A stretch of 64,000 nt of DNA from Planctomycetota bacterium (lineage in GTDB: Bacteria > Planctomycetota > UBA11346): positions 1-64,000 of the forward strand of contig JBBRLJ010000019.1 of NCBI GenBank assembly GCA_038231435.1. Direction: 5' to 3'. The position numbers and the translations under genes are program-made. Of the stretch, positions 1 through 64,000 are shown piece after piece. The notes beneath the pieces were generated by a model that was not told where the DNA came from, searched no databases, and saw only the letters and a list, made by a program, of their open reading frames with translations. Positions within the stretch are counted from its first letter, which is position 1. Every line of letters starts with the position of its first letter.

Positions 1-356
1 ATGAGGGCACGGCCTCGGAGAGCTGGGCTTGGTTTCGAGGCACACTCCGCGCGCGTGGACTGGGTCTCCATGGTGGGACCTCCTTGCGCGCGATTATATC
101 AGCTCGAGGTCAGCTTCTAGGCAGGCGCGTTTGACGCTCACGCGAAGTCGCAATGACGAGCCGGATCTATCCGTCGCCAGCGTCGCTTGGGGTGACCGTG
201 GGCGTCGAGGGTGGAGAGGCTGAGATCGTCCGCGCTCGTGCGTGGCCGATGGCGTCGTGCTGGAGCGCGGGCGCGCGCTGACCGGGAGTCGTCGTCACCG
301 GAAGCCGAGGCCATGTCGTGAAGGCTCAGCCGGCGCGGCCGCGAATGCCTCGGTCG

Positions 357-1019
357 TTAGTCGCTGGATTTCGGGTACACCCAGCGCGAGCTGTTGGTCG
401 GCGCGCTGTCGGCGGCGAGGTTCGTCCTCGGGATGCCGATCGACCAGAGATACGCGAACGGCTCGGTTCCCGGAGAGTTCCAGTCGAGCGGTGCGGGGGG
501 CGTCGCGACGGGTCCAGAACCGGTGGGCTTGTCGACGTTGCCGTCCATCAGCGCCGCGTCGAGTGTTCCGCTCGACAGGTAGGCACCGTCGAGCTTGTAG
601 AAATACGGTCGTTTCCAGGGATCCAGCAGCGCCAGGTAGGTCGGGCTGGCGGAATCCCGGTCGACGTGTTGAGTCGGCACCGCGTATCCGCCGACCTTCT
701 CGAGCAGCATCAGCACCGAATCGGCGGCGGCGGGATCGCGCTTGATGTACTCGCCGCTGGTAGGCGGACGGACCGATGGCGTCGGGAACAGGTGGCGTGC
801 GTCCTCTGAACGATAGCTCTCCATCGCCAGCGACAGCTCCATCACCATCCGCCGCGCGGTCGCCTTCTTGGCGCTGTTGCGCAGCATGGTGACCATCGGG
901 AAGATCAAGCTCAGCAAGATCGAGATGACGACGATGACGATCAGCAGCTCGAGCAGGGTGAACCCGCCGCGACCCCTGCAATCGCGCGGTAAGCCCCGCG
1001 GTGATGGCGATTGGCTCAT
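357..1019 (-). CDS. GspG-like prepilin/pseudopilin (type II secretion/type IV pilin N-methylation protein)
   Basis: Start re-set to MSQSPSPRG (ATG at 1019). Class III signal RGG|FTLLELLIVIVVISILL; GspG-type C-terminal motifs LDPWKRPYFY and AYLWSIG. Confidence 0.85.
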   Translation of the reverse strand: MSQSPSPRGLPRDCRGRGGFTLLELLIVIVVISILLSLIFPMVTMLRNSAKKATARRMVMELSLAMESYRSEDARHLFPTPSVRPPTSGEYIKRDPAAADSVLMLLEKVGGYAVPTQHVDRDSASPTYLALLDPWKRPYFYKLDGAYLSSGTLDAALMDGNVDKPTGSGPVATPPAPLDWNSPGTEPFAYLWSIGIPRTNLAADSAPTNSSRWVYPKSSD

Positions 1020-1280
1020 GGCGTCGGCGCCAGCGCGGGCATCGCGAAAGTGAATGAGAGCATCTGCGACATGCCGATGCCTGGATCGGTCAGGATGAAG
1101 CGCAAGCGGATGAACTTCGGACGCTTCGCCGGATCGCTGATGGTGATGGTGAAGTCCTGCCCGGCGCTCGGATTCTCCGCCAGCCGTCCGTCGAGCCGCA
1201 CGCCAGCCATGCAGGACCTTGGTCTGTTTCGGGGTCATGGCCTGGCTGCCTTGCACGACGATGGTGATGGCGGCCGTCAT
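1016..1280 (-). pseudogene. Frameshifted C-terminal remnant of a PilW/GspJ-like gene, paralogous to 8063..9118
   Basis: Two frames join: TIVVQGSQAMTPKQTKV / AGVRLDGRL...SDPAKRPKFIRLRFILTD...SQMLSFTFAMPALAP. This aligns with the end of 8063..9118: TVLVQGSRSTTPNQTKIYPGVWLDGRL...SDAAKRPKLLRFCFTLTD...SQSFSFSFLLPGLAP. Frame change near 1210; no N-terminal pilin part. Confidence 0.75.
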
Positions 1281-1293
1281 GAGCGTTCCGGCC

Positions 1294-4200
1294 TCAATAC
1301 TTCCGTGACAGGTGGCCGCGATACTTGTCGTAGTACCAGCGCTGGTGCATCACGTGGGTCGAGTACTGGCCGCCGCCCGGGTTCCGGTTCGCCGCCGAGG
1401 AGTCGAACTCGTTGGCCTTATCGACCGGATCGACGCACAGCACGGTGTCGATGACGGTGTCGCTGACCGTGGTCTGCAGCAGGTTGTCCCAGAGCTCGCC
1501 GCGCGCGATGACCTCCCAGAAGCGTGACTTGCCGATGACGAAGGCTCCGCTGATGGAGAAGTACTTCCCGGCGGGGACCGCGGTGCCTACGGCAGCGTGC
1601 TGGTCGATGTGCAGGGCGGTGTCGGTGCGTGAGCTGCCATCGGGATTGACCACGGGCGTGGACGCATCGATCTTGGTGCCGCTCGAAGGATAGACCGAAC
1701 AATTGACTTGGCCATCGCCGTTGAGGTCGAGCGGAATGAAGTCGGGATAGCCTGGGCTGGAGCCGAAGAAACTCACCCGCATGTCATTGACCAGGCGCTC
1801 GATGAGGGCGGTTCGCTCGAGACAGCTGTAGCTCGGCTTGGTCGCGTCATAGCCGGGGTTGAGTGCGTCGTTGGCATTCTCTGCGAACCATGGGCACAGG
1901 GTCTTGTCGCTCAACATGGCGATGTTCCACGCCGGCGTGAACGACTGGATTGCCCACTTGTTGCGGACGCCATCGGAGGCGGTCGTCGCTACGTAGGCCG
2001 TGAACGGGATCTTGCTTCCTGGCGAGGTCGGATTGGTGCCGAGATTCTGCAGGAACAGGTAATCGAGGTCCTTGAGTGCATGCAGACTGCCACTGCCATC
2101 CGGGACTCCGACTCGGTTGGCGTAGGGCACGTTGCTGCCATCGATGACCTTGAGCGGGGTCGAGGTCGGATTGTCGTATTGGATCCACTGAGCCCGAGCG
2201 ACCATGATGGCGTCGCCCATCGCCTGACCGAGCGCATCCCAGATGCTGTAGGGGTGCGTGCGGTACTCGATGTGGTGCATCTTCATGCGCCAGGCCTTGT
2301 TGCCCCAAGGCGCCATCGGAGCGTAGCAGAGGACGCCGTTGGACCCCGCGCCCACCGACTTCATGCCATCCTCGCTGATCCCCCACTGGTCGTCGGCGGC
2401 GCCGAAGAAGCCGTCCCATATCTGGGGATTCTGCCAGAGTCCGATGCGGGCGTTGTTGTTCACCTGCTGCGAGCCCATGTCGGGGTCGAATGAGCCGTTG
2501 CGCATGCCGCGGTCGGTCGCGCCGTTCATATACTCCACCTTCGCGGGGGTCGGTCCCCAATCGGCGCCGCCGAACTGACGCAGGGCTCCCGTGGCGAAGC
2601 CGGAGTCGGTGGCGCGGAGGTACATTCCCAACCGGTCGAAGTTCGGCAGCTCACTGTAGTCCGGCGGCTTCTGCTTCGAGCGGTCGTAGCCGCAGAAGCA
2701 CATCGGCCCGGGGTAGCGCGCTCCAGGCGAACGATAGCCCGCGTCGCCATACTTCGATTCATCAATGCTGGGCGTGGCGGAATTGTCGGGCAAACCGGTC
2801 AAGGATTCGTTCAACACGGTAGTCGGGTCATCAGGGTAGGGCGAATGGATGGAGGGTAGGTGGTAGTCTGGTTTGATGTTCGGTACGACCGTGGTGCGCG
2901 TCGGTGGATCATACCGAGAGAAGGAAGAGCTGAAGGTGTTCACGAATAGATCGCGTTGGTGCATGATATAGCACCAGAACGGCGAGGCCTTCTCGCCGCC
3001 CGCCTCATCGGGCGTGCCGTCCAATGGCGCTCCGGCGATGTAGATGTCCTTGCCCCAGCTGCAGTAGGTGCGCGGATCGCAGCCCGGCAGCTCGCCCGGC
3101 GTCCCGCGCCAGAACTTGTTGTTGGCGTAGGCGTCGGTGCCGGAGATTGGCACGGGACCCGGATTATAGCAGCGCATATCGGGGTGGAACACAGCGATCG
3201 CGCCCGGAGGCATGTAGGCGGCGATCATCGCCCAGACCACGCGCGTGGGAGCGGTCATGACGTTGACGCAGAACGGGGTGTCGGACTGGCCCTTGAAGCG
3301 GTTGACTGCGCTATCGGTGGTGAGACCGCGGCCGAACGGCGTCCATGCGGTGCCCGTGTAGATGTCGCCGCCGTGGTTGTTGGCGCCATCGCCTCCACCT
3401 CCCTGAACGCCGATCTCCCAGTTCTTGAACGAGAACTGCGGGCCGATGAGCGAGCGGCGGAAGGTGTCGGGTGCCCACCAGATGGCCGGATTCGCCGTGC
3501 CCCTAGGAGGAAGGATCTCGTTACCGTTGGGGTCGCCCGTGACGAGCGGCGTGCCTGCTGTGCTGCGGTAGAAATCGAGCGCCATCGGATGGTAGCCGAG
3601 GTCGGGCGGCCACCAGCCGCGGTAGCTGTCGGCGTACTGGATGAACAGATCCGGTGCGCGGTACATGAGCGGATAGGTCACCGGCACGTTGGCGCGGGCA
3701 GGGTCGAAGTCGACGTTGTCGGCGATGCCGCGACCGAGCCACAGGTGCTCCATGCGCGTGACGCTGGCGAAGCCCCCATAGATCGATGCGAAATCGGAAT
3801 GCGGCAGGCGCAAGTTGGCGAAAGTGTCCTTGTAGCGGACGGTGCGCGCGGTGACCGGATCGGGAGTGCCGAGGCCCTGGTAATAATCGGCATCGGGCCG
3901 GCCCGTGATCTTGCGGTAGCGATCGGTTCGGTAGCCATCACTGCCAGGTGTCGGATCGGCATTGACCAGGATGGCCCCGTCCAGGTCGACGACGCCGACG
4001 ACGTAGCGCAGGCGATAGCGCGCGAGAGCGCGGTCGGAGCGCAGGTCGCCGGTATTGAGCCGGTGCCAGTGCTCGTCGTAGAACACAGCGGTCGAGCGGT
4101 CGGGCAGGTTGTAGGTCGTGGTGAGGTCGCCGAAGGTGACCTGGGTGCGCGCCGGCGCGCCGGCGAGCACCTTGGTCGGAAGCGCGGCTCCGGCCCCCAG

Positions 4201-4743
4201 CGCCTGCGTGCCGTCGGCGATCGCAGAATTGTACCAGTTCGGCTCGTACCAGCGCCCGCGCCCGTCGTAGGTGCTGTCCCCACTCGCGAAGATGCCGTCG
4301 GATGGCGAGCGATACCAGTAGGTGTTCTTGGCCGCAGCCGCCGGGCGCTCGCCCGGACTGTCGTTCAGGCCGATGTCCATCGCCGCGATCTCGTAGTCAT
4401 TGTCGCGGTAGTAGGACAGCGGCTTGCCCGGGTCCCATGAAGCCGGTCCGGCGACATTGGCGGAGAGGAAGGGCGCGCGCGATTGCCCGTCCATGCGCGT
4501 GAAGAAGCTCGTCTCCTTGGTGGCGTCGGGAATGGTCACGTATTCGCGCATGATCTGCTCGAACGCGTGCTGCGTCCCGGCCAGCGCGGCCTCGCGCGAG
4601 AGCAACTGGCGGGTCATGCTGTCGCTGGACTCGTTATGCATCTGCGCCACGCGCAGGAAGGCATACGCAACGACCGTCAGGGTGATGACGATCGCCATGC
4701 AGAGGATGAGGACCGAACCGTTTCGGGGAGTGGCATGATACAT
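1294..4743 (-). CDS. Large PilX/GspK-like minor pseudopilin (~1150 aa)
   Basis: Start MYHATPRNG|SVLILCMAIVITL (GAGG RBS; alternative start 4788 overlaps the upstream stop). Hydrophobic helix lacks Glu+5, typical of GspK/PilX. AALAG helix motif and C-terminal KSRFWEVIARGEL strand. The N-terminal 255 aa of the track ORF are shadow. Confidence 0.75.
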   Translation of the reverse strand: MYHATPRNGSVLILCMAIVITLTVVAYAFLRVAQMHNESSDSMTRQLLSREAALAGTQHAFEQIMREYVTIPDATKETSFFTRMDGQSRAPFLSANVAGPASWDPGKPLSYYRDNDYEIAAMDIGLNDSPGERPAAAAKNTYWYRSPSDGIFASGDSTYDGRGRWYEPNWYNSAIADGTQALGAGAALPTKVLAGAPARTQVTFGDLTTTYNLPDRSTAVFYDEHWHRLNTGDLRSDRALARYRLRYVVGVVDLDGAILVNADPTPGSDGYRTDRYRKITGRPDADYYQGLGTPDPVTARTVRYKDTFANLRLPHSDFASIYGGFASVTRMEHLWLGRGIADNVDFDPARANVPVTYPLMYRAPDLFIQYADSYRGWWPPDLGYHPMALDFYRSTAGTPLVTGDPNGNEILPPRGTANPAIWWAPDTFRRSLIGPQFSFKNWEIGVQGGGGDGANNHGGDIYTGTAWTPFGRGLTTDSAVNRFKGQSDTPFCVNVMTAPTRVVWAMIAAYMPPGAIAVFHPDMRCYNPGPVPISGTDAYANNKFWRGTPGELPGCDPRTYCSWGKDIYIAGAPLDGTPDEAGGEKASPFWCYIMHQRDLFVNTFSSSFSRYDPPTRTTVVPNIKPDYHLPSIHSPYPDDPTTVLNESLTGLPDNSATPSIDESKYGDAGYRSPGARYPGPMCFCGYDRSKQKPPDYSELPNFDRLGMYLRATDSGFATGALRQFGGADWGPTPAKVEYMNGATDRGMRNGSFDPDMGSQQVNNNARIGLWQNPQIWDGFFGAADDQWGISEDGMKSVGAGSNGVLCYAPMAPWGNKAWRMKMHHIEYRTHPYSIWDALGQAMGDAIMVARAQWIQYDNPTSTPLKVIDGSNVPYANRVGVPDGSGSLHALKDLDYLFLQNLGTNPTSPGSKIPFTAYVATTASDGVRNKWAIQSFTPAWNIAMLSDKTLCPWFAENANDALNPGYDATKPSYSCLERTALIERLVNDMRVSFFGSSPGYPDFIPLDLNGDGQVNCSVYPSSGTKIDASTPVVNPDGSSRTDTALHIDQHAAVGTAVPAGKYFSISGAFVIGKSRFWEVIARGELWDNLLQTTVSDTVIDTVLCVDPVDKANEFDSSAANRNPGGGQYSTHVMHQRWYYDKYRGHLSRKY

Positions 4744-4784
4744 GGCTGTTTCCTCGAAACGTTGGGATGAGACCGCCGCGCCGC

Positions 4785-6149
4785 TCATGGCGCGACCATC
4801 CACCAGTTGCCGCTTGCGAGCACGGTCGGGGTCAGCCAGTCGCTCACCGGCATGCCACGCTTGAGACCGTTGGCGTTGGTCAGCCAGCAATGCTGGTACG
4901 AGGTCTGCACCGTCCCGACATTCTGCCAACCGGTGCCCGACACGGTCACATCCCAGGTCGGGGCGGTGAGCGGATACGGCCGCACCTTCACCACCTTGAC
5001 GTTGCCGTAGCGGTTGATCATCACGCGGTAGGCGGGCATGATCGATTGGAACGCGTCCTGGGCGTTGTCGAACTGGTCGGAATCCTTGGCGACGTCCGGA
5101 GCTAGGGTGATGCACCAGTTCCCAGTGTGCGCGAAGTAGCTGGTGATGGGGGCGGTGGGGCTGCCGTTGCCCCCGGCGCCCATATGCATCTCGGGAAACC
5201 AGACCGTCTCGTTGCCGTTGGAGAAGGCGCTCGCGGCACCGTTCATGCAGGACATGTCGTAGGCGTTCGGGGCAGGAGTCACATTCCACGGATTGGAGTT
5301 TATCCGCCCCTGCATGATCGGGTCCTCGACCACGCTGCCGTCGGGCAGGAAGGCGATCTGGTAATCCTCCCATCCGGCGTTGATCAGCGGGCGGCCCTTG
5401 CCGGCGGCAAGGATGGTGATGCTGTTCGGGGTCGATAGGCGATCGACGGGATTGGTGCAGCCCACGATCGGGGATGCGTTGCTGCCTTGGTAGTAGAATC
5501 CGGTGCACGAGCGGGATGCGTCAGCCGGCCAGGGCTGGTTGTAGGTGATTGCCGGGTCGTAACCGCCCCATGGGCACAGGCGCTTCTGCGTGCTGTCGTA
5601 GATGCCGAACCACGGACGGGGATAGGTGAGTGGGAACACGTAGCCATACGCGGGGAACACGTTCGCGCCGTTGTCCTGGTCACCGAGCGCGAGGAACCGC
5701 ACCTTGCGCTGCGGTAGCACGTGCCGATCGCCAACCCAGCAAGTCTTGATATCGGTGACGAACTTGCCGAAGGTGCTGGGGTCGTTGGGATCGCCACCGA
5801 AGTTCGGGAGTGGATAGACCGAGAACGAGTCCCACCACGCGCAGCTGCTCTCATTCGGTCCGAGGATCCGGTACCAGTGGCCGCCCGTCCAGTTGTTGAG
5901 CACCTTCCCGCTCGTGCCAATGCCGTTCTGGATGTTGAAGGACACCGCGTATATGGCGTGCCGGTCCATGGCCATGCTGCGCGCCAGACGCAGCGTCGAG
6001 GCCAGTTCCTCGGCGGCGGCCGAGACATCGGCGTCGCGCTTCGCCTGGCTGGGCAGGAATGCGATCATTGAGGCGGCGAGGGCGATGATCCCAACGACGA
6101 TGACCAATTCGACGAGGGTAAAGCCGGAAGCTCTGCGCCTGGGATTCAT
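4785..6149 (-). CDS. GspH/FimT-like prepilin with extended C-terminal domain
   Basis: RRASG|FTLVELVIVVGIIAL; AAEELASTLRLARSMAM...YAVSF and IAFLPDGS are GspH/FimT-type motifs. Confidence 0.82.
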   Translation of the reverse strand: MNPRRRASGFTLVELVIVVGIIALAASMIAFLPSQAKRDADVSAAAEELASTLRLARSMAMDRHAIYAVSFNIQNGIGTSGKVLNNWTGGHWYRILGPNESSCAWWDSFSVYPLPNFGGDPNDPSTFGKFVTDIKTCWVGDRHVLPQRKVRFLALGDQDNGANVFPAYGYVFPLTYPRPWFGIYDSTQKRLCPWGGYDPAITYNQPWPADASRSCTGFYYQGSNASPIVGCTNPVDRLSTPNSITILAAGKGRPLINAGWEDYQIAFLPDGSVVEDPIMQGRINSNPWNVTPAPNAYDMSCMNGAASAFSNGNETVWFPEMHMGAGGNGSPTAPITSYFAHTGNWCITLAPDVAKDSDQFDNAQDAFQSIMPAYRVMINRYGNVKVVKVRPYPLTAPTWDVTVSGTGWQNVGTVQTSYQHCWLTNANGLKRGMPVSDWLTPTVLASGNWWMVAP

Positions 6150-7306
6150 TCATTCCTCAGCAGAGAATTGTAATTCATCACCGCGATGTTGTCAGTGTTC
6201 ACGCGGTTGTTGCGCATGTAGCTGAACGAACGGTCGGGGCCCGCGCTCCAGAGTTCGAATTCGGTTTCGAAGCCGGGCGTTGCGTAGTAGCGCACGTCGG
6301 AGTCCAAGAGGTCGCTCGGCGTTGGAAAATAGGTGGCGTCCATCGGCGTGGCCTGGCCGTCGCCGGCGTCGGTGCGGCTCAGGCCCACCCTCCCGCCGTA
6401 GAGCAGCTGGCTCCGGTTCGCGGAGATCAGTGAGGCAGCGGGGCCGGTGGTGGTGTCGAAGCCGATCGGCCCCAGGCCCAGGCACTTGCCCTGCGGCTGC
6501 GAGAGCCAGCCCTCGTTCCAGTTCCTCAGGCTGATGTAGGTGCCGCGCTCGCCAGGGATGGCTTGGCAGATGTAGATGAGCGGAGTTTTCCAGGCGTCAA
6601 GGATGGCGTCGCCCCGTATGTACTTGCGGTCGATCTCGCCCTTGAGGTAGTTGACTGCCCAGCCGGGCTTGGCGGCGCTCGCCGGTGTGGGCAGGATCCT
6701 GGTTGCGCGCTTGTCGATCACTGGCACCAAGGTCACGAGGTCGCAGATGTAAGGCCCGCGGGTGTCGATGTCGCCCGCGAGCACCGCGAGGCGCTGCTGT
6801 TCCATCGCCATGCGGTTGGCGAGCAGGGGCCACGAGATGGTTCCGGCGGCGCTACCGTTGTACTTGATGTCCACCTGCCGATACAGAACCAGCGGCGCCG
6901 GCTGGGTGCCGGACTCGTTGCCCCACACGTCCATGGCATAATTGAACTTCGCTCGCACCGCGTTGATGTCGGTCTTGACGTTGTCGCGATCCGAAGGCGA
7001 GCCGGTGATCGAGATGTCGGTGCCAATCTGGTAGTTGAGCCTGTTCGGATAGGTCTTCGCGTCTACCGGATCTGGATACGTGGATTGGTAGGGATAGACC
7101 CCGTACTCGTCCTTGAACAAGCGCAGGCAGGTATCGACCTTCTTGAGGATGAACTGCGTGCGTGAACGCATGGTTTGCCGTTGGATCATGTTCAGCATCG
7201 GCATCAACATCCCCGCCAGGAAGATCATGATGATGACGACGATCATCAACTCGAGGAGAGTGAAGGCGCAGCGAGGCGCGGTCATGGTTCTGGCGAGGTT
7301 GCGCAT
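6146..7306 (-). CDS. GspG-like prepilin/pseudopilin
   Basis: RCA|FTLLELMIVVIIMIFLAG, FKDEYGVYP, LDAWKTPLIY and FELWSAGPD. Start at 7306 or 7285. Confidence 0.82.
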   Translation of the reverse strand: MRNLARTMTAPRCAFTLLELMIVVIIMIFLAGMLMPMLNMIQRQTMRSRTQFILKKVDTCLRLFKDEYGVYPYQSTYPDPVDAKTYPNRLNYQIGTDISITGSPSDRDNVKTDINAVRAKFNYAMDVWGNESGTQPAPLVLYRQVDIKYNGSAAGTISWPLLANRMAMEQQRLAVLAGDIDTRGPYICDLVTLVPVIDKRATRILPTPASAAKPGWAVNYLKGEIDRKYIRGDAILDAWKTPLIYICQAIPGERGTYISLRNWNEGWLSQPQGKCLGLGPIGFDTTTGPAASLISANRSQLLYGGRVGLSRTDAGDGQATPMDATYFPTPSDLLDSDVRYYATPGFETEFELWSAGPDRSFSYMRNNRVNTDNIAVMNYNSLLRNE

Positions 7307-7364
7307 GGATTCGAGTGTACCCTGTCCAGGTATGGGACGCTGCCCATGGGAGGATTCCGGACAA

Positions 7365-7535
7365 TATATATCAGAGGTGATCTCTAATGGCAGATTTGTC
7401 ATCGGAAGCTCTCTCTTTCAGCGAAAAAGATCGGTTGTCCAGTTGTATAGCCGCTCAGCGTCTTATAAAGGACATGATGCGAGTGTATATCAGATATAAA
7501 ATTCGTATATCAGATTATGATTCATCTGATGCACT
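7365..7535. promoter_or_regulatory. AT-rich divergent promoter region with operator-like sites
   Basis: TATATATCA-GAGG-TGATCTCTA (7365-7386); GTATATCAGAT directly repeated at 7485 and 7505. Same core motif as at 9383, 18092, 21707 and 25806. Confidence 0.65.
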
Positions 7536-7586
7536 GCTGGCCAGGCTATCCAAGACCCCGACACTGACGCGTTGAAAGATCACGAC

Positions 7587-8066
7587 ATGACCAACTCTTC
7601 CACCAGCTCAGGCGCAGGCATCCGCTGCGGCTTCACGTTCATCGAAGTCATCTGCATTCTGCTCGTGGTCACCTTCGGCCTCATCGGTGTGATCGGGCTG
7701 GTATCGCACGGCCTGATCGTGGCGCAGAAGTCCCAAGGGACTTGCACCGGCATGCTGACGGCGGTCACCGTCGCCGACGATGCCAAGCCGCTGCTTCCGC
7801 CCGACATGCAGACGAGCTGGAACTATGTGACCTATGATCTCAATAGTGCGGGCGCGGTCACCAACACCATCGTCGGCTTCATCAATGGCTACTACGTGAA
7901 GCGCGTCGAGACCACCGGGCCGAGCGACATCATCGCCACCGACAAGGACACTGGAGTAGTCCAGACGCGCTCGGTGGCGGTCGCGGTCGACGTTTACGAC
8001 ACGCTCGGCGGCTTGCTCGTCGCTTCCTACTCGACGCGGTTCATCCGGCAACGAGGCCTGCCATGA
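7587..8066 (+). CDS. PilV/GspI-like small pseudopilin
   Basis: RCG|FTFIEVICILLVVTFGLIGV, ~160 aa; stop overlaps the next start (ATGA). Confidence 0.8.
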   Translation: MTNSSTSSGAGIRCGFTFIEVICILLVVTFGLIGVIGLVSHGLIVAQKSQGTCTGMLTAVTVADDAKPLLPPDMQTSWNYVTYDLNSAGAVTNTIVGFINGYYVKRVETTGPSDIIATDKDTGVVQTRSVAVAVDVYDTLGGLLVASYSTRFIRQRGLP

Positions 8067-9118
8067 GCGCACCCACTGGCGAGCGCGGCGTCACGCTGCT
8101 CGAGTTGATGGTCAGCATCACGCTCGCCCTGGCGCTGACGACCATGGCCATGGTCGCGTTCTTCAGCATCCGCAAGCTCGTATCCCGCGCCGAGTCGAAG
8201 CTCGCCATGCACGCCTCGACCCAAACCATCTACCACGCGCTGCACAAGACGATGGCTGGCCTCCAGCAGACCTGCGCATTCGTCGTCTACAGCAAGGCGA
8301 ATACCGAAGTCGATACCAGCAAGCCGCCCAACGACGAGATTTCGATCGTGTTCATGCGCGGCAAGGAAGACACCCAGGACTTCCAGTACTTCACCGAGTC
8401 CTACGCCGGCCAGAGCTACAAGGCGACGATGAACTCGGACCTGTTGTGGGAGAGCTGGACCTGGAAGGACGAGACCTACACCAAGTCCGATGGGACGGTC
8501 GTTTCCGGCGGAACGCTCTACTCGGCGACGAACTCGCCGGTGCGGCAGTTCAGCCTGCCCTGGGGCACGAGCATCTCGGGACAGGCCTACAATGGCCAGA
8601 AGTTCGATCTCTTGCCGCAGCCCCGGCGCACTCTCGACACCACCGACATGACGAGCTGGCAGAAGACGCTCAACGACAACCAGTACTTCCCGGATATGAC
8701 CGCAGGCTCGAAAGACCTCTTCGATCCCACGCTGGCGACGGTCTACAATCGCAAATCGCTCTACAGCGCGAGCGATATCGGAGATTGGGAGGAGCTGGTC
8801 TACAAGCGCTCGCCCGCGCTCACGCAGGTGAGCGCCTTCTCGATGCAGGTGATCCCGCACGACGGGTCGGCCGCGGGCACCGTGCTGGTCCAGGGCAGCC
8901 GCAGCACCACGCCCAATCAGACCAAGATCTACCCCGGCGTCTGGCTCGATGGTCGGCTCGCAGCGACCCTGTCGAGCGCTCAGACCTTCTCCAGCAGCGA
9001 TGCCGCGAAGCGCCCGAAGCTCCTCCGCTTCTGCTTCACACTCACCGATACGAGCCTGAAGTTCTCGCAGAGTTTCTCGTTCTCGTTCCTGCTGCCTGGA
9101 TTGGCGCCTCCGCTCTAG
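8063..9118 (+). CDS. PilW/GspJ-like pseudopilin
   Basis: ERG|VTLLELMVSITLALALTT class III signal; 351 aa; follows the PilV-like gene. Confidence 0.8.
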   Translation: MSAPTGERGVTLLELMVSITLALALTTMAMVAFFSIRKLVSRAESKLAMHASTQTIYHALHKTMAGLQQTCAFVVYSKANTEVDTSKPPNDEISIVFMRGKEDTQDFQYFTESYAGQSYKATMNSDLLWESWTWKDETYTKSDGTVVSGGTLYSATNSPVRQFSLPWGTSISGQAYNGQKFDLLPQPRRTLDTTDMTSWQKTLNDNQYFPDMTAGSKDLFDPTLATVYNRKSLYSASDIGDWEELVYKRSPALTQVSAFSMQVIPHDGSAAGTVLVQGSRSTTPNQTKIYPGVWLDGRLAATLSSAQTFSSSDAAKRPKLLRFCFTLTDTSLKFSQSFSFSFLLPGLAPPL

Positions 9119-9370
9119 GCTGACGCAGACAGGCCGACGCAGACGGCTCAGAGCTCTCGGCCGATAATCCCAGCGTCGCGGGCGGCAGGTAGAGACCAAG
9201 CATCCGCATCGCCCGCATCGCGCCGCCGACCACGCGCCGCGAACCATCGGCGAGGCCCGACACGCAACGCATTGGTCCATGGGAGCTAAGCAACCACACG
9301 AGACGTGCGGTGAGGGCTTCGATCGTCCCACGCGTGATCTTGCCTCACGGGAGTTGACCCTTCCGATCCC

Positions 9371-9404
9371 TGATATACAACATATGCATCATAACTGATA
9401 CACT
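9371..9404. promoter_or_regulatory. Putative operator (shared palindrome)
   Basis: TGATATACA half-site (9371-9379) plus TATGCATCA-TAAC-TGATACACT (9383-9404), immediately upstream of the 9423 start. Confidence 0.65.
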
Positions 9405-9422
9405 TTAACCAATGGAGTCCTC

Positions 9423-10043
9423 ATGGCAGTGCCGCGCGGATGGATGTCGATCGTAGCCCCAGCCCTGGCGATGTGCCTCTCCTCCAGCGCGTTCGCTGCG
9501 CAGGGAGACGGCCAGAAGGTCCTGGATACCTTCGAAAAGGAGCCCGACGGCTGGAAGTTCGTCGGCGGCGAGGAGTTTCCCGGGGCGGTCGGCTGCTTCC
9601 TCCGCGACACCAAGGTCGCGCACGACAGCAAGGTGTCCTACCGCATCGACGCTGACTTCACCAAGGGCGGCGCCTACGTGGGTTCGTTCAAGGACATGAC
9701 CTCGCTGAGTCCCGACATCAAGGAGCTCCACCTGTGGGTGAAGAGCGAGAATGTCGGCTCGGTCGGCGTGCGCCTCATCGACAGCAGCGGGCAATGCCAT
9801 CAGCTCAACGGCGGCCTGCAGATCAATCCGAAGAAGGACTGGCAGGAGATCGTCCTACGCGTGTCCGAGATCATCGGCGGCGAGCATTGGGGCGGCTCGA
9901 ACGACGGCCAGTGGCACGGCCCGGCGCACGGCTTCGGTCTGAACATCGGCAAGAACGCCCTGGTCAAGGACAGCCCCGCGAAAGGCTCCTTGTGGATCGA
10001 CGACATCACCTACGTGGTCGCAGACAAGAAGCCCAAGAAGTGA
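9423..10043 (+). CDS. Secreted carbohydrate-binding-module-like protein (CBM11/galactose-binding-like fold)
   Basis: Signal peptide ending SAFA|A. D-x-FE start, LHLWVKS, VRLIDSSG, WQEIVL and terminal GSLWIDDI are typical of CBM jelly-rolls. GGAG RBS. Confidence 0.65.
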   Translation: MAVPRGWMSIVAPALAMCLSSSAFAAQGDGQKVLDTFEKEPDGWKFVGGEEFPGAVGCFLRDTKVAHDSKVSYRIDADFTKGGAYVGSFKDMTSLSPDIKELHLWVKSENVGSVGVRLIDSSGQCHQLNGGLQINPKKDWQEIVLRVSEIIGGEHWGGSNDGQWHGPAHGFGLNIGKNALVKDSPAKGSLWIDDITYVVADKKPKK

Positions 10044-10211
10044 TGACGTGGCGTGAGCTGGTGATGACCGAGCCGGCCCACCACACGATCCGCATTTCGA
10101 GCACCCCCTCCGATTCCCCTCCAGTGTCGCTCATCGATCGCCATGCCATCGGTTCCATGACGGGCACATGGATGCGTTTAACGAACGGTTCCACCATCCG
10201 CTCCATGCCCT

Positions 10212-12155
10212 ATGCCTGTGCTCCAGCATGATCGCGATCTCGAGACCCGAGCAGCCGTGAGCGACTCGACCCGCGGCCTGCGCCAACGCAGCGAGCTCCC
10301 CTGGCTGATAGCGATCCTGGCCACGCTGCTCGGCGGCTGGTGGGCGCTCAATGCCTTCGTCTTCCGCGTCTATCCGCCGGATCCGAGCGAGCACGGCCGC
10401 TTCTCGCTGGTGCGCTGGGGCACCGATCCCAATCCCGCGCGCCAAGAGCAGGTGAGCATCTTCAACCGCGCGCACCGCGACCAGCACATCAAGGTCGAGG
10501 TCGTGCCGGGCGCCGCATCGATGCAGGCCGTCATCACCCGCAGCGCGGCCAACGACGCGCCCGAGGTCATCGACGCCTACGGGCCCGAGGATCTGTTCCA
10601 GTACGCCGCGAAGGGCATCGCCAAGCCGCTGAATCCGTACCTCAAAGAGACGCATTTCGACCCGGCGACCCATACCTGGCCGGCCCTGGTCGAGACCATC
10701 AGTGCCCCCAATCCGGCGTACCGTCCAGGCGTCGACGACCCGATCGATGCCCGCCTGTGGTACTCGATGCCCAACAACATCTTCTACGACCTCTGCTATC
10801 TCAACCGCACGCTCTACCTGCGCGCCGCAGAGGAGCAGCGCGCCGCTGGACGCCCGGTGCCGCCTGAACCCTGGGTGGGATGGACCTGGTGGGACTTCGC
10901 CGCGTTGGCGAAGATCATGCAGCGCCACGGCGCCGACGGTCGATTCGTCAGCTTCGGCGCGACGCCGCCCAACACCGAGGCCATCGCAGTGATGATCGGC
11001 GCTGGCATGCGCGGCGAGGACCGGGCCGGATTCGACGCGCTCGACGCCGCCACCAAGGCGCAGCGCGGCCTAGCCGGCCTGTCGTGGGACGACTGCGTCG
11101 CGACCACCAGCACCGCCGCCACCTCCGCCACTGCAGCGGGGAGCACGCCGACCATCTGGCCGAATCGCGTGGCGATCACCCAGGCCCTGCAATTCTCGTA
11201 CGATCTCCAGAACGTCATCCATGCGGTGCCGTCGCAGAGCGATCAGCAGCAGATGGCGACCGGCGGCGGCGCCTACGGCGGCTCCGGACTCAACGGCCAG
11301 TTCCTCGCCGGCAACTGCGGGATGCTGATCATGGGTCGCTGGTACCTGGGCCAGATCCGCGCGAACGTCGCCTTTGATTGGCGGCTGGTGCGCATGCCGC
11401 GCTGGGTGCCGTACGCGGAATGGGCGCGCTGGCAGCGCGAGGGCAAGGGCCCACACGAGCGCGACGGGGACTGGGGCGACCGCGAGCACCCGGACCGTGG
11501 TTACCAGATCCAGGTGGGGACGCGCTCGACCTTCCTCAGCAGCAGCGCGCGCGATCCGCGCCAGGCCTTCGCCTTCCTGCGCTTCATCGCCACCGATCCC
11601 GACTACAACCGCCTGATCCTGCTCGAGGACGGCGCCGGCGCCGATTACGCGATGAGTGTCGACTACATGGGCAAACTGGATCCGCTGGTGCCTGACGAGT
11701 TGGTGAAGCGCTCGCCCGAGCAGGAGCTGGGCGCGATCCGCTGCCAGCTGCCCTTGTCGCGCTGGCCCTGGCCCAACTCCAATGCCAAGGCCACCATCGC
11801 CTGGAGCACGCTGCCGTCGTGGATCGGCCGCTCCGAGCTGGCCACCGATGCCCTCGCCTCGGGCGCGCCGGCTACCGACTTTCCCGAGCTCGGGCGCTTC
11901 ACCGGCGAATCCTCGATGCGCACTTCCCAAGCCGTGGGTGAAGGCCTGGCGAAGCGCCTGTGCTCGAGCCTCGACGCGCTCGCCGCCGAAGGCATGCAGA
12001 TGTCGCGCATCCCCAACGCCGCGCCGCCGTCGCTGCGGACCATCGCATGCCTGGTCGCGGTCCTCGTGCTCGGGGCCTGGCTGAGCGCCGGCGTGGTGAT
12101 GAACGCGCGGCGCCGGCGACGCGCGCTCGACGAGCCGGAGCCCGCACATGGGTGA
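10212..12155 (+). CDS. Sugar ABC transporter extracellular solute-binding protein
   Basis: VRWGTDPNPARQEQVSIFN, APEVIDAY, LCYLNRTL, WTWWDF, FLAGNCGMLIMGRW, AFAFLRF. First gene of a carbohydrate ABC operon. Hydrophobic segments at both termini; true start may be GTG 10257. Confidence 0.75.
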   Translation: MPVLQHDRDLETRAAVSDSTRGLRQRSELPWLIAILATLLGGWWALNAFVFRVYPPDPSEHGRFSLVRWGTDPNPARQEQVSIFNRAHRDQHIKVEVVPGAASMQAVITRSAANDAPEVIDAYGPEDLFQYAAKGIAKPLNPYLKETHFDPATHTWPALVETISAPNPAYRPGVDDPIDARLWYSMPNNIFYDLCYLNRTLYLRAAEEQRAAGRPVPPEPWVGWTWWDFAALAKIMQRHGADGRFVSFGATPPNTEAIAVMIGAGMRGEDRAGFDALDAATKAQRGLAGLSWDDCVATTSTAATSATAAGSTPTIWPNRVAITQALQFSYDLQNVIHAVPSQSDQQQMATGGGAYGGSGLNGQFLAGNCGMLIMGRWYLGQIRANVAFDWRLVRMPRWVPYAEWARWQREGKGPHERDGDWGDREHPDRGYQIQVGTRSTFLSSSARDPRQAFAFLRFIATDPDYNRLILLEDGAGADYAMSVDYMGKLDPLVPDELVKRSPEQELGAIRCQLPLSRWPWPNSNAKATIAWSTLPSWIGRSELATDALASGAPATDFPELGRFTGESSMRTSQAVGEGLAKRLCSSLDALAAEGMQMSRIPNAAPPSLRTIACLVAVLVLGAWLSAGVVMNARRRRRALDEPEPAHG

Positions 12156-13098
12156 CCGCAAGCGGCCATGGCGCGAACTCGGCACTGGGCTGGCCTTCAT
12201 CAGCCCGAACCTGCTGCTGTTCCTGGTGTTCACCCTCGCCCCGACGCTGTTCACGCTCGGCCTGGCGTTCTTCCGCTGGGACCCGTTCAGCTCGCCGTCG
12301 TTCGTCGGCTTCGACAACTTCAACCGGCTGCTCAGCGACAACAGCTTCTGGTACTACCTGTTCAACACCGCGGTGTTCCTGCTCGGGCTGCCGCTGTCGA
12401 TGGCGGGTTCGCTCGCGCTCGCGGTGGTGCTGAGCCAGCCGCTACGCGGGGTCATCGCCTACCGCACCGTCTACTACCTGCCCACCCTCACCAGCGGTGT
12501 CGCAGTGTTCCTGCTCTGGAAGGTGATGTACAACAAGGAGGGCGGCCTGATCAACGCCATCGCCCTGCCGATGCTCAACGCCGTCGGCGCGAGCCATGGC
12601 GGCCATCAGCTGACCATGGCGGACATGCCCGACTGGCTGAACCAGGCGTGGACGGTCTGCGGCGTCGAATGCTACCTCGCCAAGCCCGCGCTGATCTTCA
12701 TGGGCATCTGGGCCGGGGTCGGCGGCGGCAACATGATCCTCTACCTGGCGGCGATCGCGGGCGTTCCGCCGGAACTCTACGAGGCCGCCGAGATCGACGG
12801 CGCATCGCGGTGGCGGCGCTTCTGGGACATCACCTGGCCGATGATCGCGCCGACCACCTTCTTCATCATCGTCATGGGCACGATCGGTGGCTTGCAGGGC
12901 GGATTCGAGATGGCGTACCTGATGACCCAGGGCGGCCCCGACGGCTCGACCACCACCGTCGGCTACTACATCTTCACCAAGGGTTTCGGCGATTTCGAGT
13001 TCGGCTACGCGGCGGCGATCTCGTTCGCCCTATTCGGACTGGTCGCCGCGATGACCGCGCTCAACTGGCGCTTCGGCTCCAAGGCCGGAGGGTACTGA
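12148..13098 (+). CDS. Carbohydrate ABC transporter permease (MalF/UgpA type)
   Basis: FVGFDNF, YRTVYYLP and EAA loop ELYEAAEIDGASRWRRFWDITWP. Confidence 0.92.
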   Translation: MGDRKRPWRELGTGLAFISPNLLLFLVFTLAPTLFTLGLAFFRWDPFSSPSFVGFDNFNRLLSDNSFWYYLFNTAVFLLGLPLSMAGSLALAVVLSQPLRGVIAYRTVYYLPTLTSGVAVFLLWKVMYNKEGGLINAIALPMLNAVGASHGGHQLTMADMPDWLNQAWTVCGVECYLAKPALIFMGIWAGVGGGNMILYLAAIAGVPPELYEAAEIDGASRWRRFWDITWPMIAPTTFFIIVMGTIGGLQGGFEMAYLMTQGGPDGSTTTVGYYIFTKGFGDFEFGYAAAISFALFGLVAAMTALNWRFGSKAGGY

Positions 13099-13099
13099 G

Positions 13100-14773
13100 A
13101 TGGCCCGCGAAGGAGTGTCCCGCCCCGCCGCGCTCGCCAGCCACGTGCTGCTGATCCTGGTCGGCATCACCATGCTGCTGCCGTTCCTGTGGATGGTGGG
13201 CACCTCGCTCAAGGGCGAGGGCGAGGTCTTCCAGCACAACGTCATCCCCGAGGCGATCGGCCTCGGCGCCGAGGGCACGCCCGTGCGCACGCGCGACGGC
13301 AAGCCGGTGTACGCGGCGGTGGCCGCCGCCGCGGCCGCGCCGGATACCCCGGAGCATCCGGCGTGGATCCGCGGCGACGAGATCCGCGTGCACCTCGGCA
13401 CGCCGGTGCAGCAGGGCTCGAGCGGCGAGCGCGCGGCGATGCCCGACGGCGAGAGCCTCAGCGACGATCTCGGCATCCCGGCCCAGCTCGGCAACATCCT
13501 GCGCGATGGCGATCGCGCGGCCGAGCTTGGATCCCTGGCGCGCTTCCGCGACCCGCGCGCGTTCGATAAATACGCCGAGGTCGCGGTCGTCGAACGCGGC
13601 TTCACCGCTCCCGGTTTCGACGCCCAGGCCAACGAGGCCACGGCGCGCGCGTGGTTCTGCGAGCGTCCGGGCAGGTACCGCTCGGACGCGGCCTGGGAGA
13701 AGCTGGTGGCGACCCGCTTCGGCGGTTGCATCCCGCTGATGCTCGATCACGCCCTGTCGGACGAGTGGGCCTCGCACAGTGGCAAGGCCGAGCCGGTCAC
13801 GATCGGCGGCGTGAGCGTGGCGAACCGCAATCCCAAGCCGACGACCCCATTCTATCAGTTCAAGAACCTCAGCTGGGGCCAGCCCGGGCAGCCGGTGCGC
13901 GACAAGACACTCGCGGCGGTGCTGTGCCGCGCCTCGGGCGAGGCGGTGCGCTTCACGCCGGCCTTCCCGGTATTCCGCACCGAGGACGATGCCCTCAAGG
14001 CCGACGAACGCAGCGACCTGATGGTGTTCGTGGGCGACGAACCGGCGCCACGCACCATCGCCGGCCGCGAGCTCGCGCTCACCCGCCACGCGCGCTTCGT
14101 GTGGTCGAACTACCAGACCGTGCTCACCGATCCCAACGTCAAGATGACGCTGTTCGCCTGGAACAGCCTGTTCATCTCGGTGTCGGTGGTGCTGCTGCAG
14201 ATCCTCACCTCGTCGCTCGCCGCGTTCGCCTTCAGCCGTCTGGACTGGAAGGGCCGCGACGTGGTCTTCCTCGCCTATCTCGGCACCATGATGGTTCCTG
14301 CCGCGATCACCATGATCCCCAACTACCTGATCCTGCAGAAGCTCGGCTGGCTCAACAGCTTCAAGGGCCTGATCCTGCCCGCGGCCGCCAGCGCCTACGG
14401 CACGTTCATGCTGCGGCAGTACATGCTGACCCTGCCGAAGGGACTCGAAGAGGCCGCGCGCATCGATGGCGCCAGCGTACTGCGCGTGTGGTGGGACATC
14501 ATCATGCCGCTCTGCAAGCCCGCGGTGATCACCCTGGCGATCTTCACCTTCGGCGGCACCTGGATGTCGTTCACCTGGCCGCTGATCGTCGCCCCCGACG
14601 AACAAGTGCGCGTGCTGCCGGTGGCGCTCCAGCAGTTCTCATCTGGGCAGAGCACCGCGTACAGCCTGCTGATGGCGGCATCGCTGGTGATGATGCTGCC
14701 GATGCTCATCCTCTTCGTGTTCGGGCAGAAATATTTCGTCCGCGGCATCCAGCTCGGCGGCGTGAAGGGCTAG
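13100..14773 (+). CDS. Carbohydrate ABC transporter permease (MalG/UgpE type) with large insertion
   Basis: [13 protein letters not shown] ... WSNY ... NSLFIS ... [11 protein letters not shown] ... [15 protein letters not shown]. About 280 aa of extra soluble loop after TM1. Confidence 0.9.
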
Positions 14774-14781
14774 GCGGAGAC

Positions 14782-15927
14782 ATGGCGGACATCACCCTCG
14801 GCAAACTGGTCAAGCGCTACGACAACGGCTACACTGCCGTCAAAGGCATCGACCTGCGCATCCGCGACAAGGAGTTCATGGTCCTGGTCGGCCCCTCGGG
14901 CTGCGGCAAGAGCACCACGTTGCGCATGATCGCCGGCCTCGAGGACGTGTCCTCGGGCGAGATCCGCATCGGCGAGCGCGTGGTCAACGACGTCGAGCCG
15001 AAGGACCGCGACATCGCCATGGTCTTCCAGAATTACGCGCTCTACCCGCACATGACCGTGTACGAGAACATGGCGTACGGTCTCAAGCTCCGGCGCATGC
15101 CGCGCGGACAGATCGATGCCCAGGTCGGCGAGGCCGCGAAGATGCTGGGCCTCGAGGCCCAGCTCCCCAAGCTGCCGAAGCTGCTCTCGGGCGGGCAGCG
15201 CCAGCGCGTCGCGCTCGGACGCGCGATCGTCAGGCACCCAAAGGTGTTCCTCTTCGACGAGCCGTTGTCGAACCTCGACGCCAAGCTGCGCGCCGAGATG
15301 CGCTTCGAGCTCAAGTCGCTGCAGAGCCGCCTGCAGACCACCATGGTCTACGTCACCCACGACCAGATCGAGGCGATGACCCTGGGCGATCGCATCACCG
15401 TCATGTCGGTGGGCGAGATCCAGCAGGTGGCGACGCCGACGACCATCTACGATTTCCCATTCAACCGCTTCGTCGCCAGCTTCATCGGCACCCCGGTGAT
15501 GAACTTCCTCGCCGGCCGCCTCGAGCAGGCGGAGGGCGGCATGCGCTTCGCTATCGACCAGGGACCCGCGCTGCGGCTGCACGCAGCGCACCAGGAGTCG
15601 CTGCCGGCTATGGCCGGCATGGACACGGTCATCGGCGTGCGCCCCGAACACCTCAGCCATGGCGCCTTCACGCCCACCGCTCAGACCGCGACGCGCATCG
15701 AGGCCGAGGTCGCCGTCATCGAGAACATGGGCGATCACCAGTACGTCTACCTGCGCATGCCGGGCAGCTCCGAACCGGTGGTGATGAAGTGCAACAGCCA
15801 CCATCGCTGCAAGCCTGGCGAGAAGATCCCGGTGAACATCGACACCGCGCTCGCCCACGTGTTCGCTGACCGCAGCGACCATGCGCGCACGCTGACGCTC
15901 CCGATCGGTTTCGCCCAGCAGCAATAG
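14782..15927 (+). CDS. Carbohydrate ABC transporter ATP-binding protein (MalK/UgpC type)
   Basis: Start MADITL (GGAG RBS). Walker [52 protein letters not shown], and a TOBE-type C-terminus. Confidence 0.95.
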
Positions 15928-15985
15928 CCTGTGCCGGACTAGCTTGCGTCGGACTTGCCTGCGCCGGCGCTGCGCGTCGGTCGAG

Positions 15986-17590
15986 TCATCTTCCCGGAGC
16001 CTTGCCGTTATCGCCAACGCCGTCGAGGTAGCGCAGATCGAGCACCCGCCAGGAGCGCGGCCAATCCTTGTCCTCGAAGCGCAGCAGCCTGCCCTCGTAG
16101 CGGACCACCGGATAGGAGTAGCCGTGGTCGCTCGGCACCAACCCGATGCCATCGCTTCCGCTGAAGCCGATCACCTGGATCTCGTCGGGTACCTCTCCCA
16201 GACCGATGCGCTGGGCGGCGTCCTGACCGAGTCGTTCCTCGTGCGGCAGCAACCCCATGAGCATCTCCGCCGCTTCCTTGTCGACGCCGGATTCGTCCAG
16301 CCGCTTGGCGAGGTCGCCCCGCGTGATCACGGCGATGCCGGCGCTCGCCAGGGCGGCGAGGTTGTCGGCGCGGTTCTTCTTGTCCCTCCATGCGGAGGCC
16401 GCTGCCTGCTCCGCATCGGCGGGCACCCACGCGTCGCATGCGAGCAGGTAGACGTGTCCGGACAGGATGGCGAGCGCTGGCTTCGCGGCTGCGGTCTTCA
16501 GGTGCTTGGTCGATTCGAACGACACCGAGCCGAGCGATAGCAGGGCGCGTGCTCCCGGCAGCCAGGCGCGATCCTGGATGCGCTTGAGCCGCAGCGGGGT
16601 GTGCGCTTCCAGCCCGCTGACATCCACGGTGTACGCGCGCAGCGCCTCGCGCGCCGCGCCATGGTGACCCGCCAGCAGCACGCAGGCGACCACGAGCCCC
16701 ACGACCACCGCGCTACCGATCAGCCAGCTCACGAGATTGCGGTGGTCGCGCTCGCCCTCGCCGACCACCAGGATGTCGCCCGATCGGCGCGGCTTCTTCT
16801 TCGCTTGCTTGCCCGTCTGCTTGGCCGCCCCCTCAGGCGCCGAATTCGAGGGCGCGGCCTTCACGGCCTCCTCGGCGCGCGTCGTTACCTCGGCCAAGGC
16901 ACGCGACATCTCGCGGCGCGCCTCCTCCTGCTCTGCGGTGAGCTTGTGCTTGCCGAGCGCGGAGCGCGGCGCAGCTGCGGGCGACGCCGGGACGGGTGGG
17001 CTTCCTGCGAGTGGAGCTGCGGAAGGAGCCTTAGAGGGAACCGTGGATGGCGTCACGGATGGAACAGTGCGCGGGGACTGGGCGGCCACCGGCTTGAGGA
17101 AGGCGGCCGTCGCCGGCTTCAGCGGGTCGCGCAGGACCGCGTGGCCGCCGGTCGCGGTCTGCGCGCTCGACGCCGGATCGTCCGGCATGTCGGCGACGCC
17201 GCCGTCCGCGCGCACGCGGAAGAGCTTGTCGCAGCGAGCACACCTGAGCGGCCGCCCGATCCAGATCGCCTTCAGCGGATATCCGGCGTCGCAGTGAGGG
17301 CAGCGGACGGTGGTCATGAGGATCGACGCTCGTCTCCGGAGGTCCGCTTCGGCTCGTCGCCTACCGCCTTCGACCGGGGCGGCGTCGTTCGGCTGGTCCG
17401 GCGGCAAGCGACCGGATACAGGGGCTGAGGTCGACGACTCCTCACTGGCGGAGTATGGCATTCCGCCTGGAGCAGGGGAAGCATCCACTTCCCGACTCAT
17501 TGGCGGTTGGTGACGCATCGGATGCTGCATCGGATGCTTGAGTTGATGCATCACCGATTGTTTCATCGCTTGTTTCATCGGGTGCTGCAT
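15986..17590 (-). CDS. Zinc-ribbon (CxxC...CxxC) single-pass membrane protein
   Basis: VRCPHCDAGY...LRCARCDKLF (MJ0042/zinc-ribbon style), Pro/Ala linker, TM LVSWLIGSAVVVGLVVACVLL. GGAGG precedes ATG 17590; alternative start 17317. Confidence 0.7.
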   Translation of the reverse strand: MQHPMKQAMKQSVMHQLKHPMQHPMRHQPPMSREVDASPAPGGMPYSASEESSTSAPVSGRLPPDQPNDAAPVEGGRRRAEADLRRRASILMTTVRCPHCDAGYPLKAIWIGRPLRCARCDKLFRVRADGGVADMPDDPASSAQTATGGHAVLRDPLKPATAAFLKPVAAQSPRTVPSVTPSTVPSKAPSAAPLAGSPPVPASPAAAPRSALGKHKLTAEQEEARREMSRALAEVTTRAEEAVKAAPSNSAPEGAAKQTGKQAKKKPRRSGDILVVGEGERDHRNLVSWLIGSAVVVGLVVACVLLAGHHGAAREALRAYTVDVSGLEAHTPLRLKRIQDRAWLPGARALLSLGSVSFESTKHLKTAAAKPALAILSGHVYLLACDAWVPADAEQAAASAWRDKKNRADNLAALASAGIAVITRGDLAKRLDESGVDKEAAEMLMGLLPHEERLGQDAAQRIGLGEVPDEIQVIGFSGSDGIGLVPSDHGYSYPVVRYEGRLLRFEDKDWPRSWRVLDLRYLDGVGDNGKAPGR

Positions 17591-17596
17591 CGGTCG
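17513..17596. repeat. Degenerate 12-bp tandem repeat (7 units)
   Basis: acgcatcggatg ctgcatcggatg cttgagttgatg catcaccgattg tttcatcgcttg tttcatcgggtg ctgcatcggtcg. On the minus strand it reads MQHP MKQA MKQS VMHQ LKHP MQHP MRHQ. Confidence 0.7.
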
Positions 17597-17723
17597 CCTC
17601 CAGGCTCGCCGGCGAATTCATTCGTGGGTGAAAACGATCTCGTCCACGCGCATATCGCACTCGAACCTCGTCGGAGCCAACCGCATGATGTCGATTTACC
17701 CGCCCTTCCCTGCAACATACCTC

Positions 17724-17759
17724 GCATCGAACCACGCATCGAACCAGGCATCGAATGCA
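17724..17759. repeat. 12-bp tandem repeat (3 units)
   Basis: GCATCGAACCAC GCATCGAACCAG GCATCGAATGCA. Confidence 0.7.
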
Positions 17760-18091
17760 GGCGTGGCTATCGACGCCAGCGCCGCCAGCAGGTGCTCCAT
17801 CCGAGATCCGGCGCCACCAGAGTCGCCTGATGGAGAAGCCCATGCGGGTTCGGATGGCGACTCGCTCGAGGCGGGGGGCGCGGAAGCGATCAGCACTTCC
17901 GCTGGGTGCACCAGCACGCACGCGCTCAAGCACCTCGTGAGCCTGCACATCAGGCCCGCCGTGGTACGTCGCCCGGACGCGGGAAGCCGCGCGAGGTCGC
18001 GATCGGGAAGCACATCTCGATGCTGGACCGGGTGCATGAGTGGCTCCGGGATGCTCCTGGAACCCGAGGGCTTCCCATGGAACTACGGTTA

Positions 18092-18116
18092 TGTATATCA
18101 ATACTGATGCATATCA
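18092..18116. promoter_or_regulatory. Putative operator (shared palindrome)
   Basis: TGTATATCA-ATAC-TGATGCATA, in an AT-rich patch between the divergent zinc-ribbon and kinase genes. Confidence 0.65.
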
Positions 18117-18420
18117 AGTATACGGAAGCTCCTCAAGCGATTTCCATCGCGGTTTGTGCGCTTACCGGCGTCGGCGTGCTACCCGCCCGGACTCACGCCC
18201 ACGGTGCGAGCGCACCACAATCCAGCATCAACCTGGCTGGGCTTCCTCGGCCGGTGGACGCCGTCGATGCGCAATGGCATTCGCGTCCGGCAACCCGGTC
18301 AGGCGGGGGGACGCAGCCCGGACAGAGGCACACGCACCAGTGCCAGCGACCCTGTCTTTCTTGTCGGGCAAATGGACCAGAGACATCCACCGGCTATCGT
18401 CCCACCATGGTCACGCGCGC

Positions 18421-21400
18421 ATGAGCGATCCGGCAGCCGAGCTGAAGAAGAAGTACCGCCGCACGGTCGCCGCGAAGTCCTTCTCCGCCGCCGGCGTGCG
18501 CGAGGCGGACGAGGAAGCGAACAACGCACAGCCCTCCACCGACCAGCCCCAGCTGAACGGTTCCAGCGCCACCGTTCGCCTGCGCCGGGTCGGCAGCACC
18601 ACGGTCGGCGGCCAACGCTTCCGCATCGATGAAGCCCTGGGCGTCGGCACCACCGGCGAAGTCTACTCGGTGTTCGATCGCAACCTCGAGCGCCTGGTGG
18701 CGGTCAAGGTGCTGCGGCGCACGCTGGTCGACAACGAGGACGAACTCAAGGCGTTCGTCAACGAAGCTCGACTCACCGCCTCGTTGTCGCACCCGAACGT
18801 CCTGCCGGTCCACGAGTTCGACGTCACCCACGATGGCCAGCCCTACTTCAGCATGAGCAGGATTGCCGGCGAATCGCTGGGCAGCATCCTCGAGAAATCC
18901 ACCCTGGATTTCCGCCACGCCGTTGTCGGCAACTTCAATGCGCTCGTCGGCATCATGATCGGCGTGGGCAACGCGCTCGCCTACGCCCACCACCAAGGCG
19001 TCGTCCATCAGGACGTCAAGCCAGACAACATCATGGTCGGTGAATTCGGCGAGGTGTTGCTGCTCGATTGGGGCAGCGCGGTGCGTGCCGGACTCGACGG
19101 CACGGTGACCAACCGCATCTACGGCACTCCCCTCTACATGAGCCCCGAGCAGGCCAGGCGCGACCATGTCGACGCGCGCAGCGACGTGTACTGCCTCGGC
19201 GCGACCTTCTTCCATGCGCTGACGCTCAGGTTGCCAGTGTGGGATGACGATCCCGACCGCTTCTGGGAGATGAAGCGCGACGGCGAGATCCAGCCGCCGA
19301 CCGAGGAGGAGCAGGAGAAGATCCCGGCGCAGCTGCTCGGCATCGCGCTCAAGGCGATGGCTCCGTCCCCAGAAAACCGCTATTCCAGCGCCAAGGAATT
19401 CATCGCCGACCTCAAGGATTGGCAGGCCGGGCTGGCGGTCAGCGCCTACCGGGATTCCATCGGCGTCAGGTTGCGGCGCTGGCACCGCCGCAACGCCAAG
19501 ATCATCTGGCCGGCGGCGATCATCGCGGGCATGGCGATCGGCTTCTCGCTGTATCTGCACGCGGAGCGGCTCAAGGAGCTCGCGGAATGGGGCGCGCCGA
19601 TCGTCACCGAAACATTCAGCGACGATTCCTGGCAATCACGTTGGACGCCGATGGATCCGGGGACCTTCGCCACTCAGGACGGTAAATTGGTGACCAAGGG
19701 CGAACGCGCGTCGTTCCTGGTCTACAACAAGCGCCTCAGCGGCAGCGTCGCCATGGAGTTCGACGGCGTGATGCCGCTCGACACCAGGCCGTGCGATCTC
19801 TCGGCGGTGTGGTGCGAAGGCAACGTCTTCGAGACGGCGGGGCCGAAATTCAACGGTCGCACCTACTTCCTGCAGACCGGCGCCCGCGACAACATCGTGG
19901 CGATGATACTCGAACCGAAAGACGCGCGCCAACTCTCGCTCAAGCGCCTGCACCTGGTCCCCGGCCAGTCCTACCACATCCGCGTCGTCATCGACGGGCT
20001 GCACATGGAGCTGCAGGTCGATGGCCAGACGCTCTGCAGCTACGATGACGTGTTCCCGTTCACCTCGGGCTACCTCGCGCTCTACGGCTATTACCCCGGC
20101 AAACTTTTCGACAACGTGAGGATCTACAACCGCGGTGTGCCACAGAAGATCTCGGTGCTCGCGATCGGCGACAGTCTCTACCAGATGGGGCTCTTCGATG
20201 CCGCGATGACGCACTACCAGCGAGTGATCGATTCGCACGGCGGCACCGAGCTCGCCGACGCGGCACTGTTTCGCATCGGCCTCTGCCAGCTCGTGCAAGG
20301 ACGGTGGAGCCAGGCCCGCGCGAGCTGGGAGGGCGTCCGCGACCCGGCGCTCAAGCTGCAGGTGCAGATCCACGACATGGATCACCTCTTCGACACGCGC
20401 ACGTTCACCGAGCTGGCGAACAGCTTCTCGGACGCTTACGAGCATCACCCCGAATTGCGTTCCGACCTACGCAGTCATTGGCGTTCCTGGGTCAAGGATC
20501 TCAATTTCGATCCGCCCGAATCCCTGCTGCCGCTCCTCCAACTCGAGGACGGGCATTTCCCGGCAGAAGAGGACTCCGTCACCTCCACCTTCAACATCCT
20601 GGATCGGCTCGGCCGCTGGGATGAGGCGGCGAAGCGTTTCGGGCAGGATCCCCAGGTCGGTCCATGGGCCCTGCTGGCCCTCGACCGCTACGAGGAGATG
20701 AACAAGAATTTCGCGGATTACCCCCTATCTCCGTGCACCGCGCAGATCGAGCGAGGCGAATACGATCTCGCACTCCCTGCCTCGCGGCAGTACGACTGGA
20801 TGCGCAAGGAATTGCTGCTGAGCACCGGTCGCTTCGAGGAGTACGCCAGTGAATTCGGCACCGATCCGAAACTCCTGGTGATGACCGGGCGCGCCCAGGA
20901 GGCGTTCGAGTTGCCAAACCCGCTCCCGAACTTCTCGGTGGAGAACGGAGAACGCGCGATCGCCCTGATGCAACTGGGCAAGCGCGAAGCCGCGCTCGCC
21001 TATGCCGAGGGACATCCGAAGGATTCCTGGAGCGACGACGATCGCGCGCGCGTTCTGGTGTATCTCGGCCGAGGCGCCGAGGCGGTACCGCTCGCCCGCG
21101 AGCTGCAGGCCAGGCACGTGGCGACCACCGGTGCCGCGCTCGATGCGGCGATCGCCGGCGATCTCGAACTCGCGCATCGTCGGGCGCAGGATGCCGCGAG
21201 AGTGCCCTTGTCGCTCTCCTTTCCGCACGGCTGGTTCGAACACTACGTGGTCCTGCCCGCGCTCGATTCCGGCAAGCTGACCGACGTCGCGCCCGCGCTG
21301 GCCGCTGTGGTCAAGTCTGGCCGCTACGAGCATCACCAACGCCCGTGGTATTTCGCGCGACTGGTCGCTGGCGAGGCGTCCGACGAGGAATACCTGAAGC

Positions 21401-21639
21401 AGCCGTTCCTTCCGGATGCGAAGGGCACGCTGCTCCTCGGCCATGCCCTTCGCCACGATCTGGCAAACGAGACCGAAGCGGCGCTGGCCGATTACCGTGC
21501 CTACCTCGCGCTGCCCATGGACCAACGCGGCGTCGACGCGGTGAACGGGCTCGGCGATCCGCTGATGGAGCGTTTCTGCATCTGGCGCCTCGCGGTGCTG
21601 GCTCCGGCTCCGGCTCCGGCACCTCCTCCTGCCCCCTAG
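18421..21639 (+). CDS. Hanks-type Ser/Thr protein kinase with TM, beta-sandwich (DUF1080/LamG-like) and TPR-like regions
   Basis: LGVGTTGEVY, VAVK, HPNV, HQDVKPDN, LLDWG, GTPLYMSPEQ, SDVYCLG. TM IIWPAAIIAGMAIGFSLYL, then a beta-rich domain (YHIRVVIDG...GYLALY...FDNVRIY) and helical repeats. Start MSDPAAE at 18421. Confidence 0.9.
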   Translation: MSDPAAELKKKYRRTVAAKSFSAAGVREADEEANNAQPSTDQPQLNGSSATVRLRRVGSTTVGGQRFRIDEALGVGTTGEVYSVFDRNLERLVAVKVLRRTLVDNEDELKAFVNEARLTASLSHPNVLPVHEFDVTHDGQPYFSMSRIAGESLGSILEKSTLDFRHAVVGNFNALVGIMIGVGNALAYAHHQGVVHQDVKPDNIMVGEFGEVLLLDWGSAVRAGLDGTVTNRIYGTPLYMSPEQARRDHVDARSDVYCLGATFFHALTLRLPVWDDDPDRFWEMKRDGEIQPPTEEEQEKIPAQLLGIALKAMAPSPENRYSSAKEFIADLKDWQAGLAVSAYRDSIGVRLRRWHRRNAKIIWPAAIIAGMAIGFSLYLHAERLKELAEWGAPIVTETFSDDSWQSRWTPMDPGTFATQDGKLVTKGERASFLVYNKRLSGSVAMEFDGVMPLDTRPCDLSAVWCEGNVFETAGPKFNGRTYFLQTGARDNIVAMILEPKDARQLSLKRLHLVPGQSYHIRVVIDGLHMELQVDGQTLCSYDDVFPFTSGYLALYGYYPGKLFDNVRIYNRGVPQKISVLAIGDSLYQMGLFDAAMTHYQRVIDSHGGTELADAALFRIGLCQLVQGRWSQARASWEGVRDPALKLQVQIHDMDHLFDTRTFTELANSFSDAYEHHPELRSDLRSHWRSWVKDLNFDPPESLLPLLQLEDGHFPAEEDSVTSTFNILDRLGRWDEAAKRFGQDPQVGPWALLALDRYEEMNKNFADYPLSPCTAQIERGEYDLALPASRQYDWMRKELLLSTGRFEEYASEFGTDPKLLVMTGRAQEAFELPNPLPNFSVENGERAIALMQLGKREAALAYAEGHPKDSWSDDDRARVLVYLGRGAEAVPLARELQARHVATTGAALDAAIAGDLELAHRRAQDAARVPLSLSFPHGWFEHYVVLPALDSGKLTDVAPALAAVVKSGRYEHHQRPWYFARLVAGEASDEEYLKQPFLPDAKGTLLLGHALRHDLANETEAALADYRAYLALPMDQRGVDAVNGLGDPLMERFCIWRLAVLAPAPAPAPPPAP

Positions 21640-21688
21640 GCCGCACGTGCGCGGGGATATCTAAACCCCTGCGATACGGGGGGCTGGC

Positions 21689-21737
21689 TTGACACGCGGA
21701 CTCTGCTATACATCAGTACTGATGTAGCTGATATACT
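21689..21737 (+). promoter_or_regulatory. Promoter/operator of the GntR-LacI regulator
   Basis: TTGACA (21689-21694), then the perfect 18-bp palindrome TACATCAGTACTGATGTA (21709-21726) and an extra half-site TGATATACT (21729-21737). Confidence 0.7.
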
Positions 21738-21778
21738 CCGACCGGTCCCGATCGTCGTCACCTCCATCGGAAGCGAGC

Positions 21779-22885
21779 ATGGCCACCAAGACCCGAACCA
21801 AGATCAAGGAGTTGCTCATCCGGCGGCTCCAGACCATGGCCATCGACGGCAAGCTGCCGTCCGATCGTGAGTTCGCGAAGGAATTCAACGTCGCCTTCCT
21901 GACCATCAACCGGGTCATGCGCGAACTGCAGTGGGAAGGCTACGTGGTGCGCCGCCCGCGGCTCGGCACCTTCCTCGCGAGCAAGGAGCGGTCGGTCGCG
22001 AACGAGCACGACGACCAGGGAAACCTCGGCAGCGTCGCGGTCATCTATCCCAACTACTTCTCGTTCCACTTCTGGCAGCATGTGCGCTACGTCGAGGAGT
22101 TCGCGGTGAAGAACCGCCTGCGCCTGCTCGAATTCAAATTGAACCAGGACAGCACCTACGACCGCGCCTTGGCCTATGCCCGGCAGGCGGACAACCTGCG
22201 CGGCGCGCTCATGCTGCCGATTCCCGATTCGCTCAACGACGAGACCCTCGGCCGGCTCGATTCGCTGGGCTGCCCGCTGGTGCTGTTGTCGACTCACGGT
22301 CCCCTCGGGAACCGCAAGAACCTCTACTGCATGAACGTCGATTCGGAACAGCAGGGCAAGCTCGCCGCCGAGACCCTGCTGGCGAAGGGTCATCGCAAGC
22401 TGGCGTGGGTCCAGAACGAGCCGAGCCCCAATCCGCTCGTGCTCAAGGGCATGCTCGGCGCCTTGCGCGCGAATGGGCTGCGCGCCACCGATCTCACCTG
22501 CATCGGCCGCGGCATCAGGGCCTGGGAAAACAGCCGCGAGGCCGGCTACCGCCTCACCTGCCAGCTGCTGGACACTAGCGACGCCACTGGCGTGTACTTC
22601 GACTCCGCAGCCGGCCCAGCCGGCGCGATGCGCGCCCTGAGCGAACGCGGTCTGCGCTGCCCGGACGACATCAGCATGGTCTCGCCCTGCAGCCAGTCGG
22701 GCGACGAGGATTATTTCATTCCGCCGCTGACGTCCCTCGAGTGGGACTGGCGCGAGGAAGTGCGACTGGCCTTCGAGATCATCCTCGGGCGAACGGTTTC
22801 GACCGAGCGCGAGATGCTGTTTCCAGCGCGTCTGGTCGAGAAGTCCAGCATCGCTGCGCCACGCCAGATCACCACCACCGCCTGA
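21779..22885 (+). CDS. GntR-family regulator with LacI-type sugar-binding domain (AraR-like)
   Basis: wHTH KLPSDREFAKEFNVAFLTINRVMRELQWEGYVVRRPRLGTF; C-terminal LLAKGHRKLA, RGLRCPDDISMV, PPLTS. Confidence 0.9.
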   Translation: MATKTRTKIKELLIRRLQTMAIDGKLPSDREFAKEFNVAFLTINRVMRELQWEGYVVRRPRLGTFLASKERSVANEHDDQGNLGSVAVIYPNYFSFHFWQHVRYVEEFAVKNRLRLLEFKLNQDSTYDRALAYARQADNLRGALMLPIPDSLNDETLGRLDSLGCPLVLLSTHGPLGNRKNLYCMNVDSEQQGKLAAETLLAKGHRKLAWVQNEPSPNPLVLKGMLGALRANGLRATDLTCIGRGIRAWENSREAGYRLTCQLLDTSDATGVYFDSAAGPAGAMRALSERGLRCPDDISMVSPCSQSGDEDYFIPPLTSLEWDWREEVRLAFEIILGRTVSTEREMLFPARLVEKSSIAAPRQITTTA

Positions 22886-22994
22886 GATCGATGCCGGAGC
22901 CCAGCGCCGCGGCGTGGGTTTCGTCATCGTGCCACGACCGTAGCCCCGACACGAGCCCCTTCGTCCGATGACGCGCGCCCGCGCAGGAGTCCGC

Positions 22995-25604
22995 ATGACC
23001 CGGTTGACCTTCCATCTGATCGCCAACGCCCATCTGGATCCGGTCTGGCTGTGGGACTGGCGGGAAGGCATGAACGAAGGCATCGCCACCTGCAAGGCGA
23101 TGCTCGATCTGATGGATGAGTATCCAGAGTTCACCTTCGTGCGCGGCGAGGCGGCCATCTACCGCCATATCGAGGAGCATGATCCGAAGATGTTCCGCCG
23201 CATCGAAAAGCGTGTGGCGCAAGGCCGATGGGACGTGGTCGGCGGCACCTGGATCCAGGCCGACACCAACCTGCCATCGACCGAAACCTTCGTGCGCCAG
23301 TACCTGCACGGCCAGGACTACCTCGCCAAGCGCTTCGGCAAGCCGGTGCGGGTCGCATGGGCGGCGGATTCCTTCGGCCACGCCGCGGGGCTTCCCGACG
23401 TGATGGCCGGCGCGGGCATCACCGGCTTCGCCTTCACCCGCCCCGACGAGCGCGTCGTGCCGTTGCCCCTGCCGGCGTTCTGGTGGGAGGGCTGCGGAGG
23501 CTCGCGCGTGCTGTCCTACCGACCGATGTCCGGATGGTACGGCAGCGAGCGCCATGAGGTCGGGCCGAAGCTCGACCGCCTGCTCGAGGCGGCCTCCAAG
23601 CAGCCGCTGACCCAGGTCGGCTTCTTCTATGGCCTCGGCAACCATGGCGGCGGCGCGAGCCGGCGCCATCTCGACGAGATCCGCGATTGGCAGCGACGCC
23701 ACCCCGAGGTCGAGGTCGTGCATTCGGGCCTGCATCGCTTGCTCGCGGCGGTCGCCGACGACGCGCGCAAACAGCGCATCGAGTTGCCCGTGCACCGTGG
23801 CGAGCTGAATTTCTGCCTGCGCGGCTGTTACGCTTCCGTCGCCAAGTTCAAATGGCCGTTCCGACGCGCCGAAGCGCTGCTGCAGGCGAGCGAGACGCTC
23901 GACGCCCTCGCCTCGACCAGGATCGCGGCCAAACCCGCGGATCTCGACGCCGAATGGGAGGGCGTGCTGTTCGGCTCGTTCCACGACATCCTGCCTGGTT
24001 CGTCCATCGAACGCGCCTACGACGATCAGCTCGCCTGGCTCGGCGCGGTCACCCACCGCTGCCAGCGCCTCGACCTCGCGTCGATGAACGTCCTGGCCTC
24101 GCGCATCGACATCGATGTGCCGTCGGTCACCGGCGACCACCCCAGCGCGATCCCCTTCCTGGTGTGGAATCCGCAGCCGCGACCGTTCGTCGGACACATC
24201 GAGCTCGAGGGCAGTCTCGATTACCGCCCGATCTGGCCGTACTCCGACAAGGTCGACCAGCTCCCGGTCGAAGTGCGCAGCGCCGATGGTACGGTGGTGG
24301 CGCACCAGGTGGTCTCGACCGAGCACCGCTCGATGGTGAACCTCGCTTGGCGCAAGCGCGTGGTGGTGCCTGTGCGCCTGCCCGCGCTCGGCTGGCAGGT
24401 GATGACCATGGGCTGGGTGGAAGGCGCGAAGAATCCGACGCTTCCCGATCCGGTTTCCGCGCCCGACGCCACCACCATCGACAACGGTGTCTACCGCGTC
24501 AGCGCCGCAAAGGGCGCCAAGGGCGTGTCGATCTCGAAGGACGGCAAACCCGTGTTCGGAGAGCCCGGATTGGGCGCCGTCGTGGTCGACGACCCCTGGG
24601 GTTCATGGGGCGGCATGGGCGAGGAGCCGGCATCGGTAGAGCTCACCAGTGTGCGCGAGCAATGGACGGTAGCCGCCGTGGAACTGCGCGAGCGCGGCCC
24701 CGAGCGCGCGTGTCTGTGGGTGCGCCTCGCTGGAGCGTCCTCGCGCATCGACCTGTCCATCATGCTGTACCGCGGCCGCGCCGCGGTGGACATCGGCGTG
24801 CGCGTGTTCTGGGCCGAGCGCAGCGCGCGCCTGCGCCTGACCATGCCCGGAGCCGAGTCCGCGGAATACCAGGTACCTGGCGGCAGCGCGACGCGCGGCG
24901 CCGTGGGCGAGGTGCCGGGCCTGCGCTGGGCGAAGGTCAGCGGACCTGGCCGCAGCTTCGGCTTCGTCAGCGACGCGCTGTCGAGCTTCGGGGTTTGGAA
25001 CCAGGTGTTCAGCGCGACAGTGGTGCGCGCCTCGCGCTACGCCGACGACGTGTCCACCGCGCCCGACGCGGTGCCGTGGGTGCCCTCGGTGGACTGCGGA
25101 GAGCTCATGTGCCGGCTGCTCATCGCGCCGGCCGACGACGACCTGCCTCGTCTGGCCGATGAGCTCGCGCAGCCGCCGCGGGTGCAGCACGTGCCGGCGC
25201 GGACCGCGCGTTCGGCCGATCTCGAGACCTCGGGATCATTCGCCGAGCTGCGCCCGCGCGGACTGGCGCTGCTCGCGCTGAAACCGGCGCGCGAAGGCGA
25301 TGGCCTGGTGCTGCGCGTGCTCGAGACCTCGGGGAAGCCCGCGAAGGCGTCGCTGACGTTGTTCGGCGCGGCGCTCGCGCTCGGCACGGTGGCCGCGCGC
25401 GGCATCGCCTCGTGGCGGCTGCTCCGCCGCGGTTCGCGTTGGAGCTGCGTCGCCTGCGATTCTCTCGAACGCCCTCTCGGCGCCCGATCGGGGTCGGCGG
25501 CACGCTCGGCGAAAGCGGTTGGTGGCTCGGCGCCGAAGCCGAAGCGCCTCCGGAAGGCGGTGGCGAGGAAGACCCCGGCGCGGCGGAAGGGCGCTCGACG
25601 CTGA
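22995..25604 (+). CDS. Alpha-mannosidase, glycoside hydrolase family 38
   Basis: HLIANAHLDPVWLW, VGGTWIQAD, WAADSFGH, FWWEG, YGLGNHGGG, FHDILPGSSI. AGGAG RBS; no signal peptide. Confidence 0.92.
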   Translation: MTRLTFHLIANAHLDPVWLWDWREGMNEGIATCKAMLDLMDEYPEFTFVRGEAAIYRHIEEHDPKMFRRIEKRVAQGRWDVVGGTWIQADTNLPSTETFVRQYLHGQDYLAKRFGKPVRVAWAADSFGHAAGLPDVMAGAGITGFAFTRPDERVVPLPLPAFWWEGCGGSRVLSYRPMSGWYGSERHEVGPKLDRLLEAASKQPLTQVGFFYGLGNHGGGASRRHLDEIRDWQRRHPEVEVVHSGLHRLLAAVADDARKQRIELPVHRGELNFCLRGCYASVAKFKWPFRRAEALLQASETLDALASTRIAAKPADLDAEWEGVLFGSFHDILPGSSIERAYDDQLAWLGAVTHRCQRLDLASMNVLASRIDIDVPSVTGDHPSAIPFLVWNPQPRPFVGHIELEGSLDYRPIWPYSDKVDQLPVEVRSADGTVVAHQVVSTEHRSMVNLAWRKRVVVPVRLPALGWQVMTMGWVEGAKNPTLPDPVSAPDATTIDNGVYRVSAAKGAKGVSISKDGKPVFGEPGLGAVVVDDPWGSWGGMGEEPASVELTSVREQWTVAAVELRERGPERACLWVRLAGASSRIDLSIMLYRGRAAVDIGVRVFWAERSARLRLTMPGAESAEYQVPGGSATRGAVGEVPGLRWAKVSGPGRSFGFVSDALSSFGVWNQVFSATVVRASRYADDVSTAPDAVPWVPSVDCGELMCRLLIAPADDDLPRLADELAQPPRVQHVPARTARSADLETSGSFAELRPRGLALLALKPAREGDGLVLRVLETSGKPAKASLTLFGAALALGTVAARGIASWRLLRRGSRWSCVACDSLERPLGARSGSAARSAKAVGGSAPKPKRLRKAVARKTPARRKGARR

Positions 25605-25689
25605 CGCCCCGCATCCGCCGCCGCGCGGATGATAGCTCGACATGATCCCTGGATCCCCCGACCACGGCGGGCGAAGGGGTTCATGCCAA

Positions 25690-25730
25690 ATAAATCATAA
25701 GTCTAGTTATCTCAGGTAGTTGACTAGACT
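25690..25730. other. AT-rich inverted-repeat site, possibly Xer dif-like
   Basis: ATAAATCATAA-GTCTAG-TTATCTCAGGT (11-6-11 layout with ATAA/TTAT core), overlapping the inverted repeat AGTCTAGTTA-N11-TGACTAGACT. Confidence 0.3.
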
Positions 25731-25805
25731 ATCGAAGACATGCTCCCGGCCGGTGACGCAGACACCCGGTCGCCGCGAGGCGGTCAACGCACGTCACAGC
25801 AATGA

Positions 25806-25827
25806 TGTATATCAGTTATGATATACA
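25806..25827. promoter_or_regulatory. Putative operator, perfect copy of the shared palindrome
   Basis: TGTATATCA-GTTA-TGATATACA, ~30 bp upstream of the 25859 start. Confidence 0.72.
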
Positions 25828-25858
25828 GATGTCACACCGCATGCACGGGAGGAACGGC

Positions 25859-26533
25859 ATGAGCCACCAACGCGCAGATAGCGGCTGGTCAGATGCCTTT
25901 CAGGATCGGGCCGAGGGCACCGTGACCCTCACCCCACCGGGAGGCGCGGCACGGCGACGCGCCCCGCTCGAGGCGGCGCGCGTCGAGGCCACCACTCCCA
26001 CGCCGCTGACCGCCTCGATCGTCCTCCGCTCCGATCTTGTGCCGCTGTCCGCGAGCGAGGCACCGCGCGCCGCCGACCTGGCGATCATCGAGCGGCTTCC
26101 AGGCATGCCGACGCCAGCGCCTGCGACGTATGCCACTGCCGAGGCCGCGTCCGCGATCGCGCTCCTGGCGGCGAGCGTCGGAGCGGTCGCCATCATGTTC
26201 CCGATCCTGCCCGGCAGCATCGACGCGGCCTCGGGAGTCGCCATCGCCGCGTTTGCGGTCGCAACCGTGGTCGACCGCCGCGTCCTGAGCTCGGCCCGGC
26301 CGCTCGACGTCATCGCCGCCGCCATCGCCCTGTCGTTCATGGGCTTGACGCTGTCAATCGCGACCGGAGTGGCTGGCGCGCTCTTCCCGCTCAGCGCGCT
26401 CTACCTGGCCGCCGGCTCGCTGGTGGCCGGAATGTCGTGCGTCGGCGCCTGGAACGAGCGACGCCCCCTGCTGATGCGCGTCATCGGCGGTTCGATGTTC
26501 CTCCTCGGCCTCCACGTCATGCAGGGCTCCTGA
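25859..26533 (+). CDS. Hypothetical multi-pass membrane protein
   Basis: GGAGG RBS before MSHQRAD; soluble N-terminus followed by about 5 hydrophobic segments. Confidence 0.65.
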   Translation: MSHQRADSGWSDAFQDRAEGTVTLTPPGGAARRRAPLEAARVEATTPTPLTASIVLRSDLVPLSASEAPRAADLAIIERLPGMPTPAPATYATAEAASAIALLAASVGAVAIMFPILPGSIDAASGVAIAAFAVATVVDRRVLSSARPLDVIAAAIALSFMGLTLSIATGVAGALFPLSALYLAAGSLVAGMSCVGAWNERRPLLMRVIGGSMFLLGLHVMQGS

Positions 26534-26602
26534 GGCCCGCGCATCCCGCGCATCGACGATCATACCTGGCATTTTCCCACCCGCATTCCCGAAAGGCCTA
26601 CC

Positions 26603-27370
26603 ATGGCGATTTCCTTCTGGGGCTTGATGAGCGACGCGGTGATGTCCGCGAGCTGGCTCGAACTCGGCGTCCTGCTCATCCTGCTGGCGATGTCCGTCAT
26701 CAGTTGGGCGGTGATCATCATGAAGATCGCGCTGCTGCGCCGGGCGCGGGCGAACAATGAGCATTTCCGCGTAGCCTTCGAGACCTACGACCATACCGGC
26801 CAGGTCGCCGAGGAGGGCCGCAAGGACGAGGCCGGGCCGGCGCCCTTGTACGCCATATTCACCGCCGCCATCGCCTCGCGCCAGGATGCGCGCGAAGACG
26901 CCAAGTCGATGATGCCGGTGCCGAACGGCGAGTTCCCGCTGCGCAGCCCGCGCCAGCTCGCCGAACGCGTACGACTGGCCATGGACCACGCCCGTCGCGC
27001 CGAGTTCACCCGCCTGAGCAAGCATCTCAACGTGCTCGCATCCGCCGGCAGCGCTTCGCCGTTCATCGGCCTGTTCGGCACGGTGTGGGGCATCCTCGCC
27101 ACCTTTCAGACGCTCGGCGCGGCCAAGAGCGCGAGCCTGCAGGCGCTCGGCCCGCCCATCGCTGCGGCGCTGATAGCCACCGCCGCCGGTCTGGCGGTCG
27201 CGATCCCCGCAGTGATGGCGTACAACTGGTTCGTTGGGCGCATCGACGAGGAGCAGGAGGAAGCGCAGTGCTTCGAGGAGGACCTCGCCCGCCTGCTGCG
27301 CGCCAACGGCGCGATGAACGAGCCGGGGTCGTCTGCCCAGACCAGTCAACCCCTAGCCAAGTCGGCGTGA
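26603..27370 (+). CDS. MotA/TolQ/ExbB proton channel family protein
   Basis: LLAMSVISWAVI, SASPFIGLFGTVWGI, IAAALIATAAGLAVAIPAVMAYN. Confidence 0.93.
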   Translation: MAISFWGLMSDAVMSASWLELGVLLILLAMSVISWAVIIMKIALLRRARANNEHFRVAFETYDHTGQVAEEGRKDEAGPAPLYAIFTAAIASRQDAREDAKSMMPVPNGEFPLRSPRQLAERVRLAMDHARRAEFTRLSKHLNVLASAGSASPFIGLFGTVWGILATFQTLGAAKSASLQALGPPIAAALIATAAGLAVAIPAVMAYNWFVGRIDEEQEEAQCFEEDLARLLRANGAMNEPGSSAQTSQPLAKSA

Positions 27371-27377
27371 GGCTCCC

Positions 27378-27836
27378 ATGGCGATGAACACAGGCAGCAC
27401 GCGCGGTACCAAGCGCCGGGTCATGGCCGAGATCAACGTCACGCCCATGGTCGATGTGATGCTGGTGCTGCTGATCATCTTCATGATCACCGCGCCAGCG
27501 CTCAAGGAAGGCTTCCAGGTCGACCTGCCGCACGCGTCGTCGACGCAGACCATCCGGCTCGAGGACTCGGTACGCATCACCATCGCCGCCGATGGCAAGG
27601 TCATGCGCGACCAGAGCGGCGGGGCCGAGAAGAGCTACGATCACCTCGCCGAACTGGTCGCCGAACTGAAGGAGTACCGCGCCGAGCGCGAGCGCGCCAA
27701 CAGCGACGCCACGGTGGTGATCAACGGCGATGGCAAGGCCACCTACGAGCGCGTGGTGCAGGTGTGGGACGCGGTACGCACCGCGGGTGTCAGCCAGGTC
27801 TCCTTCCAGGTCGAGCCGGGCGCCGCGCCCAAATGA
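27378..27836 (+). CDS. ExbD/TolR family protein
   Basis: AEINVTPMVDVMLVLLIIFMITAP (conserved Asp), VDLP, INGDGKATYERVV. Confidence 0.93.
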   Translation: MAMNTGSTRGTKRRVMAEINVTPMVDVMLVLLIIFMITAPALKEGFQVDLPHASSTQTIRLEDSVRITIAADGKVMRDQSGGAEKSYDHLAELVAELKEYRAERERANSDATVVINGDGKATYERVVQVWDAVRTAGVSQVSFQVEPGAAPK

Positions 27837-27885
27837 CGCCCCGGGCCGGATGTCCGGCCATGTTCCACCCAGCCCGAGGATTCCG

Positions 27886-30800
27886 ATGGACAACGCCCCC
27901 GCTTCCGCCGCGACCGACTCTTCCTCCTCACGGACGGATGCGTCCTCTGCGACAGCTGCGACAGCTCCGACCGCCTCGTTTCAGCCGCGTCGCGGGATCC
28001 CGGTGAAGCCGGCGCAGCCATGGAGCTCTATGAGGAGCTCGGCGATCCTGCGACGGTTCGTCGCCTATTCGATCTTCGCGCATGTCGGCGCGGCGGCGAT
28101 CTGGGGATTGCCCTCGTGGCTGGCGCACCATGCCGAGCACGCCCGCGCGGCCGAACAGCAGCGACTCGCCGAGCATTTCCGCGCCGAGGAGGTGAAGTCC
28201 AAGGAGCACGCTCGAGAGAGCCGCATCGCCAAGACCAGGAACGAGGTGCGTGAGGAGATGCGCAAGGATCTCGGAAAGCTGGTGAGCGGCCTGCCCGAGA
28301 AGAGCCGCGACGAGCTCTTCACCCGCGTCGAGGACAAGACCGCCAAGCAGGCCAGCCAACTCGCCGAGGCGCTCGGCGATCCCGAGACCCCCGAGCAGAA
28401 CCTGCGCAACCTCGAGACCGAGCTGCGGCGCGACATGGTCGCCGAGCTCGACCACGAACTGACCGCCGGCGGCGCGCGCGAGCTCGCCGATCAGTTCCTC
28501 GACAACGTCGACTCCCAAGTCGCGCCCGATCTCGCGGCCTGGATGCGTTCCGAGATCGACGCCACCGTCGCGGCGAAGATGAAGGACGAGGCAGCGGCCT
28601 TGATCCAACAGCAACGCGAAGGCGCGGCAAAAGCCCGCGACGAGGCCACTGCGCAGTTGCGGGAGGCGATCACCAAGGGCTCGGCGGCGGCCGAGGCGAT
28701 CAAGGGCGGCGGCGACAAGGCCGCTCAAGCCGAGCAGGATCTCGCCGCGGCCGATGCGGCGATGCTGAAGGCCGAGTCCGCAGCTGCGGCCCTCGGTTCA
28801 TCTGCAGAGAAGGCCGTCGGCGCCGCCGAAGCGGCGCTGAGCCAGGCGCATGCCGCCGTCGCGCGGGCCGGGGCCGCGGCCCACTCGGCACAGAATACAT
28901 CCGGCGACGCCGCGGCCGCTGCGGCAGCCGCGGCCGATTCCAGCACGGCCTTCGTCAAGGAAGCGCAGAAGGCGCGCGACGCGGTGGCGGGGGACGCGGG
29001 CGCGGACCGCGCGGCGGCCGCCGCCGCAGCGCTGCGCAGCGCGGAAGCTGGCTTGCGCGCGGGAGTCGAGAAGGCCTTCGCCGACGACCTCGCAGCGACC
29101 ACGCTGCCGCGCCTGGAAAAGGAGCTGAAGACGGCATTCGCCAAGGAGCTCGCGGACGACGGCCTCGGCGACGACGCCTTCGCTGGCGAGATCGCGCATG
29201 AAGCGGCCAAGCGCCTCGAGAAGAGCGTGCCCGCGCTGGCCAAGGTCGGCGATGGCGTCCAGGCGCGTCTCGACGAAGCCGCTCACAAGCCGGCCGGAGA
29301 CGCCGGCGCTGCCGCGGCATCGGCCGCCACAGCGGATGGCGCACCCGGAGCGGCCGGAACCAAGGACGCCCAGAGCGCCGAAGGCGCCGCGGGAGCGCAG
29401 GGCGGCAGATCGGGCGGCGGCAAGGCGAGGTCCGCCTCGGCGGGAGGAGACAAGCCCCAGTCCAAACCAGCCTCTGGACAAAAAGCAGCACTCGATCAAG
29501 CGCTCGCCGCCGGCATCGGCGCGATCGGATCGCATGCCGCCTCCGGCGTCGGCGCGGTCGCTGGCAACGCGCGCGAGGATGCCCGCATGGTCGCGCGCGC
29601 CGGCGGCAAGGACGGGAAAGGCGCTGGCGCGGCGGCGGCGCTCGCGGACATGCACGATCGCGTGGCTGCCGTCGCGCGCAGCATGAAGAATGGGCGCATG
29701 GGTTCCGCTGGCGGCGGCACCGGCATCGGCGGCCTACGACAAGGCGCGGTCGCGCGCGGCGGCGGCCACCGCGATGAGCAGGCCTACAAGGATATCTCCG
29801 GGAAGATCGCTGGACGCGAGACCGTCCAAGGCGAGCACTGGGCCCAGCAGGGCGCGCAGGGCGAGACCGCGCACGCCGAAGCCATCTCTGGCCGCCCCGT
29901 GCCTGCGCGCGTGGTCGGCTCACCCGAGCCGTCGGCCGGCTCGTTGGCGCTGGTCAACGCGGAACCCTACAAACCGACGTTCAAGAGCATCGCCTTCATC
30001 TCGGTCCCCGCTGTCGAGGGGAATTTCAAGGTTGACGGCGATCTCGGCAAATGGCAGGGCATTCCCGCGGTCGCACTGACTCCCGAAGGTGCCGAGGACA
30101 AGTCACCGCAAAGCATGCGCGTGGCGTGGTCCAGCGCCGGCGTGTTCCTGCTCTTCACCATCGCCGACCCCGACCACCAGCTCGGCAAGTCCGAGGCGAG
30201 CAACTTCTGGGACGCCGATGTCGCCGAAATCTGGATCGATGCCTACAACACCAAGGAGAACCACCGCGCCCGCCACTCGGGCCAGCAGTTCTGGATCTGG
30301 CCGCAGGGATCAGCCAGCGATCCAGATCTCACCGGCGGCGAATCGGTGATGCTCAAGGACGGCAGCTACACGCCCACGGCGGTGCGCGCCGACAAGCTCG
30401 AACGCTGGGCCACCATGACCCCCGCCGGTTGGACGCTCGAGGCACGCATCCCCGCCGCGTCGATCGCTGACGCCGATCTCGCTCCGGGCAGGATCCTCGG
30501 CTTCAACGCCTACATCACCACCAAGACCCAGACCTGCTGGTACTGGTCCGCTGGCAAGAAGGTCAGCACCCAGTCGCAACCCGACACCTGGGGCGATCTC
30601 CTGCTCGCCGGTTCCGACGCCAAGCTCACCATTGGCGACGGCACCGATCCCAGCAAGACGACAGCCGTGGTCGGCGAGCCGGTGCGCATCACCGTCACTG
30701 ATGGCGACATGAACCTCGACCCCGCGGCGCGCGACAAGGTGATGGTCACGGTGAAGGACGGTCACGGCGGACAACAGATCGCGGTGCTCGAGGAGACCGC

Positions 30801-31011
30801 CGCCGCCAGCGGAATCTTCGAGGGTTCCGTGAGCACGGCGCTGGCGCTCGACGAGCCGCTTCCCGGCGCGCTCGGCGTGTACGAGGGCGAGCGGGTGGAC
30901 GTGGTCTACATCGATCAGGCCCGCGCCAATGGCGCACGCGACGCAGAAGTCAGGGCCTCCGTCGCCTTCGCCTCAGCGGTGACCGCCAAGGCTGGCCGCG
31001 CCGACCGGTGA
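27886..31011 (+). CDS. TolA/TonB-like energy-transducer with CBM9-like (DOMON) sugar-binding and Ig-like C-terminal domains
   Basis: N-terminal TM with S-x3-H (YSIFAHV) and a long Ala/Glu/Lys helical stalk. Then KVDGDLGKW...RVAWS..GVFL...WDADVAEIWID...GWTLEARIP...ILGFN (CBM9-like) and VTDGDMNLDP...LEETAAASGIFEG. Start 27886 (GAGG RBS) or 27850. Confidence 0.7.
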   Translation: MDNAPASAATDSSSSRTDASSATAATAPTASFQPRRGIPVKPAQPWSSMRSSAILRRFVAYSIFAHVGAAAIWGLPSWLAHHAEHARAAEQQRLAEHFRAEEVKSKEHARESRIAKTRNEVREEMRKDLGKLVSGLPEKSRDELFTRVEDKTAKQASQLAEALGDPETPEQNLRNLETELRRDMVAELDHELTAGGARELADQFLDNVDSQVAPDLAAWMRSEIDATVAAKMKDEAAALIQQQREGAAKARDEATAQLREAITKGSAAAEAIKGGGDKAAQAEQDLAAADAAMLKAESAAAALGSSAEKAVGAAEAALSQAHAAVARAGAAAHSAQNTSGDAAAAAAAAADSSTAFVKEAQKARDAVAGDAGADRAAAAAAALRSAEAGLRAGVEKAFADDLAATTLPRLEKELKTAFAKELADDGLGDDAFAGEIAHEAAKRLEKSVPALAKVGDGVQARLDEAAHKPAGDAGAAAASAATADGAPGAAGTKDAQSAEGAAGAQGGRSGGGKARSASAGGDKPQSKPASGQKAALDQALAAGIGAIGSHAASGVGAVAGNAREDARMVARAGGKDGKGAGAAAALADMHDRVAAVARSMKNGRMGSAGGGTGIGGLRQGAVARGGGHRDEQAYKDISGKIAGRETVQGEHWAQQGAQGETAHAEAISGRPVPARVVGSPEPSAGSLALVNAEPYKPTFKSIAFISVPAVEGNFKVDGDLGKWQGIPAVALTPEGAEDKSPQSMRVAWSSAGVFLLFTIADPDHQLGKSEASNFWDADVAEIWIDAYNTKENHRARHSGQQFWIWPQGSASDPDLTGGESVMLKDGSYTPTAVRADKLERWATMTPAGWTLEARIPAASIADADLAPGRILGFNAYITTKTQTCWYWSAGKKVSTQSQPDTWGDLLLAGSDAKLTIGDGTDPSKTTAVVGEPVRITVTDGDMNLDPAARDKVMVTVKDGHGGQQIAVLEETAAASGIFEGSVSTALALDEPLPGALGVYEGERVDVVYIDQARANGARDAEVRASVAFASAVTAKAGRADR

Positions 31012-31082
31012 CAGGTCGGAGCACCGCTGCGTCCCGCGCATCCCATCCCGTCCGATCCCAAGAACGACCATCCTGGAGGCAC

Positions 31083-31187
31083 ATGTACCCGAGCGACCCG
31101 ATCCCATCGACCCTGGCCATCCGCCTGCTGGTAGCCCTGCTGCTGCTGGTGCTGACCCTGGCGCTGGTGTGGTCGATGCCGGTCTGA
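31083..31187 (+). CDS. Small hydrophobic peptide (34 aa), not in the ORF track
   Basis: MYPSDPIPSTLAIRLLVALLLLVLTLALVWSMPV; GGAGG at 31075-31079 (short spacing); codons mostly end in G/C. Confidence 0.45.
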   Translation: MYPSDPIPSTLAIRLLVALLLLVLTLALVWSMPV

Positions 31188-31209
31188 TGGCGACGAGGCG
31201 GCGGGCCGA

Positions 31210-31974
31210 TCAGATCGCGCGGTTGTCGGCTGCGTACGCGCGGTTCGGCCCACGCTCGGGCCCCTCGCGGAAATCGTGGGCCCATACCCCGCGGAACAGG
31301 CTCTGGCGCATGGGCGGCATGGCATCGATCAGCGCCGGATCGAGGTTCAAGCGGTGCCATTGCGCCCACAGGGAATTGTAGGCGCTGAAGATGGCGACGC
31401 GGTCGTGCTCGGGATCGCGCCATTGCGTGGCCGCGTGCAGCAGCGATTCGGAAAAGATGAAGGCCGAGCCCGCGGGGCATGAATACGATTCGAGATGGAT
31501 ATTGTCCTGCTCGCGCACGCTCGCGGGGAACGGGAAGTCGGCCTTGTGCGTCCCGGAGAGGAACTGCGTCCCACCCATGCCGGCGCGCACCGGATTCAGC
31601 TCCCACACCACCCGCGTCAGGCCCGAATAGATGCGGCCGTTGCGGCAGTGATAGGTCATCGGCCCGCCACGCCGTGCCGGCAGCACGACATGCGGGATGC
31701 TCGCGCCCCCTTTCCAGCCCACCGTTCGGATGCTGGTGAACGAGCTCTCGCAGCGGAAGGCGTGGCCGTCCGGATCGACGCCCTGGTCGGAGAGCACGTC
31801 CTTCAGCACGTCGACGATCGCCGGGTGATCGAGCAGCTCCTGCGCCGGTCCGGCGAAGGGCGAACCGCCGGAGAGCGCATGGCTGCGCACCGCCGCCGTC
31901 TCCGCCGTGGACAGCACTCCCGGCAGCATCAGCCAGCCCTTGAGGTCGAAGAAGAAGCGCTGCTCGTCGTTCAT
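31210..31974 (-). CDS. Phytanoyl-CoA dioxygenase (PhyH) family Fe(II)/2OG oxygenase
   Basis: EQRFFFDLKGWLMLPGVLS, LLDHP, GGTQFLSGTHK, AGSAFIFSESLLHA...R; GGAGG RBS. Confidence 0.82.
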   Translation of the reverse strand: MNDEQRFFFDLKGWLMLPGVLSTAETAAVRSHALSGGSPFAGPAQELLDHPAIVDVLKDVLSDQGVDPDGHAFRCESSFTSIRTVGWKGGASIPHVVLPARRGGPMTYHCRNGRIYSGLTRVVWELNPVRAGMGGTQFLSGTHKADFPFPASVREQDNIHLESYSCPAGSAFIFSESLLHAATQWRDPEHDRVAIFSAYNSLWAQWHRLNLDPALIDAMPPMRQSLFRGVWAHDFREGPERGPNRAYAADNRAI

Positions 31975-32100
31975 GCGGCCCTCCATCGCGGCAGCGACGA
32001 GCGTCGCCCATGCTGGTGGTGAACAAGCGGTCGAATCTCCCGTAATGGGATTTTTGTAGCTATATTATGCGCTTCCCAGGAAGCCTCGCCAGCCTACCGC

Positions 32101-32970
32101 TCAGCTGGAGACGCCGTGCTCGCGGCGGTAGGCGCCAGGAGTAGCGCCGAATCCGCGACGGAAACGCCTGATGAAGTAGCCGGCGTCGCTGAAGCCGCAG
32201 CCCGCAGCGACCGCCGATATCGGCACGTCGACGGTGCGCAGCATCGCCGCCGCGCGCTCGAGGCGCAGTTCGGTGAGCACCTCGATGAAGGAGCGGCCGC
32301 CCCGGGCGCGACACAGCCGCGACAGGTAGTTCGGGCTGAGCCCGAGACTGCTCGCCGCCTGCTCGCGGCCGATCGGCAGGTTGCAGTTGTCGTGCAGGTA
32401 CGCGAGCGCGAGGCGCCAGGTGCGATCGCCCTTGGATTCCGGAGCCTGAGGACGCGCCCCAGCAACGCGTAGCTGGTGAAGGAACGAGGCCACCAGGTAG
32501 CGCGCCGCCTCACCCTGATCGCCCTCAAGCACGCTGATCGCGTCCGCGGTCTGCCTGAGCGCGCCGTGCTCGGGCATCGGCACCTGGATCGAGGCCTCGA
32601 GTGTCAGCGGTTGGCGGATGTCCGCGCGACCATCGCAGCGGTTCCAGGTGACGCGCGCATGGCCGACACCGACGATCACGCCGAGGTGGCGATGCCGGGT
32701 ATGGAAGTGCGGCGCGAGCCAGGTGTCAGGCCGCACCACCAGCGCGTCGCCCGGCCCCATCACCCATCGCACCAGCGCCTGGCCGTCGCCGAAGGTCTCC
32801 TCCTTGGGACCCTCCACGCACACGATCAGGCGCAGGTTCGGGACCGGATGGACGGTGCTGCCGATCGGCGGCTGTGGGCGGGCGGCGTTGGCGCGCACCG
32901 TGCGCGGCAGTCCGCGCGTCAGCAAGCGATCGAGGCGCTCCAGCGCCGGGTCGAGGGTCTCCGCGGGCAT
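32101..32970 (-). CDS. AraC-family transcriptional regulator
   Basis: LSPNYLSRL...FIEVLTELRLERAAAML...ISAVAAGCGFSDAGYFIRRFRRGFGATPGAYR. Confidence 0.92.
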   Translation of the reverse strand: MPAETLDPALERLDRLLTRGLPRTVRANAARPQPPIGSTVHPVPNLRLIVCVEGPKEETFGDGQALVRWVMGPGDALVVRPDTWLAPHFHTRHRHLGVIVGVGHARVTWNRCDGRADIRQPLTLEASIQVPMPEHGALRQTADAISVLEGDQGEAARYLVASFLHQLRVAGARPQAPESKGDRTWRLALAYLHDNCNLPIGREQAASSLGLSPNYLSRLCRARGGRSFIEVLTELRLERAAAMLRTVDVPISAVAAGCGFSDAGYFIRRFRRGFGATPGAYRREHGVSS

Positions 32971-33082
32971 GGTACAAAGGATACTATTCGCCCATCTGGG
33001 CAGGGCCATCGCATTGCCATCCATAAGACCGCGTGATCATGCCACCGCGCGGCCCCGAGCGGCAGCGCGCCTTGGAGACCCC

Positions 33083-33982
33083 GTGAGCGAACGCGACCGT
33101 CCCGAGATCCTGGACGCGCACATGCACGCCTGGGACACAGGCCGCTTCCATATGGCCTGGGCGACGGGACGGGCCGGCTTCGCCGAGCGCCCCGTCTCGG
33201 CTTACCGCGTGGCCTGCGCCGCTACCGGTATCGTCGCCGCGATGATCGTCGAAGCCGACGTGGCCAGCCACGAGCGGCGCGGCGAGGCCGAGGACTTCTC
33301 GGCGCGCTGCGTCCGCGGCGAAGCCATCGGCGCGGTCGCCTGCCTGGATCCGCGGCGCGAGGATTTCGCCGCTGGCGCCAAGGCCCTGTCCACGCTGCCC
33401 GGCATCCGCGCGGTGCGCTGGATCGCCCGCACCGCGGCGGACACCGCGGATCTGGTCACCTCGCCGCGCGCGCGCGAAAGCCTCGAACTACTGGGCAGCC
33501 TCGGGCTCGCCTTCGATCTCAACGTGCCGCCGGGCGAGCTCGCGCGCGCCGCGCTGCTGGCCGCATCGGTCCCCGGTACGCGCATCGTCCTCGACCACTG
33601 CGGCAACGCCGATCCGGCGGCGTTCGGCTGCGCGCAGGCGCGCCCGCCCGCTCACGACGCGGATGTCTGGCAGCGCGGCCTCGATGCGCTCGCGGCGCTG
33701 CCGCATGTCGCCTGCAAGATCTCGGGCATCGTCTCAGGGCTCGCCCCCGGGACGTGGAGCGCGGGCGACCTCGCTCCGGTCATCGAACGATGCCGGGCGG
33801 CATTCGGCCCGCGCCGCATCCTCTTCGGCAGCGACTGGCCGGTGTGCACGTTCGCCGGCAGCCTGGTCCAGTGGCTCGACGCCGCGCGCGCGGCGATGGC
33901 CGATCGCCCGGCCGCGGAACGCGCGGCATTCTACGGCGGCAACGCGCGCCACTGGTACGCGCTGGAACCGTCAGCGCCGTAG
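33083..33982 (+). CDS. Amidohydrolase_2 family protein (sugar-lactonase-like)
   Basis: GTG start after GGAG. ILDAHMHAW, IVLDHCG, ACKISG, FGPRRILFGSDWPVC, GNARHWY resemble L-fucono/L-rhamnono-lactonases. Confidence 0.85.
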   Translation: MSERDRPEILDAHMHAWDTGRFHMAWATGRAGFAERPVSAYRVACAATGIVAAMIVEADVASHERRGEAEDFSARCVRGEAIGAVACLDPRREDFAAGAKALSTLPGIRAVRWIARTAADTADLVTSPRARESLELLGSLGLAFDLNVPPGELARAALLAASVPGTRIVLDHCGNADPAAFGCAQARPPAHDADVWQRGLDALAALPHVACKISGIVSGLAPGTWSAGDLAPVIERCRAAFGPRRILFGSDWPVCTFAGSLVQWLDAARAAMADRPAAERAAFYGGNARHWYALEPSAP

Positions 33983-33991
33983 CCGAGCCGT

Positions 33992-35782
33992 CTACCGGGT
34001 TCCGTCCGCCGGGGATGGCGGAACATCGTCGAGCACCGGTTCGGCGAGCCCCGCGAGCGGCTGACGTCCGGAAGCCTCGAGGTCGAACACCACCACCTCG
34101 TTGCGCCCGACGCGCAGCCAGGCGCCTGGCAGATAGGCGGTCTGCTGCGGGCCGATCGACCAGAAACGGCTGAGGCAATGTCCGTTGACCCACACCACGC
34201 CGCGTTTCCAGCTGCGCAGGTCGAGGAAGGTGTCGCCGACGCGCTCGAGCGTGAACCAACCGCGGTGGAACGCCGGTCCCGGGCGATCGCCGGATTGCCA
34301 GCGCAAGCGGCCGAGCATCGCGGCATCGAGCGGCAGCGGAAACGCCTGCCAGCCCATCAGGGTCAGGCCGCCGTATTCCACGCGCTCGGTGATGCCTTTG
34401 CGATCGAGCAGCTTGTGGCCGAAATTCACCCGCCCGGTGGTATCGACCAGCACATCGAGCCGCGCGCGTCCAGCGGATACTCCGACGAGCTTCACCGAAG
34501 TCTCGTGCTTGCGGCGATCCAGGGTGCCGGCGAGGCGGCCGTCGACATAGATCTTGGCGTAGTCGTGCGGCTCGACGATGCGCAGGTCGCCATCGCCGAG
34601 GCCGCCGATGTCGGTGCGGTAGAGGATCATGCCGTAGGACTGGCCGAGGGATTCCATCGGCACCGGCTGCGGCACCGCGATCGGCGCGGGCAGATCATCC
34701 CACAACGAGGCCGACTCGGTCAGCTCGAAACGCGGCACCGCCACTACCGGCTGCGCGGGCCGCGGCACCTGGGGCAGCGTCGTGCCGGCGGGCTGATGCA
34801 GTGCCAGGAGCTCGCGCAGCGCGTGGTATTTCGCGGTCGGTCGGCCGGCCTCGTCGAGCGGCGCGCGGTAGTCGTAGCTGCTCACGGTGGGCGTGTACTG
34901 CTCGTACTCGTTGGCCCCGGCCATGAGTCCGAACGAGGTCCCGCCATGGAACATGTAGAAATTGAACGAGGTGTCGTTCGCGAGCATCCAGCTGACCTCG
35001 GCCACTACCGGCGCGGGATCGTCGCTGCCGTTGCGCTTCGCGCCCCAGGCGTCGAACCAGCCCGCCCAGAACTCGCCGCACATGGCCGGCTGGCTGGGCC
35101 GCAGCCGCCGGAGTTCGGGGATCTGCTCGTGCGCGCGGCTGCCGAAATTGGCCACCGTCACCGCGCCCGCGACTTCGCCGGCCTTGAGCGCCTGCGGCTG
35201 CGCCCAATCGCAGGTGTACAGCCGGCCATCGAAGCCCGCCTCCTTGACCAATGCGACCATCGCGTCCATGTAGGCGCGATCATTGCCGAATGCGCCGTAC
35301 TCGTTCTCGACCTGGACCATGACCACCGGTCCACCGCGATGCCATTGCAGCGCCGCGCATTCGCTTCCCACACGCATCAGGTAGCGGCGCACGGCCGCGA
35401 GCCAGCGCGGGTCGGCGCAGCGCACCTTGATGTCGCGGGTCGCCAGCAGCCACGCCGGCAGCCCACCGAACTCCCATTCGGCGCAGATGTACGGCCCCGG
35501 TCGCAGGATCACCGCCAGACCTTCCTCGTGCGCCAGCTTCAGGAATGCGGCCACATCGAGCATGCCCGCGAAGTCGAAGATCCCCGGCGAGGGCTCGTGC
35601 AGGTTCCACGGCATGTAGGTGCTGACGGTATTCAAGCCCATGGCGCGGGCGCACTGCAGGCGGTGCCGCCAGTACTCGCGCGGAATGCGGAAGTAGTGCA
35701 TCTCGCCCGAGAAGATTCGGAACGGCGCACCATCGAGCAGGAAGTCGGACGTACCCACGGTGAAACTGCGCGTTGTTGGCAT
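33992..35782 (-). CDS. Beta-galactosidase, glycoside hydrolase family 35
   Basis: SGEMHYFRIP, YMPWNLHEP, LRPGPYICAEW, QVENEYG, EFWAGWFDAWG, NFYMFHGGTSFG, SYDYRAP. Start MPTTRSF. Confidence 0.95.
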   Translation of the reverse strand: MPTTRSFTVGTSDFLLDGAPFRIFSGEMHYFRIPREYWRHRLQCARAMGLNTVSTYMPWNLHEPSPGIFDFAGMLDVAAFLKLAHEEGLAVILRPGPYICAEWEFGGLPAWLLATRDIKVRCADPRWLAAVRRYLMRVGSECAALQWHRGGPVVMVQVENEYGAFGNDRAYMDAMVALVKEAGFDGRLYTCDWAQPQALKAGEVAGAVTVANFGSRAHEQIPELRRLRPSQPAMCGEFWAGWFDAWGAKRNGSDDPAPVVAEVSWMLANDTSFNFYMFHGGTSFGLMAGANEYEQYTPTVSSYDYRAPLDEAGRPTAKYHALRELLALHQPAGTTLPQVPRPAQPVVAVPRFELTESASLWDDLPAPIAVPQPVPMESLGQSYGMILYRTDIGGLGDGDLRIVEPHDYAKIYVDGRLAGTLDRRKHETSVKLVGVSAGRARLDVLVDTTGRVNFGHKLLDRKGITERVEYGGLTLMGWQAFPLPLDAAMLGRLRWQSGDRPGPAFHRGWFTLERVGDTFLDLRSWKRGVVWVNGHCLSRFWSIGPQQTAYLPGAWLRVGRNEVVVFDLEASGRQPLAGLAEPVLDDVPPSPADGTR

Positions 35783-35876
35783 GGCGGGATGATCAATCCG
35801 GTGGGCGGCTCCGCAAGCCGGCCGGAAGCCCGCAGACTGGCGCCGCTGTCGGCTGTAACATAGGGTATCCTCTGAT

Positions 35877-38800
35877 ATGGCGGGCACCTCGGACCAGCAC
35901 AGGCCTGCAGCGCGGATCTCCGAGTTCCGTCGCACCATGCGCGAGAGCGGCAACGCGCCTCCGTCTGAAGCTCCGCGCGTCTTTCCCGGCGAGACTCCTG
36001 GAAAGGCTTCCTCAGTCAGCCCGAACCATGCGAGCGCGCCTTCGGATGCAAAGTCCGAGACCAGCCCGCTCGGCCAGCCGACGATCGCAGAAGGCGCCAA
36101 GACCGAGTTCGTGTCGCAGCGTCGCACGCTGGACGAGACGGCGAAGCGCTACGATATCGACAGGCTGCTCGGAACCGGCGCCAGCGGCCAGGTCTACGCG
36201 GCCATGGACCAGGACCTGCAGCGCTCGATCGCGATCAAGGTGCTGGTGGGAGCCGAGGCAGGCGACGTCGACCAGTTCGTCGAGGAGGCGCGCATCACCG
36301 CGCTGCTGCAGCATCCGAACGTGCTGCCGATCTACGACATCGAGGTGAACAAGCGCGGCCAGACCTATTTCACCATGAAGAAGATCGAGGGCGGCTCGCT
36401 GGGCTCCGCAGTCGATCGCTCCACCAGCGAGGCGCGCGCCGACGAGATCGCGAGCATCAACGCCATCGTCAGCCTGTTCATCAACGTCGGCTACGCGCTC
36501 TCGTTCGCGCACTTCCACGGCATCGTCCACCAGGACATCAAGCCCGACAACATCATGCTCGGGAAGTTCGGCGAGACCTTGCTGGTGGATTGGGGCAGCG
36601 CCGTGAGATCGAAGTCCTCGTCCCGCGGCATCTATGGCACCCCGCTGTACATGAGCCCCGAGCAGGCGCGGCGCGAATACGCGGATTTCCGCAGCGACAT
36701 CTACTGCCTCGGAGCCAGCCTCTTCCATGTGCTGACGCTCAGGCTGCCGACCTGGGACGACGACCCGAAGGTCTTCTGGGAAAAGAAGAAGCGCGGCACC
36801 ATCGATCTCCTGAGCGGCGGTGAACGGAAACGAGTGTCGACGCCGCTCTTGGCGATCGCGGTCAAGGCGATGGCCGCCGACCCGAAGGACCGCTACCAGT
36901 CTATCGACGGGATGGTCGAGGATCTCAAGCGTTTCCAGGGCGGACTCGCGATCACCGCGTTGCGCGACACCGTGTTCGATATGCTCAAGCGCGGCTACCG
37001 CCGCAACAAGCGCGCGGTGCTGGCGTCCGCGGCTGCGCTGGCGGTGGTGCTGTCGCTGGGCGTCTACCTCTACGGCGAACGCCTCAAGGAGGTCGCGACC
37101 TGGGGAAGCCCGGTGATGCGTGAAGATTTCGCCGACGACTCATGGAAGACCTCGTGGAGGGTCATCGAGGGTTCGTTCGAGCGTCGCGACGGCATGCTCG
37201 TCGGTCTCGGGCAGGACGGGAACCGTCTGATGTACCCCAAAAAGGTTTTCGGCGACGTCGCGGTGGAATACGACGGCGAGATCCTCCCCGATTCCCACCC
37301 CTGCGACCTGTCTTTGACCTGGTTCCGCGATCTGGTCGAGACCGCCGATCCGGGGCATCCGAATCGTCTCGATGAGTGGAACGTCCAATTCGGCGCGTAT
37401 GACGGATCGTACACCGCCATCCTGCGTGAAGAGACCGGCAGTACCCGTCACCTCGCCTACAGCGATCTTCGTCCCGAGGTCGGCAGGCTCTACCACGTCC
37501 GCGTCGAGATCGCGGATGCGACCATCACCCTGGCGGTCGACGGCAAGCAGATCTGCCGCTATGTGCACACCGAGCCGCTCACTGGAGGTTACCTCGCCTT
37601 GTACGGTTACTATCCAGGCAAGGCCTTCGGTCACCTGCGCATCTACTCGCGCGGTGTTCCGCAGAAGGTCGCGACCACCGCCATCGGCGACGCCTTTCTG
37701 CAGAAGGGCGAGTTCGCGAACGCCGAGGAGGCCTTCGCCAAGGTGGTCTCCTCGCAGCCCGGAACCGCGCTGGCGGACGAGGCGGCGTACAAGCAGGGTT
37801 TCTGCAGATTCCGTTCAGGTCACCGCGATCAGGCCTTCGAGCTGTGGCGGGGCCTCGAGACATCGGCACGCTGGGGCGAGCTGATCGAGCTGCACCGCCT
37901 CGAAAACCTGTACCAGCAAGGCAGGCACGACGAGATGCTGCATGGGATGGAGGCGCTGTTCGCGGGATCCCGGGATCCCGAGACCCGGCCGCGCCTGGGC
38001 ATGCAGTGGTGCAACGACACCTACGACCTCATCGAACGCGCCGACGATGCGACGCTCGCCAAGTACCTCGCGTTCCACGACCGCGTCATCTCGGGCGAAC
38101 GCGCCACCGATCGCACCGCGGCCGATGCGCTGCTCGAGCTCGGCAGGTTCCAGGAGGTCCTCGACCGCTACCCTCGACAGGAGCGCGCCGGCGCGCTCGC
38201 GCTGGTCTACCAGGGACATTCCGAGGCTGTTCCGACGCGCTTCCCGACCCAACGGCCGCTGGTGAGATGGGCGCTGTGGGAATCGGGGCGGAGTTCGGAG
38301 CTCAAGGCATTCCTTGGCGACGTGCCGGAAAGCGCCCTGGCCGACGGACGAATCGCGCGTGGCGAGTTCGCGGACTACCTGACCGGCCCCGGAGCCAAGC
38401 CGATGGCACTGTTCGCGGCGGGTAGGCCCGAGGTGGTCCTTGCGACCCAGCCGGACGACAGCTTCCTGCGCAACCAGTCGCTGATGTTCATGGATCAGAC
38501 CGATCGCATCCCCGAGGCGGACGCCACCAAGGATGGGATGGTGCTGATGGAGCTCGGACGTCTGGATGAGGCGCGCAAGCTCATGGAGATCGGCGACGGC
38601 GGCGGGATCCTTCCGCGCATGCTCATGGGCCTCGAAGCCTATATCAGGGGCGACAAGGCCGCGGCCTGGCCCCTGATGGCGGTGCCCGCGAAGATGGAAT
38701 TCCAGCAGCCATCAACCGCGCGCGCCCACTTTCTGCTGACGCCATTCCTGGCCGAACTGGATGGCAGAGTGGATGCAATGAAGGCCAGCCGTGACCATCT

Positions 38801-39080
38801 CGCCGAGCACCGCTTCTGCTTCGAGCAGCATCCGTGGCACCAGATCCGCTATGTCCTCGGCGAGATCGATGCCAAGGCCTTCCTGGAGCAGCCGCACCGG
38901 ATCTTCGCACCGGCCCAGCTGACGTTATGCGATGCGCTCCGGCTGGAGCGCGCGGGCGACCGCGCCAGCGCGCTCGAGAAGTATCTCGCCTATCAGCGGA
39001 TCCCGAAATCGATGCGCTCCTACGTCTCGGATCCCTTCGGCGAACGCTTCGTGCGCTGGAGGATCGATCAGCTGCGCTGA
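35877..39080 (+). CDS. Hanks-type Ser/Thr protein kinase, paralog of 18421..21639
   Basis: LGTGASGQVY, IAIK, HQDIKPDN, LVDWG, GTPLYMSPEQ, a TM segment, GYLALYGYYPGK and TPR-like repeats. Confidence 0.9.
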   Translation: MAGTSDQHRPAARISEFRRTMRESGNAPPSEAPRVFPGETPGKASSVSPNHASAPSDAKSETSPLGQPTIAEGAKTEFVSQRRTLDETAKRYDIDRLLGTGASGQVYAAMDQDLQRSIAIKVLVGAEAGDVDQFVEEARITALLQHPNVLPIYDIEVNKRGQTYFTMKKIEGGSLGSAVDRSTSEARADEIASINAIVSLFINVGYALSFAHFHGIVHQDIKPDNIMLGKFGETLLVDWGSAVRSKSSSRGIYGTPLYMSPEQARREYADFRSDIYCLGASLFHVLTLRLPTWDDDPKVFWEKKKRGTIDLLSGGERKRVSTPLLAIAVKAMAADPKDRYQSIDGMVEDLKRFQGGLAITALRDTVFDMLKRGYRRNKRAVLASAAALAVVLSLGVYLYGERLKEVATWGSPVMREDFADDSWKTSWRVIEGSFERRDGMLVGLGQDGNRLMYPKKVFGDVAVEYDGEILPDSHPCDLSLTWFRDLVETADPGHPNRLDEWNVQFGAYDGSYTAILREETGSTRHLAYSDLRPEVGRLYHVRVEIADATITLAVDGKQICRYVHTEPLTGGYLALYGYYPGKAFGHLRIYSRGVPQKVATTAIGDAFLQKGEFANAEEAFAKVVSSQPGTALADEAAYKQGFCRFRSGHRDQAFELWRGLETSARWGELIELHRLENLYQQGRHDEMLHGMEALFAGSRDPETRPRLGMQWCNDTYDLIERADDATLAKYLAFHDRVISGERATDRTAADALLELGRFQEVLDRYPRQERAGALALVYQGHSEAVPTRFPTQRPLVRWALWESGRSSELKAFLGDVPESALADGRIARGEFADYLTGPGAKPMALFAAGRPEVVLATQPDDSFLRNQSLMFMDQTDRIPEADATKDGMVLMELGRLDEARKLMEIGDGGGILPRMLMGLEAYIRGDKAAAWPLMAVPAKMEFQQPSTARAHFLLTPFLAELDGRVDAMKASRDHLAEHRFCFEQHPWHQIRYVLGEIDAKAFLEQPHRIFAPAQLTLCDALRLERAGDRASALEKYLAYQRIPKSMRSYVSDPFGERFVRWRIDQLR

Positions 39081-39099
39081 CTCACGCGCTCGAGACCGA

Positions 39100-39291
39100 T
39101 CAGCGTTCGCCCCGGGGGTCGTCGTCGCTGTCGTCGGTCTGCTCCTTGTCGTTCTCCTCGATGCCCTCTTCCATGTCGGCGTTCTCGTCCTGCACGACTT
39201 CGATGAACTCGGTCAGCGCGTCGACGATGGCCTCGTTGGTCTTGAAGCCCTCGGCCTTCAATAATTTGATGATGTCCTTGTCGATGGCCAT
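39100..39291 (-). CDS. Small acidic hypothetical protein (63 aa)
   Basis: GAGGT RBS before MAIDKDIIKLLK; Asp/Glu-rich tail; coding-like codon usage. Confidence 0.7.
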   Translation of the reverse strand: MAIDKDIIKLLKAEGFKTNEAIVDALTEFIEVVQDENADMEEGIEENDKEQTDDSDDDPRGER

Positions 39292-39782
39292 GACGGATAC
39301 CTCGTTCGCGGTGGTGGAAGTCGACTGACGATGTGTGCTGGCGCCCGAAACGCCAGAGCGACGCTCAACCGGCCGGAGCGACCGGTACACGCACGCGACC
39401 GGTCGGCATCCGGTAGGATGTCCCGAGGCTCATCCAGCCCCGTCGCCAGAGGACGTACGGACTATCCTCGAGGGCGCTTTCCGGATAGGGGTTCTCGGAC
39501 AGCTTCCCGCCCCGCCGGCGGTGGCGCATGCCCTGGTCGCTGGGTGACATGTCGGTGCCCTCGGCGCCGCCACTATGGATAGGCGCGCCTCCCACAGGGG
39601 CCACAAACCGGCGTCGGCTGTACACGACTCCCCTCTGCTGGCGTACCCACGGGCTTAGTCGCGGCTCGGGCGTCAGCGAGGCCAACGAGCATGCGGTGGA
39701 CGGGCTGCGCCCATGGTATCCACCGAGTGCCGCTCAGCGCCCGGGAGAGTGGGAGTTTGGCGTCGTACGAATGCGGTGCAGG

Positions 39783-42359
39783 TCAGGGGGATTTGGTGAT
39801 CACGTAGACGGGCTCCTGGTTCACGGTGACCGTGGCACCGGCGACCGTCATGGGGCTGCCGAGGGCGTCGAGGACCTCAGCGCCGGCGGGCACCGGCAGG
39901 CGATGGTCCTGGCCGTCGTTGGCCCACCACACGCCGACACGCGTGCGGCCCTCGGCGGGGAAGGCGTAGCAGTCGACGCCTGGTTCGGGCTCGCTGCGCA
40001 CCGGAGTGCCGACGCCGTCGATCAGCGCGGCCAGCATCGAGCGCGCCGCCACCACCGGCTTGATCGCGCGGTCGTGTTCGTCGTCGCGGCATTCGATCTC
40101 GCCCATCGCGCCATCGGTGTGGATCCCGTACATCACATAGGCCTTCACACCGGCGGCGAGCATGGTGACGTCATAACGGATCGCGAAGGCGACCTGGCCG
40201 CGCGGCGTCATGCCGCCGGTGGCCGAGACGTACCAGCTGCCGCAGCCGAACAGACCGCCCTCGGTGTTCCACTGCGGCTTGGGCGTTCCGAACTTGGCCT
40301 GGGACGCGGCGAAGCCGTCCACCTGGCGCTGAGCGAAGCTCGGCGAGCCGCCGTACAAGGCGTCGTTGTAGTCGTGGAACGAGAAGGCGTCGAAGCAGTC
40401 GGTGCCCGAGGCCTTGAGCACCAGCTCGGTCCAGGCCGCGCCGCGGTAGGTGTCGACACCGATGACCGTGACCTCGGGATTGGCCTTCTTGGCCTCACTG
40501 TATGCAGCCTTCATCAGGTCGGCATAGAGCTCGGGCGTGCCGCCCGCGCCGAGCCACCACTCGCCCCACGGTTCGTTCCAGATTTCCCAATGGTCGATCT
40601 TGCCGCGGTAGTGCGTGGTGACGGCGCGCACGTAGCCGCGCCACTCGTCCATGGCGCCGGGGAGATCGGGGATGTGCCAGATGCCCCAGTAGCCGCCCTC
40701 GCGTTTGCGGCTGGCGGTGCGCGCGGGCGCGCCGTCGTACATGCCGATGATGCCCAGTCCGGCGGCGTGCGCCGCGTCGACCTGGCGGTCGAAGAAATTC
40801 CAGGTGCCCGGTGCCACCTCGGCCACCGGCCATTTGCCGATCATGCAGGTATCGTGGAAGCGGATCCAGCGCATGCCGGCCGCGCGGGCCATGGCGATAT
40901 AGTCGGGCGTGAGTGGGATGTGCAGGCCGAAGTACGATTTCTCGGGTGCGATGTCGCGCGACGGCGGCAGGCGCGACCAGATCAGCTCGGTCGGCTGCGA
41001 CAGCGCCTTGCCGGCCGCGTCGCGGACCACCGCGCGCAGCTTGAACATGCCGTGCGGGCGGTTCGGCAGCTCGGGCAGCGCGACATGGTCTGCGGGCAGG
41101 GACAAGGCTGGCAACTTGGTGGTGCCGCCGAGCAGATCCTCGACGCTGAGCTCCAAGGTCGAACCGGTGGGCGGCGCTGGCGCCAGCGCCAGCCGCGCGG
41201 AACCGTGCTTGCCGTCGTGGAGGATGTGGCCAGGCAAGTCGAGATCGAGCGCGACCTCGGTCGGCGCTCCGGCGAGGTAGTCGACGGATGGCTCGGCCCG
41301 TTCCTCGACCATCGCTCCGTCCACCCACAGGCTGATCGCCTTGGTGGCATGGGGCTGGGCCGAGACGCGCAGCCGCGACCAGTCGATGAATGGGATCTTG
41401 CCGCTGACCACGCAGCGCTGCCACTCGGTGCCCACGCGGACGTCGCTAGTGATCTGGGTGTTGTCGAAGGCGATCCGCACCGGCGTATCCGCTTCGCTCG
41501 ACTTCAGCCACACGCTGCCGACGTGGACGCGATCGCCATTGGGGATGAACACCGGTGAGTGCGTCTCGTTGTTGCTGCCAGCGGCCTGCAGATCGATGCG
41601 CAGGCTGCGGGACCCGACCTGGCCGATCTCATCGATGCGCTGATGCACGTCGCCCCACACCCAGTCCGGATCGCCGGTCTGGCGCGTGGTCCAGCCGAAG
41701 GGCGGACGATCGGTCTCGAACGAACCGCCGACGATGAGATTGCCGACCTTGGCGGGAGCGTTGCCGGCGACAGACGCGAGATCCTCGAGCTTGGCATCAT
41801 CGACGTCGAAGCTCATCGGTTCGCCGGCGCGGATCATCAGGAACCCGGCCTCGTCCTTCTGCGGCACGCCGCGAACGCTGAACTCGCGCCATTCCGGCGA
41901 TAACGATGCCGAAGCAGATGCATAGGTTGTCCACGGAGCATCGGCCTGGCGCAGCATGAGGCCGACGGACTGACCGGGGCGGCCGCGCAGCCACACCGAG
42001 AAGCGCACACCCACGCCAGCCTTGAAACGCACCGGGTGGATGAACTGGACGCCGCCGCTGGCGAAACGCGTGACGTGCACCCGCTGCGCCGCCTTGCCGC
42101 CGTGCGGATCGGTCTTCTCCGACGAGTAGTCGATGTCGACATCCGCCCACGACGAATTGTCGTCCCAGCCTTCGCCGATCGCGCCGGTGATGCGCGAACC
42201 GGACGCATTCGGTTTTCCGGCGTTCGGGGCCGGGGTGAACGCGCCCTCGAAGTCCGCGTTGGCGAGTGCGGAACCATCCGCTGCGATCGCTGCGGAGGCC
42301 GATGATACGGCCAGGCAGCAGGAGAGCATCATCACAAGGATCACGAGGGCGCTACGCAT
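39783..42359 (-). CDS. Secreted clan GH-A glycoside hydrolase (GH39-like) with N-terminal CBM4/9-like modules
   Basis: Signal peptide; two NxxFE/GSFE-started CBM-like modules; WIRFHD, WEIWNEP (acid/base), SFHDY, WNTEGG (nucleophile). Confidence 0.8.
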   Translation of the reverse strand: MRSALVILVMMLSCCLAVSSASAAIAADGSALANADFEGAFTPAPNAGKPNASGSRITGAIGEGWDDNSSWADVDIDYSSEKTDPHGGKAAQRVHVTRFASGGVQFIHPVRFKAGVGVRFSVWLRGRPGQSVGLMLRQADAPWTTYASASASLSPEWREFSVRGVPQKDEAGFLMIRAGEPMSFDVDDAKLEDLASVAGNAPAKVGNLIVGGSFETDRPPFGWTTRQTGDPDWVWGDVHQRIDEIGQVGSRSLRIDLQAAGSNNETHSPVFIPNGDRVHVGSVWLKSSEADTPVRIAFDNTQITSDVRVGTEWQRCVVSGKIPFIDWSRLRVSAQPHATKAISLWVDGAMVEERAEPSVDYLAGAPTEVALDLDLPGHILHDGKHGSARLALAPAPPTGSTLELSVEDLLGGTTKLPALSLPADHVALPELPNRPHGMFKLRAVVRDAAGKALSQPTELIWSRLPPSRDIAPEKSYFGLHIPLTPDYIAMARAAGMRWIRFHDTCMIGKWPVAEVAPGTWNFFDRQVDAAHAAGLGIIGMYDGAPARTASRKREGGYWGIWHIPDLPGAMDEWRGYVRAVTTHYRGKIDHWEIWNEPWGEWWLGAGGTPELYADLMKAAYSEAKKANPEVTVIGVDTYRGAAWTELVLKASGTDCFDAFSFHDYNDALYGGSPSFAQRQVDGFAASQAKFGTPKPQWNTEGGLFGCGSWYVSATGGMTPRGQVAFAIRYDVTMLAAGVKAYVMYGIHTDGAMGEIECRDDEHDRAIKPVVAARSMLAALIDGVGTPVRSEPEPGVDCYAFPAEGRTRVGVWWANDGQDHRLPVPAGAEVLDALGSPMTVAGATVTVNQEPVYVITKSP

Positions 42360-42413
42360 GTGGACCATCCTGATTGGTTTTACGAAATATCTCGGCTGGA
42401 GATTAAACGATGC

Positions 42414-43019
42414 CTAGGGGGCCTTTGTGACATCGACCACCGAGACGTCGTCGATCAGGGCCTCGGCGACCGCGGTCATCCTGAACATCACGAAGCCCTC
42501 GCCATCCTCCTCCACCCTGCCGGTCATCTTGGACTCGCGCCAGTCCGAACCCAACGTTGCGGTAGTCGAGACGAAGGTGGTGTACGGTGCATCGCGCTTG
42601 CGCAGGACGATCTCGACGGGCGTCGACAGGGTGCCACGCAGCCACGCCGAGAAGGCGTAAGTGTGGCCCTTCTTGAAGGTGAACTTCTGGGCGAACTGCA
42701 CCGCGCCCGAGCCAAAGGACTTCACCTCGATGCGCTGCGCCGAGGCGCCGCCGTGCTTCTCGGACTTCTCCTGCGAGTACACCACCTTGATGTCGGCCCA
42801 GTTGGAATTGTCGAGCCAGCCATCGCCGATCTTGCCGCTCACCTTGGGCGTGCCGTCAGCGGCCTTGGCCGGTTCGGTGAGGTCGATGAAGCCACTGTCG
42901 AAGGAGCCATTGGTCATCAGGTTGGCGTCGGCGGCGCGCAGCGGCACCGCCATGGCCATGGCGGCGATGCACATGGTGGACAGAAGGCAGAGGCAGGCTC
43001 GGCAGACGGATGCGTTCAT
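42414..43019 (-). CDS. Secreted stand-alone carbohydrate-binding module (CBM4/9-like)
   Basis: Signal peptide, NLMTNGSFD, YAFSAWLRG, LIDDVSV; clearly similar to the first module of 39783..42359. Confidence 0.78.
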   Translation of the reverse strand: MNASVCRACLCLLSTMCIAAMAMAVPLRAADANLMTNGSFDSGFIDLTEPAKAADGTPKVSGKIGDGWLDNSNWADIKVVYSQEKSEKHGGASAQRIEVKSFGSGAVQFAQKFTFKKGHTYAFSAWLRGTLSTPVEIVLRKRDAPYTTFVSTTATLGSDWRESKMTGRVEEDGEGFVMFRMTAVAEALIDDVSVVDVTKAP

Positions 43020-43063
43020 GGGGTTCCTCGTGTGGAAGTGGTTGTCATGGGTGGATAGACGAT

Positions 43064-44494
43064 TCAGTTCTGGGTGATGACCGAGCCTGCCCCGGCATAG
43101 AGGTCGAGCGCGCTCTCGAGTTCGACCTTCACCACCGCGCAGGTGCGGTCGAGGCCGCGCGCGGGAACGTCGATCGAGATCGGACTCGGCACGCCATGGA
43201 CGGCGGGCGGGCCCTGGGTGAAGCGCAGCGGCCGCCCGGGGTGGCTTCCATTCTCTGCGCCGAGGATGCTCGCGCGCCGGACCCGGCTCATGATGCCCTT
43301 CACCACCACGCCGTGGCGTGGCGCATCGAACAGGAACAGGTACAGCGTGCGCCGGTCGGCGCTGAGCGTGGATGGGCCGTAATGGTAGCCGGGCGGCAGG
43401 CCCGCGACGGTGCCGAAGATGGCTTCGCCATGTCGGCGGTTCCAGGCGCCGAGGGCGCGCAGGCGCGTCGCGGCCTCTTTCGGGATGGTGCCGTCCGGAC
43501 GCGGCCCGAAGCCGAGCAGCAGATTGCCACCCATGGAGACGGTCTCGACGAACAACCGGATGATGCGCTCGATGGATTTGTATGTGGTATCCGACGGGCG
43601 GTAACCCCACGAATCGTTCATGGTGACGCTGTATTCCCAGCGTCCCGGCGGGGGAACCAGCGGCTGGCCCTGCTCCGGAGTCTCGAAGTCGCCGTAGCCT
43701 TTCATGCGCGAGTTCAGCAGCACGCCCGGCGACCAGCGCCGCAATTGCGAACGCAGTTCGCGCATGCGCCACATCGATTCGGTCCGGTCCCAGTCGCCAT
43801 CGAACCACAGCAGGTCTGGAAGATAGCCGGTGCACAGCTCCTTCAGCTGGGCGCGGTGGAAGCGCAGGAATCGCTCCCAGCGCTTGGGCTCCGCCGCCTG
43901 GTCCCCTTGCGGATAGACCCAGCGCTTCGAGCGCCAGGGTTCCTCGGGAAACGGCTCGTTGAACATGGTCGCGTAGTCGGGATGCGACCAGTCGAGGTGC
44001 GAGAAGTACAGCCCCACCTTCAAGCCGCGCTTGCGCATCGCCTGGCAGTAGGGCCCGATGAGGTCGCGCGCCGCCGGTGTGCGCGACACCACGTTGAGAT
44101 CGCTGTGCTTGGTATCCCACAGCGCCACGCCGTCGTGGTGCTTGGTGGTCAGCACCGCATAGCGCGCTCCGGCCTCCTGGAACAGCTCCGCCCAGGCGTC
44201 GGGATCGTAGCGGCTGGCGGTGAAGCCCGCGAGCTGCGCCATGTAGGCGTCGTACGACATCTCACCGTTGAAGAACGGCCAGCTCTCGACGGTGCCCTGG
44301 ACCGAGTAGACGCCCCAGTGCAGGAAGACGCCGAGCTTGGCGTCGTCGAACCACGCCTGCGGATCCTCGCCCGCCTGCGACGACGCCACGGCCTCCGTGG
44401 CGTCGGCGGCGTCAGCAGAAACCCCGCTCGCGCGGGGCCTCCCGCGTAATCGGGCAGCGGCGGGGATCGGCCGAGGCTTGCTGGAGGTGCTCAC
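43064..44494 (-). CDS. Alpha-L-fucosidase, glycoside hydrolase family 29
   Basis: WFDDAKLGVFLHWGVYS, TTKHHDG, YFSHLDW, LLWFDGDW, SWGY, GGNLLL. GTG start with AGGAG RBS (alternative 44512). Confidence 0.93.
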   Translation of the reverse strand: MSTSSKPRPIPAAARLRGRPRASGVSADAADATEAVASSQAGEDPQAWFDDAKLGVFLHWGVYSVQGTVESWPFFNGEMSYDAYMAQLAGFTASRYDPDAWAELFQEAGARYAVLTTKHHDGVALWDTKHSDLNVVSRTPAARDLIGPYCQAMRKRGLKVGLYFSHLDWSHPDYATMFNEPFPEEPWRSKRWVYPQGDQAAEPKRWERFLRFHRAQLKELCTGYLPDLLWFDGDWDRTESMWRMRELRSQLRRWSPGVLLNSRMKGYGDFETPEQGQPLVPPPGRWEYSVTMNDSWGYRPSDTTYKSIERIIRLFVETVSMGGNLLLGFGPRPDGTIPKEAATRLRALGAWNRRHGEAIFGTVAGLPPGYHYGPSTLSADRRTLYLFLFDAPRHGVVVKGIMSRVRRASILGAENGSHPGRPLRFTQGPPAVHGVPSPISIDVPARGLDRTCAVVKVELESALDLYAGAGSVITQN

Positions 44495-44508
44495 GCTGGG
44501 GCTCCTGC

Positions 44509-46143
44509 TCACGGGGTGACGACAACGGTGACGATCTCGAGCGGACGCAGCACCAGGGCGAGGCGGCCCTCGCGCACCTGCACGACCTCGTCGATGGCGG
44601 TGGCGAGATCGGCATCGCGCCGACACACGCGCGCGACACCCTCCAGCACCGGGAGCCGCCACACCACGCGCAGGGTCTCCGCCGGCAGTCCGGCATTCTC
44701 GAGTTCGAAATTTCCCTTCGCGTCAGCCGCGGGAAAGCTGGCGGAGGTGAAGTTCACCGCCGCCAGCGCCAGACCGCCATCCGGACGCCGCGCCGCCACC
44801 GCCTGCAGCGGCGGCTTGCGGCCATAGGTCCAGGCTTCGAGGGTGGGCGAGCCGATGGTCGCGAGCACCCGGCTGCCGGGCGGGAATGCGGCGCAGAGAT
44901 CCTTCAGCGGATGGAATTTCCCGAGCTTCTCGACCGTCACCGGCGCGCGCTCCTGGAAGACGCGGATCAGGCGGGTCTGGTCATCGTTCGCGTCGTGGCC
45001 TTCGTAGGCGAGGAACCACAGCCAATGCGTGCAGCCGTTGCGCAGATCATTGGCGATGCGCGCGGCCATCGACGCCGCGGCGACGCGGTCGTTGGGCTGC
45101 TCGGCGCCGTTGGCGCTCGCCTCGGTCATCCACAGGTCCTTCCCCGCGGGCAGCATCTGCTCGCTCACGCCGGGCCGCATCGCCATGTTGTAGCTGTGCC
45201 AGGCGATGCCCGATAGGGCGGCCCAGGCCTCGGGGTCGGCGCGCAACGCCGCTACGCGTTCATCGAAGGTCCAATCGACGCTCGAGGTCTCGGGCGCGAT
45301 GATCGCCACCTCGCCCAGCGTGCGTTCGTCGAGGGCGCGGCGCAGGGCCTTCACCGCCAGCGGTGTCTGCGCGGTGGCGATGAAGCCGCTGAACCCGCTG
45401 TCCTGGTTCGGCTCGTTCATGATGCCGGTGGCGGTGATCGCTATGCCGTGACTTTTTTTGATGCGGGCGATGGCCTCGGCCACCGCGCCCATCATCGCCA
45501 CCACGCCGGCGTCCGAGATCACGCGCGATTCGGCGTGGCCAGAGCCCTGGACCGGAATGGGCTCGGGCTTGGCCAGGCGCAGGTGGGCGGGCATGCACGC
45601 CGGCACCAGCTGGATGGCCGTGCAGCCGGCAGCGACCGCCTCGTCGATGACGTGCGAATCGATGTAGCGCGTCGTGAAGTCGCCGAGGTCGAGCGTGCCA
45701 TCGGGCTTCATCGCATCCTGCATGAACAGCCAGACGCGCAGGATGCGCAGCCCGCCATCGCCCCAGGTCTCGCGAGCGAGCTCGCGGTGCAGTCCGGCGG
45801 GAGCGGTGCGCGTCCATTGGTTGCAATCGAAGGCGGAGGTTCCGAAACCATGGAAGGTCTGACGATCTCCGCCGACCTCGACCGTGCAGGTCCGCGCCGC
45901 CGGGTCATCGGCGACGACCCGATGCCATGCCAGAGCCGCGGACTTGGTGGGGGTAGCGTCTGGCACTGCGGCGAGGGTTGTGGACGTGGCTTCGGGTGCG
46001 GCCGGAGAGTCCGAGCTGGCAGCGGCGACCGGGGCAGGCGCCGCTGTCCCAGCGTCCTCGGGGCCTCGGGCGCACGCGGAAAGGAATGCGACCAGCGCCG
46101 CGGCGAGGATCAATGCCACGAAGCAGGCGGTGGGATGGTTCAT
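44509..46143 (-). CDS. Lipoprotein clan GH-A glycoside hydrolase (GH30-like)
   Basis: Lipobox FLSA|C; QTFHGFG, GLRILRV, MNEP, WHSY, LWMTEAS, WLWF. Confidence 0.75.
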   Translation of the reverse strand: MNHPTACFVALILAAALVAFLSACARGPEDAGTAAPAPVAAASSDSPAAPEATSTTLAAVPDATPTKSAALAWHRVVADDPAARTCTVEVGGDRQTFHGFGTSAFDCNQWTRTAPAGLHRELARETWGDGGLRILRVWLFMQDAMKPDGTLDLGDFTTRYIDSHVIDEAVAAGCTAIQLVPACMPAHLRLAKPEPIPVQGSGHAESRVISDAGVVAMMGAVAEAIARIKKSHGIAITATGIMNEPNQDSGFSGFIATAQTPLAVKALRRALDERTLGEVAIIAPETSSVDWTFDERVAALRADPEAWAALSGIAWHSYNMAMRPGVSEQMLPAGKDLWMTEASANGAEQPNDRVAAASMAARIANDLRNGCTHWLWFLAYEGHDANDDQTRLIRVFQERAPVTVEKLGKFHPLKDLCAAFPPGSRVLATIGSPTLEAWTYGRKPPLQAVAARRPDGGLALAAVNFTSASFPAADAKGNFELENAGLPAETLRVVWRLPVLEGVARVCRRDADLATAIDEVVQVREGRLALVLRPLEIVTVVVTP

Positions 46144-46199
46144 GCGGGCTCCCGGTTGTCGTGCTGGCCGGACCGAGATGGCCGTGGCCGCTTGCATAG

Positions 46200-46217
46200 T
46201 GCCAAATGCATTTATCA
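46200..46217. promoter_or_regulatory. Putative LacI-type operator
   Basis: TGCCAAATGCATTTATCA (core palindrome AAATGCATTT, TG...CA ends) between the divergent GH30-like and LacI genes. Confidence 0.5.
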
Positions 46218-46222
46218 TCGGC

Positions 46223-47239
46223 ATGATGGTCACTTCCGACGATCTTGTCAATGACCTCGGCCTGTCCCGTACCGCCATCAGCCAGATCATCAACGGCAAG
46301 GGCCGCTACCCCGAATCGACGCGCCAGCGCGTGCTCGCTCGGGCGCGCGAATTGGGGTACACTCCCCATGCCGGAGCCCGCGCAGCTCGGCTCAAGCGCT
46401 TCGAGACGCTCACGCTCTTCAATGCCGCCCCCTTCTGGCAAGGGATCCCCCATCCTGGTTTGTACGAGGGCTGCATGCTCGGTTGCGCGGAGATCGGATA
46501 CCGGCTGCTGCTCGAGACCGTGACCGCTGATGGCATGCCCGGACTCGCCCAGCGCTCAAACCTGCTGGGCCAGCGGAACTGCGACGGACTGCTGATGAAC
46601 TACCATCTGCCCCCGCCCACCGACCTGCGGCGCCTGGTGGACGCCTGCGGCGTCCCGGTCCTGTGGCTCAACGTGCAGCTCGATGAAGCCTGCATCCATC
46701 CAGATGATCACCGCGCCGCGCAGGATCTCACCCGCGCGCTGCTTGCACGCGGGCGCAAGCGCATCGCCTATGTCGACACCAGCCACGACTACCGCACCCC
46801 AGGTGGCCTCGACGGTGCCCACTACAGCGTCGCGGCGCGCTGGAATGGTGTGCGCGAGGCTGTTGCCGCGGCCGGCTTGGAGCTGCGCCAGCTGACGCCG
46901 GGGCCGATGTCGTCGTTCGAGGCGCGCATGGACGCCGCGCGCGCGTTCCTCGCCATGCCGGATCGCCCTGATGCCGTGGTCTGCTACAACGAGCTGGACG
47001 CCCAACTCATGTTGCTCGCCGCAACCGAAGCGGGCCTGCGGCCCGGATCCGATCTCGGCATCGCCCAGTTCAGCGAGAATCCCAGCATCATGAAACGTCC
47101 GGTGGCGACGGCGGTGATCCCATTCCGCGACTTGGCGATCACCGCGGTGCGCAGCCTCGTCGAGGCGGTGAACACCGGCATCAAGCGGCTCCCGAACCGC
47201 ATCGTTCCGTTCACCTACACTCTGGAAGGGACCCTATGA
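46223..47239 (+). CDS. LacI-family transcriptional regulator
   Basis: VTSDDLVNDLGLSRTAISQIING...TRQRVLARARELGYTPH; RGRKRIAY, PDAVVCYNE. Confidence 0.9.
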   Translation: MMVTSDDLVNDLGLSRTAISQIINGKGRYPESTRQRVLARARELGYTPHAGARAARLKRFETLTLFNAAPFWQGIPHPGLYEGCMLGCAEIGYRLLLETVTADGMPGLAQRSNLLGQRNCDGLLMNYHLPPPTDLRRLVDACGVPVLWLNVQLDEACIHPDDHRAAQDLTRALLARGRKRIAYVDTSHDYRTPGGLDGAHYSVAARWNGVREAVAAAGLELRQLTPGPMSSFEARMDAARAFLAMPDRPDAVVCYNELDAQLMLLAATEAGLRPGSDLGIAQFSENPSIMKRPVATAVIPFRDLAITAVRSLVEAVNTGIKRLPNRIVPFTYTLEGTL

Positions 47240-47985
47240 GCCTCCATGCCATCGAAGCTCATGCCTTCGGATCGCCAGCTCGCCCACGCGCGGGCTTCAC
47301 GCTCGTCGAACTGCTGGTGGTGATCTCGATCCTCGGGGTGCTGACCGCACTGCTGCTTCCAGCCGTGAGCATGGTCCGCGAGGGAGCCCACCAAGTGCAT
47401 TGCGGCAGCAATCAGCGCCAGTGCATGATGGCGATCATCGCCTATGCGGACGAGAACAGCGGCAAGTGCCCGCCGGCAGAGCTCTCGGTGATCAGCCCGC
47501 CGCCTTACCCGGCGAACTACCGCCATTGGTGGCACGCGGTGGTGATCGGCGGCTACCTCACGGGGGTAAGGGTGACTGGCACGGTAGGCTACGACGGCAA
47601 CGCCACCTTCAACGTCACCACGCACTGGCCGAACCTCATCAGCTGCCCGAAGATCCATCCGGTCGGCGACGACAACCTCAGCGACCAGTCGTTCGGCGTC
47701 GCGCGCGACATCGTCCCGGGCATGACGCTCGCGGGATTCGTCAACATGAACCGCCTGACCGCGAGCATCCCCTACCTCGCCGATACCCTCTGTCCGGCGC
47801 GCCCTGGCCACACCGCTCCCTACTGGTTCTCGAAGAACACCGGAAACTACGACTGGGGTTCGATCGCGCTGGTTCACCGCGGCAAGGCCAATGTCACCTA
47901 CGGCGATTGCCACGTGTCGATCACCGCCAAGCAGAAATTCACCTCCGAGCTGAACGTCGATCCGGAATGCCTGGCGGTCCCCTGA
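47236..47985 (+). CDS. Prepilin N-methylation protein with H-X9-DG-type C-terminal motif (PVC/DUF1559-like)
   Basis: RAG|FTLVELLVVISILGVLTALLLPAV, CGSNQRQ...AYADEN, CP, HRGKANVTYGDCHV. Confidence 0.88.
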   Translation: MSLHAIEAHAFGSPARPRAGFTLVELLVVISILGVLTALLLPAVSMVREGAHQVHCGSNQRQCMMAIIAYADENSGKCPPAELSVISPPPYPANYRHWWHAVVIGGYLTGVRVTGTVGYDGNATFNVTTHWPNLISCPKIHPVGDDNLSDQSFGVARDIVPGMTLAGFVNMNRLTASIPYLADTLCPARPGHTAPYWFSKNTGNYDWGSIALVHRGKANVTYGDCHVSITAKQKFTSELNVDPECLAVP

Positions 47986-48031
47986 GCTACCCGCGCCACT
48001 CGCTCCACCTCTCTCAGACATCGGAGCATCC

Positions 48032-48553
48032 ATGCCGACAGCCCGCGCCACCGCATCGCAAGACGGCCCGTCGCCATTCATGGCGACGCTCCACGAACGC
48101 CGCTACCTGATCCTCGGCGTCCTGGTGGCGGCCATCTCGCTGGTCGGGTGGTTCCTGGACGACCTCCGCGGAATGTTGCCGCGCAAGAAGTTCAACGTCG
48201 CGGCGATCCAGGGGACCTGGCGCCTCGACGAGACCGAGTTCGCCAAGAAACTGAAAGCGATTCCCGAATCCAGCATCGAAACCAAGAAGTACCACCAGAA
48301 GATCGCAGACCTCGGCGAGCAGTACAAGACCTGGTCGTATTCCTTCACCGCGGACTCGTACGCGATCAAGAAGGGATCCGCCAGCGAGGAGATCCCGTGC
48401 GCCTATGAAGGTGGACCGGCCAATGCCGTGGTCGTGCATGGCGATGGCTCGAAGAACGGTCCGGTGATGATGTCGTTGATCATGGACAAGGACGCCAGCC
48501 GCATGCGCCTGTGCCTGCCCGATCTGGTCCTGCCACTCAAACGCTCGGACTGA
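48032..48553 (+). CDS. Hypothetical membrane-anchored protein
   Basis: One N-terminal TM (YLILGVLVAAISLVGWFL), then a soluble beta-rich domain (IQGTWRLD); start may be 48080. Confidence 0.65.
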   Translation: MPTARATASQDGPSPFMATLHERRYLILGVLVAAISLVGWFLDDLRGMLPRKKFNVAAIQGTWRLDETEFAKKLKAIPESSIETKKYHQKIADLGEQYKTWSYSFTADSYAIKKGSASEEIPCAYEGGPANAVVVHGDGSKNGPVMMSLIMDKDASRMRLCLPDLVLPLKRSD

Positions 48554-48633
48554 CACCAGCCCTCGAGAGCTGCGATGTCGCGGCGCCACCCCTCACCCAG
48601 GGCGAAAGCACCGCGCAGGCGAAGAACTGCCCA

Positions 48634-49350
48634 TTACTTGTTCGGTGGCGCCTGGTCGGCCGGCTTCACCTCGTCGGGGAAGGCCGCGCGCACGCGCGCG
48701 ATCTTCGGCAGCGACCAGGCACGCACGTAGGCCTGATCCGGATGCAGGGTCACGTAGTGCTGGTGGTAGTCCTCGGCCGGAAAAAACCCGAGCGGCATGC
48801 TTTCGACAGTGGCGGCGATCGGCGCGGCGAAGGCCTTCGCCTCGTCGAGTTGGCGGATGTAGGCCTCGGCCACGCGCTTCTGCTCGTCGTCGGCGGTGAA
48901 CACCGCCATGCGGTACTGGTGCCCGAAATCCGGCTTCTGCCCATCCTTGGTGGTCGGATCGCCGGCGGTGAAGAGCACGCGCAGCAGCTCGCCATAGGTG
49001 ATCTGCGCCGCATCGTAAGTGATCTTGATCGCCTCGGCGTGGTTGGTTTCGTGGTAGCTCTCGTAGGTCGCGGTCGCGGCGGTGCCGCCGGCATATCCGG
49101 ACACCACCGAGGTCACGCCCTTCAGCTGCTCGAAGGCGGCCTCCTCGCACCAGAAGCAGCCGCCCGCGAGCACCGCGGTGCGGGCCTCCCCCGGCCTGCC
49201 GAGCGGCAGATCCACCGCGGGCTTCGGCAGAGCAGCCACGGGTTTGGCGGCAGCCGCCTCGGATGCCGGCGACGAACCGGCACACGAGCACAGCAGCAGG
49301 GCCATGCCGGCGGCGAGCAGCGGAACCAGGCTGAAGGCGGGGAAGTGCAT
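48634..49350 (-). CDS. msrA: Peptide-methionine (S)-S-oxide reductase with export/lipoprotein signal
   Basis: GGCFWC, VVSGYAGG, HAEA, DFGHQYR, FFPAEDYHQHY; N-terminal hydrophobic signal with LLCSC. Confidence 0.93.
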   Translation of the reverse strand: MHFPAFSLVPLLAAGMALLLCSCAGSSPASEAAAAKPVAALPKPAVDLPLGRPGEARTAVLAGGCFWCEEAAFEQLKGVTSVVSGYAGGTAATATYESYHETNHAEAIKITYDAAQITYGELLRVLFTAGDPTTKDGQKPDFGHQYRMAVFTADDEQKRVAEAYIRQLDEAKAFAAPIAATVESMPLGFFPAEDYHQHYVTLHPDQAYVRAWSLPKIARVRAAFPDEVKPADQAPPNK

Positions 49351-49576
49351 GAGAATCTCTCTGACGGTGGAATATATCTGACGGTGACGGACTGGTGACG
49401 GTGGATGTGGGAGGTAGCAGGCGGATGCGGAGCGGACACCAGGGATACGTGCACGGCGGCACGTTGGATGCCGATCCTAGCCGACCTCCATGCCTAGCCA
49501 CCAGCGTTGGCTCCGAGCCGCACCGCCCGTCGTGCGGCCGCCTTGCCAGCAGGCCCCCAGCGATACCGTCGATCCC

Positions 49577-53614
<4,038 letters not shown>

Positions 53615-53708
53615 TGCTGGTACCATGGTCACCACGGTTGCATGGGCTCGCGGCGAGTCGCCAGGCGAGCGGCGGTCCTCGACCGCGCGGCTCGCTTACG
53701 CTGGACGT

Positions 53709-53960
53709 CTAGGTTGGATGCACGTCGGGATGGTTGGTCTTCACGCCGCGGATGTTGAGCGCCGCGAGGAAGACCTGCAGCACGATCAGTGCGTACGCTC
53801 CTTCGTGCCAGCCCCATGCCGCCCACATCAAGTTGCTCACCAGGAAGCACCAGAAGCCCCAAGTGCGTCGGCGTTTCCCGTGCGAGCCCACCAAGTAGGC
53901 GGCTACCACGCTCACGACCATCGCCGGCCATTGCAGCGATGCGATCCAATCCTCGGTCAT
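53709..53960 (-). CDS. Small membrane protein (3 hydrophobic segments)
   Basis: GGAG RBS; MTEDWIASLQWPAM...WGFWCFLVSNLMWAAWGW...LNIRG. Confidence 0.75.
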   Translation of the reverse strand: MTEDWIASLQWPAMVVSVVAAYLVGSHGKRRRTWGFWCFLVSNLMWAAWGWHEGAYALIVLQVFLAALNIRGVKTNHPDVHPT

Positions 53961-54273
53961 CGCGGGTCTCCGAAAAGCACCGTAGCGATGCAGCCGTGGA
54001 CAGTGGCCGCGGTTGACGGGATGTTGCACACCGCCAGAGTCCGCGCGCTCGATGAAGAATGCGCGCAGGCTCCGTGAATAGTGCCATAACATCAATGCGT
54101 GGATAATCTTATACATCCCTCTCCCGCCCTGGCACGGTTTGGCGGTGTGGCAAATCCGCGTGGTCCCTCCACGCGTATATGTTGGACAAGGACGTGGAAT
54201 TCCCCACAACCGTAGCCTCACATGTTGGTCCATTGACCACAAACCCCGGATTTTTCCGGCAAGGATTCACCTC

Positions 54274-54627
54274 ATGAAGATCACGAACCTCCTCCTCGTC
54301 GCCGCCGTCTCGGGCATCATGGCCGGCGCTTCCAGCGTCGCCTATGGCGAGGAAGGCTCCAAGCCGGCCGCCACGACCGCAGATGCGGCCGCCGCCGACA
54401 AGCATGGCTGCAAGGGCGCGAATGCCTGCAAGGGCAAGGGCGGCTGCAAGACCGACAAGAGCGATTGCGCCGGCAAGAACGATTGCAAGGGCAAGGGCGG
54501 CTGCGCCACTGCCAAGCACGACTGCAAGGCGAAGAACGATTGCAAGGGCCAGGGCAAGGGCGCCAAGAACGAGTGCAAGGCCAAGGGCGAATGCAAGACC
54601 GCCATGGCCACCGAGGTCAAGAAGTAG
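54274..54627 (+). CDS. Cys-rich secreted RiPP precursor (bufferin BufA2-like)
   Basis: Sec signal, then 10 Cys in repeats of C-K-G-x-N-x-C-K-G-x-G-G-C; directly upstream of a DUF692 gene. Confidence 0.85.
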   Translation: MKITNLLLVAAVSGIMAGASSVAYGEEGSKPAATTADAAAADKHGCKGANACKGKGGCKTDKSDCAGKNDCKGKGGCATAKHDCKAKNDCKGQGKGAKNECKAKGECKTAMATEVKK

Positions 54628-54669
54628 TCGATTCATGGCGCATCGATCATGATGCGCCCATGATGCGAC

Positions 54670-54711
54670 AAGCGGCGGCTTCGGCATGAGCCGGAGCCGC
54701 CGCTTTTTTTT
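54670..54711 (+). terminator. Intrinsic terminator
   Basis: AAGCGGCGGCTTCGGC-ATGA-GCCGGAGCCGCCGC followed by 8 T. Confidence 0.88.
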
Positions 54712-54735
54712 CAGGCAATCATCGACCGTCCGGGA

Positions 54736-55611
54736 GTGGCTATGGCTCGCGAGCCTACGAAATCATCCGCCCAACAGGCGACCAACCGCTTCGGACTGCC
54801 CGACCTCGGCATCGGTGTAGGCCTGCGCTCCGCGCATTACGGCCACATCCTCGACGAGGAGCCCGACGTCGCGTGGTTCGAGATCATCAGCGAGAACTAC
54901 ATGCAGACCGGCGGCCGACCGCTGCACGTGCTCGACCGGATCGCCGAACGCTATCCGATCGTCATGCATGGCGTGTCGCTGTCGATCGGCTCGAGCGACC
55001 CCGTCGACCGCGAGTACCTGGCGCAGTTGCGCGCCCTGCGCGATCGCGTCAAAGCCCCCTGGGTCTCCGACCATCTCTGCTGGACCGGCATCGCCGGCCG
55101 CAATTCCCACGATCTGCTGCCGATGCCCTACACCGAGGAGGCGCTCGCGCACACCGCCGCGAAGATCCGCCAGGTGCAGGACGCGCTCGGCGGCCCCTTG
55201 ATGCTCGAGAATCCCTCGACCTACATCGAGTTCACCGGCTCGACGATGAGCGAGTGGCAGTTCCTCAGCGCGCTGTGCGCTGAATCCGGAGCCGGATTGC
55301 TGCTCGACGTCAACAACGTCTACGTCAGCTCGCGCAATCACGGCTTCGACCCTAACTCCTATCTCGATGGCATTCCCTGGGATCGCGTCGTGCAGATCCA
55401 TGTCGCCGGCCACACCGACAACGGCACCCATTGCGTCGATACCCACATCGGGCCGGTGCCGCTCGCGGTGTGGGATGTACTGTCGGCCGCACGCAAGCGC
55501 TGCCGCGCGTCGATCCTGCTCGAATGGGACGCCGAGATCCCGTCATTCCCCGAGGTCCACGCCGAGGCGCTCAAGGCCGATGCTGCATTCTCAGAGGCGC
55601 CGCGCTCATGA
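54736..55611 (+). CDS. bufB: DUF692 multinuclear non-heme iron oxidative enzyme (MNIO)
   Basis: GVGLRSAHY, WFEIISENYM, HGVSLSIG, SDHLCW, HDLLP, ENPSTY, LLDVNNVYV, IHVAGH, DTH, LLEWD. Confidence 0.93.
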   Translation: MAMAREPTKSSAQQATNRFGLPDLGIGVGLRSAHYGHILDEEPDVAWFEIISENYMQTGGRPLHVLDRIAERYPIVMHGVSLSIGSSDPVDREYLAQLRALRDRVKAPWVSDHLCWTGIAGRNSHDLLPMPYTEEALAHTAAKIRQVQDALGGPLMLENPSTYIEFTGSTMSEWQFLSALCAESGAGLLLDVNNVYVSSRNHGFDPNSYLDGIPWDRVVQIHVAGHTDNGTHCVDTHIGPVPLAVWDVLSAARKRCRASILLEWDAEIPSFPEVHAEALKADAAFSEAPRS

Positions 55612-56642
55612 GCAGAAAATCTACCGCCGCGCCCCAGATCCCTGCTGGCCCGGCGCCGCGTGATGGCGGACCGACCGAAGCCTTCGTATTCGAGCGCGCG
55701 AGCGCCAGTCCAGTGGAGCCTGCGCCGGTGCGGCGCCGCTCCGCGAAGCCGCATCCGCCACGGCGCGTGAAGCTCGGTGGGGAGCCGAAATCCACACCGC
55801 TGTCCCCTTCGCTCGGCATCGCTCAGCGCTGGTTCCTCGACGTGGTCTCGCATCCGCTGAGCGTCGAAGCCGCGGTCGGCGACGGCGCGATCATGTCGAC
55901 GATCGGTGCCGCCTCGGCGGATGAGCTCGAACGCGTGGTCACCGCCGGGCCGCAGCTGTCGGCGCAGGAGCGCCTCGGCATCTACCATTACGCCTACCGG
56001 GCACGCCTGGTCGATTGCCTGGCCGACGATTTTCCCGCCGTGCAATACGTCCTTGGCGATGATGCCTTCGCTGGCCTGTGCCGTTCGGTGATCGCACGGC
56101 ATCCATCCGACGGGCCGAACCTCAATGCCTATGGCCGCAGGCTCGCGCAGTACTGCGCCGAGCGCGCCAAGCCGAGCCCGCGCGAACGCTTCGTGCGCGA
56201 ACTCGCCGAGCTCGAGTGGGCGATGGTCGAGGTCTTCCACGCGCACGCCGCGCCCACGTTCTCGCCCGAGGCCTTGCGCGCGATCCCCGCCGATCGCTGG
56301 GAGCACGTACGCCTGCGGCCGAGCCAGACGGTGCGCATCCTGGAGTTCACCCATCCGGTGAACCGCTTCTTCCAGGCCTGGCGAAGCGACCAGCAACCGG
56401 CCATCCCCGCGGCGACGTGGTCGGCCACTGCCGTCTATCGCCAGGGCTTCACCATCTGGCGCATGGATCTCACCCGGCCGATGGCTGATCTGCTGAAACG
56501 GCTGTGGGCCGGCGAAGCCCTTGGAGCCGCCCTCGAAGCCATCGCCGCGCAGGTCGAGGATCAGCAGCAGCTCGCGCAGAGCGTGATGCGCTGGTTCAGC
56601 GAGTGGGTTGCTGGAGGGATGTTCGCTTCTCTCGACCAGTAG
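55608..56642 (+). CDS. DUF2063 MNIO partner protein (BufC/HvfC-like)
   Basis: ERLGIYHYAYRARLVDCLADDFPAV..LG..AF, LNAYG, ELAELEWA; ATGA-coupled to the DUF692 gene. Confidence 0.85.
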   Translation: MSRKSTAAPQIPAGPAPRDGGPTEAFVFERASASPVEPAPVRRRSAKPHPPRRVKLGGEPKSTPLSPSLGIAQRWFLDVVSHPLSVEAAVGDGAIMSTIGAASADELERVVTAGPQLSAQERLGIYHYAYRARLVDCLADDFPAVQYVLGDDAFAGLCRSVIARHPSDGPNLNAYGRRLAQYCAERAKPSPRERFVRELAELEWAMVEVFHAHAAPTFSPEALRAIPADRWEHVRLRPSQTVRILEFTHPVNRFFQAWRSDQQPAIPAATWSATAVYRQGFTIWRMDLTRPMADLLKRLWAGEALGAALEAIAAQVEDQQQLAQSVMRWFSEWVAGGMFASLDQ

Positions 56643-56693
56643 TCAGCGACCAGTAGTCGGCTATGAGCGAGCGGCCATCAGTGAGCGGAAAGC

Positions 56694-57170
56694 TCAGGCC
56701 CTGGTCGCGGCTGGCGCGCCGGCGACTGGGCGCAGGCGCATCAGCAAGCGGTCGAGCGAGATCGCGCCGCCGCCGTGGACGAGCAGCCACAGCAGCAGCG
56801 CGATGAAGAGGAATTCCTGCATCGCGTAGAGGTCGCTCGCCGAGGCGATGTCGGCGCGCTTGGCGGTGACGATGGCCACGGCCATGATCACCATCAAGGG
56901 GATCGACGAGATGCGCGTGAACAGACCCGCCAGCAGGGTCGCGCCGAACACCAGCTCCGACGTCGCCGCCAGCGGAGCTTGGACTTCGGGCATGGGGATG
57001 CCGAGCGAACGGAAGTACTCGACCACCTTGCCCAGACCGTGCAGCTTTCCCCAGCCCGACTCGATGAACACCCAGCCGATCGCCACCCGCGCGACCAGCG
57101 GCGGCAGCCAGGCGATCCAACCCAGGAATCCAACGAGGCGGTCGTAGAGAGTGATCGTGCGTGCGTACAT
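56694..57170 (-). CDS. DoxX family membrane protein
   Basis: LVARVAIGWVFIESGWGKL, FRSLGIP, ELVFG..LLAGLFTR, GGGAISLD; start MYARTI. Confidence 0.9.
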   Translation of the reverse strand: MYARTITLYDRLVGFLGWIAWLPPLVARVAIGWVFIESGWGKLHGLGKVVEYFRSLGIPMPEVQAPLAATSELVFGATLLAGLFTRISSIPLMVIMAVAIVTAKRADIASASDLYAMQEFLFIALLLWLLVHGGGAISLDRLLMRLRPVAGAPAATRA

Positions 57171-57339
57171 GCGAACTCCGGATGGCGGATGGCGGATGCG
57201 GATGACTCGACGATCGTCTCGGTTCCAACCACGGGGTCCATAGCTTATCCACCGCTTCCTGCGCACGCAGCGGGCGCAAGAGCGATCGGCCATGGTCGGC
57301 ACGGTTGGGGTATACTTCCCGGCGCTGTCGAGGAACCGG

Positions 57340-59161
57340 ATGCCACCGAACGTTGCGGAAACCATCAGGATGCCGGCGCCAGATCCGGCCGTAGCGCAGA
57401 AGCGATGGCGCGAGACCGTGTCGGCAGCCCACCCTCCGGGGCAGACCATCGTCGTCGGAGCACTGGGCGCTTGCGGTCAGTCGGACGAATCGCCGCTGAA
57501 CCATGCGTCCGGAATCACGCTCGGACCCGAGTTGGGACGCGGCGGCTTCGGTGTCGTCAACGCCGCCACCCAGGAGGTCTTCGCCCGGCGCGTCGCGGTG
57601 AAGCGGCTGCTGAGCACCAACGCCGGAGACGAGGCCCGCAAGTTCTTCGCCGAGGCGATCGTCACCGCCAGCCTGCAGCATCCCAACGTCGTCCCGATCT
57701 ACGACCTCACGCTCGACGGCGACGGTCGCCTGCAGTTGGTGATGAAGTGCGTCGAGGGCGTGGCATGGAGCGACCTGCTCGACCCGAAGCGGCCCGAGCA
57801 TGCGAGCCGCGCGGCGCAGATGACGCGCGAGGACCATCTCGACATCCTGGTCAAGGTCTCCGACGCCGTGGCCTTCGCGCACGGGCGCGGCATCCTGCAC
57901 CGCGACCTGAAACCCGAGAACGTCATGGTCGGCGCCTACGGCGAGGTGCAGGTGATGGACTGGGGTTGCGCGGTCGCATTCGGAGACGCGCCGAACCACG
58001 TGGCCATCCCGCGCGTCGAGGCGATCTCCCAGATCGCGGGCACGCCGTCGTACATGGCCCCGGAGATGGCGATCGCCAATACCTCGGACGTCGGCCCGCA
58101 TACCGATGTCTACCTGCTCGGGGGCATCCTCTACGAGATCCTCACCGGCTCGCGGCCGCATCTCGCCGGAGACGTGTATGGCGTGCTCGCCCGGGTGATC
58201 GAGGGTCGTGTCGAACCGCCGAACGAGCGCGCGCCGGATCGTGGCATCCCCGACGAGCTGGCGTGGATCGCGATGGCGGCGCTCACCAAGGACCCGCGCG
58301 AACGCACCCCGAGCGTCGACGCCTTCGCCCGACAGGTGAAGGAGTACCGCGCCCACTCGCAGGCGATGCTCCTGGCCACGATCGCCAAGGAGCATCTCGA
58401 TTCCGCCCGCAGCGATCCGGATGGCGCCGAACATCGCCGGCACCTCGGTTCGCGATCTCTCAGCCATCGCTGGGATGCCCTTGCGGACGCTGAACGTGCT
58501 GGGCACGCGCATCACCGACTTTTCGCCGATCCGCGCCCTGCCGCTGACCCTGTTCTTCGCGAGCCACACTGCGTTCTCGGACACCCGGGTGCTCGCCGGC
58601 ATGCCGCTGAAGACCCTGTGGCTCGACGCCACCGGCATCGGCTCCATCCGCGAGGTGCATGGCATGCCATTGAGTCAGCTGAGCATCGGCTTCACGACGG
58701 TGGCCGATCTCGGCCCCCTTTCGGGCTGCACGACCCTGACCGACCTGACCATCCACGATACCCAGGTGGCCGACCTCAAGCCGCTGCGCGGGATGAAACT
58801 CGCCAAACTCGATGCCTCGGGAACGCGTATCTCAGACCTCGCTCCGCTCGCCGGCATGCCGTTGGCCAGTCTCGGCGTCGGCACGACGCGAGTGAAGGAC
58901 CTGTCGGCGCTCGCCGGCATGCCGCTCAGGCAACTGTCCGTCGATCATTGCGAGGTGACCGACTACGGACCTCTCGCGGCGTTCCCGCTCGAAGTCGTGA
59001 CCATCGGCCCGTTCAAGAACAAGTCCTACGCCGGAATCGACAAGCTGCGTCAGCATCCGACGCTCAAGACCATCGCGGTCTACTCCACGTCCAAGGAAGA
59101 ATGGATGCCGATGACGCCGCACGATTTCTGGATGAAGTACGACGCGCACGCACTCGAGTGA
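57340..59161 (+). pseudogene. Disrupted Ser/Thr kinase - leucine-rich-repeat gene (kinase 57340..~58428; LRR frame ~58428..59161)
   Basis: Complete RD kinase (LGRGGFG, VAVK, HRDLKPEN, MDWG, GTPSYMAPE). The frame becomes Arg-rich shadow after ARSDPDGA, while another frame starts mid-repeat with ~22-aa LRRs (GT.V.DL.PL.GMPL..L). Confidence 0.72.
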
Positions 59162-59444
59162 GGCGGGCGGCTCGCACAGCGCAGCGATGGCCCTCCCCCC
59201 TGCCCCGGTGCGGCAAGGGGGAGGGCGCCGGCGTGGATGCATCGGGCTGCGGTGGGGACCTCCAGGACCTCCGATCCGTGCGGTTCCGGTGATTCTATCC
59301 AATAGGGACTGGTTGCCCATGGCTGCGTGATCGGGCACTGGATCGGCATCCTCTGGGCGCCCTTGCGCGAGAGCGCGTCAGCCGCCGGATGCTCGGCACG
59401 CAAATTCGTTGGCGTTCGCAGGGATTCCGCCGTATTATCGCCGC

Positions 59445-59738
59445 GTGACCTCATCGTCGAAGATCTACATCGCCGGCGAGCTCCACCTCGACAACGGACA
59501 GCGCATTCCGGTCAAGCGCCACTACGACTACGAGTTCGGCTCTCCCGGCGGACGATCCTCGGGGCGGCTCGACGCGTTCACCGTGTTCGCCCCGTCCGAC
59601 GCCGCGGTACCGGCGGTGGGGGATGTCGGCACGCTGCTGCTCTTGAAGACCTTGTCGCGTGCGCGCGTGCGCGTGGACAGCGTGGATAGACTGGGGACCG
59701 AACTGCGCATCGTCGGCCATCCCGAGCCGAAGCCCTGA
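59445..59738 (+). CDS. Hypothetical protein
   Basis: Protein-like composition (KIYIAGELHLDNGQRIPVKRHY...); start uncertain. Confidence 0.5.
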   Translation: MTSSSKIYIAGELHLDNGQRIPVKRHYDYEFGSPGGRSSGRLDAFTVFAPSDAAVPAVGDVGTLLLLKTLSRARVRVDSVDRLGTELRIVGHPEPKP

Positions 59739-59789
59739 AGCGGATCCTACCGCTCGGGCGGCGAGACGGCTGATGGCCGCCGCGACCAG

Positions 59790-60632
59790 TCACTGATGCA
59801 CGATGGTCAAGAGCGTCTCACCCGTAGACCCGAACGAGGCGTCGACCGGTCGGAGGGACAGGGTGACCGGTACGACGGCGGTGGCGCCGATGCGCAGGCA
59901 GACGTCCTCGCGGAAGGCCACGCCGCTGCTCGCCCATCTCAGTCGGATATCCCGCCAGCTATCGGGCTCGCTGCGTGGCTCCACCATGCGCAGCACGCCG
60001 GCCGTGCTGTTCGGCGCGTTGCCTCCGAACAGCGCCGCGTAGGCCGGGTTGGCTTCGAGCAGTCCCCCGTCATTGGCGAAGATGCCGATCGCATGCGCGC
60101 TGCTGAGGCCGGCACGCTCCCATAGCCCGAGCCGAGCCCGCGAGCGGCGTTCCTCGGTGATATCCTCGACGAATCCTTCATACCACAGCACCGAGCCCGC
60201 GGCATCGCGGACCACGCGCGCCTTTTCGCGCACCCAGATGCGCGAGCGGTCCTTGCAACGCACCTCGGCCTCGAAGCCGGTGATGCTGTCCTGCTTGGTC
60301 AGCAGCCAGCGGAAGAGATTTCGTCGCTGTGGATCGACATAGAGCTGCTGGCCGATGTTGGTCATGCTGGCCATCAGCTCGTGCACCGAATCGTATCCGT
60401 ACATCATCGCGAGCGCGCGGTTGGCGATCAGGTAGGTGCCCTCGGCGCTGGTGCGAAAGATGCCTTCGATGGCGTTGTCGATCAGGCTGTGCAGGTCCGC
60501 TGTGTGCTCCCGTGGGGCGGTGCGCCCGGCGTATTTCGCCATCGCCGCCACATGATCATCGGCGCGGTCGGTGACGACGCTGGGCGGCCGGATACGACGC
60601 TCTGAGGACGGGCTGGGGGCGGTGGTGGCCAT
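59790..60632 (-). CDS. PAS domain protein without output domain
   Basis: LIDNAIEGIFRTSAEG..LIANRALA.MYGY...LYVDP...FEAEVRCKD.SRIWVRE.ARVVRD..G....YEG.VEDITE, followed by a second weaker PAS. Confidence 0.85.
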   Translation of the reverse strand: MATTAPSPSSERRIRPPSVVTDRADDHVAAMAKYAGRTAPREHTADLHSLIDNAIEGIFRTSAEGTYLIANRALAMMYGYDSVHELMASMTNIGQQLYVDPQRRNLFRWLLTKQDSITGFEAEVRCKDRSRIWVREKARVVRDAAGSVLWYEGFVEDITEERRSRARLGLWERAGLSSAHAIGIFANDGGLLEANPAYAALFGGNAPNSTAGVLRMVEPRSEPDSWRDIRLRWASSGVAFREDVCLRIGATAVVPVTLSLRPVDASFGSTGETLLTIVHQ

Positions 60633-60718
60633 GCGCGAATATACCCTGGATCCTATGCATAGCGGTTCAGCACCAGTGCTGCCACGCTAGACATTCGCCA
60701 GTGCAGACGCCGTGGATC

Positions 60719-61594
60719 TCAGCCGGATTTGCGCACCGACACCGAGACGCTCACGTCCTGGTGGCCGCCACCGATGATCACGCCCTTGATCGGGCTGACG
60801 TCGGCGAAATCCCGTCCGTAGGCCACCATCACATGCCTGACTCCGGCGATGCAGTCGTTAGTAGGATCGAGGTCTACCCAGCCGAGATCGCCGCAGTGCA
60901 GCGAGATCCAGGCATGCGAGGCATCCGCGCCAGTGAGCCTGGATCCGTCGCGCGACGATTCGGTCTCGACATAGCCGCTGACGTAGCGTGCCGCCAATCC
61001 GAGCGAGCGCAGACTCGAGATCGCCACATGGGCGAAGTCCTGGCATACTCCACGACCATCGCGCAGCACGTCATCGACCGGCGTAGAGATGGTGGTCACC
61101 CCTGCCTGGTAGGCGAAGCTGCGGTTGATGAAGGAATTGAATTCCACCGCCGCGTCGATGATGCGGCGCCGTGGCGTGAAGAATGTCGCCGCCAGCGCCG
61201 CGTACGCCGGCGCCACCGGAACCAGCGGCGACTCCGCCGAGAATTCGGCCGCGGACAGGTCGCCATCGGAATGCGGCGACGAGACCAGCTCGCGCGCATC
61301 CTCCCACGGAGGCGAAAGCTCCGCCGCGAGCGGCGAGGGATCGTCCACCTCCAACTCGCTGGTCGCCACCACTGTCAATCCGCAATGGGTTCCGCGCACT
61401 TCGAAGGAGCTCACGTGGTTGCCGAACCAGTCGTCGCGCCGGTGCCAGGACATAGGCGTCGGATCGACGGCCAGTCGGTGATCCAGCACCCGCTGCCTCG
61501 GAGTCCGGCGCGGCGTCAGGTGCATGAGGCTGCGCGATGACGAGGCGTTCTGGCTGTAAGCGAAGGCGGTGGAGTGCACGACCGAGTAACGCAT
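60719..61594 (-). CDS. Transglutaminase-like protein
   Basis: GVCQDFAH, ARYVSGY, ASHAW, DLDPTN, GRDFADVSPIKG. Confidence 0.92.
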   Translation of the reverse strand: MRYSVVHSTAFAYSQNASSSRSLMHLTPRRTPRQRVLDHRLAVDPTPMSWHRRDDWFGNHVSSFEVRGTHCGLTVVATSELEVDDPSPLAAELSPPWEDARELVSSPHSDGDLSAAEFSAESPLVPVAPAYAALAATFFTPRRRIIDAAVEFNSFINRSFAYQAGVTTISTPVDDVLRDGRGVCQDFAHVAISSLRSLGLAARYVSGYVETESSRDGSRLTGADASHAWISLHCGDLGWVDLDPTNDCIAGVRHVMVAYGRDFADVSPIKGVIIGGGHQDVSVSVSVRKSG

Positions 61595-63999
61595 CAGGCT
61601 CCCCCGCCGATGCCGTCGAGCGCACGTGGCGCGTCGGTGTGGCTGAGGTACTGGGTGGTGATGGCCTCTGAGAGCAACGCCAGGTCCGACGATAGGTGCT
61701 CGAGCAGGTGCTCGAGCGCCGGCCGGCCGCCCCGCTCGTCGCTGCGGCAGAGTTCGAGCGGATCCACCAGGCGCAGCCAGGTGCGCGCTCCCAGTCCGAG
61801 GCGCTCGGCCGGCGTCGCCAGGGCCTGCTCGCGATCACGGGGCAGCGCCGCGAGATGGGCGACCACGGTCTCGAGCTGGAACAGGGCCGAGCGGGGGTTG
61901 GTGTCGTCGGTGAGCAGCAGGTCGAGCACCGCGTGCGGCTGTAGCGAGGCAAGGTAGCGCGATCGGTAGGTGATGGTGCTGTCGGCCATCTCGAGCGCCG
62001 CCACAAGCGCGGATTCTCCGCCGCCGTCCTCGCCAGCCAGCGCCGCTGCGAGCATGTCGGTGGTAAGCAGGGCGCGTTCGAGACGGCGGCCGGTATCCAG
62101 GAACCTCCAGCCATCGCCGCGCGTAGTGTTCTCGGTGACCATGCCAGCCAGGGCCGCCAGGGCCGTCACGACTGCGTCGAGCACGCGCGGATCCGGGACG
62201 CCGGTCATCGACTCGGACAGGCGTTCGGGCTCGCGCTCGAGTTGGGCGACGATGCGCGCCGTGTCGTTCGACAGGCGGTCGCGCACTGCGAGCGACGCCG
62301 TGCGCAGGCGCGACAGGCAGCCGCGCATGCCCGCGCCCTCGGCCGACGCGCCGACCACCAGCGACGCGAGTTCGGCGTCGGACGCAGATGGGACGTCGGC
62401 GATGCCGACGCAGCTGCTCATCGCCCGCATCACCACGAGTTCGCGCGCGGTGACTGCCATCGCCGCGTCCTCGCGCAGGCGCACGGCGATGGCGCGCGCC
62501 AGTCGCGCCGCGAACTCGCCGCGCTCGGCGTAGCGGCCGATCCAGTAGAGGTTGTCGGCGATGCGGCTGGGCAGCGCCATCGAGCCGCGCCTGAGCTCGA
62601 CCGGCGTGTTGCGCGACGGCAGCAGGGTGACCTCGGCCACCGGCCCGACGTCGAGGATCCACAGGTCCTTTTCGGCGGCAGGCGCCTGCGCATCCGCCGC
62701 GAGTAAGCAGCGGCCGCCCGACATCACCGCATAGCCCTCGCCATCGGCGACGGCGAAGGCGCGCAGCGTGAACGCGCGCGCGCGCATCGTGCCGTGCTCC
62801 CACGCCGGAACGGTCGCGCCCTCGATCGTCTCCTGCGCCACCCACGCCTCGGGCCGCGCCTGGACCTGCGCCATGCGTTCAGCGCGCGCACGCGCCGTCA
62901 ACTCGCGGGGCACGAAGCGGCCGGCGCGCAAGCCCGCGAACGCGGGCGCGATCGACAGAGAATCGAGCCGTGAGGTGATCTCGGCGAGACTGTCACCCGC
63001 CCACCACGACGGCACCGATGGCAGCACGAGCTCCTCGCCGAGGAGCAGCCGGCATAGCCGCGGCAGCGCGGGAATCAGAGCGCCGTTGTCGCCGCAACCG
63101 CTGCCGAGCGCGTTCGCGATGGTCACCCGGCCAGCGCGCGCGGCCTGCACCAGGCCTGGGATTCCGAGCGAGGAGTCATTGCGCAGCTCCAGCGGATCGC
63201 AGAAGTCGTCGTCCTGGCGGCGCACGATCACCTCGACCGCGTGCAGTCCGGCGAGGGTCTTGAGGAAGACCCCCTCGTCGCGCACCACCAGGTCGGCGCC
63301 CTCGACCAGCGGAAAGCCCAGGTAGCGCGCCAGGTAGGAATGCTCGGCATGCGAGCGGCTGTACGGGCCGGGCGTGAGCAGCACGATGCGCGGATTGTCA
63401 TTGCCGCGAGGAGCCGATCCCGCCAGCGAACGCCTGGTGGTTGCGTAGAACGACGCCAGGCGCCGCACCTGCAGATCACGGTAGGCCTCGGGTAGCAGCC
63501 GCGATTGTGCGAGGCGGTTCTCGAGCGCATAGCCGTCTCCAGACGGCACCTGGGCGCGATCCGCGGAAACCATCCAACGGCCATCGGCGGCGCGCACCAG
63601 ATCCGCGGCGTAGCCGTGGAGCCAGCGGCCGCCGGCTGGTGCGTGTCCGTGGCACGGCCGCAGGAAAGCCGGATGTCCGAGCAGCGCCACCGGAGGCACG
63701 ATCCGTTCGCGCAGCATGCGCTGCGCGCCGTACGCGTCGGCGAGCAGAGCGTTCATCAGGCGGGCGCGCTGGGCGAGTCCCAAGGCGAGCGCATCCCACT
63801 CGGCGGCGGGCAGCACACATGGGATCGGATCGAGGTCGGCGCGCGATGGCGCGCCGCCAACAGCGCTGCGCGACGCGTAATCGTCGCGCAGGTCGCGGCG
63901 GGCCTGCTCGTGGCGGCGGGAGAATTCCACGCTTCCCAGCGCGGCCACCTTCGTGGCCAGGCCTTTCCAATGCGGACGTAGCGCCCCGGCCTCGTCACG
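61594..63999 (-). CDS. Circularly permuted type 2 ATP-grasp protein fused to alpha-E (DUF403) domain, 5'-truncated by the window
   Basis: QRARLMNALLAD.YG, PSGDGYALENR, LLTPGP, LARYLG, DPLELR..S.LG, IANALGSG; alpha-E motifs NLYWIGRYAER, GRRLER, NPRS. The frame stays open to the window edge (RDEAGALRPHW). Confidence 0.9.
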   Translation of the reverse strand, partial: RDEAGALRPHWKGLATKVAALGSVEFSRRHEQARRDLRDDYASRSAVGGAPSRADLDPIPCVLPAAEWDALALGLAQRARLMNALLADAYGAQRMLRERIVPPVALLGHPAFLRPCHGHAPAGGRWLHGYAADLVRAADGRWMVSADRAQVPSGDGYALENRLAQSRLLPEAYRDLQVRRLASFYATTRRSLAGSAPRGNDNPRIVLLTPGPYSRSHAEHSYLARYLGFPLVEGADLVVRDEGVFLKTLAGLHAVEVIVRRQDDDFCDPLELRNDSSLGIPGLVQAARAGRVTIANALGSGCGDNGALIPALPRLCRLLLGEELVLPSVPSWWAGDSLAEITSRLDSLSIAPAFAGLRAGRFVPRELTARARAERMAQVQARPEAWVAQETIEGATVPAWEHGTMRARAFTLRAFAVADGEGYAVMSGGRCLLAADAQAPAAEKDLWILDVGPVAEVTLLPSRNTPVELRRGSMALPSRIADNLYWIGRYAERGEFAARLARAIAVRLREDAAMAVTARELVVMRAMSSCVGIADVPSASDAELASLVVGASAEGAGMRGCLSRLRTASLAVRDRLSNDTARIVAQLEREPERLSESMTGVPDPRVLDAVVTALAALAGMVTENTTRGDGWRFLDTGRRLERALLTTDMLAAALAGEDGGGESALVAALEMADSTITYRSRYLASLQPHAVLDLLLTDDTNPRSALFQLETVVAHLAALPRDREQALATPAERLGLGARTWLRLVDPLELCRSDERGGRPALEHLLEHLSSDLALLSEAITTQYLSHTDAPRALDGIGGGA

Positions 64000-64000
64000 G

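Follow-up and report, generated by a model that had tools for sequence, protein, structure and literature searches.

A pilin tip cassette among the probable targets of a GntR–LacI regulator in a planctomycete

In Bacteroidota, polysaccharide utilisation loci co-regulate genes for sensing, surface binding, import and glycosidases, one set per substrate. AraR of Bacillus subtilis joins a GntR head to a LacI-type sensor and binds palindromic boxes, one of them at its own gene; the boxes are paired at several promoters, and AraR controls sugar uptake and glycosidases (PMC1950556, PMC4494728). In the PVC bacterium Akkermansia, type IV-like pilus genes (MUL1/MUL2) are tied to glycan attachment and uptake (PMC13174399). 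A pseudopilin of Verruconatronum alginivorum, with 67 paralogues, lies in a polysaccharide cluster and is raised on alginate; as far as the available sections of that report go, the case concerns a single pilin and a single-replicate proteome, with no operator or regulator assigned (PMC13274419). Planctomycetes themselves have pili-like fibres to which dextran binds, and their uptake of large glycans follows a route that its describers did not characterise (PMC5394234).

We analysed a stretch of 64,000 nt (the window) from an uncultured Planctomycetota bacterium (UBA11346; GCA_038231435.1, contig JBBRLJ010000019.1, positions 1–64,000), whose genome, G000, spans 5.2 Mb and is 88% complete. Comparison of sequences makes it probable that five sites in the window are operators of the regulator encoded at 21779, each predicted to hold a pair of outward-facing TGAT-RYRY-ATCA boxes with a 16-bp spacing, and that this regulator would repress until a sugar binds. 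Regulons of this type are already known; the gene content of this one is unusual. The ara regulon lacks the pilins, kinase and ExbBD that the putative regulon contains. The AraR box (ATTTGTACGTACAAAT) reads GT..AC and takes part in an Arg–G contact, whereas the box here reads AT..AT and the protein has Phe in place of the arginine; the spacing of AraR pairs suits looping, whereas here the boxes abut at 16 bp. HutC-type GntR boxes (GT-N4-AC) share the length and the AT-rich centre, and sister regulators here adjoin TGGTATATACCA; two symmetric changes to such a box yield TGATATATATCA, which lies outside the family consensus, and the sensor here is LacI-type rather than UTRA. Whereas MUL2 is one conserved four-gene locus, each genome here has many oversized G-H-I-J-K cassettes, some with their own sugar regulator. 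Unlike Bacteroidota loci, this one has no SusC/SusD pair among its regulon genes and no TonB-dependent receptor, three receptors being encoded elsewhere in the genome.

Operator sites and their architecture

A sequence-only reading had described ATCA-N4-TGAT palindromes in five intergenic regions. Their positions are confirmed, with cores at 7370, 9388, 18097, 21712 and 25811, all in promoter-type gaps (Table 1); the 22-mers that it quoted agree with the sequence, and the extra half-sites that it claimed (GTATATCA/TGATATAC) are found at 7485, 7505, 9371 and 21729. The five cores compare with 0.65 ± 0.77 expected, and none of 100 shuffles reached five. One study supplies three DNA runs whose independent contigs span the sites without differences, and the sites are therefore not assembly errors: run X1 covers all five (one other letter differs in its 11-kb piece), X2 covers 7370 and 9388, and X3 covers 18097, 21712 and 25811.

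Genome-wide the bare core is not rare, with 34 copies in 5.2 Mb, and it was dropped as a signal at that scale for want of enrichment over other spacer lengths; a longer form of the motif is common in low-GC relatives. In leave-one-out scoring each site is equalled or beaten at just 3–7 genome positions so that, the core alone being common, specificity comes from the flanks. A scan for sigma-70 promoters was uninformative (4 found versus 2.3 ± 1.5).

What relatives conserve is an outward-facing 12-bp box, TGATATATATCA, with its centre of symmetry at TGAT-RYRY-ATCA and not at ATCA-N4-TGAT. The window sites are pairs of these boxes 16 bp apart, a pairing also present in L038, G017 and L045, and the inner halves of each pair yield ATCA-N4-TGAT; the palindromes first described are thus real sites, but their conserved unit is a different one. 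A matrix built solely from relatives' sites and scored on the 2566 promoter-type gaps of G000 places the five window gaps at ranks 1, 2, 3, 7 and 14, which does not fit a general promoter element. Operators 1 and 2 exceed local shuffles only moderately (p 0.009–0.02).

The same regulator might instead place one dimer on an inward-facing 20-bp RYRYATCA-N4-TGATRYRY site, as first drawn, a reading that we judge unlikely. All 10 inner halves are perfect, every window box is imperfect (1–4 mismatches) and the outer halves match at 24 of 40 bases; invariant inner halves with imperfect boxes would fit a single inward-facing site too. The structure model of the regulator (pLDDT 89) leaves a loose linker at residues 71–80, so its heads could take either geometry. 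Yet the outer halves exceed the 10–12 matches expected by chance, and L046, G019 and L039 keep single outward-facing boxes that have no inner partner. The 4-bp centre of the inward site is also variable, whereas GntR palindromes usually conserve their centre (PMC4494728).

The paired outward boxes lie 16–56 bp upstream of four start codons. Operator 4, 10 bp after a TTGACA hexamer, is likely the autoregulatory site of the 21779 regulator, and the half-site pair at 7485..7521 may act on the I-J gene pair.

Elsewhere in G000, C32:44609 is a fair distal candidate (tandem rank 6, adjoining a GH16 gene, with a second half-site 200 bp on), and C5:17692, C7:36824 and C30:13659 received no assignment. 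The top single box is C14:11197, which lacks a partner box and heads non-sugar genes.

Table 1. Putative operators and annotated genes of the window
Feature	Position	Strand	Description
Small G-like pilin	357..1019	-	220 aa
3′-end remnant of J-like gene, frameshifted	1016..1270	-	48-57% identity to 8063-9118, two frames
Giant K-like tip protein	1294..4743	-	1149 aa; placed by position in paralogous cassettes
Large H-like minor pilin	4785..6149	-	454 aa; PF07963; TIGR01708 below cut-off
Large G-like pilin	6146..7306	-	386 aa; TIGR01710 N-terminal match below cut-off
Operator 1	7362..7389		Tandem boxes, weak outer halves; 56 bp before leftward G-H-K pilin operon; gap rank 7/2566
Half-site pair	7485..7521		Two GTATATCA 20 bp apart + ATCA-N5-TGAT; ~70-100 bp before rightward I-J pair; weaker
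I/PilV-like minor pilin	7587..8066	+	159 aa; TIGR02523 below cut-off
J-like minor pilin	8063..9118	+	351 aa
Operator 2	9371..9407		Tandem 9380-9407 + overlapping box at 9371; 16 bp before CBM gene; rank 14/2566
Stand-alone CBM-like protein, secreted	9423..10043	+	Atlas matches CBM11/CBM27/CBM30 at 0.94-0.95; E 1e-42 to alignment A4
Sugar-type ABC importer	10212..15927	+	Membrane-anchored binding protein, two permeases, MalK/UgpC-like ATPase
Zinc-ribbon single-pass membrane protein	15986..17317	-	CxxC pairs, one TM; divergent from kinase
Operator 3	18089..18116		Genome's best tandem pair; divergent zinc-ribbon/kinase gap; rank 1
Single-pass Ser/Thr kinase	18421..21639	+	Outer domain + TPRs; one of at least 21 full-length paralogues
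Operator 4	21704..21740		Tandem (21704-21731) + half-site at 21729; 48 bp before regulator; rank 3
GntR winged-HTH + LacI-type sensor regulator	21779..22885	+	368 aa; AraR-subfamily architecture; PF00392 + PF13377
GH38 alpha-mannosidase-family enzyme	22995..25604	+	N, middle, C domains present; no hydrophobic leader, likely cytoplasmic
Operator 5	25803..25830		29 bp before membrane gene-ExbB-ExbD-CBM9 run; rank 2
Membrane protein, unknown family	25859..26533	+	Four predicted TM helices
ExbB/TolQ + ExbD/TolR proton-motor pair	26603..27836	+	
TonB/TolA-like protein ending in CBM9	27886..31011	+	S-x3-H anchor, long helical stalk; PF06452; start uncertain

The regulator and its box across relatives

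The 21779 protein is, as had been read from its sequence, a chimera of a GntR HTH (PF00392, 31.4 bits against a cut-off of 27) and a LacI-type sensor (PF13377, E 2.5e-18; Foldseek matches to LacI cores at E 1e-16). It shares a further feature of the AraR subfamily, a palindromic box at its own promoter, which orthologous loci keep. In its recognition helix, however, 21779 reads A39-F40-L41-T42 where S/T-R-x-T is usual, and the G-reading arginine (R45 in FadR and R63 in AraR in a DNA-contact table; PMC4494728) is absent. Regulators with S-R-M-T adjoin TGGTATATACCA or TGTATATACA, whereas the clade of 21779 orthologues combines A-F/Y-L-T with TGAT boxes. The expected GT-Nx-AC box was likewise sought at 21779, and the box there is AT..AT, with Phe40 in place of the arginine; the protein thus has the architecture of the AraR subfamily but is not an AraR orthologue. 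As far as sequences can tell, the missing arginine matches the change from GT to AT, giving a non-canonical GntR box with a corresponding change in the recognition helix.

Across 47 family genomes, the exact box occurs in all four that carry a 21779 orthologue and in one of the 43 that do not, there inside a gene (Fisher p 2.8e-5, a value overstated by kinship); a motif search in relatives, which had been proposed earlier, thus finds that the box follows the regulator. Exact TGATATATATCA stands at the regulator's promoter region in five of eight orthologous loci, with 1–2 mismatches in two more and the promoter off-contig in the last. It is the sole exact copy in G017, G019 and G409, and the only two copies in G410 are of this kind. 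In two distant homologues, G029 (32%) and G135 (24%), no box was found in the upstream stretches read, and the recognition helices differ. This tracking of box with orthologue, together with the site directly before its own gene, lends comparative support to the suggestion that 21779 is the likely binder and its own regulator.

Another protein is a very unlikely binder. Two candidates are the sister GntR–LacI protein on C1, which also lacks the arginine and whose sites score on the same matrix, and a GntR-FCD protein on C8, whose upstream site ATCATATATGAT has an ATCA-N4-TGAT core. The C1 sites, however, form a separate motif clustered round the C1 regulator, and in other genomes the box follows the 21779 clade. 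Still less credible is an FNR/CRP-type site under oxygen control. The consensus for such sites is TTGAT-N4-ATCAA, and boxes in L038, L045 and G017 do read TTGAT-ATAT-ATCAA. The idea is nevertheless largely refuted, as G000 (88% complete) holds neither a Crp-type HTH above cut-off nor genome-wide boxes, its one exact FNR consensus lying inside a gene; moreover, the flanking T/A is not conserved while the centre is, and the box occurs as one copy per genome, adjoining a GntR gene.

Gene content and possible purpose of the regulon

The putative regulon would include a full G-H-I-J-K tip cassette, with genes on both sides of a divergent promoter. G, H, I and J carry a class III leader and pilin helix motifs, PF07963 scoring over cut-off for two and the matches of the rest lying below cut-off. 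The K-like protein yields a low-confidence model (pLDDT 49) with GspK chains at E about 2–3 (3ci0_K at rank 2, E 2.1) and, in so poor a model, no visible lectin fold. In gene set and N-terminal pilin motifs the cassette resembles the minor pseudopilins GspH-I-J-K of type II secretion; it differs in its much larger subunits, the absence of machine genes from the locus, family matches below curated cut-offs and a structure match that is not significant. Assembly ATPases and secretins are encoded elsewhere in G000 (10 PF00437 and 6 PF00263 matches). The term 'pilus-like filament' was therefore too strong for a locus that has only tip-type pilins and whose machine is encoded elsewhere.

Beyond this cassette, the units of the putative regulon would be the secreted CBM protein with the ABC importer, the zinc-ribbon and kinase genes, the regulator with GH38, and ExbBD with the TonB-like CBM9 protein. 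In relatives, the regulon begins with an enzyme that has the same domain as the 9423 protein; a PDB search with the ABC binding protein gave no match. The kinase had been placed at 18040; it is present, but its true start is 18421, which leaves the 18092 site in a 1.1-kb divergent gap common to the zinc-ribbon membrane gene. In GH38, Asn replaces an Asp of the fungal enzyme at one aligned position, and its activity is a prediction from family membership. The 25806 site does head the ExbBD-CBM9 operon, although the first gene is the 25859 membrane gene (best Atlas match 0.81, a lead only), followed by ExbB. With ExbB, ExbD and a transducer carrying an S-x3-H anchor, a motif of TonB, the parts of a TonB-ExbBD system are present; CBM9 takes the place of TonB_C, and TonB_C and receptors were found just on other contigs.

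In the proposed mechanism, two dimers of 21779 would occupy each site and repress the five promoters, and sugar in the LacI-type domain would release them. The tip, fitted to a common type IV filament machine encoded elsewhere, would capture a glycan, and the importer and GH38 would then handle the products of its breakdown. Mannose or mannan, earlier put forward as inducer, is unsupported. GH38, the ABC importer and ExbBD-CBM9, as well as the kinase, were seen under this box in none of the eight orthologous loci examined. Nor was a box found before ExbBD-CBM9 in five other relatives' loci examined; the ExbBD-CBM9 gene order is the same in six. What the orthologous loci most often contain is an enzyme of clan GH-A-like type, secreted and rich in CBMs, and its PDB search matched solely its CBM9, so no substrate can be read from it. 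Pilins stand under the box in four of the eight (G019, with a whole cassette, G422, L046 and L038); the other four show none, several of them on short contigs.

Glycan capture is the most likely purpose of the tip, about evenly balanced against export. The regulon may be real and its cassette act instead in type II secretion, as an adaptor whose cargo would be the enzymes or CBM proteins of the locus, a doubtful reading but one of some weight: the genes resemble GspG/H/I/J/K, the genome encodes secretins and ATPases, the G019 cassette operon opens with a secreted GH-like gene, and export is suggested for the alginate-induced pseudopilin (PMC13274419). A six-gene cassette would, however, find little cargo in the window regulon, which has a single small secreted protein and whose GH38 is probably cytoplasmic, and H and K are several times oversized.

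It is also improbable that the operators are real but that local shuffling of genes brought the pilins, kinase and ExbBD under their control without any common function. Regulon content does differ widely among genomes, the window cassette is rearranged (the J remnant), and no 21779 orthologue was found in either same-genus genome (61–79% complete). Against this, each unit has its own site, and both in G000 (C1 and C27) and in G019/G422 the same cast recurs with different boxes and regulators. A sister box in G019 heads both an operon of cassette, zinc-ribbon homologue and kinase and an ExbB-ExbD-homologue operon; in G422 a sister box heads a kinase. Counting against the main reading, 7 of the 10 exact sister boxes in G019 lie off the cassette contig, and only three of the seven GntR–LacI genes of G000 have a pilin cluster within 20 kb (p 0.02).

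Pilin cassettes are numerous in the planctomycete genomes here. The operator of a sugar regulator on a full tip cassette, an arrangement that recurs in this and other genomes under different regulators and boxes, would directly link particular tips to sugar use, and suggests that these bacteria choose their pilus tip according to the sugar available; the ligand of 21779, once found, would be a candidate ligand for both the tip and the CBM9 arm. More tentatively, this planctomycete class might run pilus-based polysaccharide loci, in which each GntR–LacI regulator switches its own giant tip cassette, receptor kinase and proton-driven TonB-like CBM arm, and one common filament machine, re-tipped per glycan, does the job of SusC/SusD in Bacteroidota.

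Probable tandem boxes at the five sites

The host genome (5.2 Mb, 67% GC, 88% complete), whose contig C19 the window opens, belongs to a class of 48 genomes in a single family; a purpose-built codon model gave 3931 genes, annotated with Pfam and NCBIfam. The ATCA-N4-TGAT palindromes of the sequence-only reading are where it placed them: the window holds exactly five against 0.65 expected, a number reached in 0 of 100 shuffles. The bare core occurs 34 times across the genome. With flanks included, the window's five sites are the genome's top five against a neutral background, and when each is left out, 3–7 genome positions score as well. The sites were recovered in contigs of three DNA runs from one study.

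As the operator itself, ATCA-N4-TGAT fared less well. The sites are real, but boxes in relatives re-read each of them as two boxes 16 bp apart. Eight distinct loci (G017:C266, G019:C184, G425:C527 (= L045/G409), G422:C507, L046, L048, L038 and L039) carry an orthologue of the 21779 regulator at 30–48% identity; orthologues were found in Planctomycetota. The exact outward-facing 12-mer, TGATATATATCA, lies upstream of the regulator's unit in five of the eight (two copies in L046), with one mismatch in L039 and two in L048; in G422 the regulator promoter is off the contig and a one-mismatch box lies 3′ of the regulator. This exact 12-mer has a single copy in G017, G019 and G409 and occurs just twice in G410; in G411 it precedes genes for an FAD oxidoreductase and a GH65 protein. 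Of the 47 family genomes, all 4 with the orthologue contain it, against 1/43 without, where it falls inside a gene; as two of these four genomes come from one genus, the p of 2.8e-5 for this tracking is overstated.

A matrix of nine relatives' sites, excluding the window's although some were first picked out by a window-derived matrix, was scored over 2566 gaps of the host genome: by tandem score the window gaps rank 1, 2, 3, 7 and 14, so that five of the nine local gaps are among the best 15 (p 4e-10); by single-box score the window gaps rank 2, 3, 6, 10 and 13. Against local shuffles, sites 3–5 are strong (0/2000) and sites 1 and 2 moderate (p 0.009 and 0.013). The outer halves of the window's tandem boxes match at 24/40 bases versus 10–12 expected, the 16-bp spacing test on these sites being partly circular; boxes paired in this way, one of them imperfect, also occur in L038, G017 and L045. 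From these comparisons, the operator is probably a tandem of outward-facing boxes.

Predicted operators and related loci (window positions unless a contig is named)
Feature	Position	Genes or content
Site 1 and two half-sites	7370	Divergent gap: leftward G-H-K-(J remnant)-G run, rightward I-J pair
Site 2	9388	Upstream of secreted CBM-like protein and four-gene sugar ABC importer
Site 3	18097	Gap shared by zinc-ribbon membrane gene and single-pass Ser/Thr kinase, whose actual start is 18421
Site 4	21712	Upstream of 21779 regulator and GH38
Site 5	25811	Upstream of membrane gene of unknown family, ExbB, ExbD and TonB-like protein ending in CBM9
ABC binding protein	10212-12155	Predicted TM helices at 32-50 and 611-629
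GCATC-rich repeats	17515-17580, 17719-17755	Imperfect, 12 bp, upstream of zinc-ribbon gene
ExbBD and TonB-like CBM9 protein	27886-31011	
Second sugar locus	33992-47985	GH35, GH29, GH30/59-like, CBM4_9 proteins, LacI regulator, single pilin, receptor kinase
Paralogous ExbBD-CBM9 operon	G000:C3:59616-64325	
C1 sister regulon (L095, L096)	G000:C1:13900-44100	Second GntR-LacI gene, GH5-like and GH78 enzymes, paralogous receptor kinase, split pilin cassette
C27 locus (L088)	G000:C27:12083-23908	Third GntR-LacI gene, GH16, intact G-G-H-I-J-K cassette
Relative's locus (L033, L034)	G019:C184:1-36100	Two full tip cassettes, two receptor kinases, zinc-ribbon gene, three GntR-LacI regulators
ATCATATATGAT sites	G000:C8:56640; G017 C28, C33, C166, C286	One adjoins a GntR-FCD gene in G000, 5′ side

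A GntR-LacI protein as the likely binder

The 21779 protein, a GntR head with a LacI-type sensor, is very likely the binder of the five predicted operators. The HutC-type GntR consensus is GT-N4-AC, and its main G contact is an arginine at FadR 45 or AraR 63 (PMC4494728, in part). By the offsets of that paper's table this position is Phe40 here, and every aligned orthologue has Phe, Tyr or Leu there. Three regulators retain S-R-M-T and adjoin canonical boxes: the two in G019 lie beside TGGTATATACCA and the one on C27 of the host beside TGTATATACA, while orthologues without the arginine stand beside AT boxes, so arginine loss accompanies the change from GT to AT. No Crp-type HTH scored above cut-off in the 88% complete host genome, where the exact FNR consensus occurs once, within a gene. 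ATCATATATGAT is likely the box of another regulator.

Gene content in relatives and paralogous loci

Pilins lie under the TGATATATATCA-type box in four of the eight orthologous loci: G019 has a whole G-H-I-J-K cassette there, G422 a G-like pilin, L046 two pilins and L038 one. The window cassette is a rearranged but complete set, because the paralogues on C27 and C18 run G-G-H-I-J-K; its frameshifted J remnant marks J's old position. Also under the box, in four genomes, is a secreted enzyme of ~1450 aa in which CBM domains recur and which carries the NEP/TE motifs typical of clan GH-A. No full copy of this enzyme was found in the host genome; the window's 9423 protein is a single copy of its CBM (E 1e-42; CBM11/27/30-like in Atlas).

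Neither GH38, the ABC importer nor ExbBD-CBM9 was seen under this box in the other orthologous loci (n=8), which leaves the proposal of mannose as inducer unsupported. The box was likewise seen in none of six other ExbBD-CBM9 loci, of which that in G017 stops short of its promoter and that in G357 is preceded by a different GntR-LacI gene. The ExbBD and TonB-like CBM9 protein set is itself a conserved family (45 database relatives, 14/48 class genomes).

The same gene cast recurs under other regulators. In the C1 regulon, five promoters carry an AT-rich, TATATATCAGTGAATC-like motif of its own, with leave-one-out ranks of 2–8, and the divergent gap on C27 holds two canonical GTATATAC boxes common to regulator, GH16 and cassette. 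Two different boxes are in use in the 36-kb G019 stretch. That genome has 10 exact TGGTATATACCA against 0 in the control: three on the contig of a cassette-zinc-ribbon-kinase operon and second kinase, one directly upstream of ExbB-ExbD and a CBM9-protein homologue (28% identity over 378 aa, without a Pfam CBM9 match), and six upstream of secreted, glycosidase-like or unrelated-looking genes. G422 has four, one upstream of a kinase. Within 20 kb of any of the host's 14 pilin clusters lie 3/7 GntR-LacI genes (p 0.02) and 5/21 kinases (p 0.04); the association of regulator, kinase and cassette is a tendency, not a rule. The window's second sugar locus contains no copies of the box.

A possible sugar-induced pilus tip

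Position and family suggest that the 21779 regulator most likely sits over the promoters as two adjacent dimers and is released by sugar binding, regulation for which AraR is a precedent (PMC1950556, in part). Induction would then supply a particular tip for a shared filament machine; no machine genes lie in the locus, and the rest of the genome yielded 10 ATPase and 6 secretin matches. Alongside the tip, the periplasm would contain binding proteins and a CBM9 arm driven by the motor, the ABC system would import, and GH38 would trim in the cytoplasm. For the tip, glycan capture is slightly ahead of escorting enzymes outward, given how little cargo the regulon would secrete and that dextran binds to planctomycete fibres (PMC5394234, in part); a model of the giant K-like tip protein supports neither capture nor export. 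We hold the whole scheme of operators, regulator and sugar-induced tip regulon to be reasonably likely.

AraR-type regulons are already known, pili have been linked to glycan use in Akkermansiaceae (PMC13174399), and a Verruconatronum pseudopilin rises on alginate (PMC13274419, in part). A planctomycete CAZyme survey, in the portion consulted, terms such mechanisms little studied (PMC11131199), and in mostly open-access literature, main texts only, we found no paper describing this box or any sugar regulon of planctomycetes that includes tip cassettes.

The GCATC-rich repeats could encode an N-terminal extension of the zinc-ribbon protein (ORF to 17590) or be another regulator's sites. Predicted helices at both ends of the ABC binding protein are unusual for its class. 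The single-pass kinase has at least 21 full-length paralogues with a similar outer domain, spread over many contigs of the host genome.

Follow-up and report, generated by a model that had tools for sequence, protein, structure and literature searches.

Three adjacent genes in the window, i.e., the complete 64,000-nucleotide stretch of planctomycetal DNA analyzed here, very likely encode a TolQ/TolR-type motor and a motor-coupled force transducer equipped with a new head. This assignment is considered very likely because the Ser/His motif of the transducer is invariant among its aligned homologues, exbB/exbD adjoin the gene in 38 of the 40 loci informative for linkage, and its transmembrane helix co-varies with the motor. 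A preliminary description of this region had proposed a motor and a Ser/His-anchored arm ending in a CBM9-like and an Ig-like domain without TonB_C, and all of these features were recovered at their positions by Pfam searches and AlphaFold2 modelling. As the best overall explanation, favored with somewhat better than even confidence, a TolQ/TolR-type proton-driven motor would dock the transducer via the helix bearing Ser62 and His66; a periplasmic stalk of some 600 residues, helical over most of its length, would pass the force on to a head that likely holds a glycan, or a partner bearing glycan, in the outer region of the envelope. The leading guess for its function is the handling of polysaccharide inside or adjacent to the periplasm, whether by capturing, retaining or pulling chain ends, so that it may represent an accessory system beside the ordinary Ton system in polysaccharide-degrading bacteria. 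Literature searches retrieved no description of such a CBM9/Ig-headed arm.

The genes at positions 26603-27370, 27378-27836 and 27886-31011 form one tight unit on the + strand with intergenic gaps of 7 nt and 49 nt, to which Pfam assigned MotA_ExbB, ExbD and CBM9_1, and no other family. The first gene encodes a motor stator subunit of the MotA/ExbB/TolQ family (255 aa; PF01618 MotA_ExbB, E 2.4e-34), closest to TolQ: its best NCBIfam match was TolQ TIGR02796 with 185 bits (cut-off 221), as compared to 106.8 bits for exbB TIGR02797. The second gene encodes an axle subunit of the ExbD/TolR family (152 aa; PF02472 ExbD, E 1.9e-30), closest to TolR (TIGR02801, 120.3 bits, cut-off 127.3). For both motor genes, the TolQ and TolR scores lie well above their own ExbB/ExbD scores, yet below the curated cut-offs. 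The motor is closer to TolQ/TolR than to the ExbB/ExbD type of the initial designation. Motor residues are intact, comprising Ser and Trp of stator TM1 (S-V-I-S-W), Thr of TM2 (within GLFGTVWG), Thr and Pro of TM3 (within IATAAGLAVAIPAV) and the transmembrane Asp26 of the TolR-like axle, a residue that all 20 aligned orthologues share.

The transducer gene (27886..31011, +; P0001, 1041 aa) starts with an ATG at 27886, preceded 6 nt upstream by an SD-like GAGGA; an alternative ATG is located at 27850. Residues 1-54 (27886..28047) form a predicted cytoplasmic N-terminal tail, which is disordered (pLDDT <50 in the AlphaFold2 model) and has a high content of Ser, Ala and Pro. The transmembrane helix, residues 55-78 (28048..28119), reads LRRFVAYSIFAHVGAAAIWGLPSW and contains Ser62-x3-His66, Trp73 (His+7) and Ser77 (His+11). 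Since an Arg/Lys cluster immediately precedes this helix, an N-in topology with the C-terminus outside is predicted, as for TonB, with which the transducer also shares the Ser-x3-His helix and the linkage to an ExbB/ExbD-family motor.

For conservation analysis, 31 of 37 search matches were aligned, six partial or weak matches being left out. In the resulting alignment of 32 sequences, identities ranged from 24 to 51% (24–68% across the homologues found). Ser62 and His66 are invariant in all 32 aligned homologues and represent the sole invariant columns besides Met1 within the first 425 residues, a degree of conservation that is far above chance. Moreover, a hydrophobic helix with S-x3-H was present in 40 of the 42 GTDB loci having the transducer N-terminus. 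A review of cryo-EM work describes the motif's Ser and His as the hub touching TM1 of ExbB/TolQ (PMC12905483). Among 33 loci having both transducer and motor gene, the transducer residue at His+7 was Trp (14) or Tyr (3) in the 17 loci with a Trp in motor TM1, and Leu, Ile, Val or Thr in all 16 loci in which this Trp was missing or gapped. The helix position thus co-varies with the TM1 Trp.

A pattern-based scan of 185,579 species genomes yielded 50 loci from other genomes, all of them metagenome-assembled. The order exbB-exbD-X, where X denotes the transducer, occurred in 22 loci and X-exbB-exbD in 16, while ten were uninformative for linkage due to contig ends. Accordingly, the transducer homologue adjoins exbB/exbD in 38 of 40 informative loci, in two gene orders and several PVC lineages, and the linkage predicted by the preliminary description was confirmed. 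Its suggestion of an arm coupled to the motor is upheld by the conserved Ser and His and by this linkage. Alternatively, X could be a membrane-anchored periplasmic CBM protein residing beside a motor by chance. Two loci (L054 and L060) do lack a motor gene, with flanks of at least 1.5 kb on both sides, and other CBM9 proteins of the window genome are ordinary secreted proteins. However, the linkage in both gene orders, the invariant Ser and His and the co-variation of the helix with motor TM1 render such a chance arrangement highly improbable.

The periplasmic stalk comprises residues 79-689 (28120..29952), as delimited by composition and by AlphaFold2 secondary structure and pLDDT. An Ala-rich stalk of about 600 aa had been noted before, and residues 79-700 indeed contain 26.5% Ala, 11% Gly and 2–4% Pro and are mostly helical in the model. 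The transmembrane helix continues unbroken as a single helix to residue 132, and residues 52-467 are helical almost throughout. They are followed by a disordered linker rich in Gly, Ala and Ser (471-532), shorter helices (535-640) and a second disordered linker (650-685). Among homologues, S-x3-H and the PDTWGD motif that closes the CBM9 domain are about 550 to 1390 residues apart. The spacer is not Pro-rich, unlike that of TonB. Furthermore, the model contains no beta-strand 'motor box', an element reported in 93% of TolA proteins (PMC12204202).

The head (residues 690-1041) was modelled as two beta domains with a pLDDT of 93. The larger one, approximately residues 703-909 (29992..30612), is a CBM9-fold (DOMON-like) beta-sandwich according to Pfam, PDB profile, Foldseek and VIA-align. 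CBM9_1 (PF06452) matched residues 742-909 with E 2.1e-10 and 41.3 bits (cut-off 23.4), the profile search against the PDB returned 1i82 with E 4.5e-15, and Foldseek retrieved 1i82 and 7nwo with TM scores of 0.75–0.78 on the target. VIA-align superposed 179/189 residues on 1i82_A (Z 21.4, rmsd 2.3 A, 21% identity). TonB_C, TonB_2 and TolA_C were absent from the transducer in a Pfam search at E <= 0.1; the C-terminus is CBM9-like, as anticipated, and differs from those of TonB and TolA. In fold and Pfam membership the domain resembles family 9 CBMs such as TmCBM9-2 (PDB 1i82) and CkCBM9.3 (PDB 7nwo); in contrast to these modules of secreted xylanases, it is carried by a predicted motor-coupled inner-membrane anchor.

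Clamp residues, i.e., the CBM9 ligand residues described in PMC8280721, were placed by sequence alignment of 42 rows (26 type-A, 16 type-B). The equivalents of TmCBM9-2 Trp71, Glu77 and Gln96 are retained as W775 (aromatic in 41/42 rows), E781 (Glu in 42/42) and Q801 (Gln in 38/42). In this alignment, the equivalent of Trp175, the second clamp aromatic, is Gln896 in the window protein, and the position is aromatic in 13 of 26 type-A rows and in all 16 type-B rows. The CBM9 fold is thus clear, but the earlier claim that the arm grips glycan directly was not sustained; sugar binding by the window protein is putative, and the target of the motor force in the cell envelope is possibly a glycan.

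The second head domain, an Ig-like beta-sandwich of approximately residues 910-1030 (30613..30975), features the motifs D-x-D-M-N-L, L-E-E-T, G-x-F-E-G and Y-x-D. It matched no Pfam family at E <= 1, and its structural matches are Ig-like folds with Z 8–9. It also matched residues 1518-1595 of the archaeal Nitrosopumilus maritimus S-layer protein (8c8k, E 2.2e-10), which reached Z 15.6 against both head domains together, and giant proteins repeat this domain up to 48 times. These matches would fit a head that binds protein, e.g., an S-layer-like or outer-membrane protein, and moves or tensions a surface layer like gliding or adhesion machines. The incomplete type-A sugar clamp points in the same direction, vWA-headed transducers were proposed to serve protein-protein contacts or gliding (PMC12204202), and the CBM9/DOMON fold itself could bind protein, being shared by haem-binding subunits (2ivf_C, Z 13.6; 7b04_C, Z 12.5). 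Against this, the solved structures nearest to the larger domain are true carbohydrate-binding modules (Z 21.4 and 19.5, versus 13.6 for other matches), and conserved genes that could encode such a partner are missing from the neighbourhood. A protein-binding head is regarded as improbable.

Neighbour clustering across the 50 loci identified the trio as the only conserved genes, the other clusters present in more than five loci being shadow ORFs of the trio; no outer-membrane channel, glycoside hydrolase or other partner gene was conserved beside it. This result disfavors the uptake machine suggested in the preliminary description, namely a receptor-independent, proton-motive-force-driven arm that would seize a polysaccharide chain and pull it through the outer membrane to the periplasm. 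Such an activity would be in line with the binding of glycan chain ends by CBM9 modules (PMC8280721), with both clamp aromatics being kept in 16/16 type-B rows, with the richness of the window organism in glycoside hydrolases, and with the CCCP-sensitive import of 10–40 kDa dextran into the periplasm of Planctomycetes, the mechanism of which is described as unknown (PMC5394234). However, the window protein lacks the second clamp aromatic, and neither Planctopirus nor Gemmata, for which dextran uptake has been demonstrated (PMC5394234), occurs among the record titles of the 50 loci from the pattern-based scan. Moreover, the family is patchy in Planctomycetota: a transducer match (E <= 1e-20; six candidates scored per genome) was found in 19 of 301 sampled genomes of at least 80% completeness and, likewise scored, in 7 of 16 genomes of the window's own family. 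Reeling of polysaccharides by this arm is therefore considered quite unlikely.

Plug, TolB and Pal had no match on the window contig (C19), in agreement with the preliminary description, which had noted no tolB, pal or TonB-dependent receptor in the window. Unlike in a Ton system, no such receptor is linked to the operon, and two canonical TonB_C proteins and three Plug-domain receptors are encoded elsewhere in the same genome, which argues against an arm standing in for TonB. Within this 87.6%-complete genome, TolB_N had no match, the best Pal hit reached 42.8 bits (cut-off 125.35) and the TolB propeller 23 bits (cut-off 343.15); cpoB, tolB and pal were neither found beside the operon nor detectable in the genome, which sets the system apart from Tol-Pal. 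TolB and Pal could yet be encoded in the missing part of this incomplete genome. Witwinowski et al., as cited in the supplement of PMC12204202, reported no pal in Planctomycetes.

These findings bear on a Tol-like role in envelope maintenance in bacteria that lack Pal and TolB: motor and arm would hold the outer membrane or the cell wall in place or reshape it, and the head, by binding peptidoglycan or an outer-membrane component, would replace TolB-Pal. The motor scores, the order tolQ-tolR-transducer, the Ser-x3-His motif and a long, helical, Pro-poor domain II like that of gamma-proteobacterial TolA (PMC12204202) agree with this role, although His+7 is Trp in the window transducer and Leu in TolA. 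In contrast, a housekeeping function is ill-suited to the patchy distribution, which also differs from Tol-Pal, and to two paralogous systems in one genome, as a second, type-B copy with the order X-exbB-exbD resides on contig C3. Considering also the sub-cut-off TolQ/TolR scores, envelope maintenance is judged rather unlikely.

The CBM9/Ig-headed transducer parallels the vWA-headed 'motor-driven force transducers' that were published in 2025 for bacteria of the PVC group and others (Williams-Jones et al., Mol Biol Evol, PMC12204202). Like it, these possess a single N-terminal helix with the Ser/His motor-binding motif, are encoded beside tolQ/tolR-like genes, carry a globular C-terminal domain that is neither TonB nor TolA, and occur in Planctomycetes and Verrucomicrobia. 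Compared with that report, the CBM9/Ig-headed system differs in its CBM9 and Ig-like head, in a helical linker of 550–1390 residues instead of a Pro-rich or disordered one of about 100, in lacking a motor-box strand in its model, and in being accompanied by one tolR-like gene instead of a heterologous pair and by no conserved TPR gene. In the window, GH38, GH35 and GH29 genes, which showed no conservation at the other 50 loci in the neighbour clustering, are located near the operon.

The motor-transducer operon consists of a MotA_ExbB gene (26603-27370, + strand; 255 aa; PF01618, E 2.4e-34), an ExbD gene (27378-27836, +; 152 aa; PF02472, E 1.9e-30) and the gene encoding the TolA/TonB-like transducer P0001 (27886-31011, +; 1041 aa), in which a CBM9_1 domain (PF06452, E 2.1e-10) was matched at residues 742-909. 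The genes are separated by gaps of 7 nt and 49 nt, and the transducer start codon, ATG at 27886, carries GAGGA 6 nt upstream, with another ATG at 27850. The gene located upstream (25802-26533), encoding a membrane protein of 243 aa without Pfam or NCBIfam match, was excluded as an operon member since other loci lack a conserved counterpart. Based on NCBIfam scores, the motor appears to be nearer to Tol than to Ton: the stator obtained 185 bits for TolQ (cut-off 221) versus 106.8 bits for exbB, and the axle 120.3 bits for TolR (cut-off 127.3) versus 50.6-73.1 bits for the ExbD models, both Tol scores thus lying below the curated cut-offs. The position of the transducer gene behind these tolQ-tolR-like genes corresponds to the TolA gene order. 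TolQ5R2-type motors convert proton flow to movement, and the residues required by this family, namely the TM2 Thr, the TM3 Thr, the TM3 Pro and S-x-x-S-W in the first motor helix (TM1), are retained. Furthermore, Asp26 of TolR was kept in 20/20 orthologues.

Residues 1-54 of P0001 are disordered, and basic residues directly precede the membrane helix LRRFVAYSIFAHVGAAAIWGLPSW, which contains Ser62 and His66. In an alignment of 32 sequences, composed of P0001 and 31 of 37 homologue matches (24-51% identity; six partial or weak matches were left out), S62 and H66 were invariant in 32/32 and represent, besides Met1, the sole invariant columns within the first 425 residues. The transducer hence possesses the TonB-type feature of a single N-terminal transmembrane helix with the Ser-x3-His of the SHLS motif. 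Moreover, S-x3-H within a hydrophobic helix was observed at 40 of the 42 homologous loci with the N-terminus on the contig, the exceptions being L054 and L056. In the full-length AlphaFold2 model (mean pLDDT 77), the membrane helix continues unbroken to residue 132 (helix 52-132) and is followed by additional long helices spanning 170-273 and 339-424 (pLDDT 80-94); residues 52-467 are predicted to be helical, shorter helices occur at 535-640, and two Gly/Ala/Ser linkers (471-532 and 650-685) are disordered. Since the periplasmic stalk (residues 79-689) contains 26.5% Ala and, across its segments, 0.6-4.4% Pro, it is TolA-like rather than TonB-like: the Pro-rich periplasmic spacer of TonB is absent, and an alpha-helical domain II, as described for gamma-proteobacterial TolA, is present according to AlphaFold2. 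Among homologues, the spacing between S-x3-H and PDTWGD, the motif with which the CBM9 domain terminates, ranges from about 550 to 1390 residues. When residues 40-420 of the stalk were searched against the ESM Atlas, nothing usable was retrieved.

Scanning 185,579 species genomes by sequence pattern yielded 50 loci encoding homologous transducers, all of them originating from MAGs. The order exbB-exbD-transducer, as in the window (type A), was found at 22 loci and the order transducer-exbB-exbD (type B), with heads about 25-30% identical, at 16 loci. Two loci (L054 and L060) lack a motor gene despite flanks of at least 1.5 kb on both sides, and 10/50 are cut by contig ends and thus uninformative. 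Consequently, linkage to exbB-exbD, a feature of TonB, is present at 38 of the 40 informative loci. Clustering of ORFs from 52 loci identified the transducer, exbB (39 loci) and exbD (37 loci) as the only conserved genes; all other clusters occurring in more than 5 loci represent shadow ORFs of these three. In one Planctomycetaceae MAG (L054, L059, L061), five transducer-like genes without adjoining motor genes were observed, three of them in tandem in L059, and the helix Ser is lost in some of these copies, e.g., LLLCGAGLHAAL. These genes may be orphan or decaying paralogues.

The transducer and motor sequences also co-vary. At the 17 loci with Trp in motor TM1, position 7 after the helix His (His+7; Trp73 in P0001) is Trp (14) or Tyr (3), and at the 16 loci without this Trp it is Leu, Ile, Val or Thr in 16/16. 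Type-A transducers carry Trp instead of Leu at His+7, and type-B transducers an aliphatic residue (Leu, Ile or Val); L032 is the lone type-A locus at which both Trp residues are lost. The position corresponds to the 'L' of the SHLS motif, and cryo-EM places this L, the Ser and the His against TM1 of TolQ/ExbB, as stated in the accessible part of PMC12905483. As the 33 co-varying loci are related by descent, they reflect a few evolutionary events rather than 33 independent ones; the pattern is still what direct helix-helix contact would predict. Coupling of the transducer to the motor, which the preliminary description had proposed from the Ser/His motif, is well supported by comparative evidence, namely the conservation of both residues in all aligned homologues, the conserved linkage to the motor genes and the co-variation of His+7 with TM1.

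Regarding the C-terminal head, CBM9_1 was the sole Pfam match of P0001 at E <= 0.1 (41.3 bits versus a cut-off of 23.4). A model of residues 690-1041, calculated from a 42-sequence alignment (pLDDT 93, pTM 0.89), features two beta domains. VIA-align superimposed the first of these on 1i82_A, the CBM9-2 of Thermotoga maritima Xyn10A, with Z 21.4 and an rmsd of 2.3 A over 179/189 residues at 21% identity, and on 4jpq with Z 19.5. Foldseek agreed with VIA-align on the CBM9 fold, and the family profile retrieved 1i82 by sequence (E 4.5e-15). Based on the Pfam score above the gathering cut-off and the predicted structure, the first head domain is assigned to the CBM9 beta-sandwich fold. A haem-binding DOMON domain was rejected as the main reading because such subunits reached only Z 12.5-13.6, well below the carbohydrate-binding modules (21.4 and 19.5). 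TonB_C (PF03544), TonB_2 and TolA_C gave no Pfam match in P0001 at E <= 0.1, neither the 50 VIA-align matches listed nor the Foldseek list contained a TonB_C- or TolA-type fold, and no NCBIfam model matched the transducer or its type-B paralogue. Likewise, a vWA C-terminal domain is absent, its place being taken by the CBM9 and Ig-like domains according to Pfam and fold matches. The composition reported for the third gene from the sequence, i.e., an S-x3-H helix, an Ala-rich stalk and CBM9/DOMON-like and Ig-like modules, was recovered in full by Pfam, AlphaFold2 and fold matches, and the expectation of a CBM9-like head lacking TonB_C held for both the sequence and the fold lists.

The terminal Ig-like domain (30613-30975, +) carries the motif D-x-D-M-N-L...E-T-G..G-x-F-x-G...Y-x-D and, searched alone against Pfam, matched nothing at E <= 1. 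A homologous domain spans residues 1518-1595 of 8c8k, the S-layer protein of Nitrosopumilus maritimus (E 2.2e-10), and giant proteins (P0039-P0055; up to 7799 aa) contain the domain as 6-48 tandem repeats. The kinship with the S-layer protein is consistent with a rival explanation, according to which the head binds protein in the manner of an S-layer or adhesin component; against it, the closest solved structures of the neighbouring CBM9 domain are carbohydrate-binding modules. TmCBM9-2 holds its ligand in a clamp formed by Trp71 and Trp175 and through hydrogen bonds from Gln96 and Asn172, and CBM9 modules prefer reducing chain ends (PMC8280721, accessible part). These positions were mapped via the profile alignment to 1i82, and residues were counted on the 42-row alignment, the comparison thus being one of aligned sequences only. 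The Trp71 equivalent, W775, is aromatic in 41/42 rows, Glu781 is invariant, and Gln801 is Gln in 38/42 rows. The Trp175 equivalent is aromatic in 16/16 type-B and 13/26 type-A rows and is Gln896 in P0001. These counts make glycan binding plausible for the family and provide a weaker case for P0001 itself.

Further Ton and Tol components were searched for in the genome (5.2 Mb, 87.64% complete). It encodes two TonB_C proteins of the canonical type, one with exbB/exbD as neighbours on contig C4, along with three receptors containing a Plug domain, and its MotA_ExbB genes total six. The operon is not accompanied by a gene for a TonB-dependent receptor, and the three Plug-domain genes are located on other contigs. 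Given these separate TonB_C proteins and receptors, the trio was rejected as the organism's Ton system. An apparently canonical Ton cluster is located on C4 (L073:4066-8786, -), where MotA_ExbB was matched twice and an ExbD and a TPR protein are encoded; the TonB_C match on this contig lies at C4:95411-95635. TolB_N gave 0 matches in the genome, the best Pal_lipo match reached 42.8 bits versus a cut-off of 125.35, and the TolB propeller 23 bits versus 343.15. A canonical Tol-Pal system was rejected on these scores, the absence of tolB and pal being unproven since the genome is only 87.64% complete. According to the accessible part of the PMC12204202 supplement, Witwinowski et al. found no pal in Planctomycetes. 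A further rival explanation is a tether of the envelope that would act like Tol in bacteria lacking Pal, and the TolA gene order and TolA-like stalk of the operon agree with it.

A second, intact type-B set was identified on contig C3 (L072:4572-9326), comprising a transducer-like gene (1120 aa; helix motif SFMLH; CBM9_1 E 1.9e-10) followed by exbB (L072:8024-8914) and exbD. Upstream of it, a secreted DUF5060/Big_9 protein of 799 aa with a Gly-rich C-terminal anchor is encoded. On contig C47 (L075:3279-5732, -), exbB is followed by two different exbD-like genes, and the contig ends before any transducer gene is visible. This arrangement resembles the tolQ and paired tolR of the PVC vWA transducers described by Williams-Jones et al. 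in the accessible part of PMC12204202.

Based on the features of operon and family, the following mode of action is proposed. The TolQ5R2-type motor of the operon would convert proton flow to movement, P0001 would dock at the motor rim via Ser62, His66 and Trp73, the helical arm would transmit the movement to the CBM9 and Ig-like head, and the head may grip, at the outer membrane or in the outer periplasm, either a glycan itself or a partner bearing one. Polysaccharide handling is the leading guess for the role of the transducer, as its carriers are glycan degraders and the window encodes a GH38 alpha-mannosidase, a GH35 beta-galactosidase, a GH29 alpha-L-fucosidase, a sugar ABC transporter (solute-binding protein and two permeases) and GntR, LacI and AraC regulators (22968-25604, +; 33992-36127, -; 43064-44722, -; 10182-14773, +). 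None of these glycoside hydrolase, sugar-transport and regulator genes is conserved beside the trio; the surroundings represent a glycan-degrading setting that is not conserved with the operon. The preliminary description had inferred an unconventional uptake machine from the operon. In such a 'glycan winch', powered by protons, polysaccharide ends held by CBM9 would be pulled by the TolQR-type motor via the long helical arm, and whole polymers would enter the enlarged PVC periplasm without a TonB-dependent receptor. The glycan-degrading setting is in line with this rival; the lack of any other conserved gene beside the trio and Gln896 in the clamp of P0001 are less so, and it is regarded as improbable. 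If true, it would offer a molecular handle on energy-dependent 'selfish' polysaccharide uptake in Planctomycetes, within the carrier lineages.

To our knowledge, TonB and TolA were long the sole known carriers of proton-motive force to the outer envelope. The vWA domain was described in 2025 as a third type of transducer head, these proteins combining a Ser/His helix, encoded beside tolQR-like genes, with a foreign head (PMC12204202, accessible part). The family analyzed here shares the Ser/His helix and the proximity to tolQR-like genes, and its head likewise differs from those of TonB and TolA. In contrast to the vWA transducers, it features a CBM9 and Ig-like head, a much longer helical arm and a single tolR, and lacks a TPR partner. 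It is not named in the accessible text or supplement of PMC12204202, the main text of which does not contain 'CBM', 'sugar' or 'sandwich', and the accessible part of a 2026 review (PMC12905483) does not mention 'CBM', 'carbohydrate' or 'vWA'. Within the literature covered, which excluded subscription journals, no account of such a transducer was found. In the same supplement, as far as accessible, a 'CBM9 gene' flanks the tol-pal locus of Hallerella succinigenes; this gene may be a family member beside a true Tol-Pal system. Were this so, the family would reach into Fibrobacterota, and its transducer might use the same motor as TolA.

The family would add a fourth head, composed of a carbohydrate-binding-module fold and an S-layer-type Ig domain, and is unusual in its very long helical arm, its dedicated motors and its two gene orders. 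Should glycan prove to be the ligand of the head, the operon would provide the first example of a TolQR/ExbBD-type motor acting directly on carbohydrate instead of a protein plug or lipoprotein. Because Trp/Trp and Leu/aliphatic pairs co-vary, the family also represents a natural test bed for the coupling of the Ser/His helix to different motors. It is of interest for research on Ton/Tol motors and on the PVC envelope, its carriers belonging to Planctomycetota, Verrucomicrobiota, Lentisphaerota and Kiritimatiellia, i.e., lineages with unusual envelopes and a large part in polysaccharide turnover.

Judged by record title, most of the 50 loci belong to Planctomycetota (Tepidisphaerales, Phycisphaerae, Brocadiia, Planctomycetaceae), and the remaining ones to Verrucomicrobia (3), Lentisphaerae (2), Kiritimatiellia (1), an Anaerolineales-labelled bin (1) and unlabelled MAGs (5). 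Of 301 Planctomycetota genomes sampled, each with a completeness of at least 80% and with only six candidates scored per genome, 19 matched the head profile at E <= 1e-20, including 7/16 in the window's own family. Owing to this restricted occurrence, a housekeeping role was rejected. Searching 1.84 billion cluster representatives with the head profile retrieved 615 proteins at E <= 1e-30; the best 150 were taken, and the 138 with new ids were examined. The head is located at the C-terminal end, as in P0001, in 63/138, and 44 of these 63 possess a Ser/His helix within the first 150 residues, the other 19 being mostly short fragments. The 75 proteins without the terminal motif are mostly giant many-repeat proteins. 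The sequencing runs listed as containing the sequence are seven DNA runs from sediment or soil metagenomes, with no RNA run among them, which has no bearing on expression.

Within the window, the glycan-related genes are flanked by two large Ser/Thr protein kinases, both with TPRs in the C-terminal region (18040-21639, +; 35877-39080, +), and a related kinase is present at 4/52 compared loci. Moreover, the region 1294-6149 (-) contains a 1408-aa ORF without Pfam match, adjoining the gene of a 454-aa protein in which the prepilin-type methylation motif PF07963 is found at the N-terminus.
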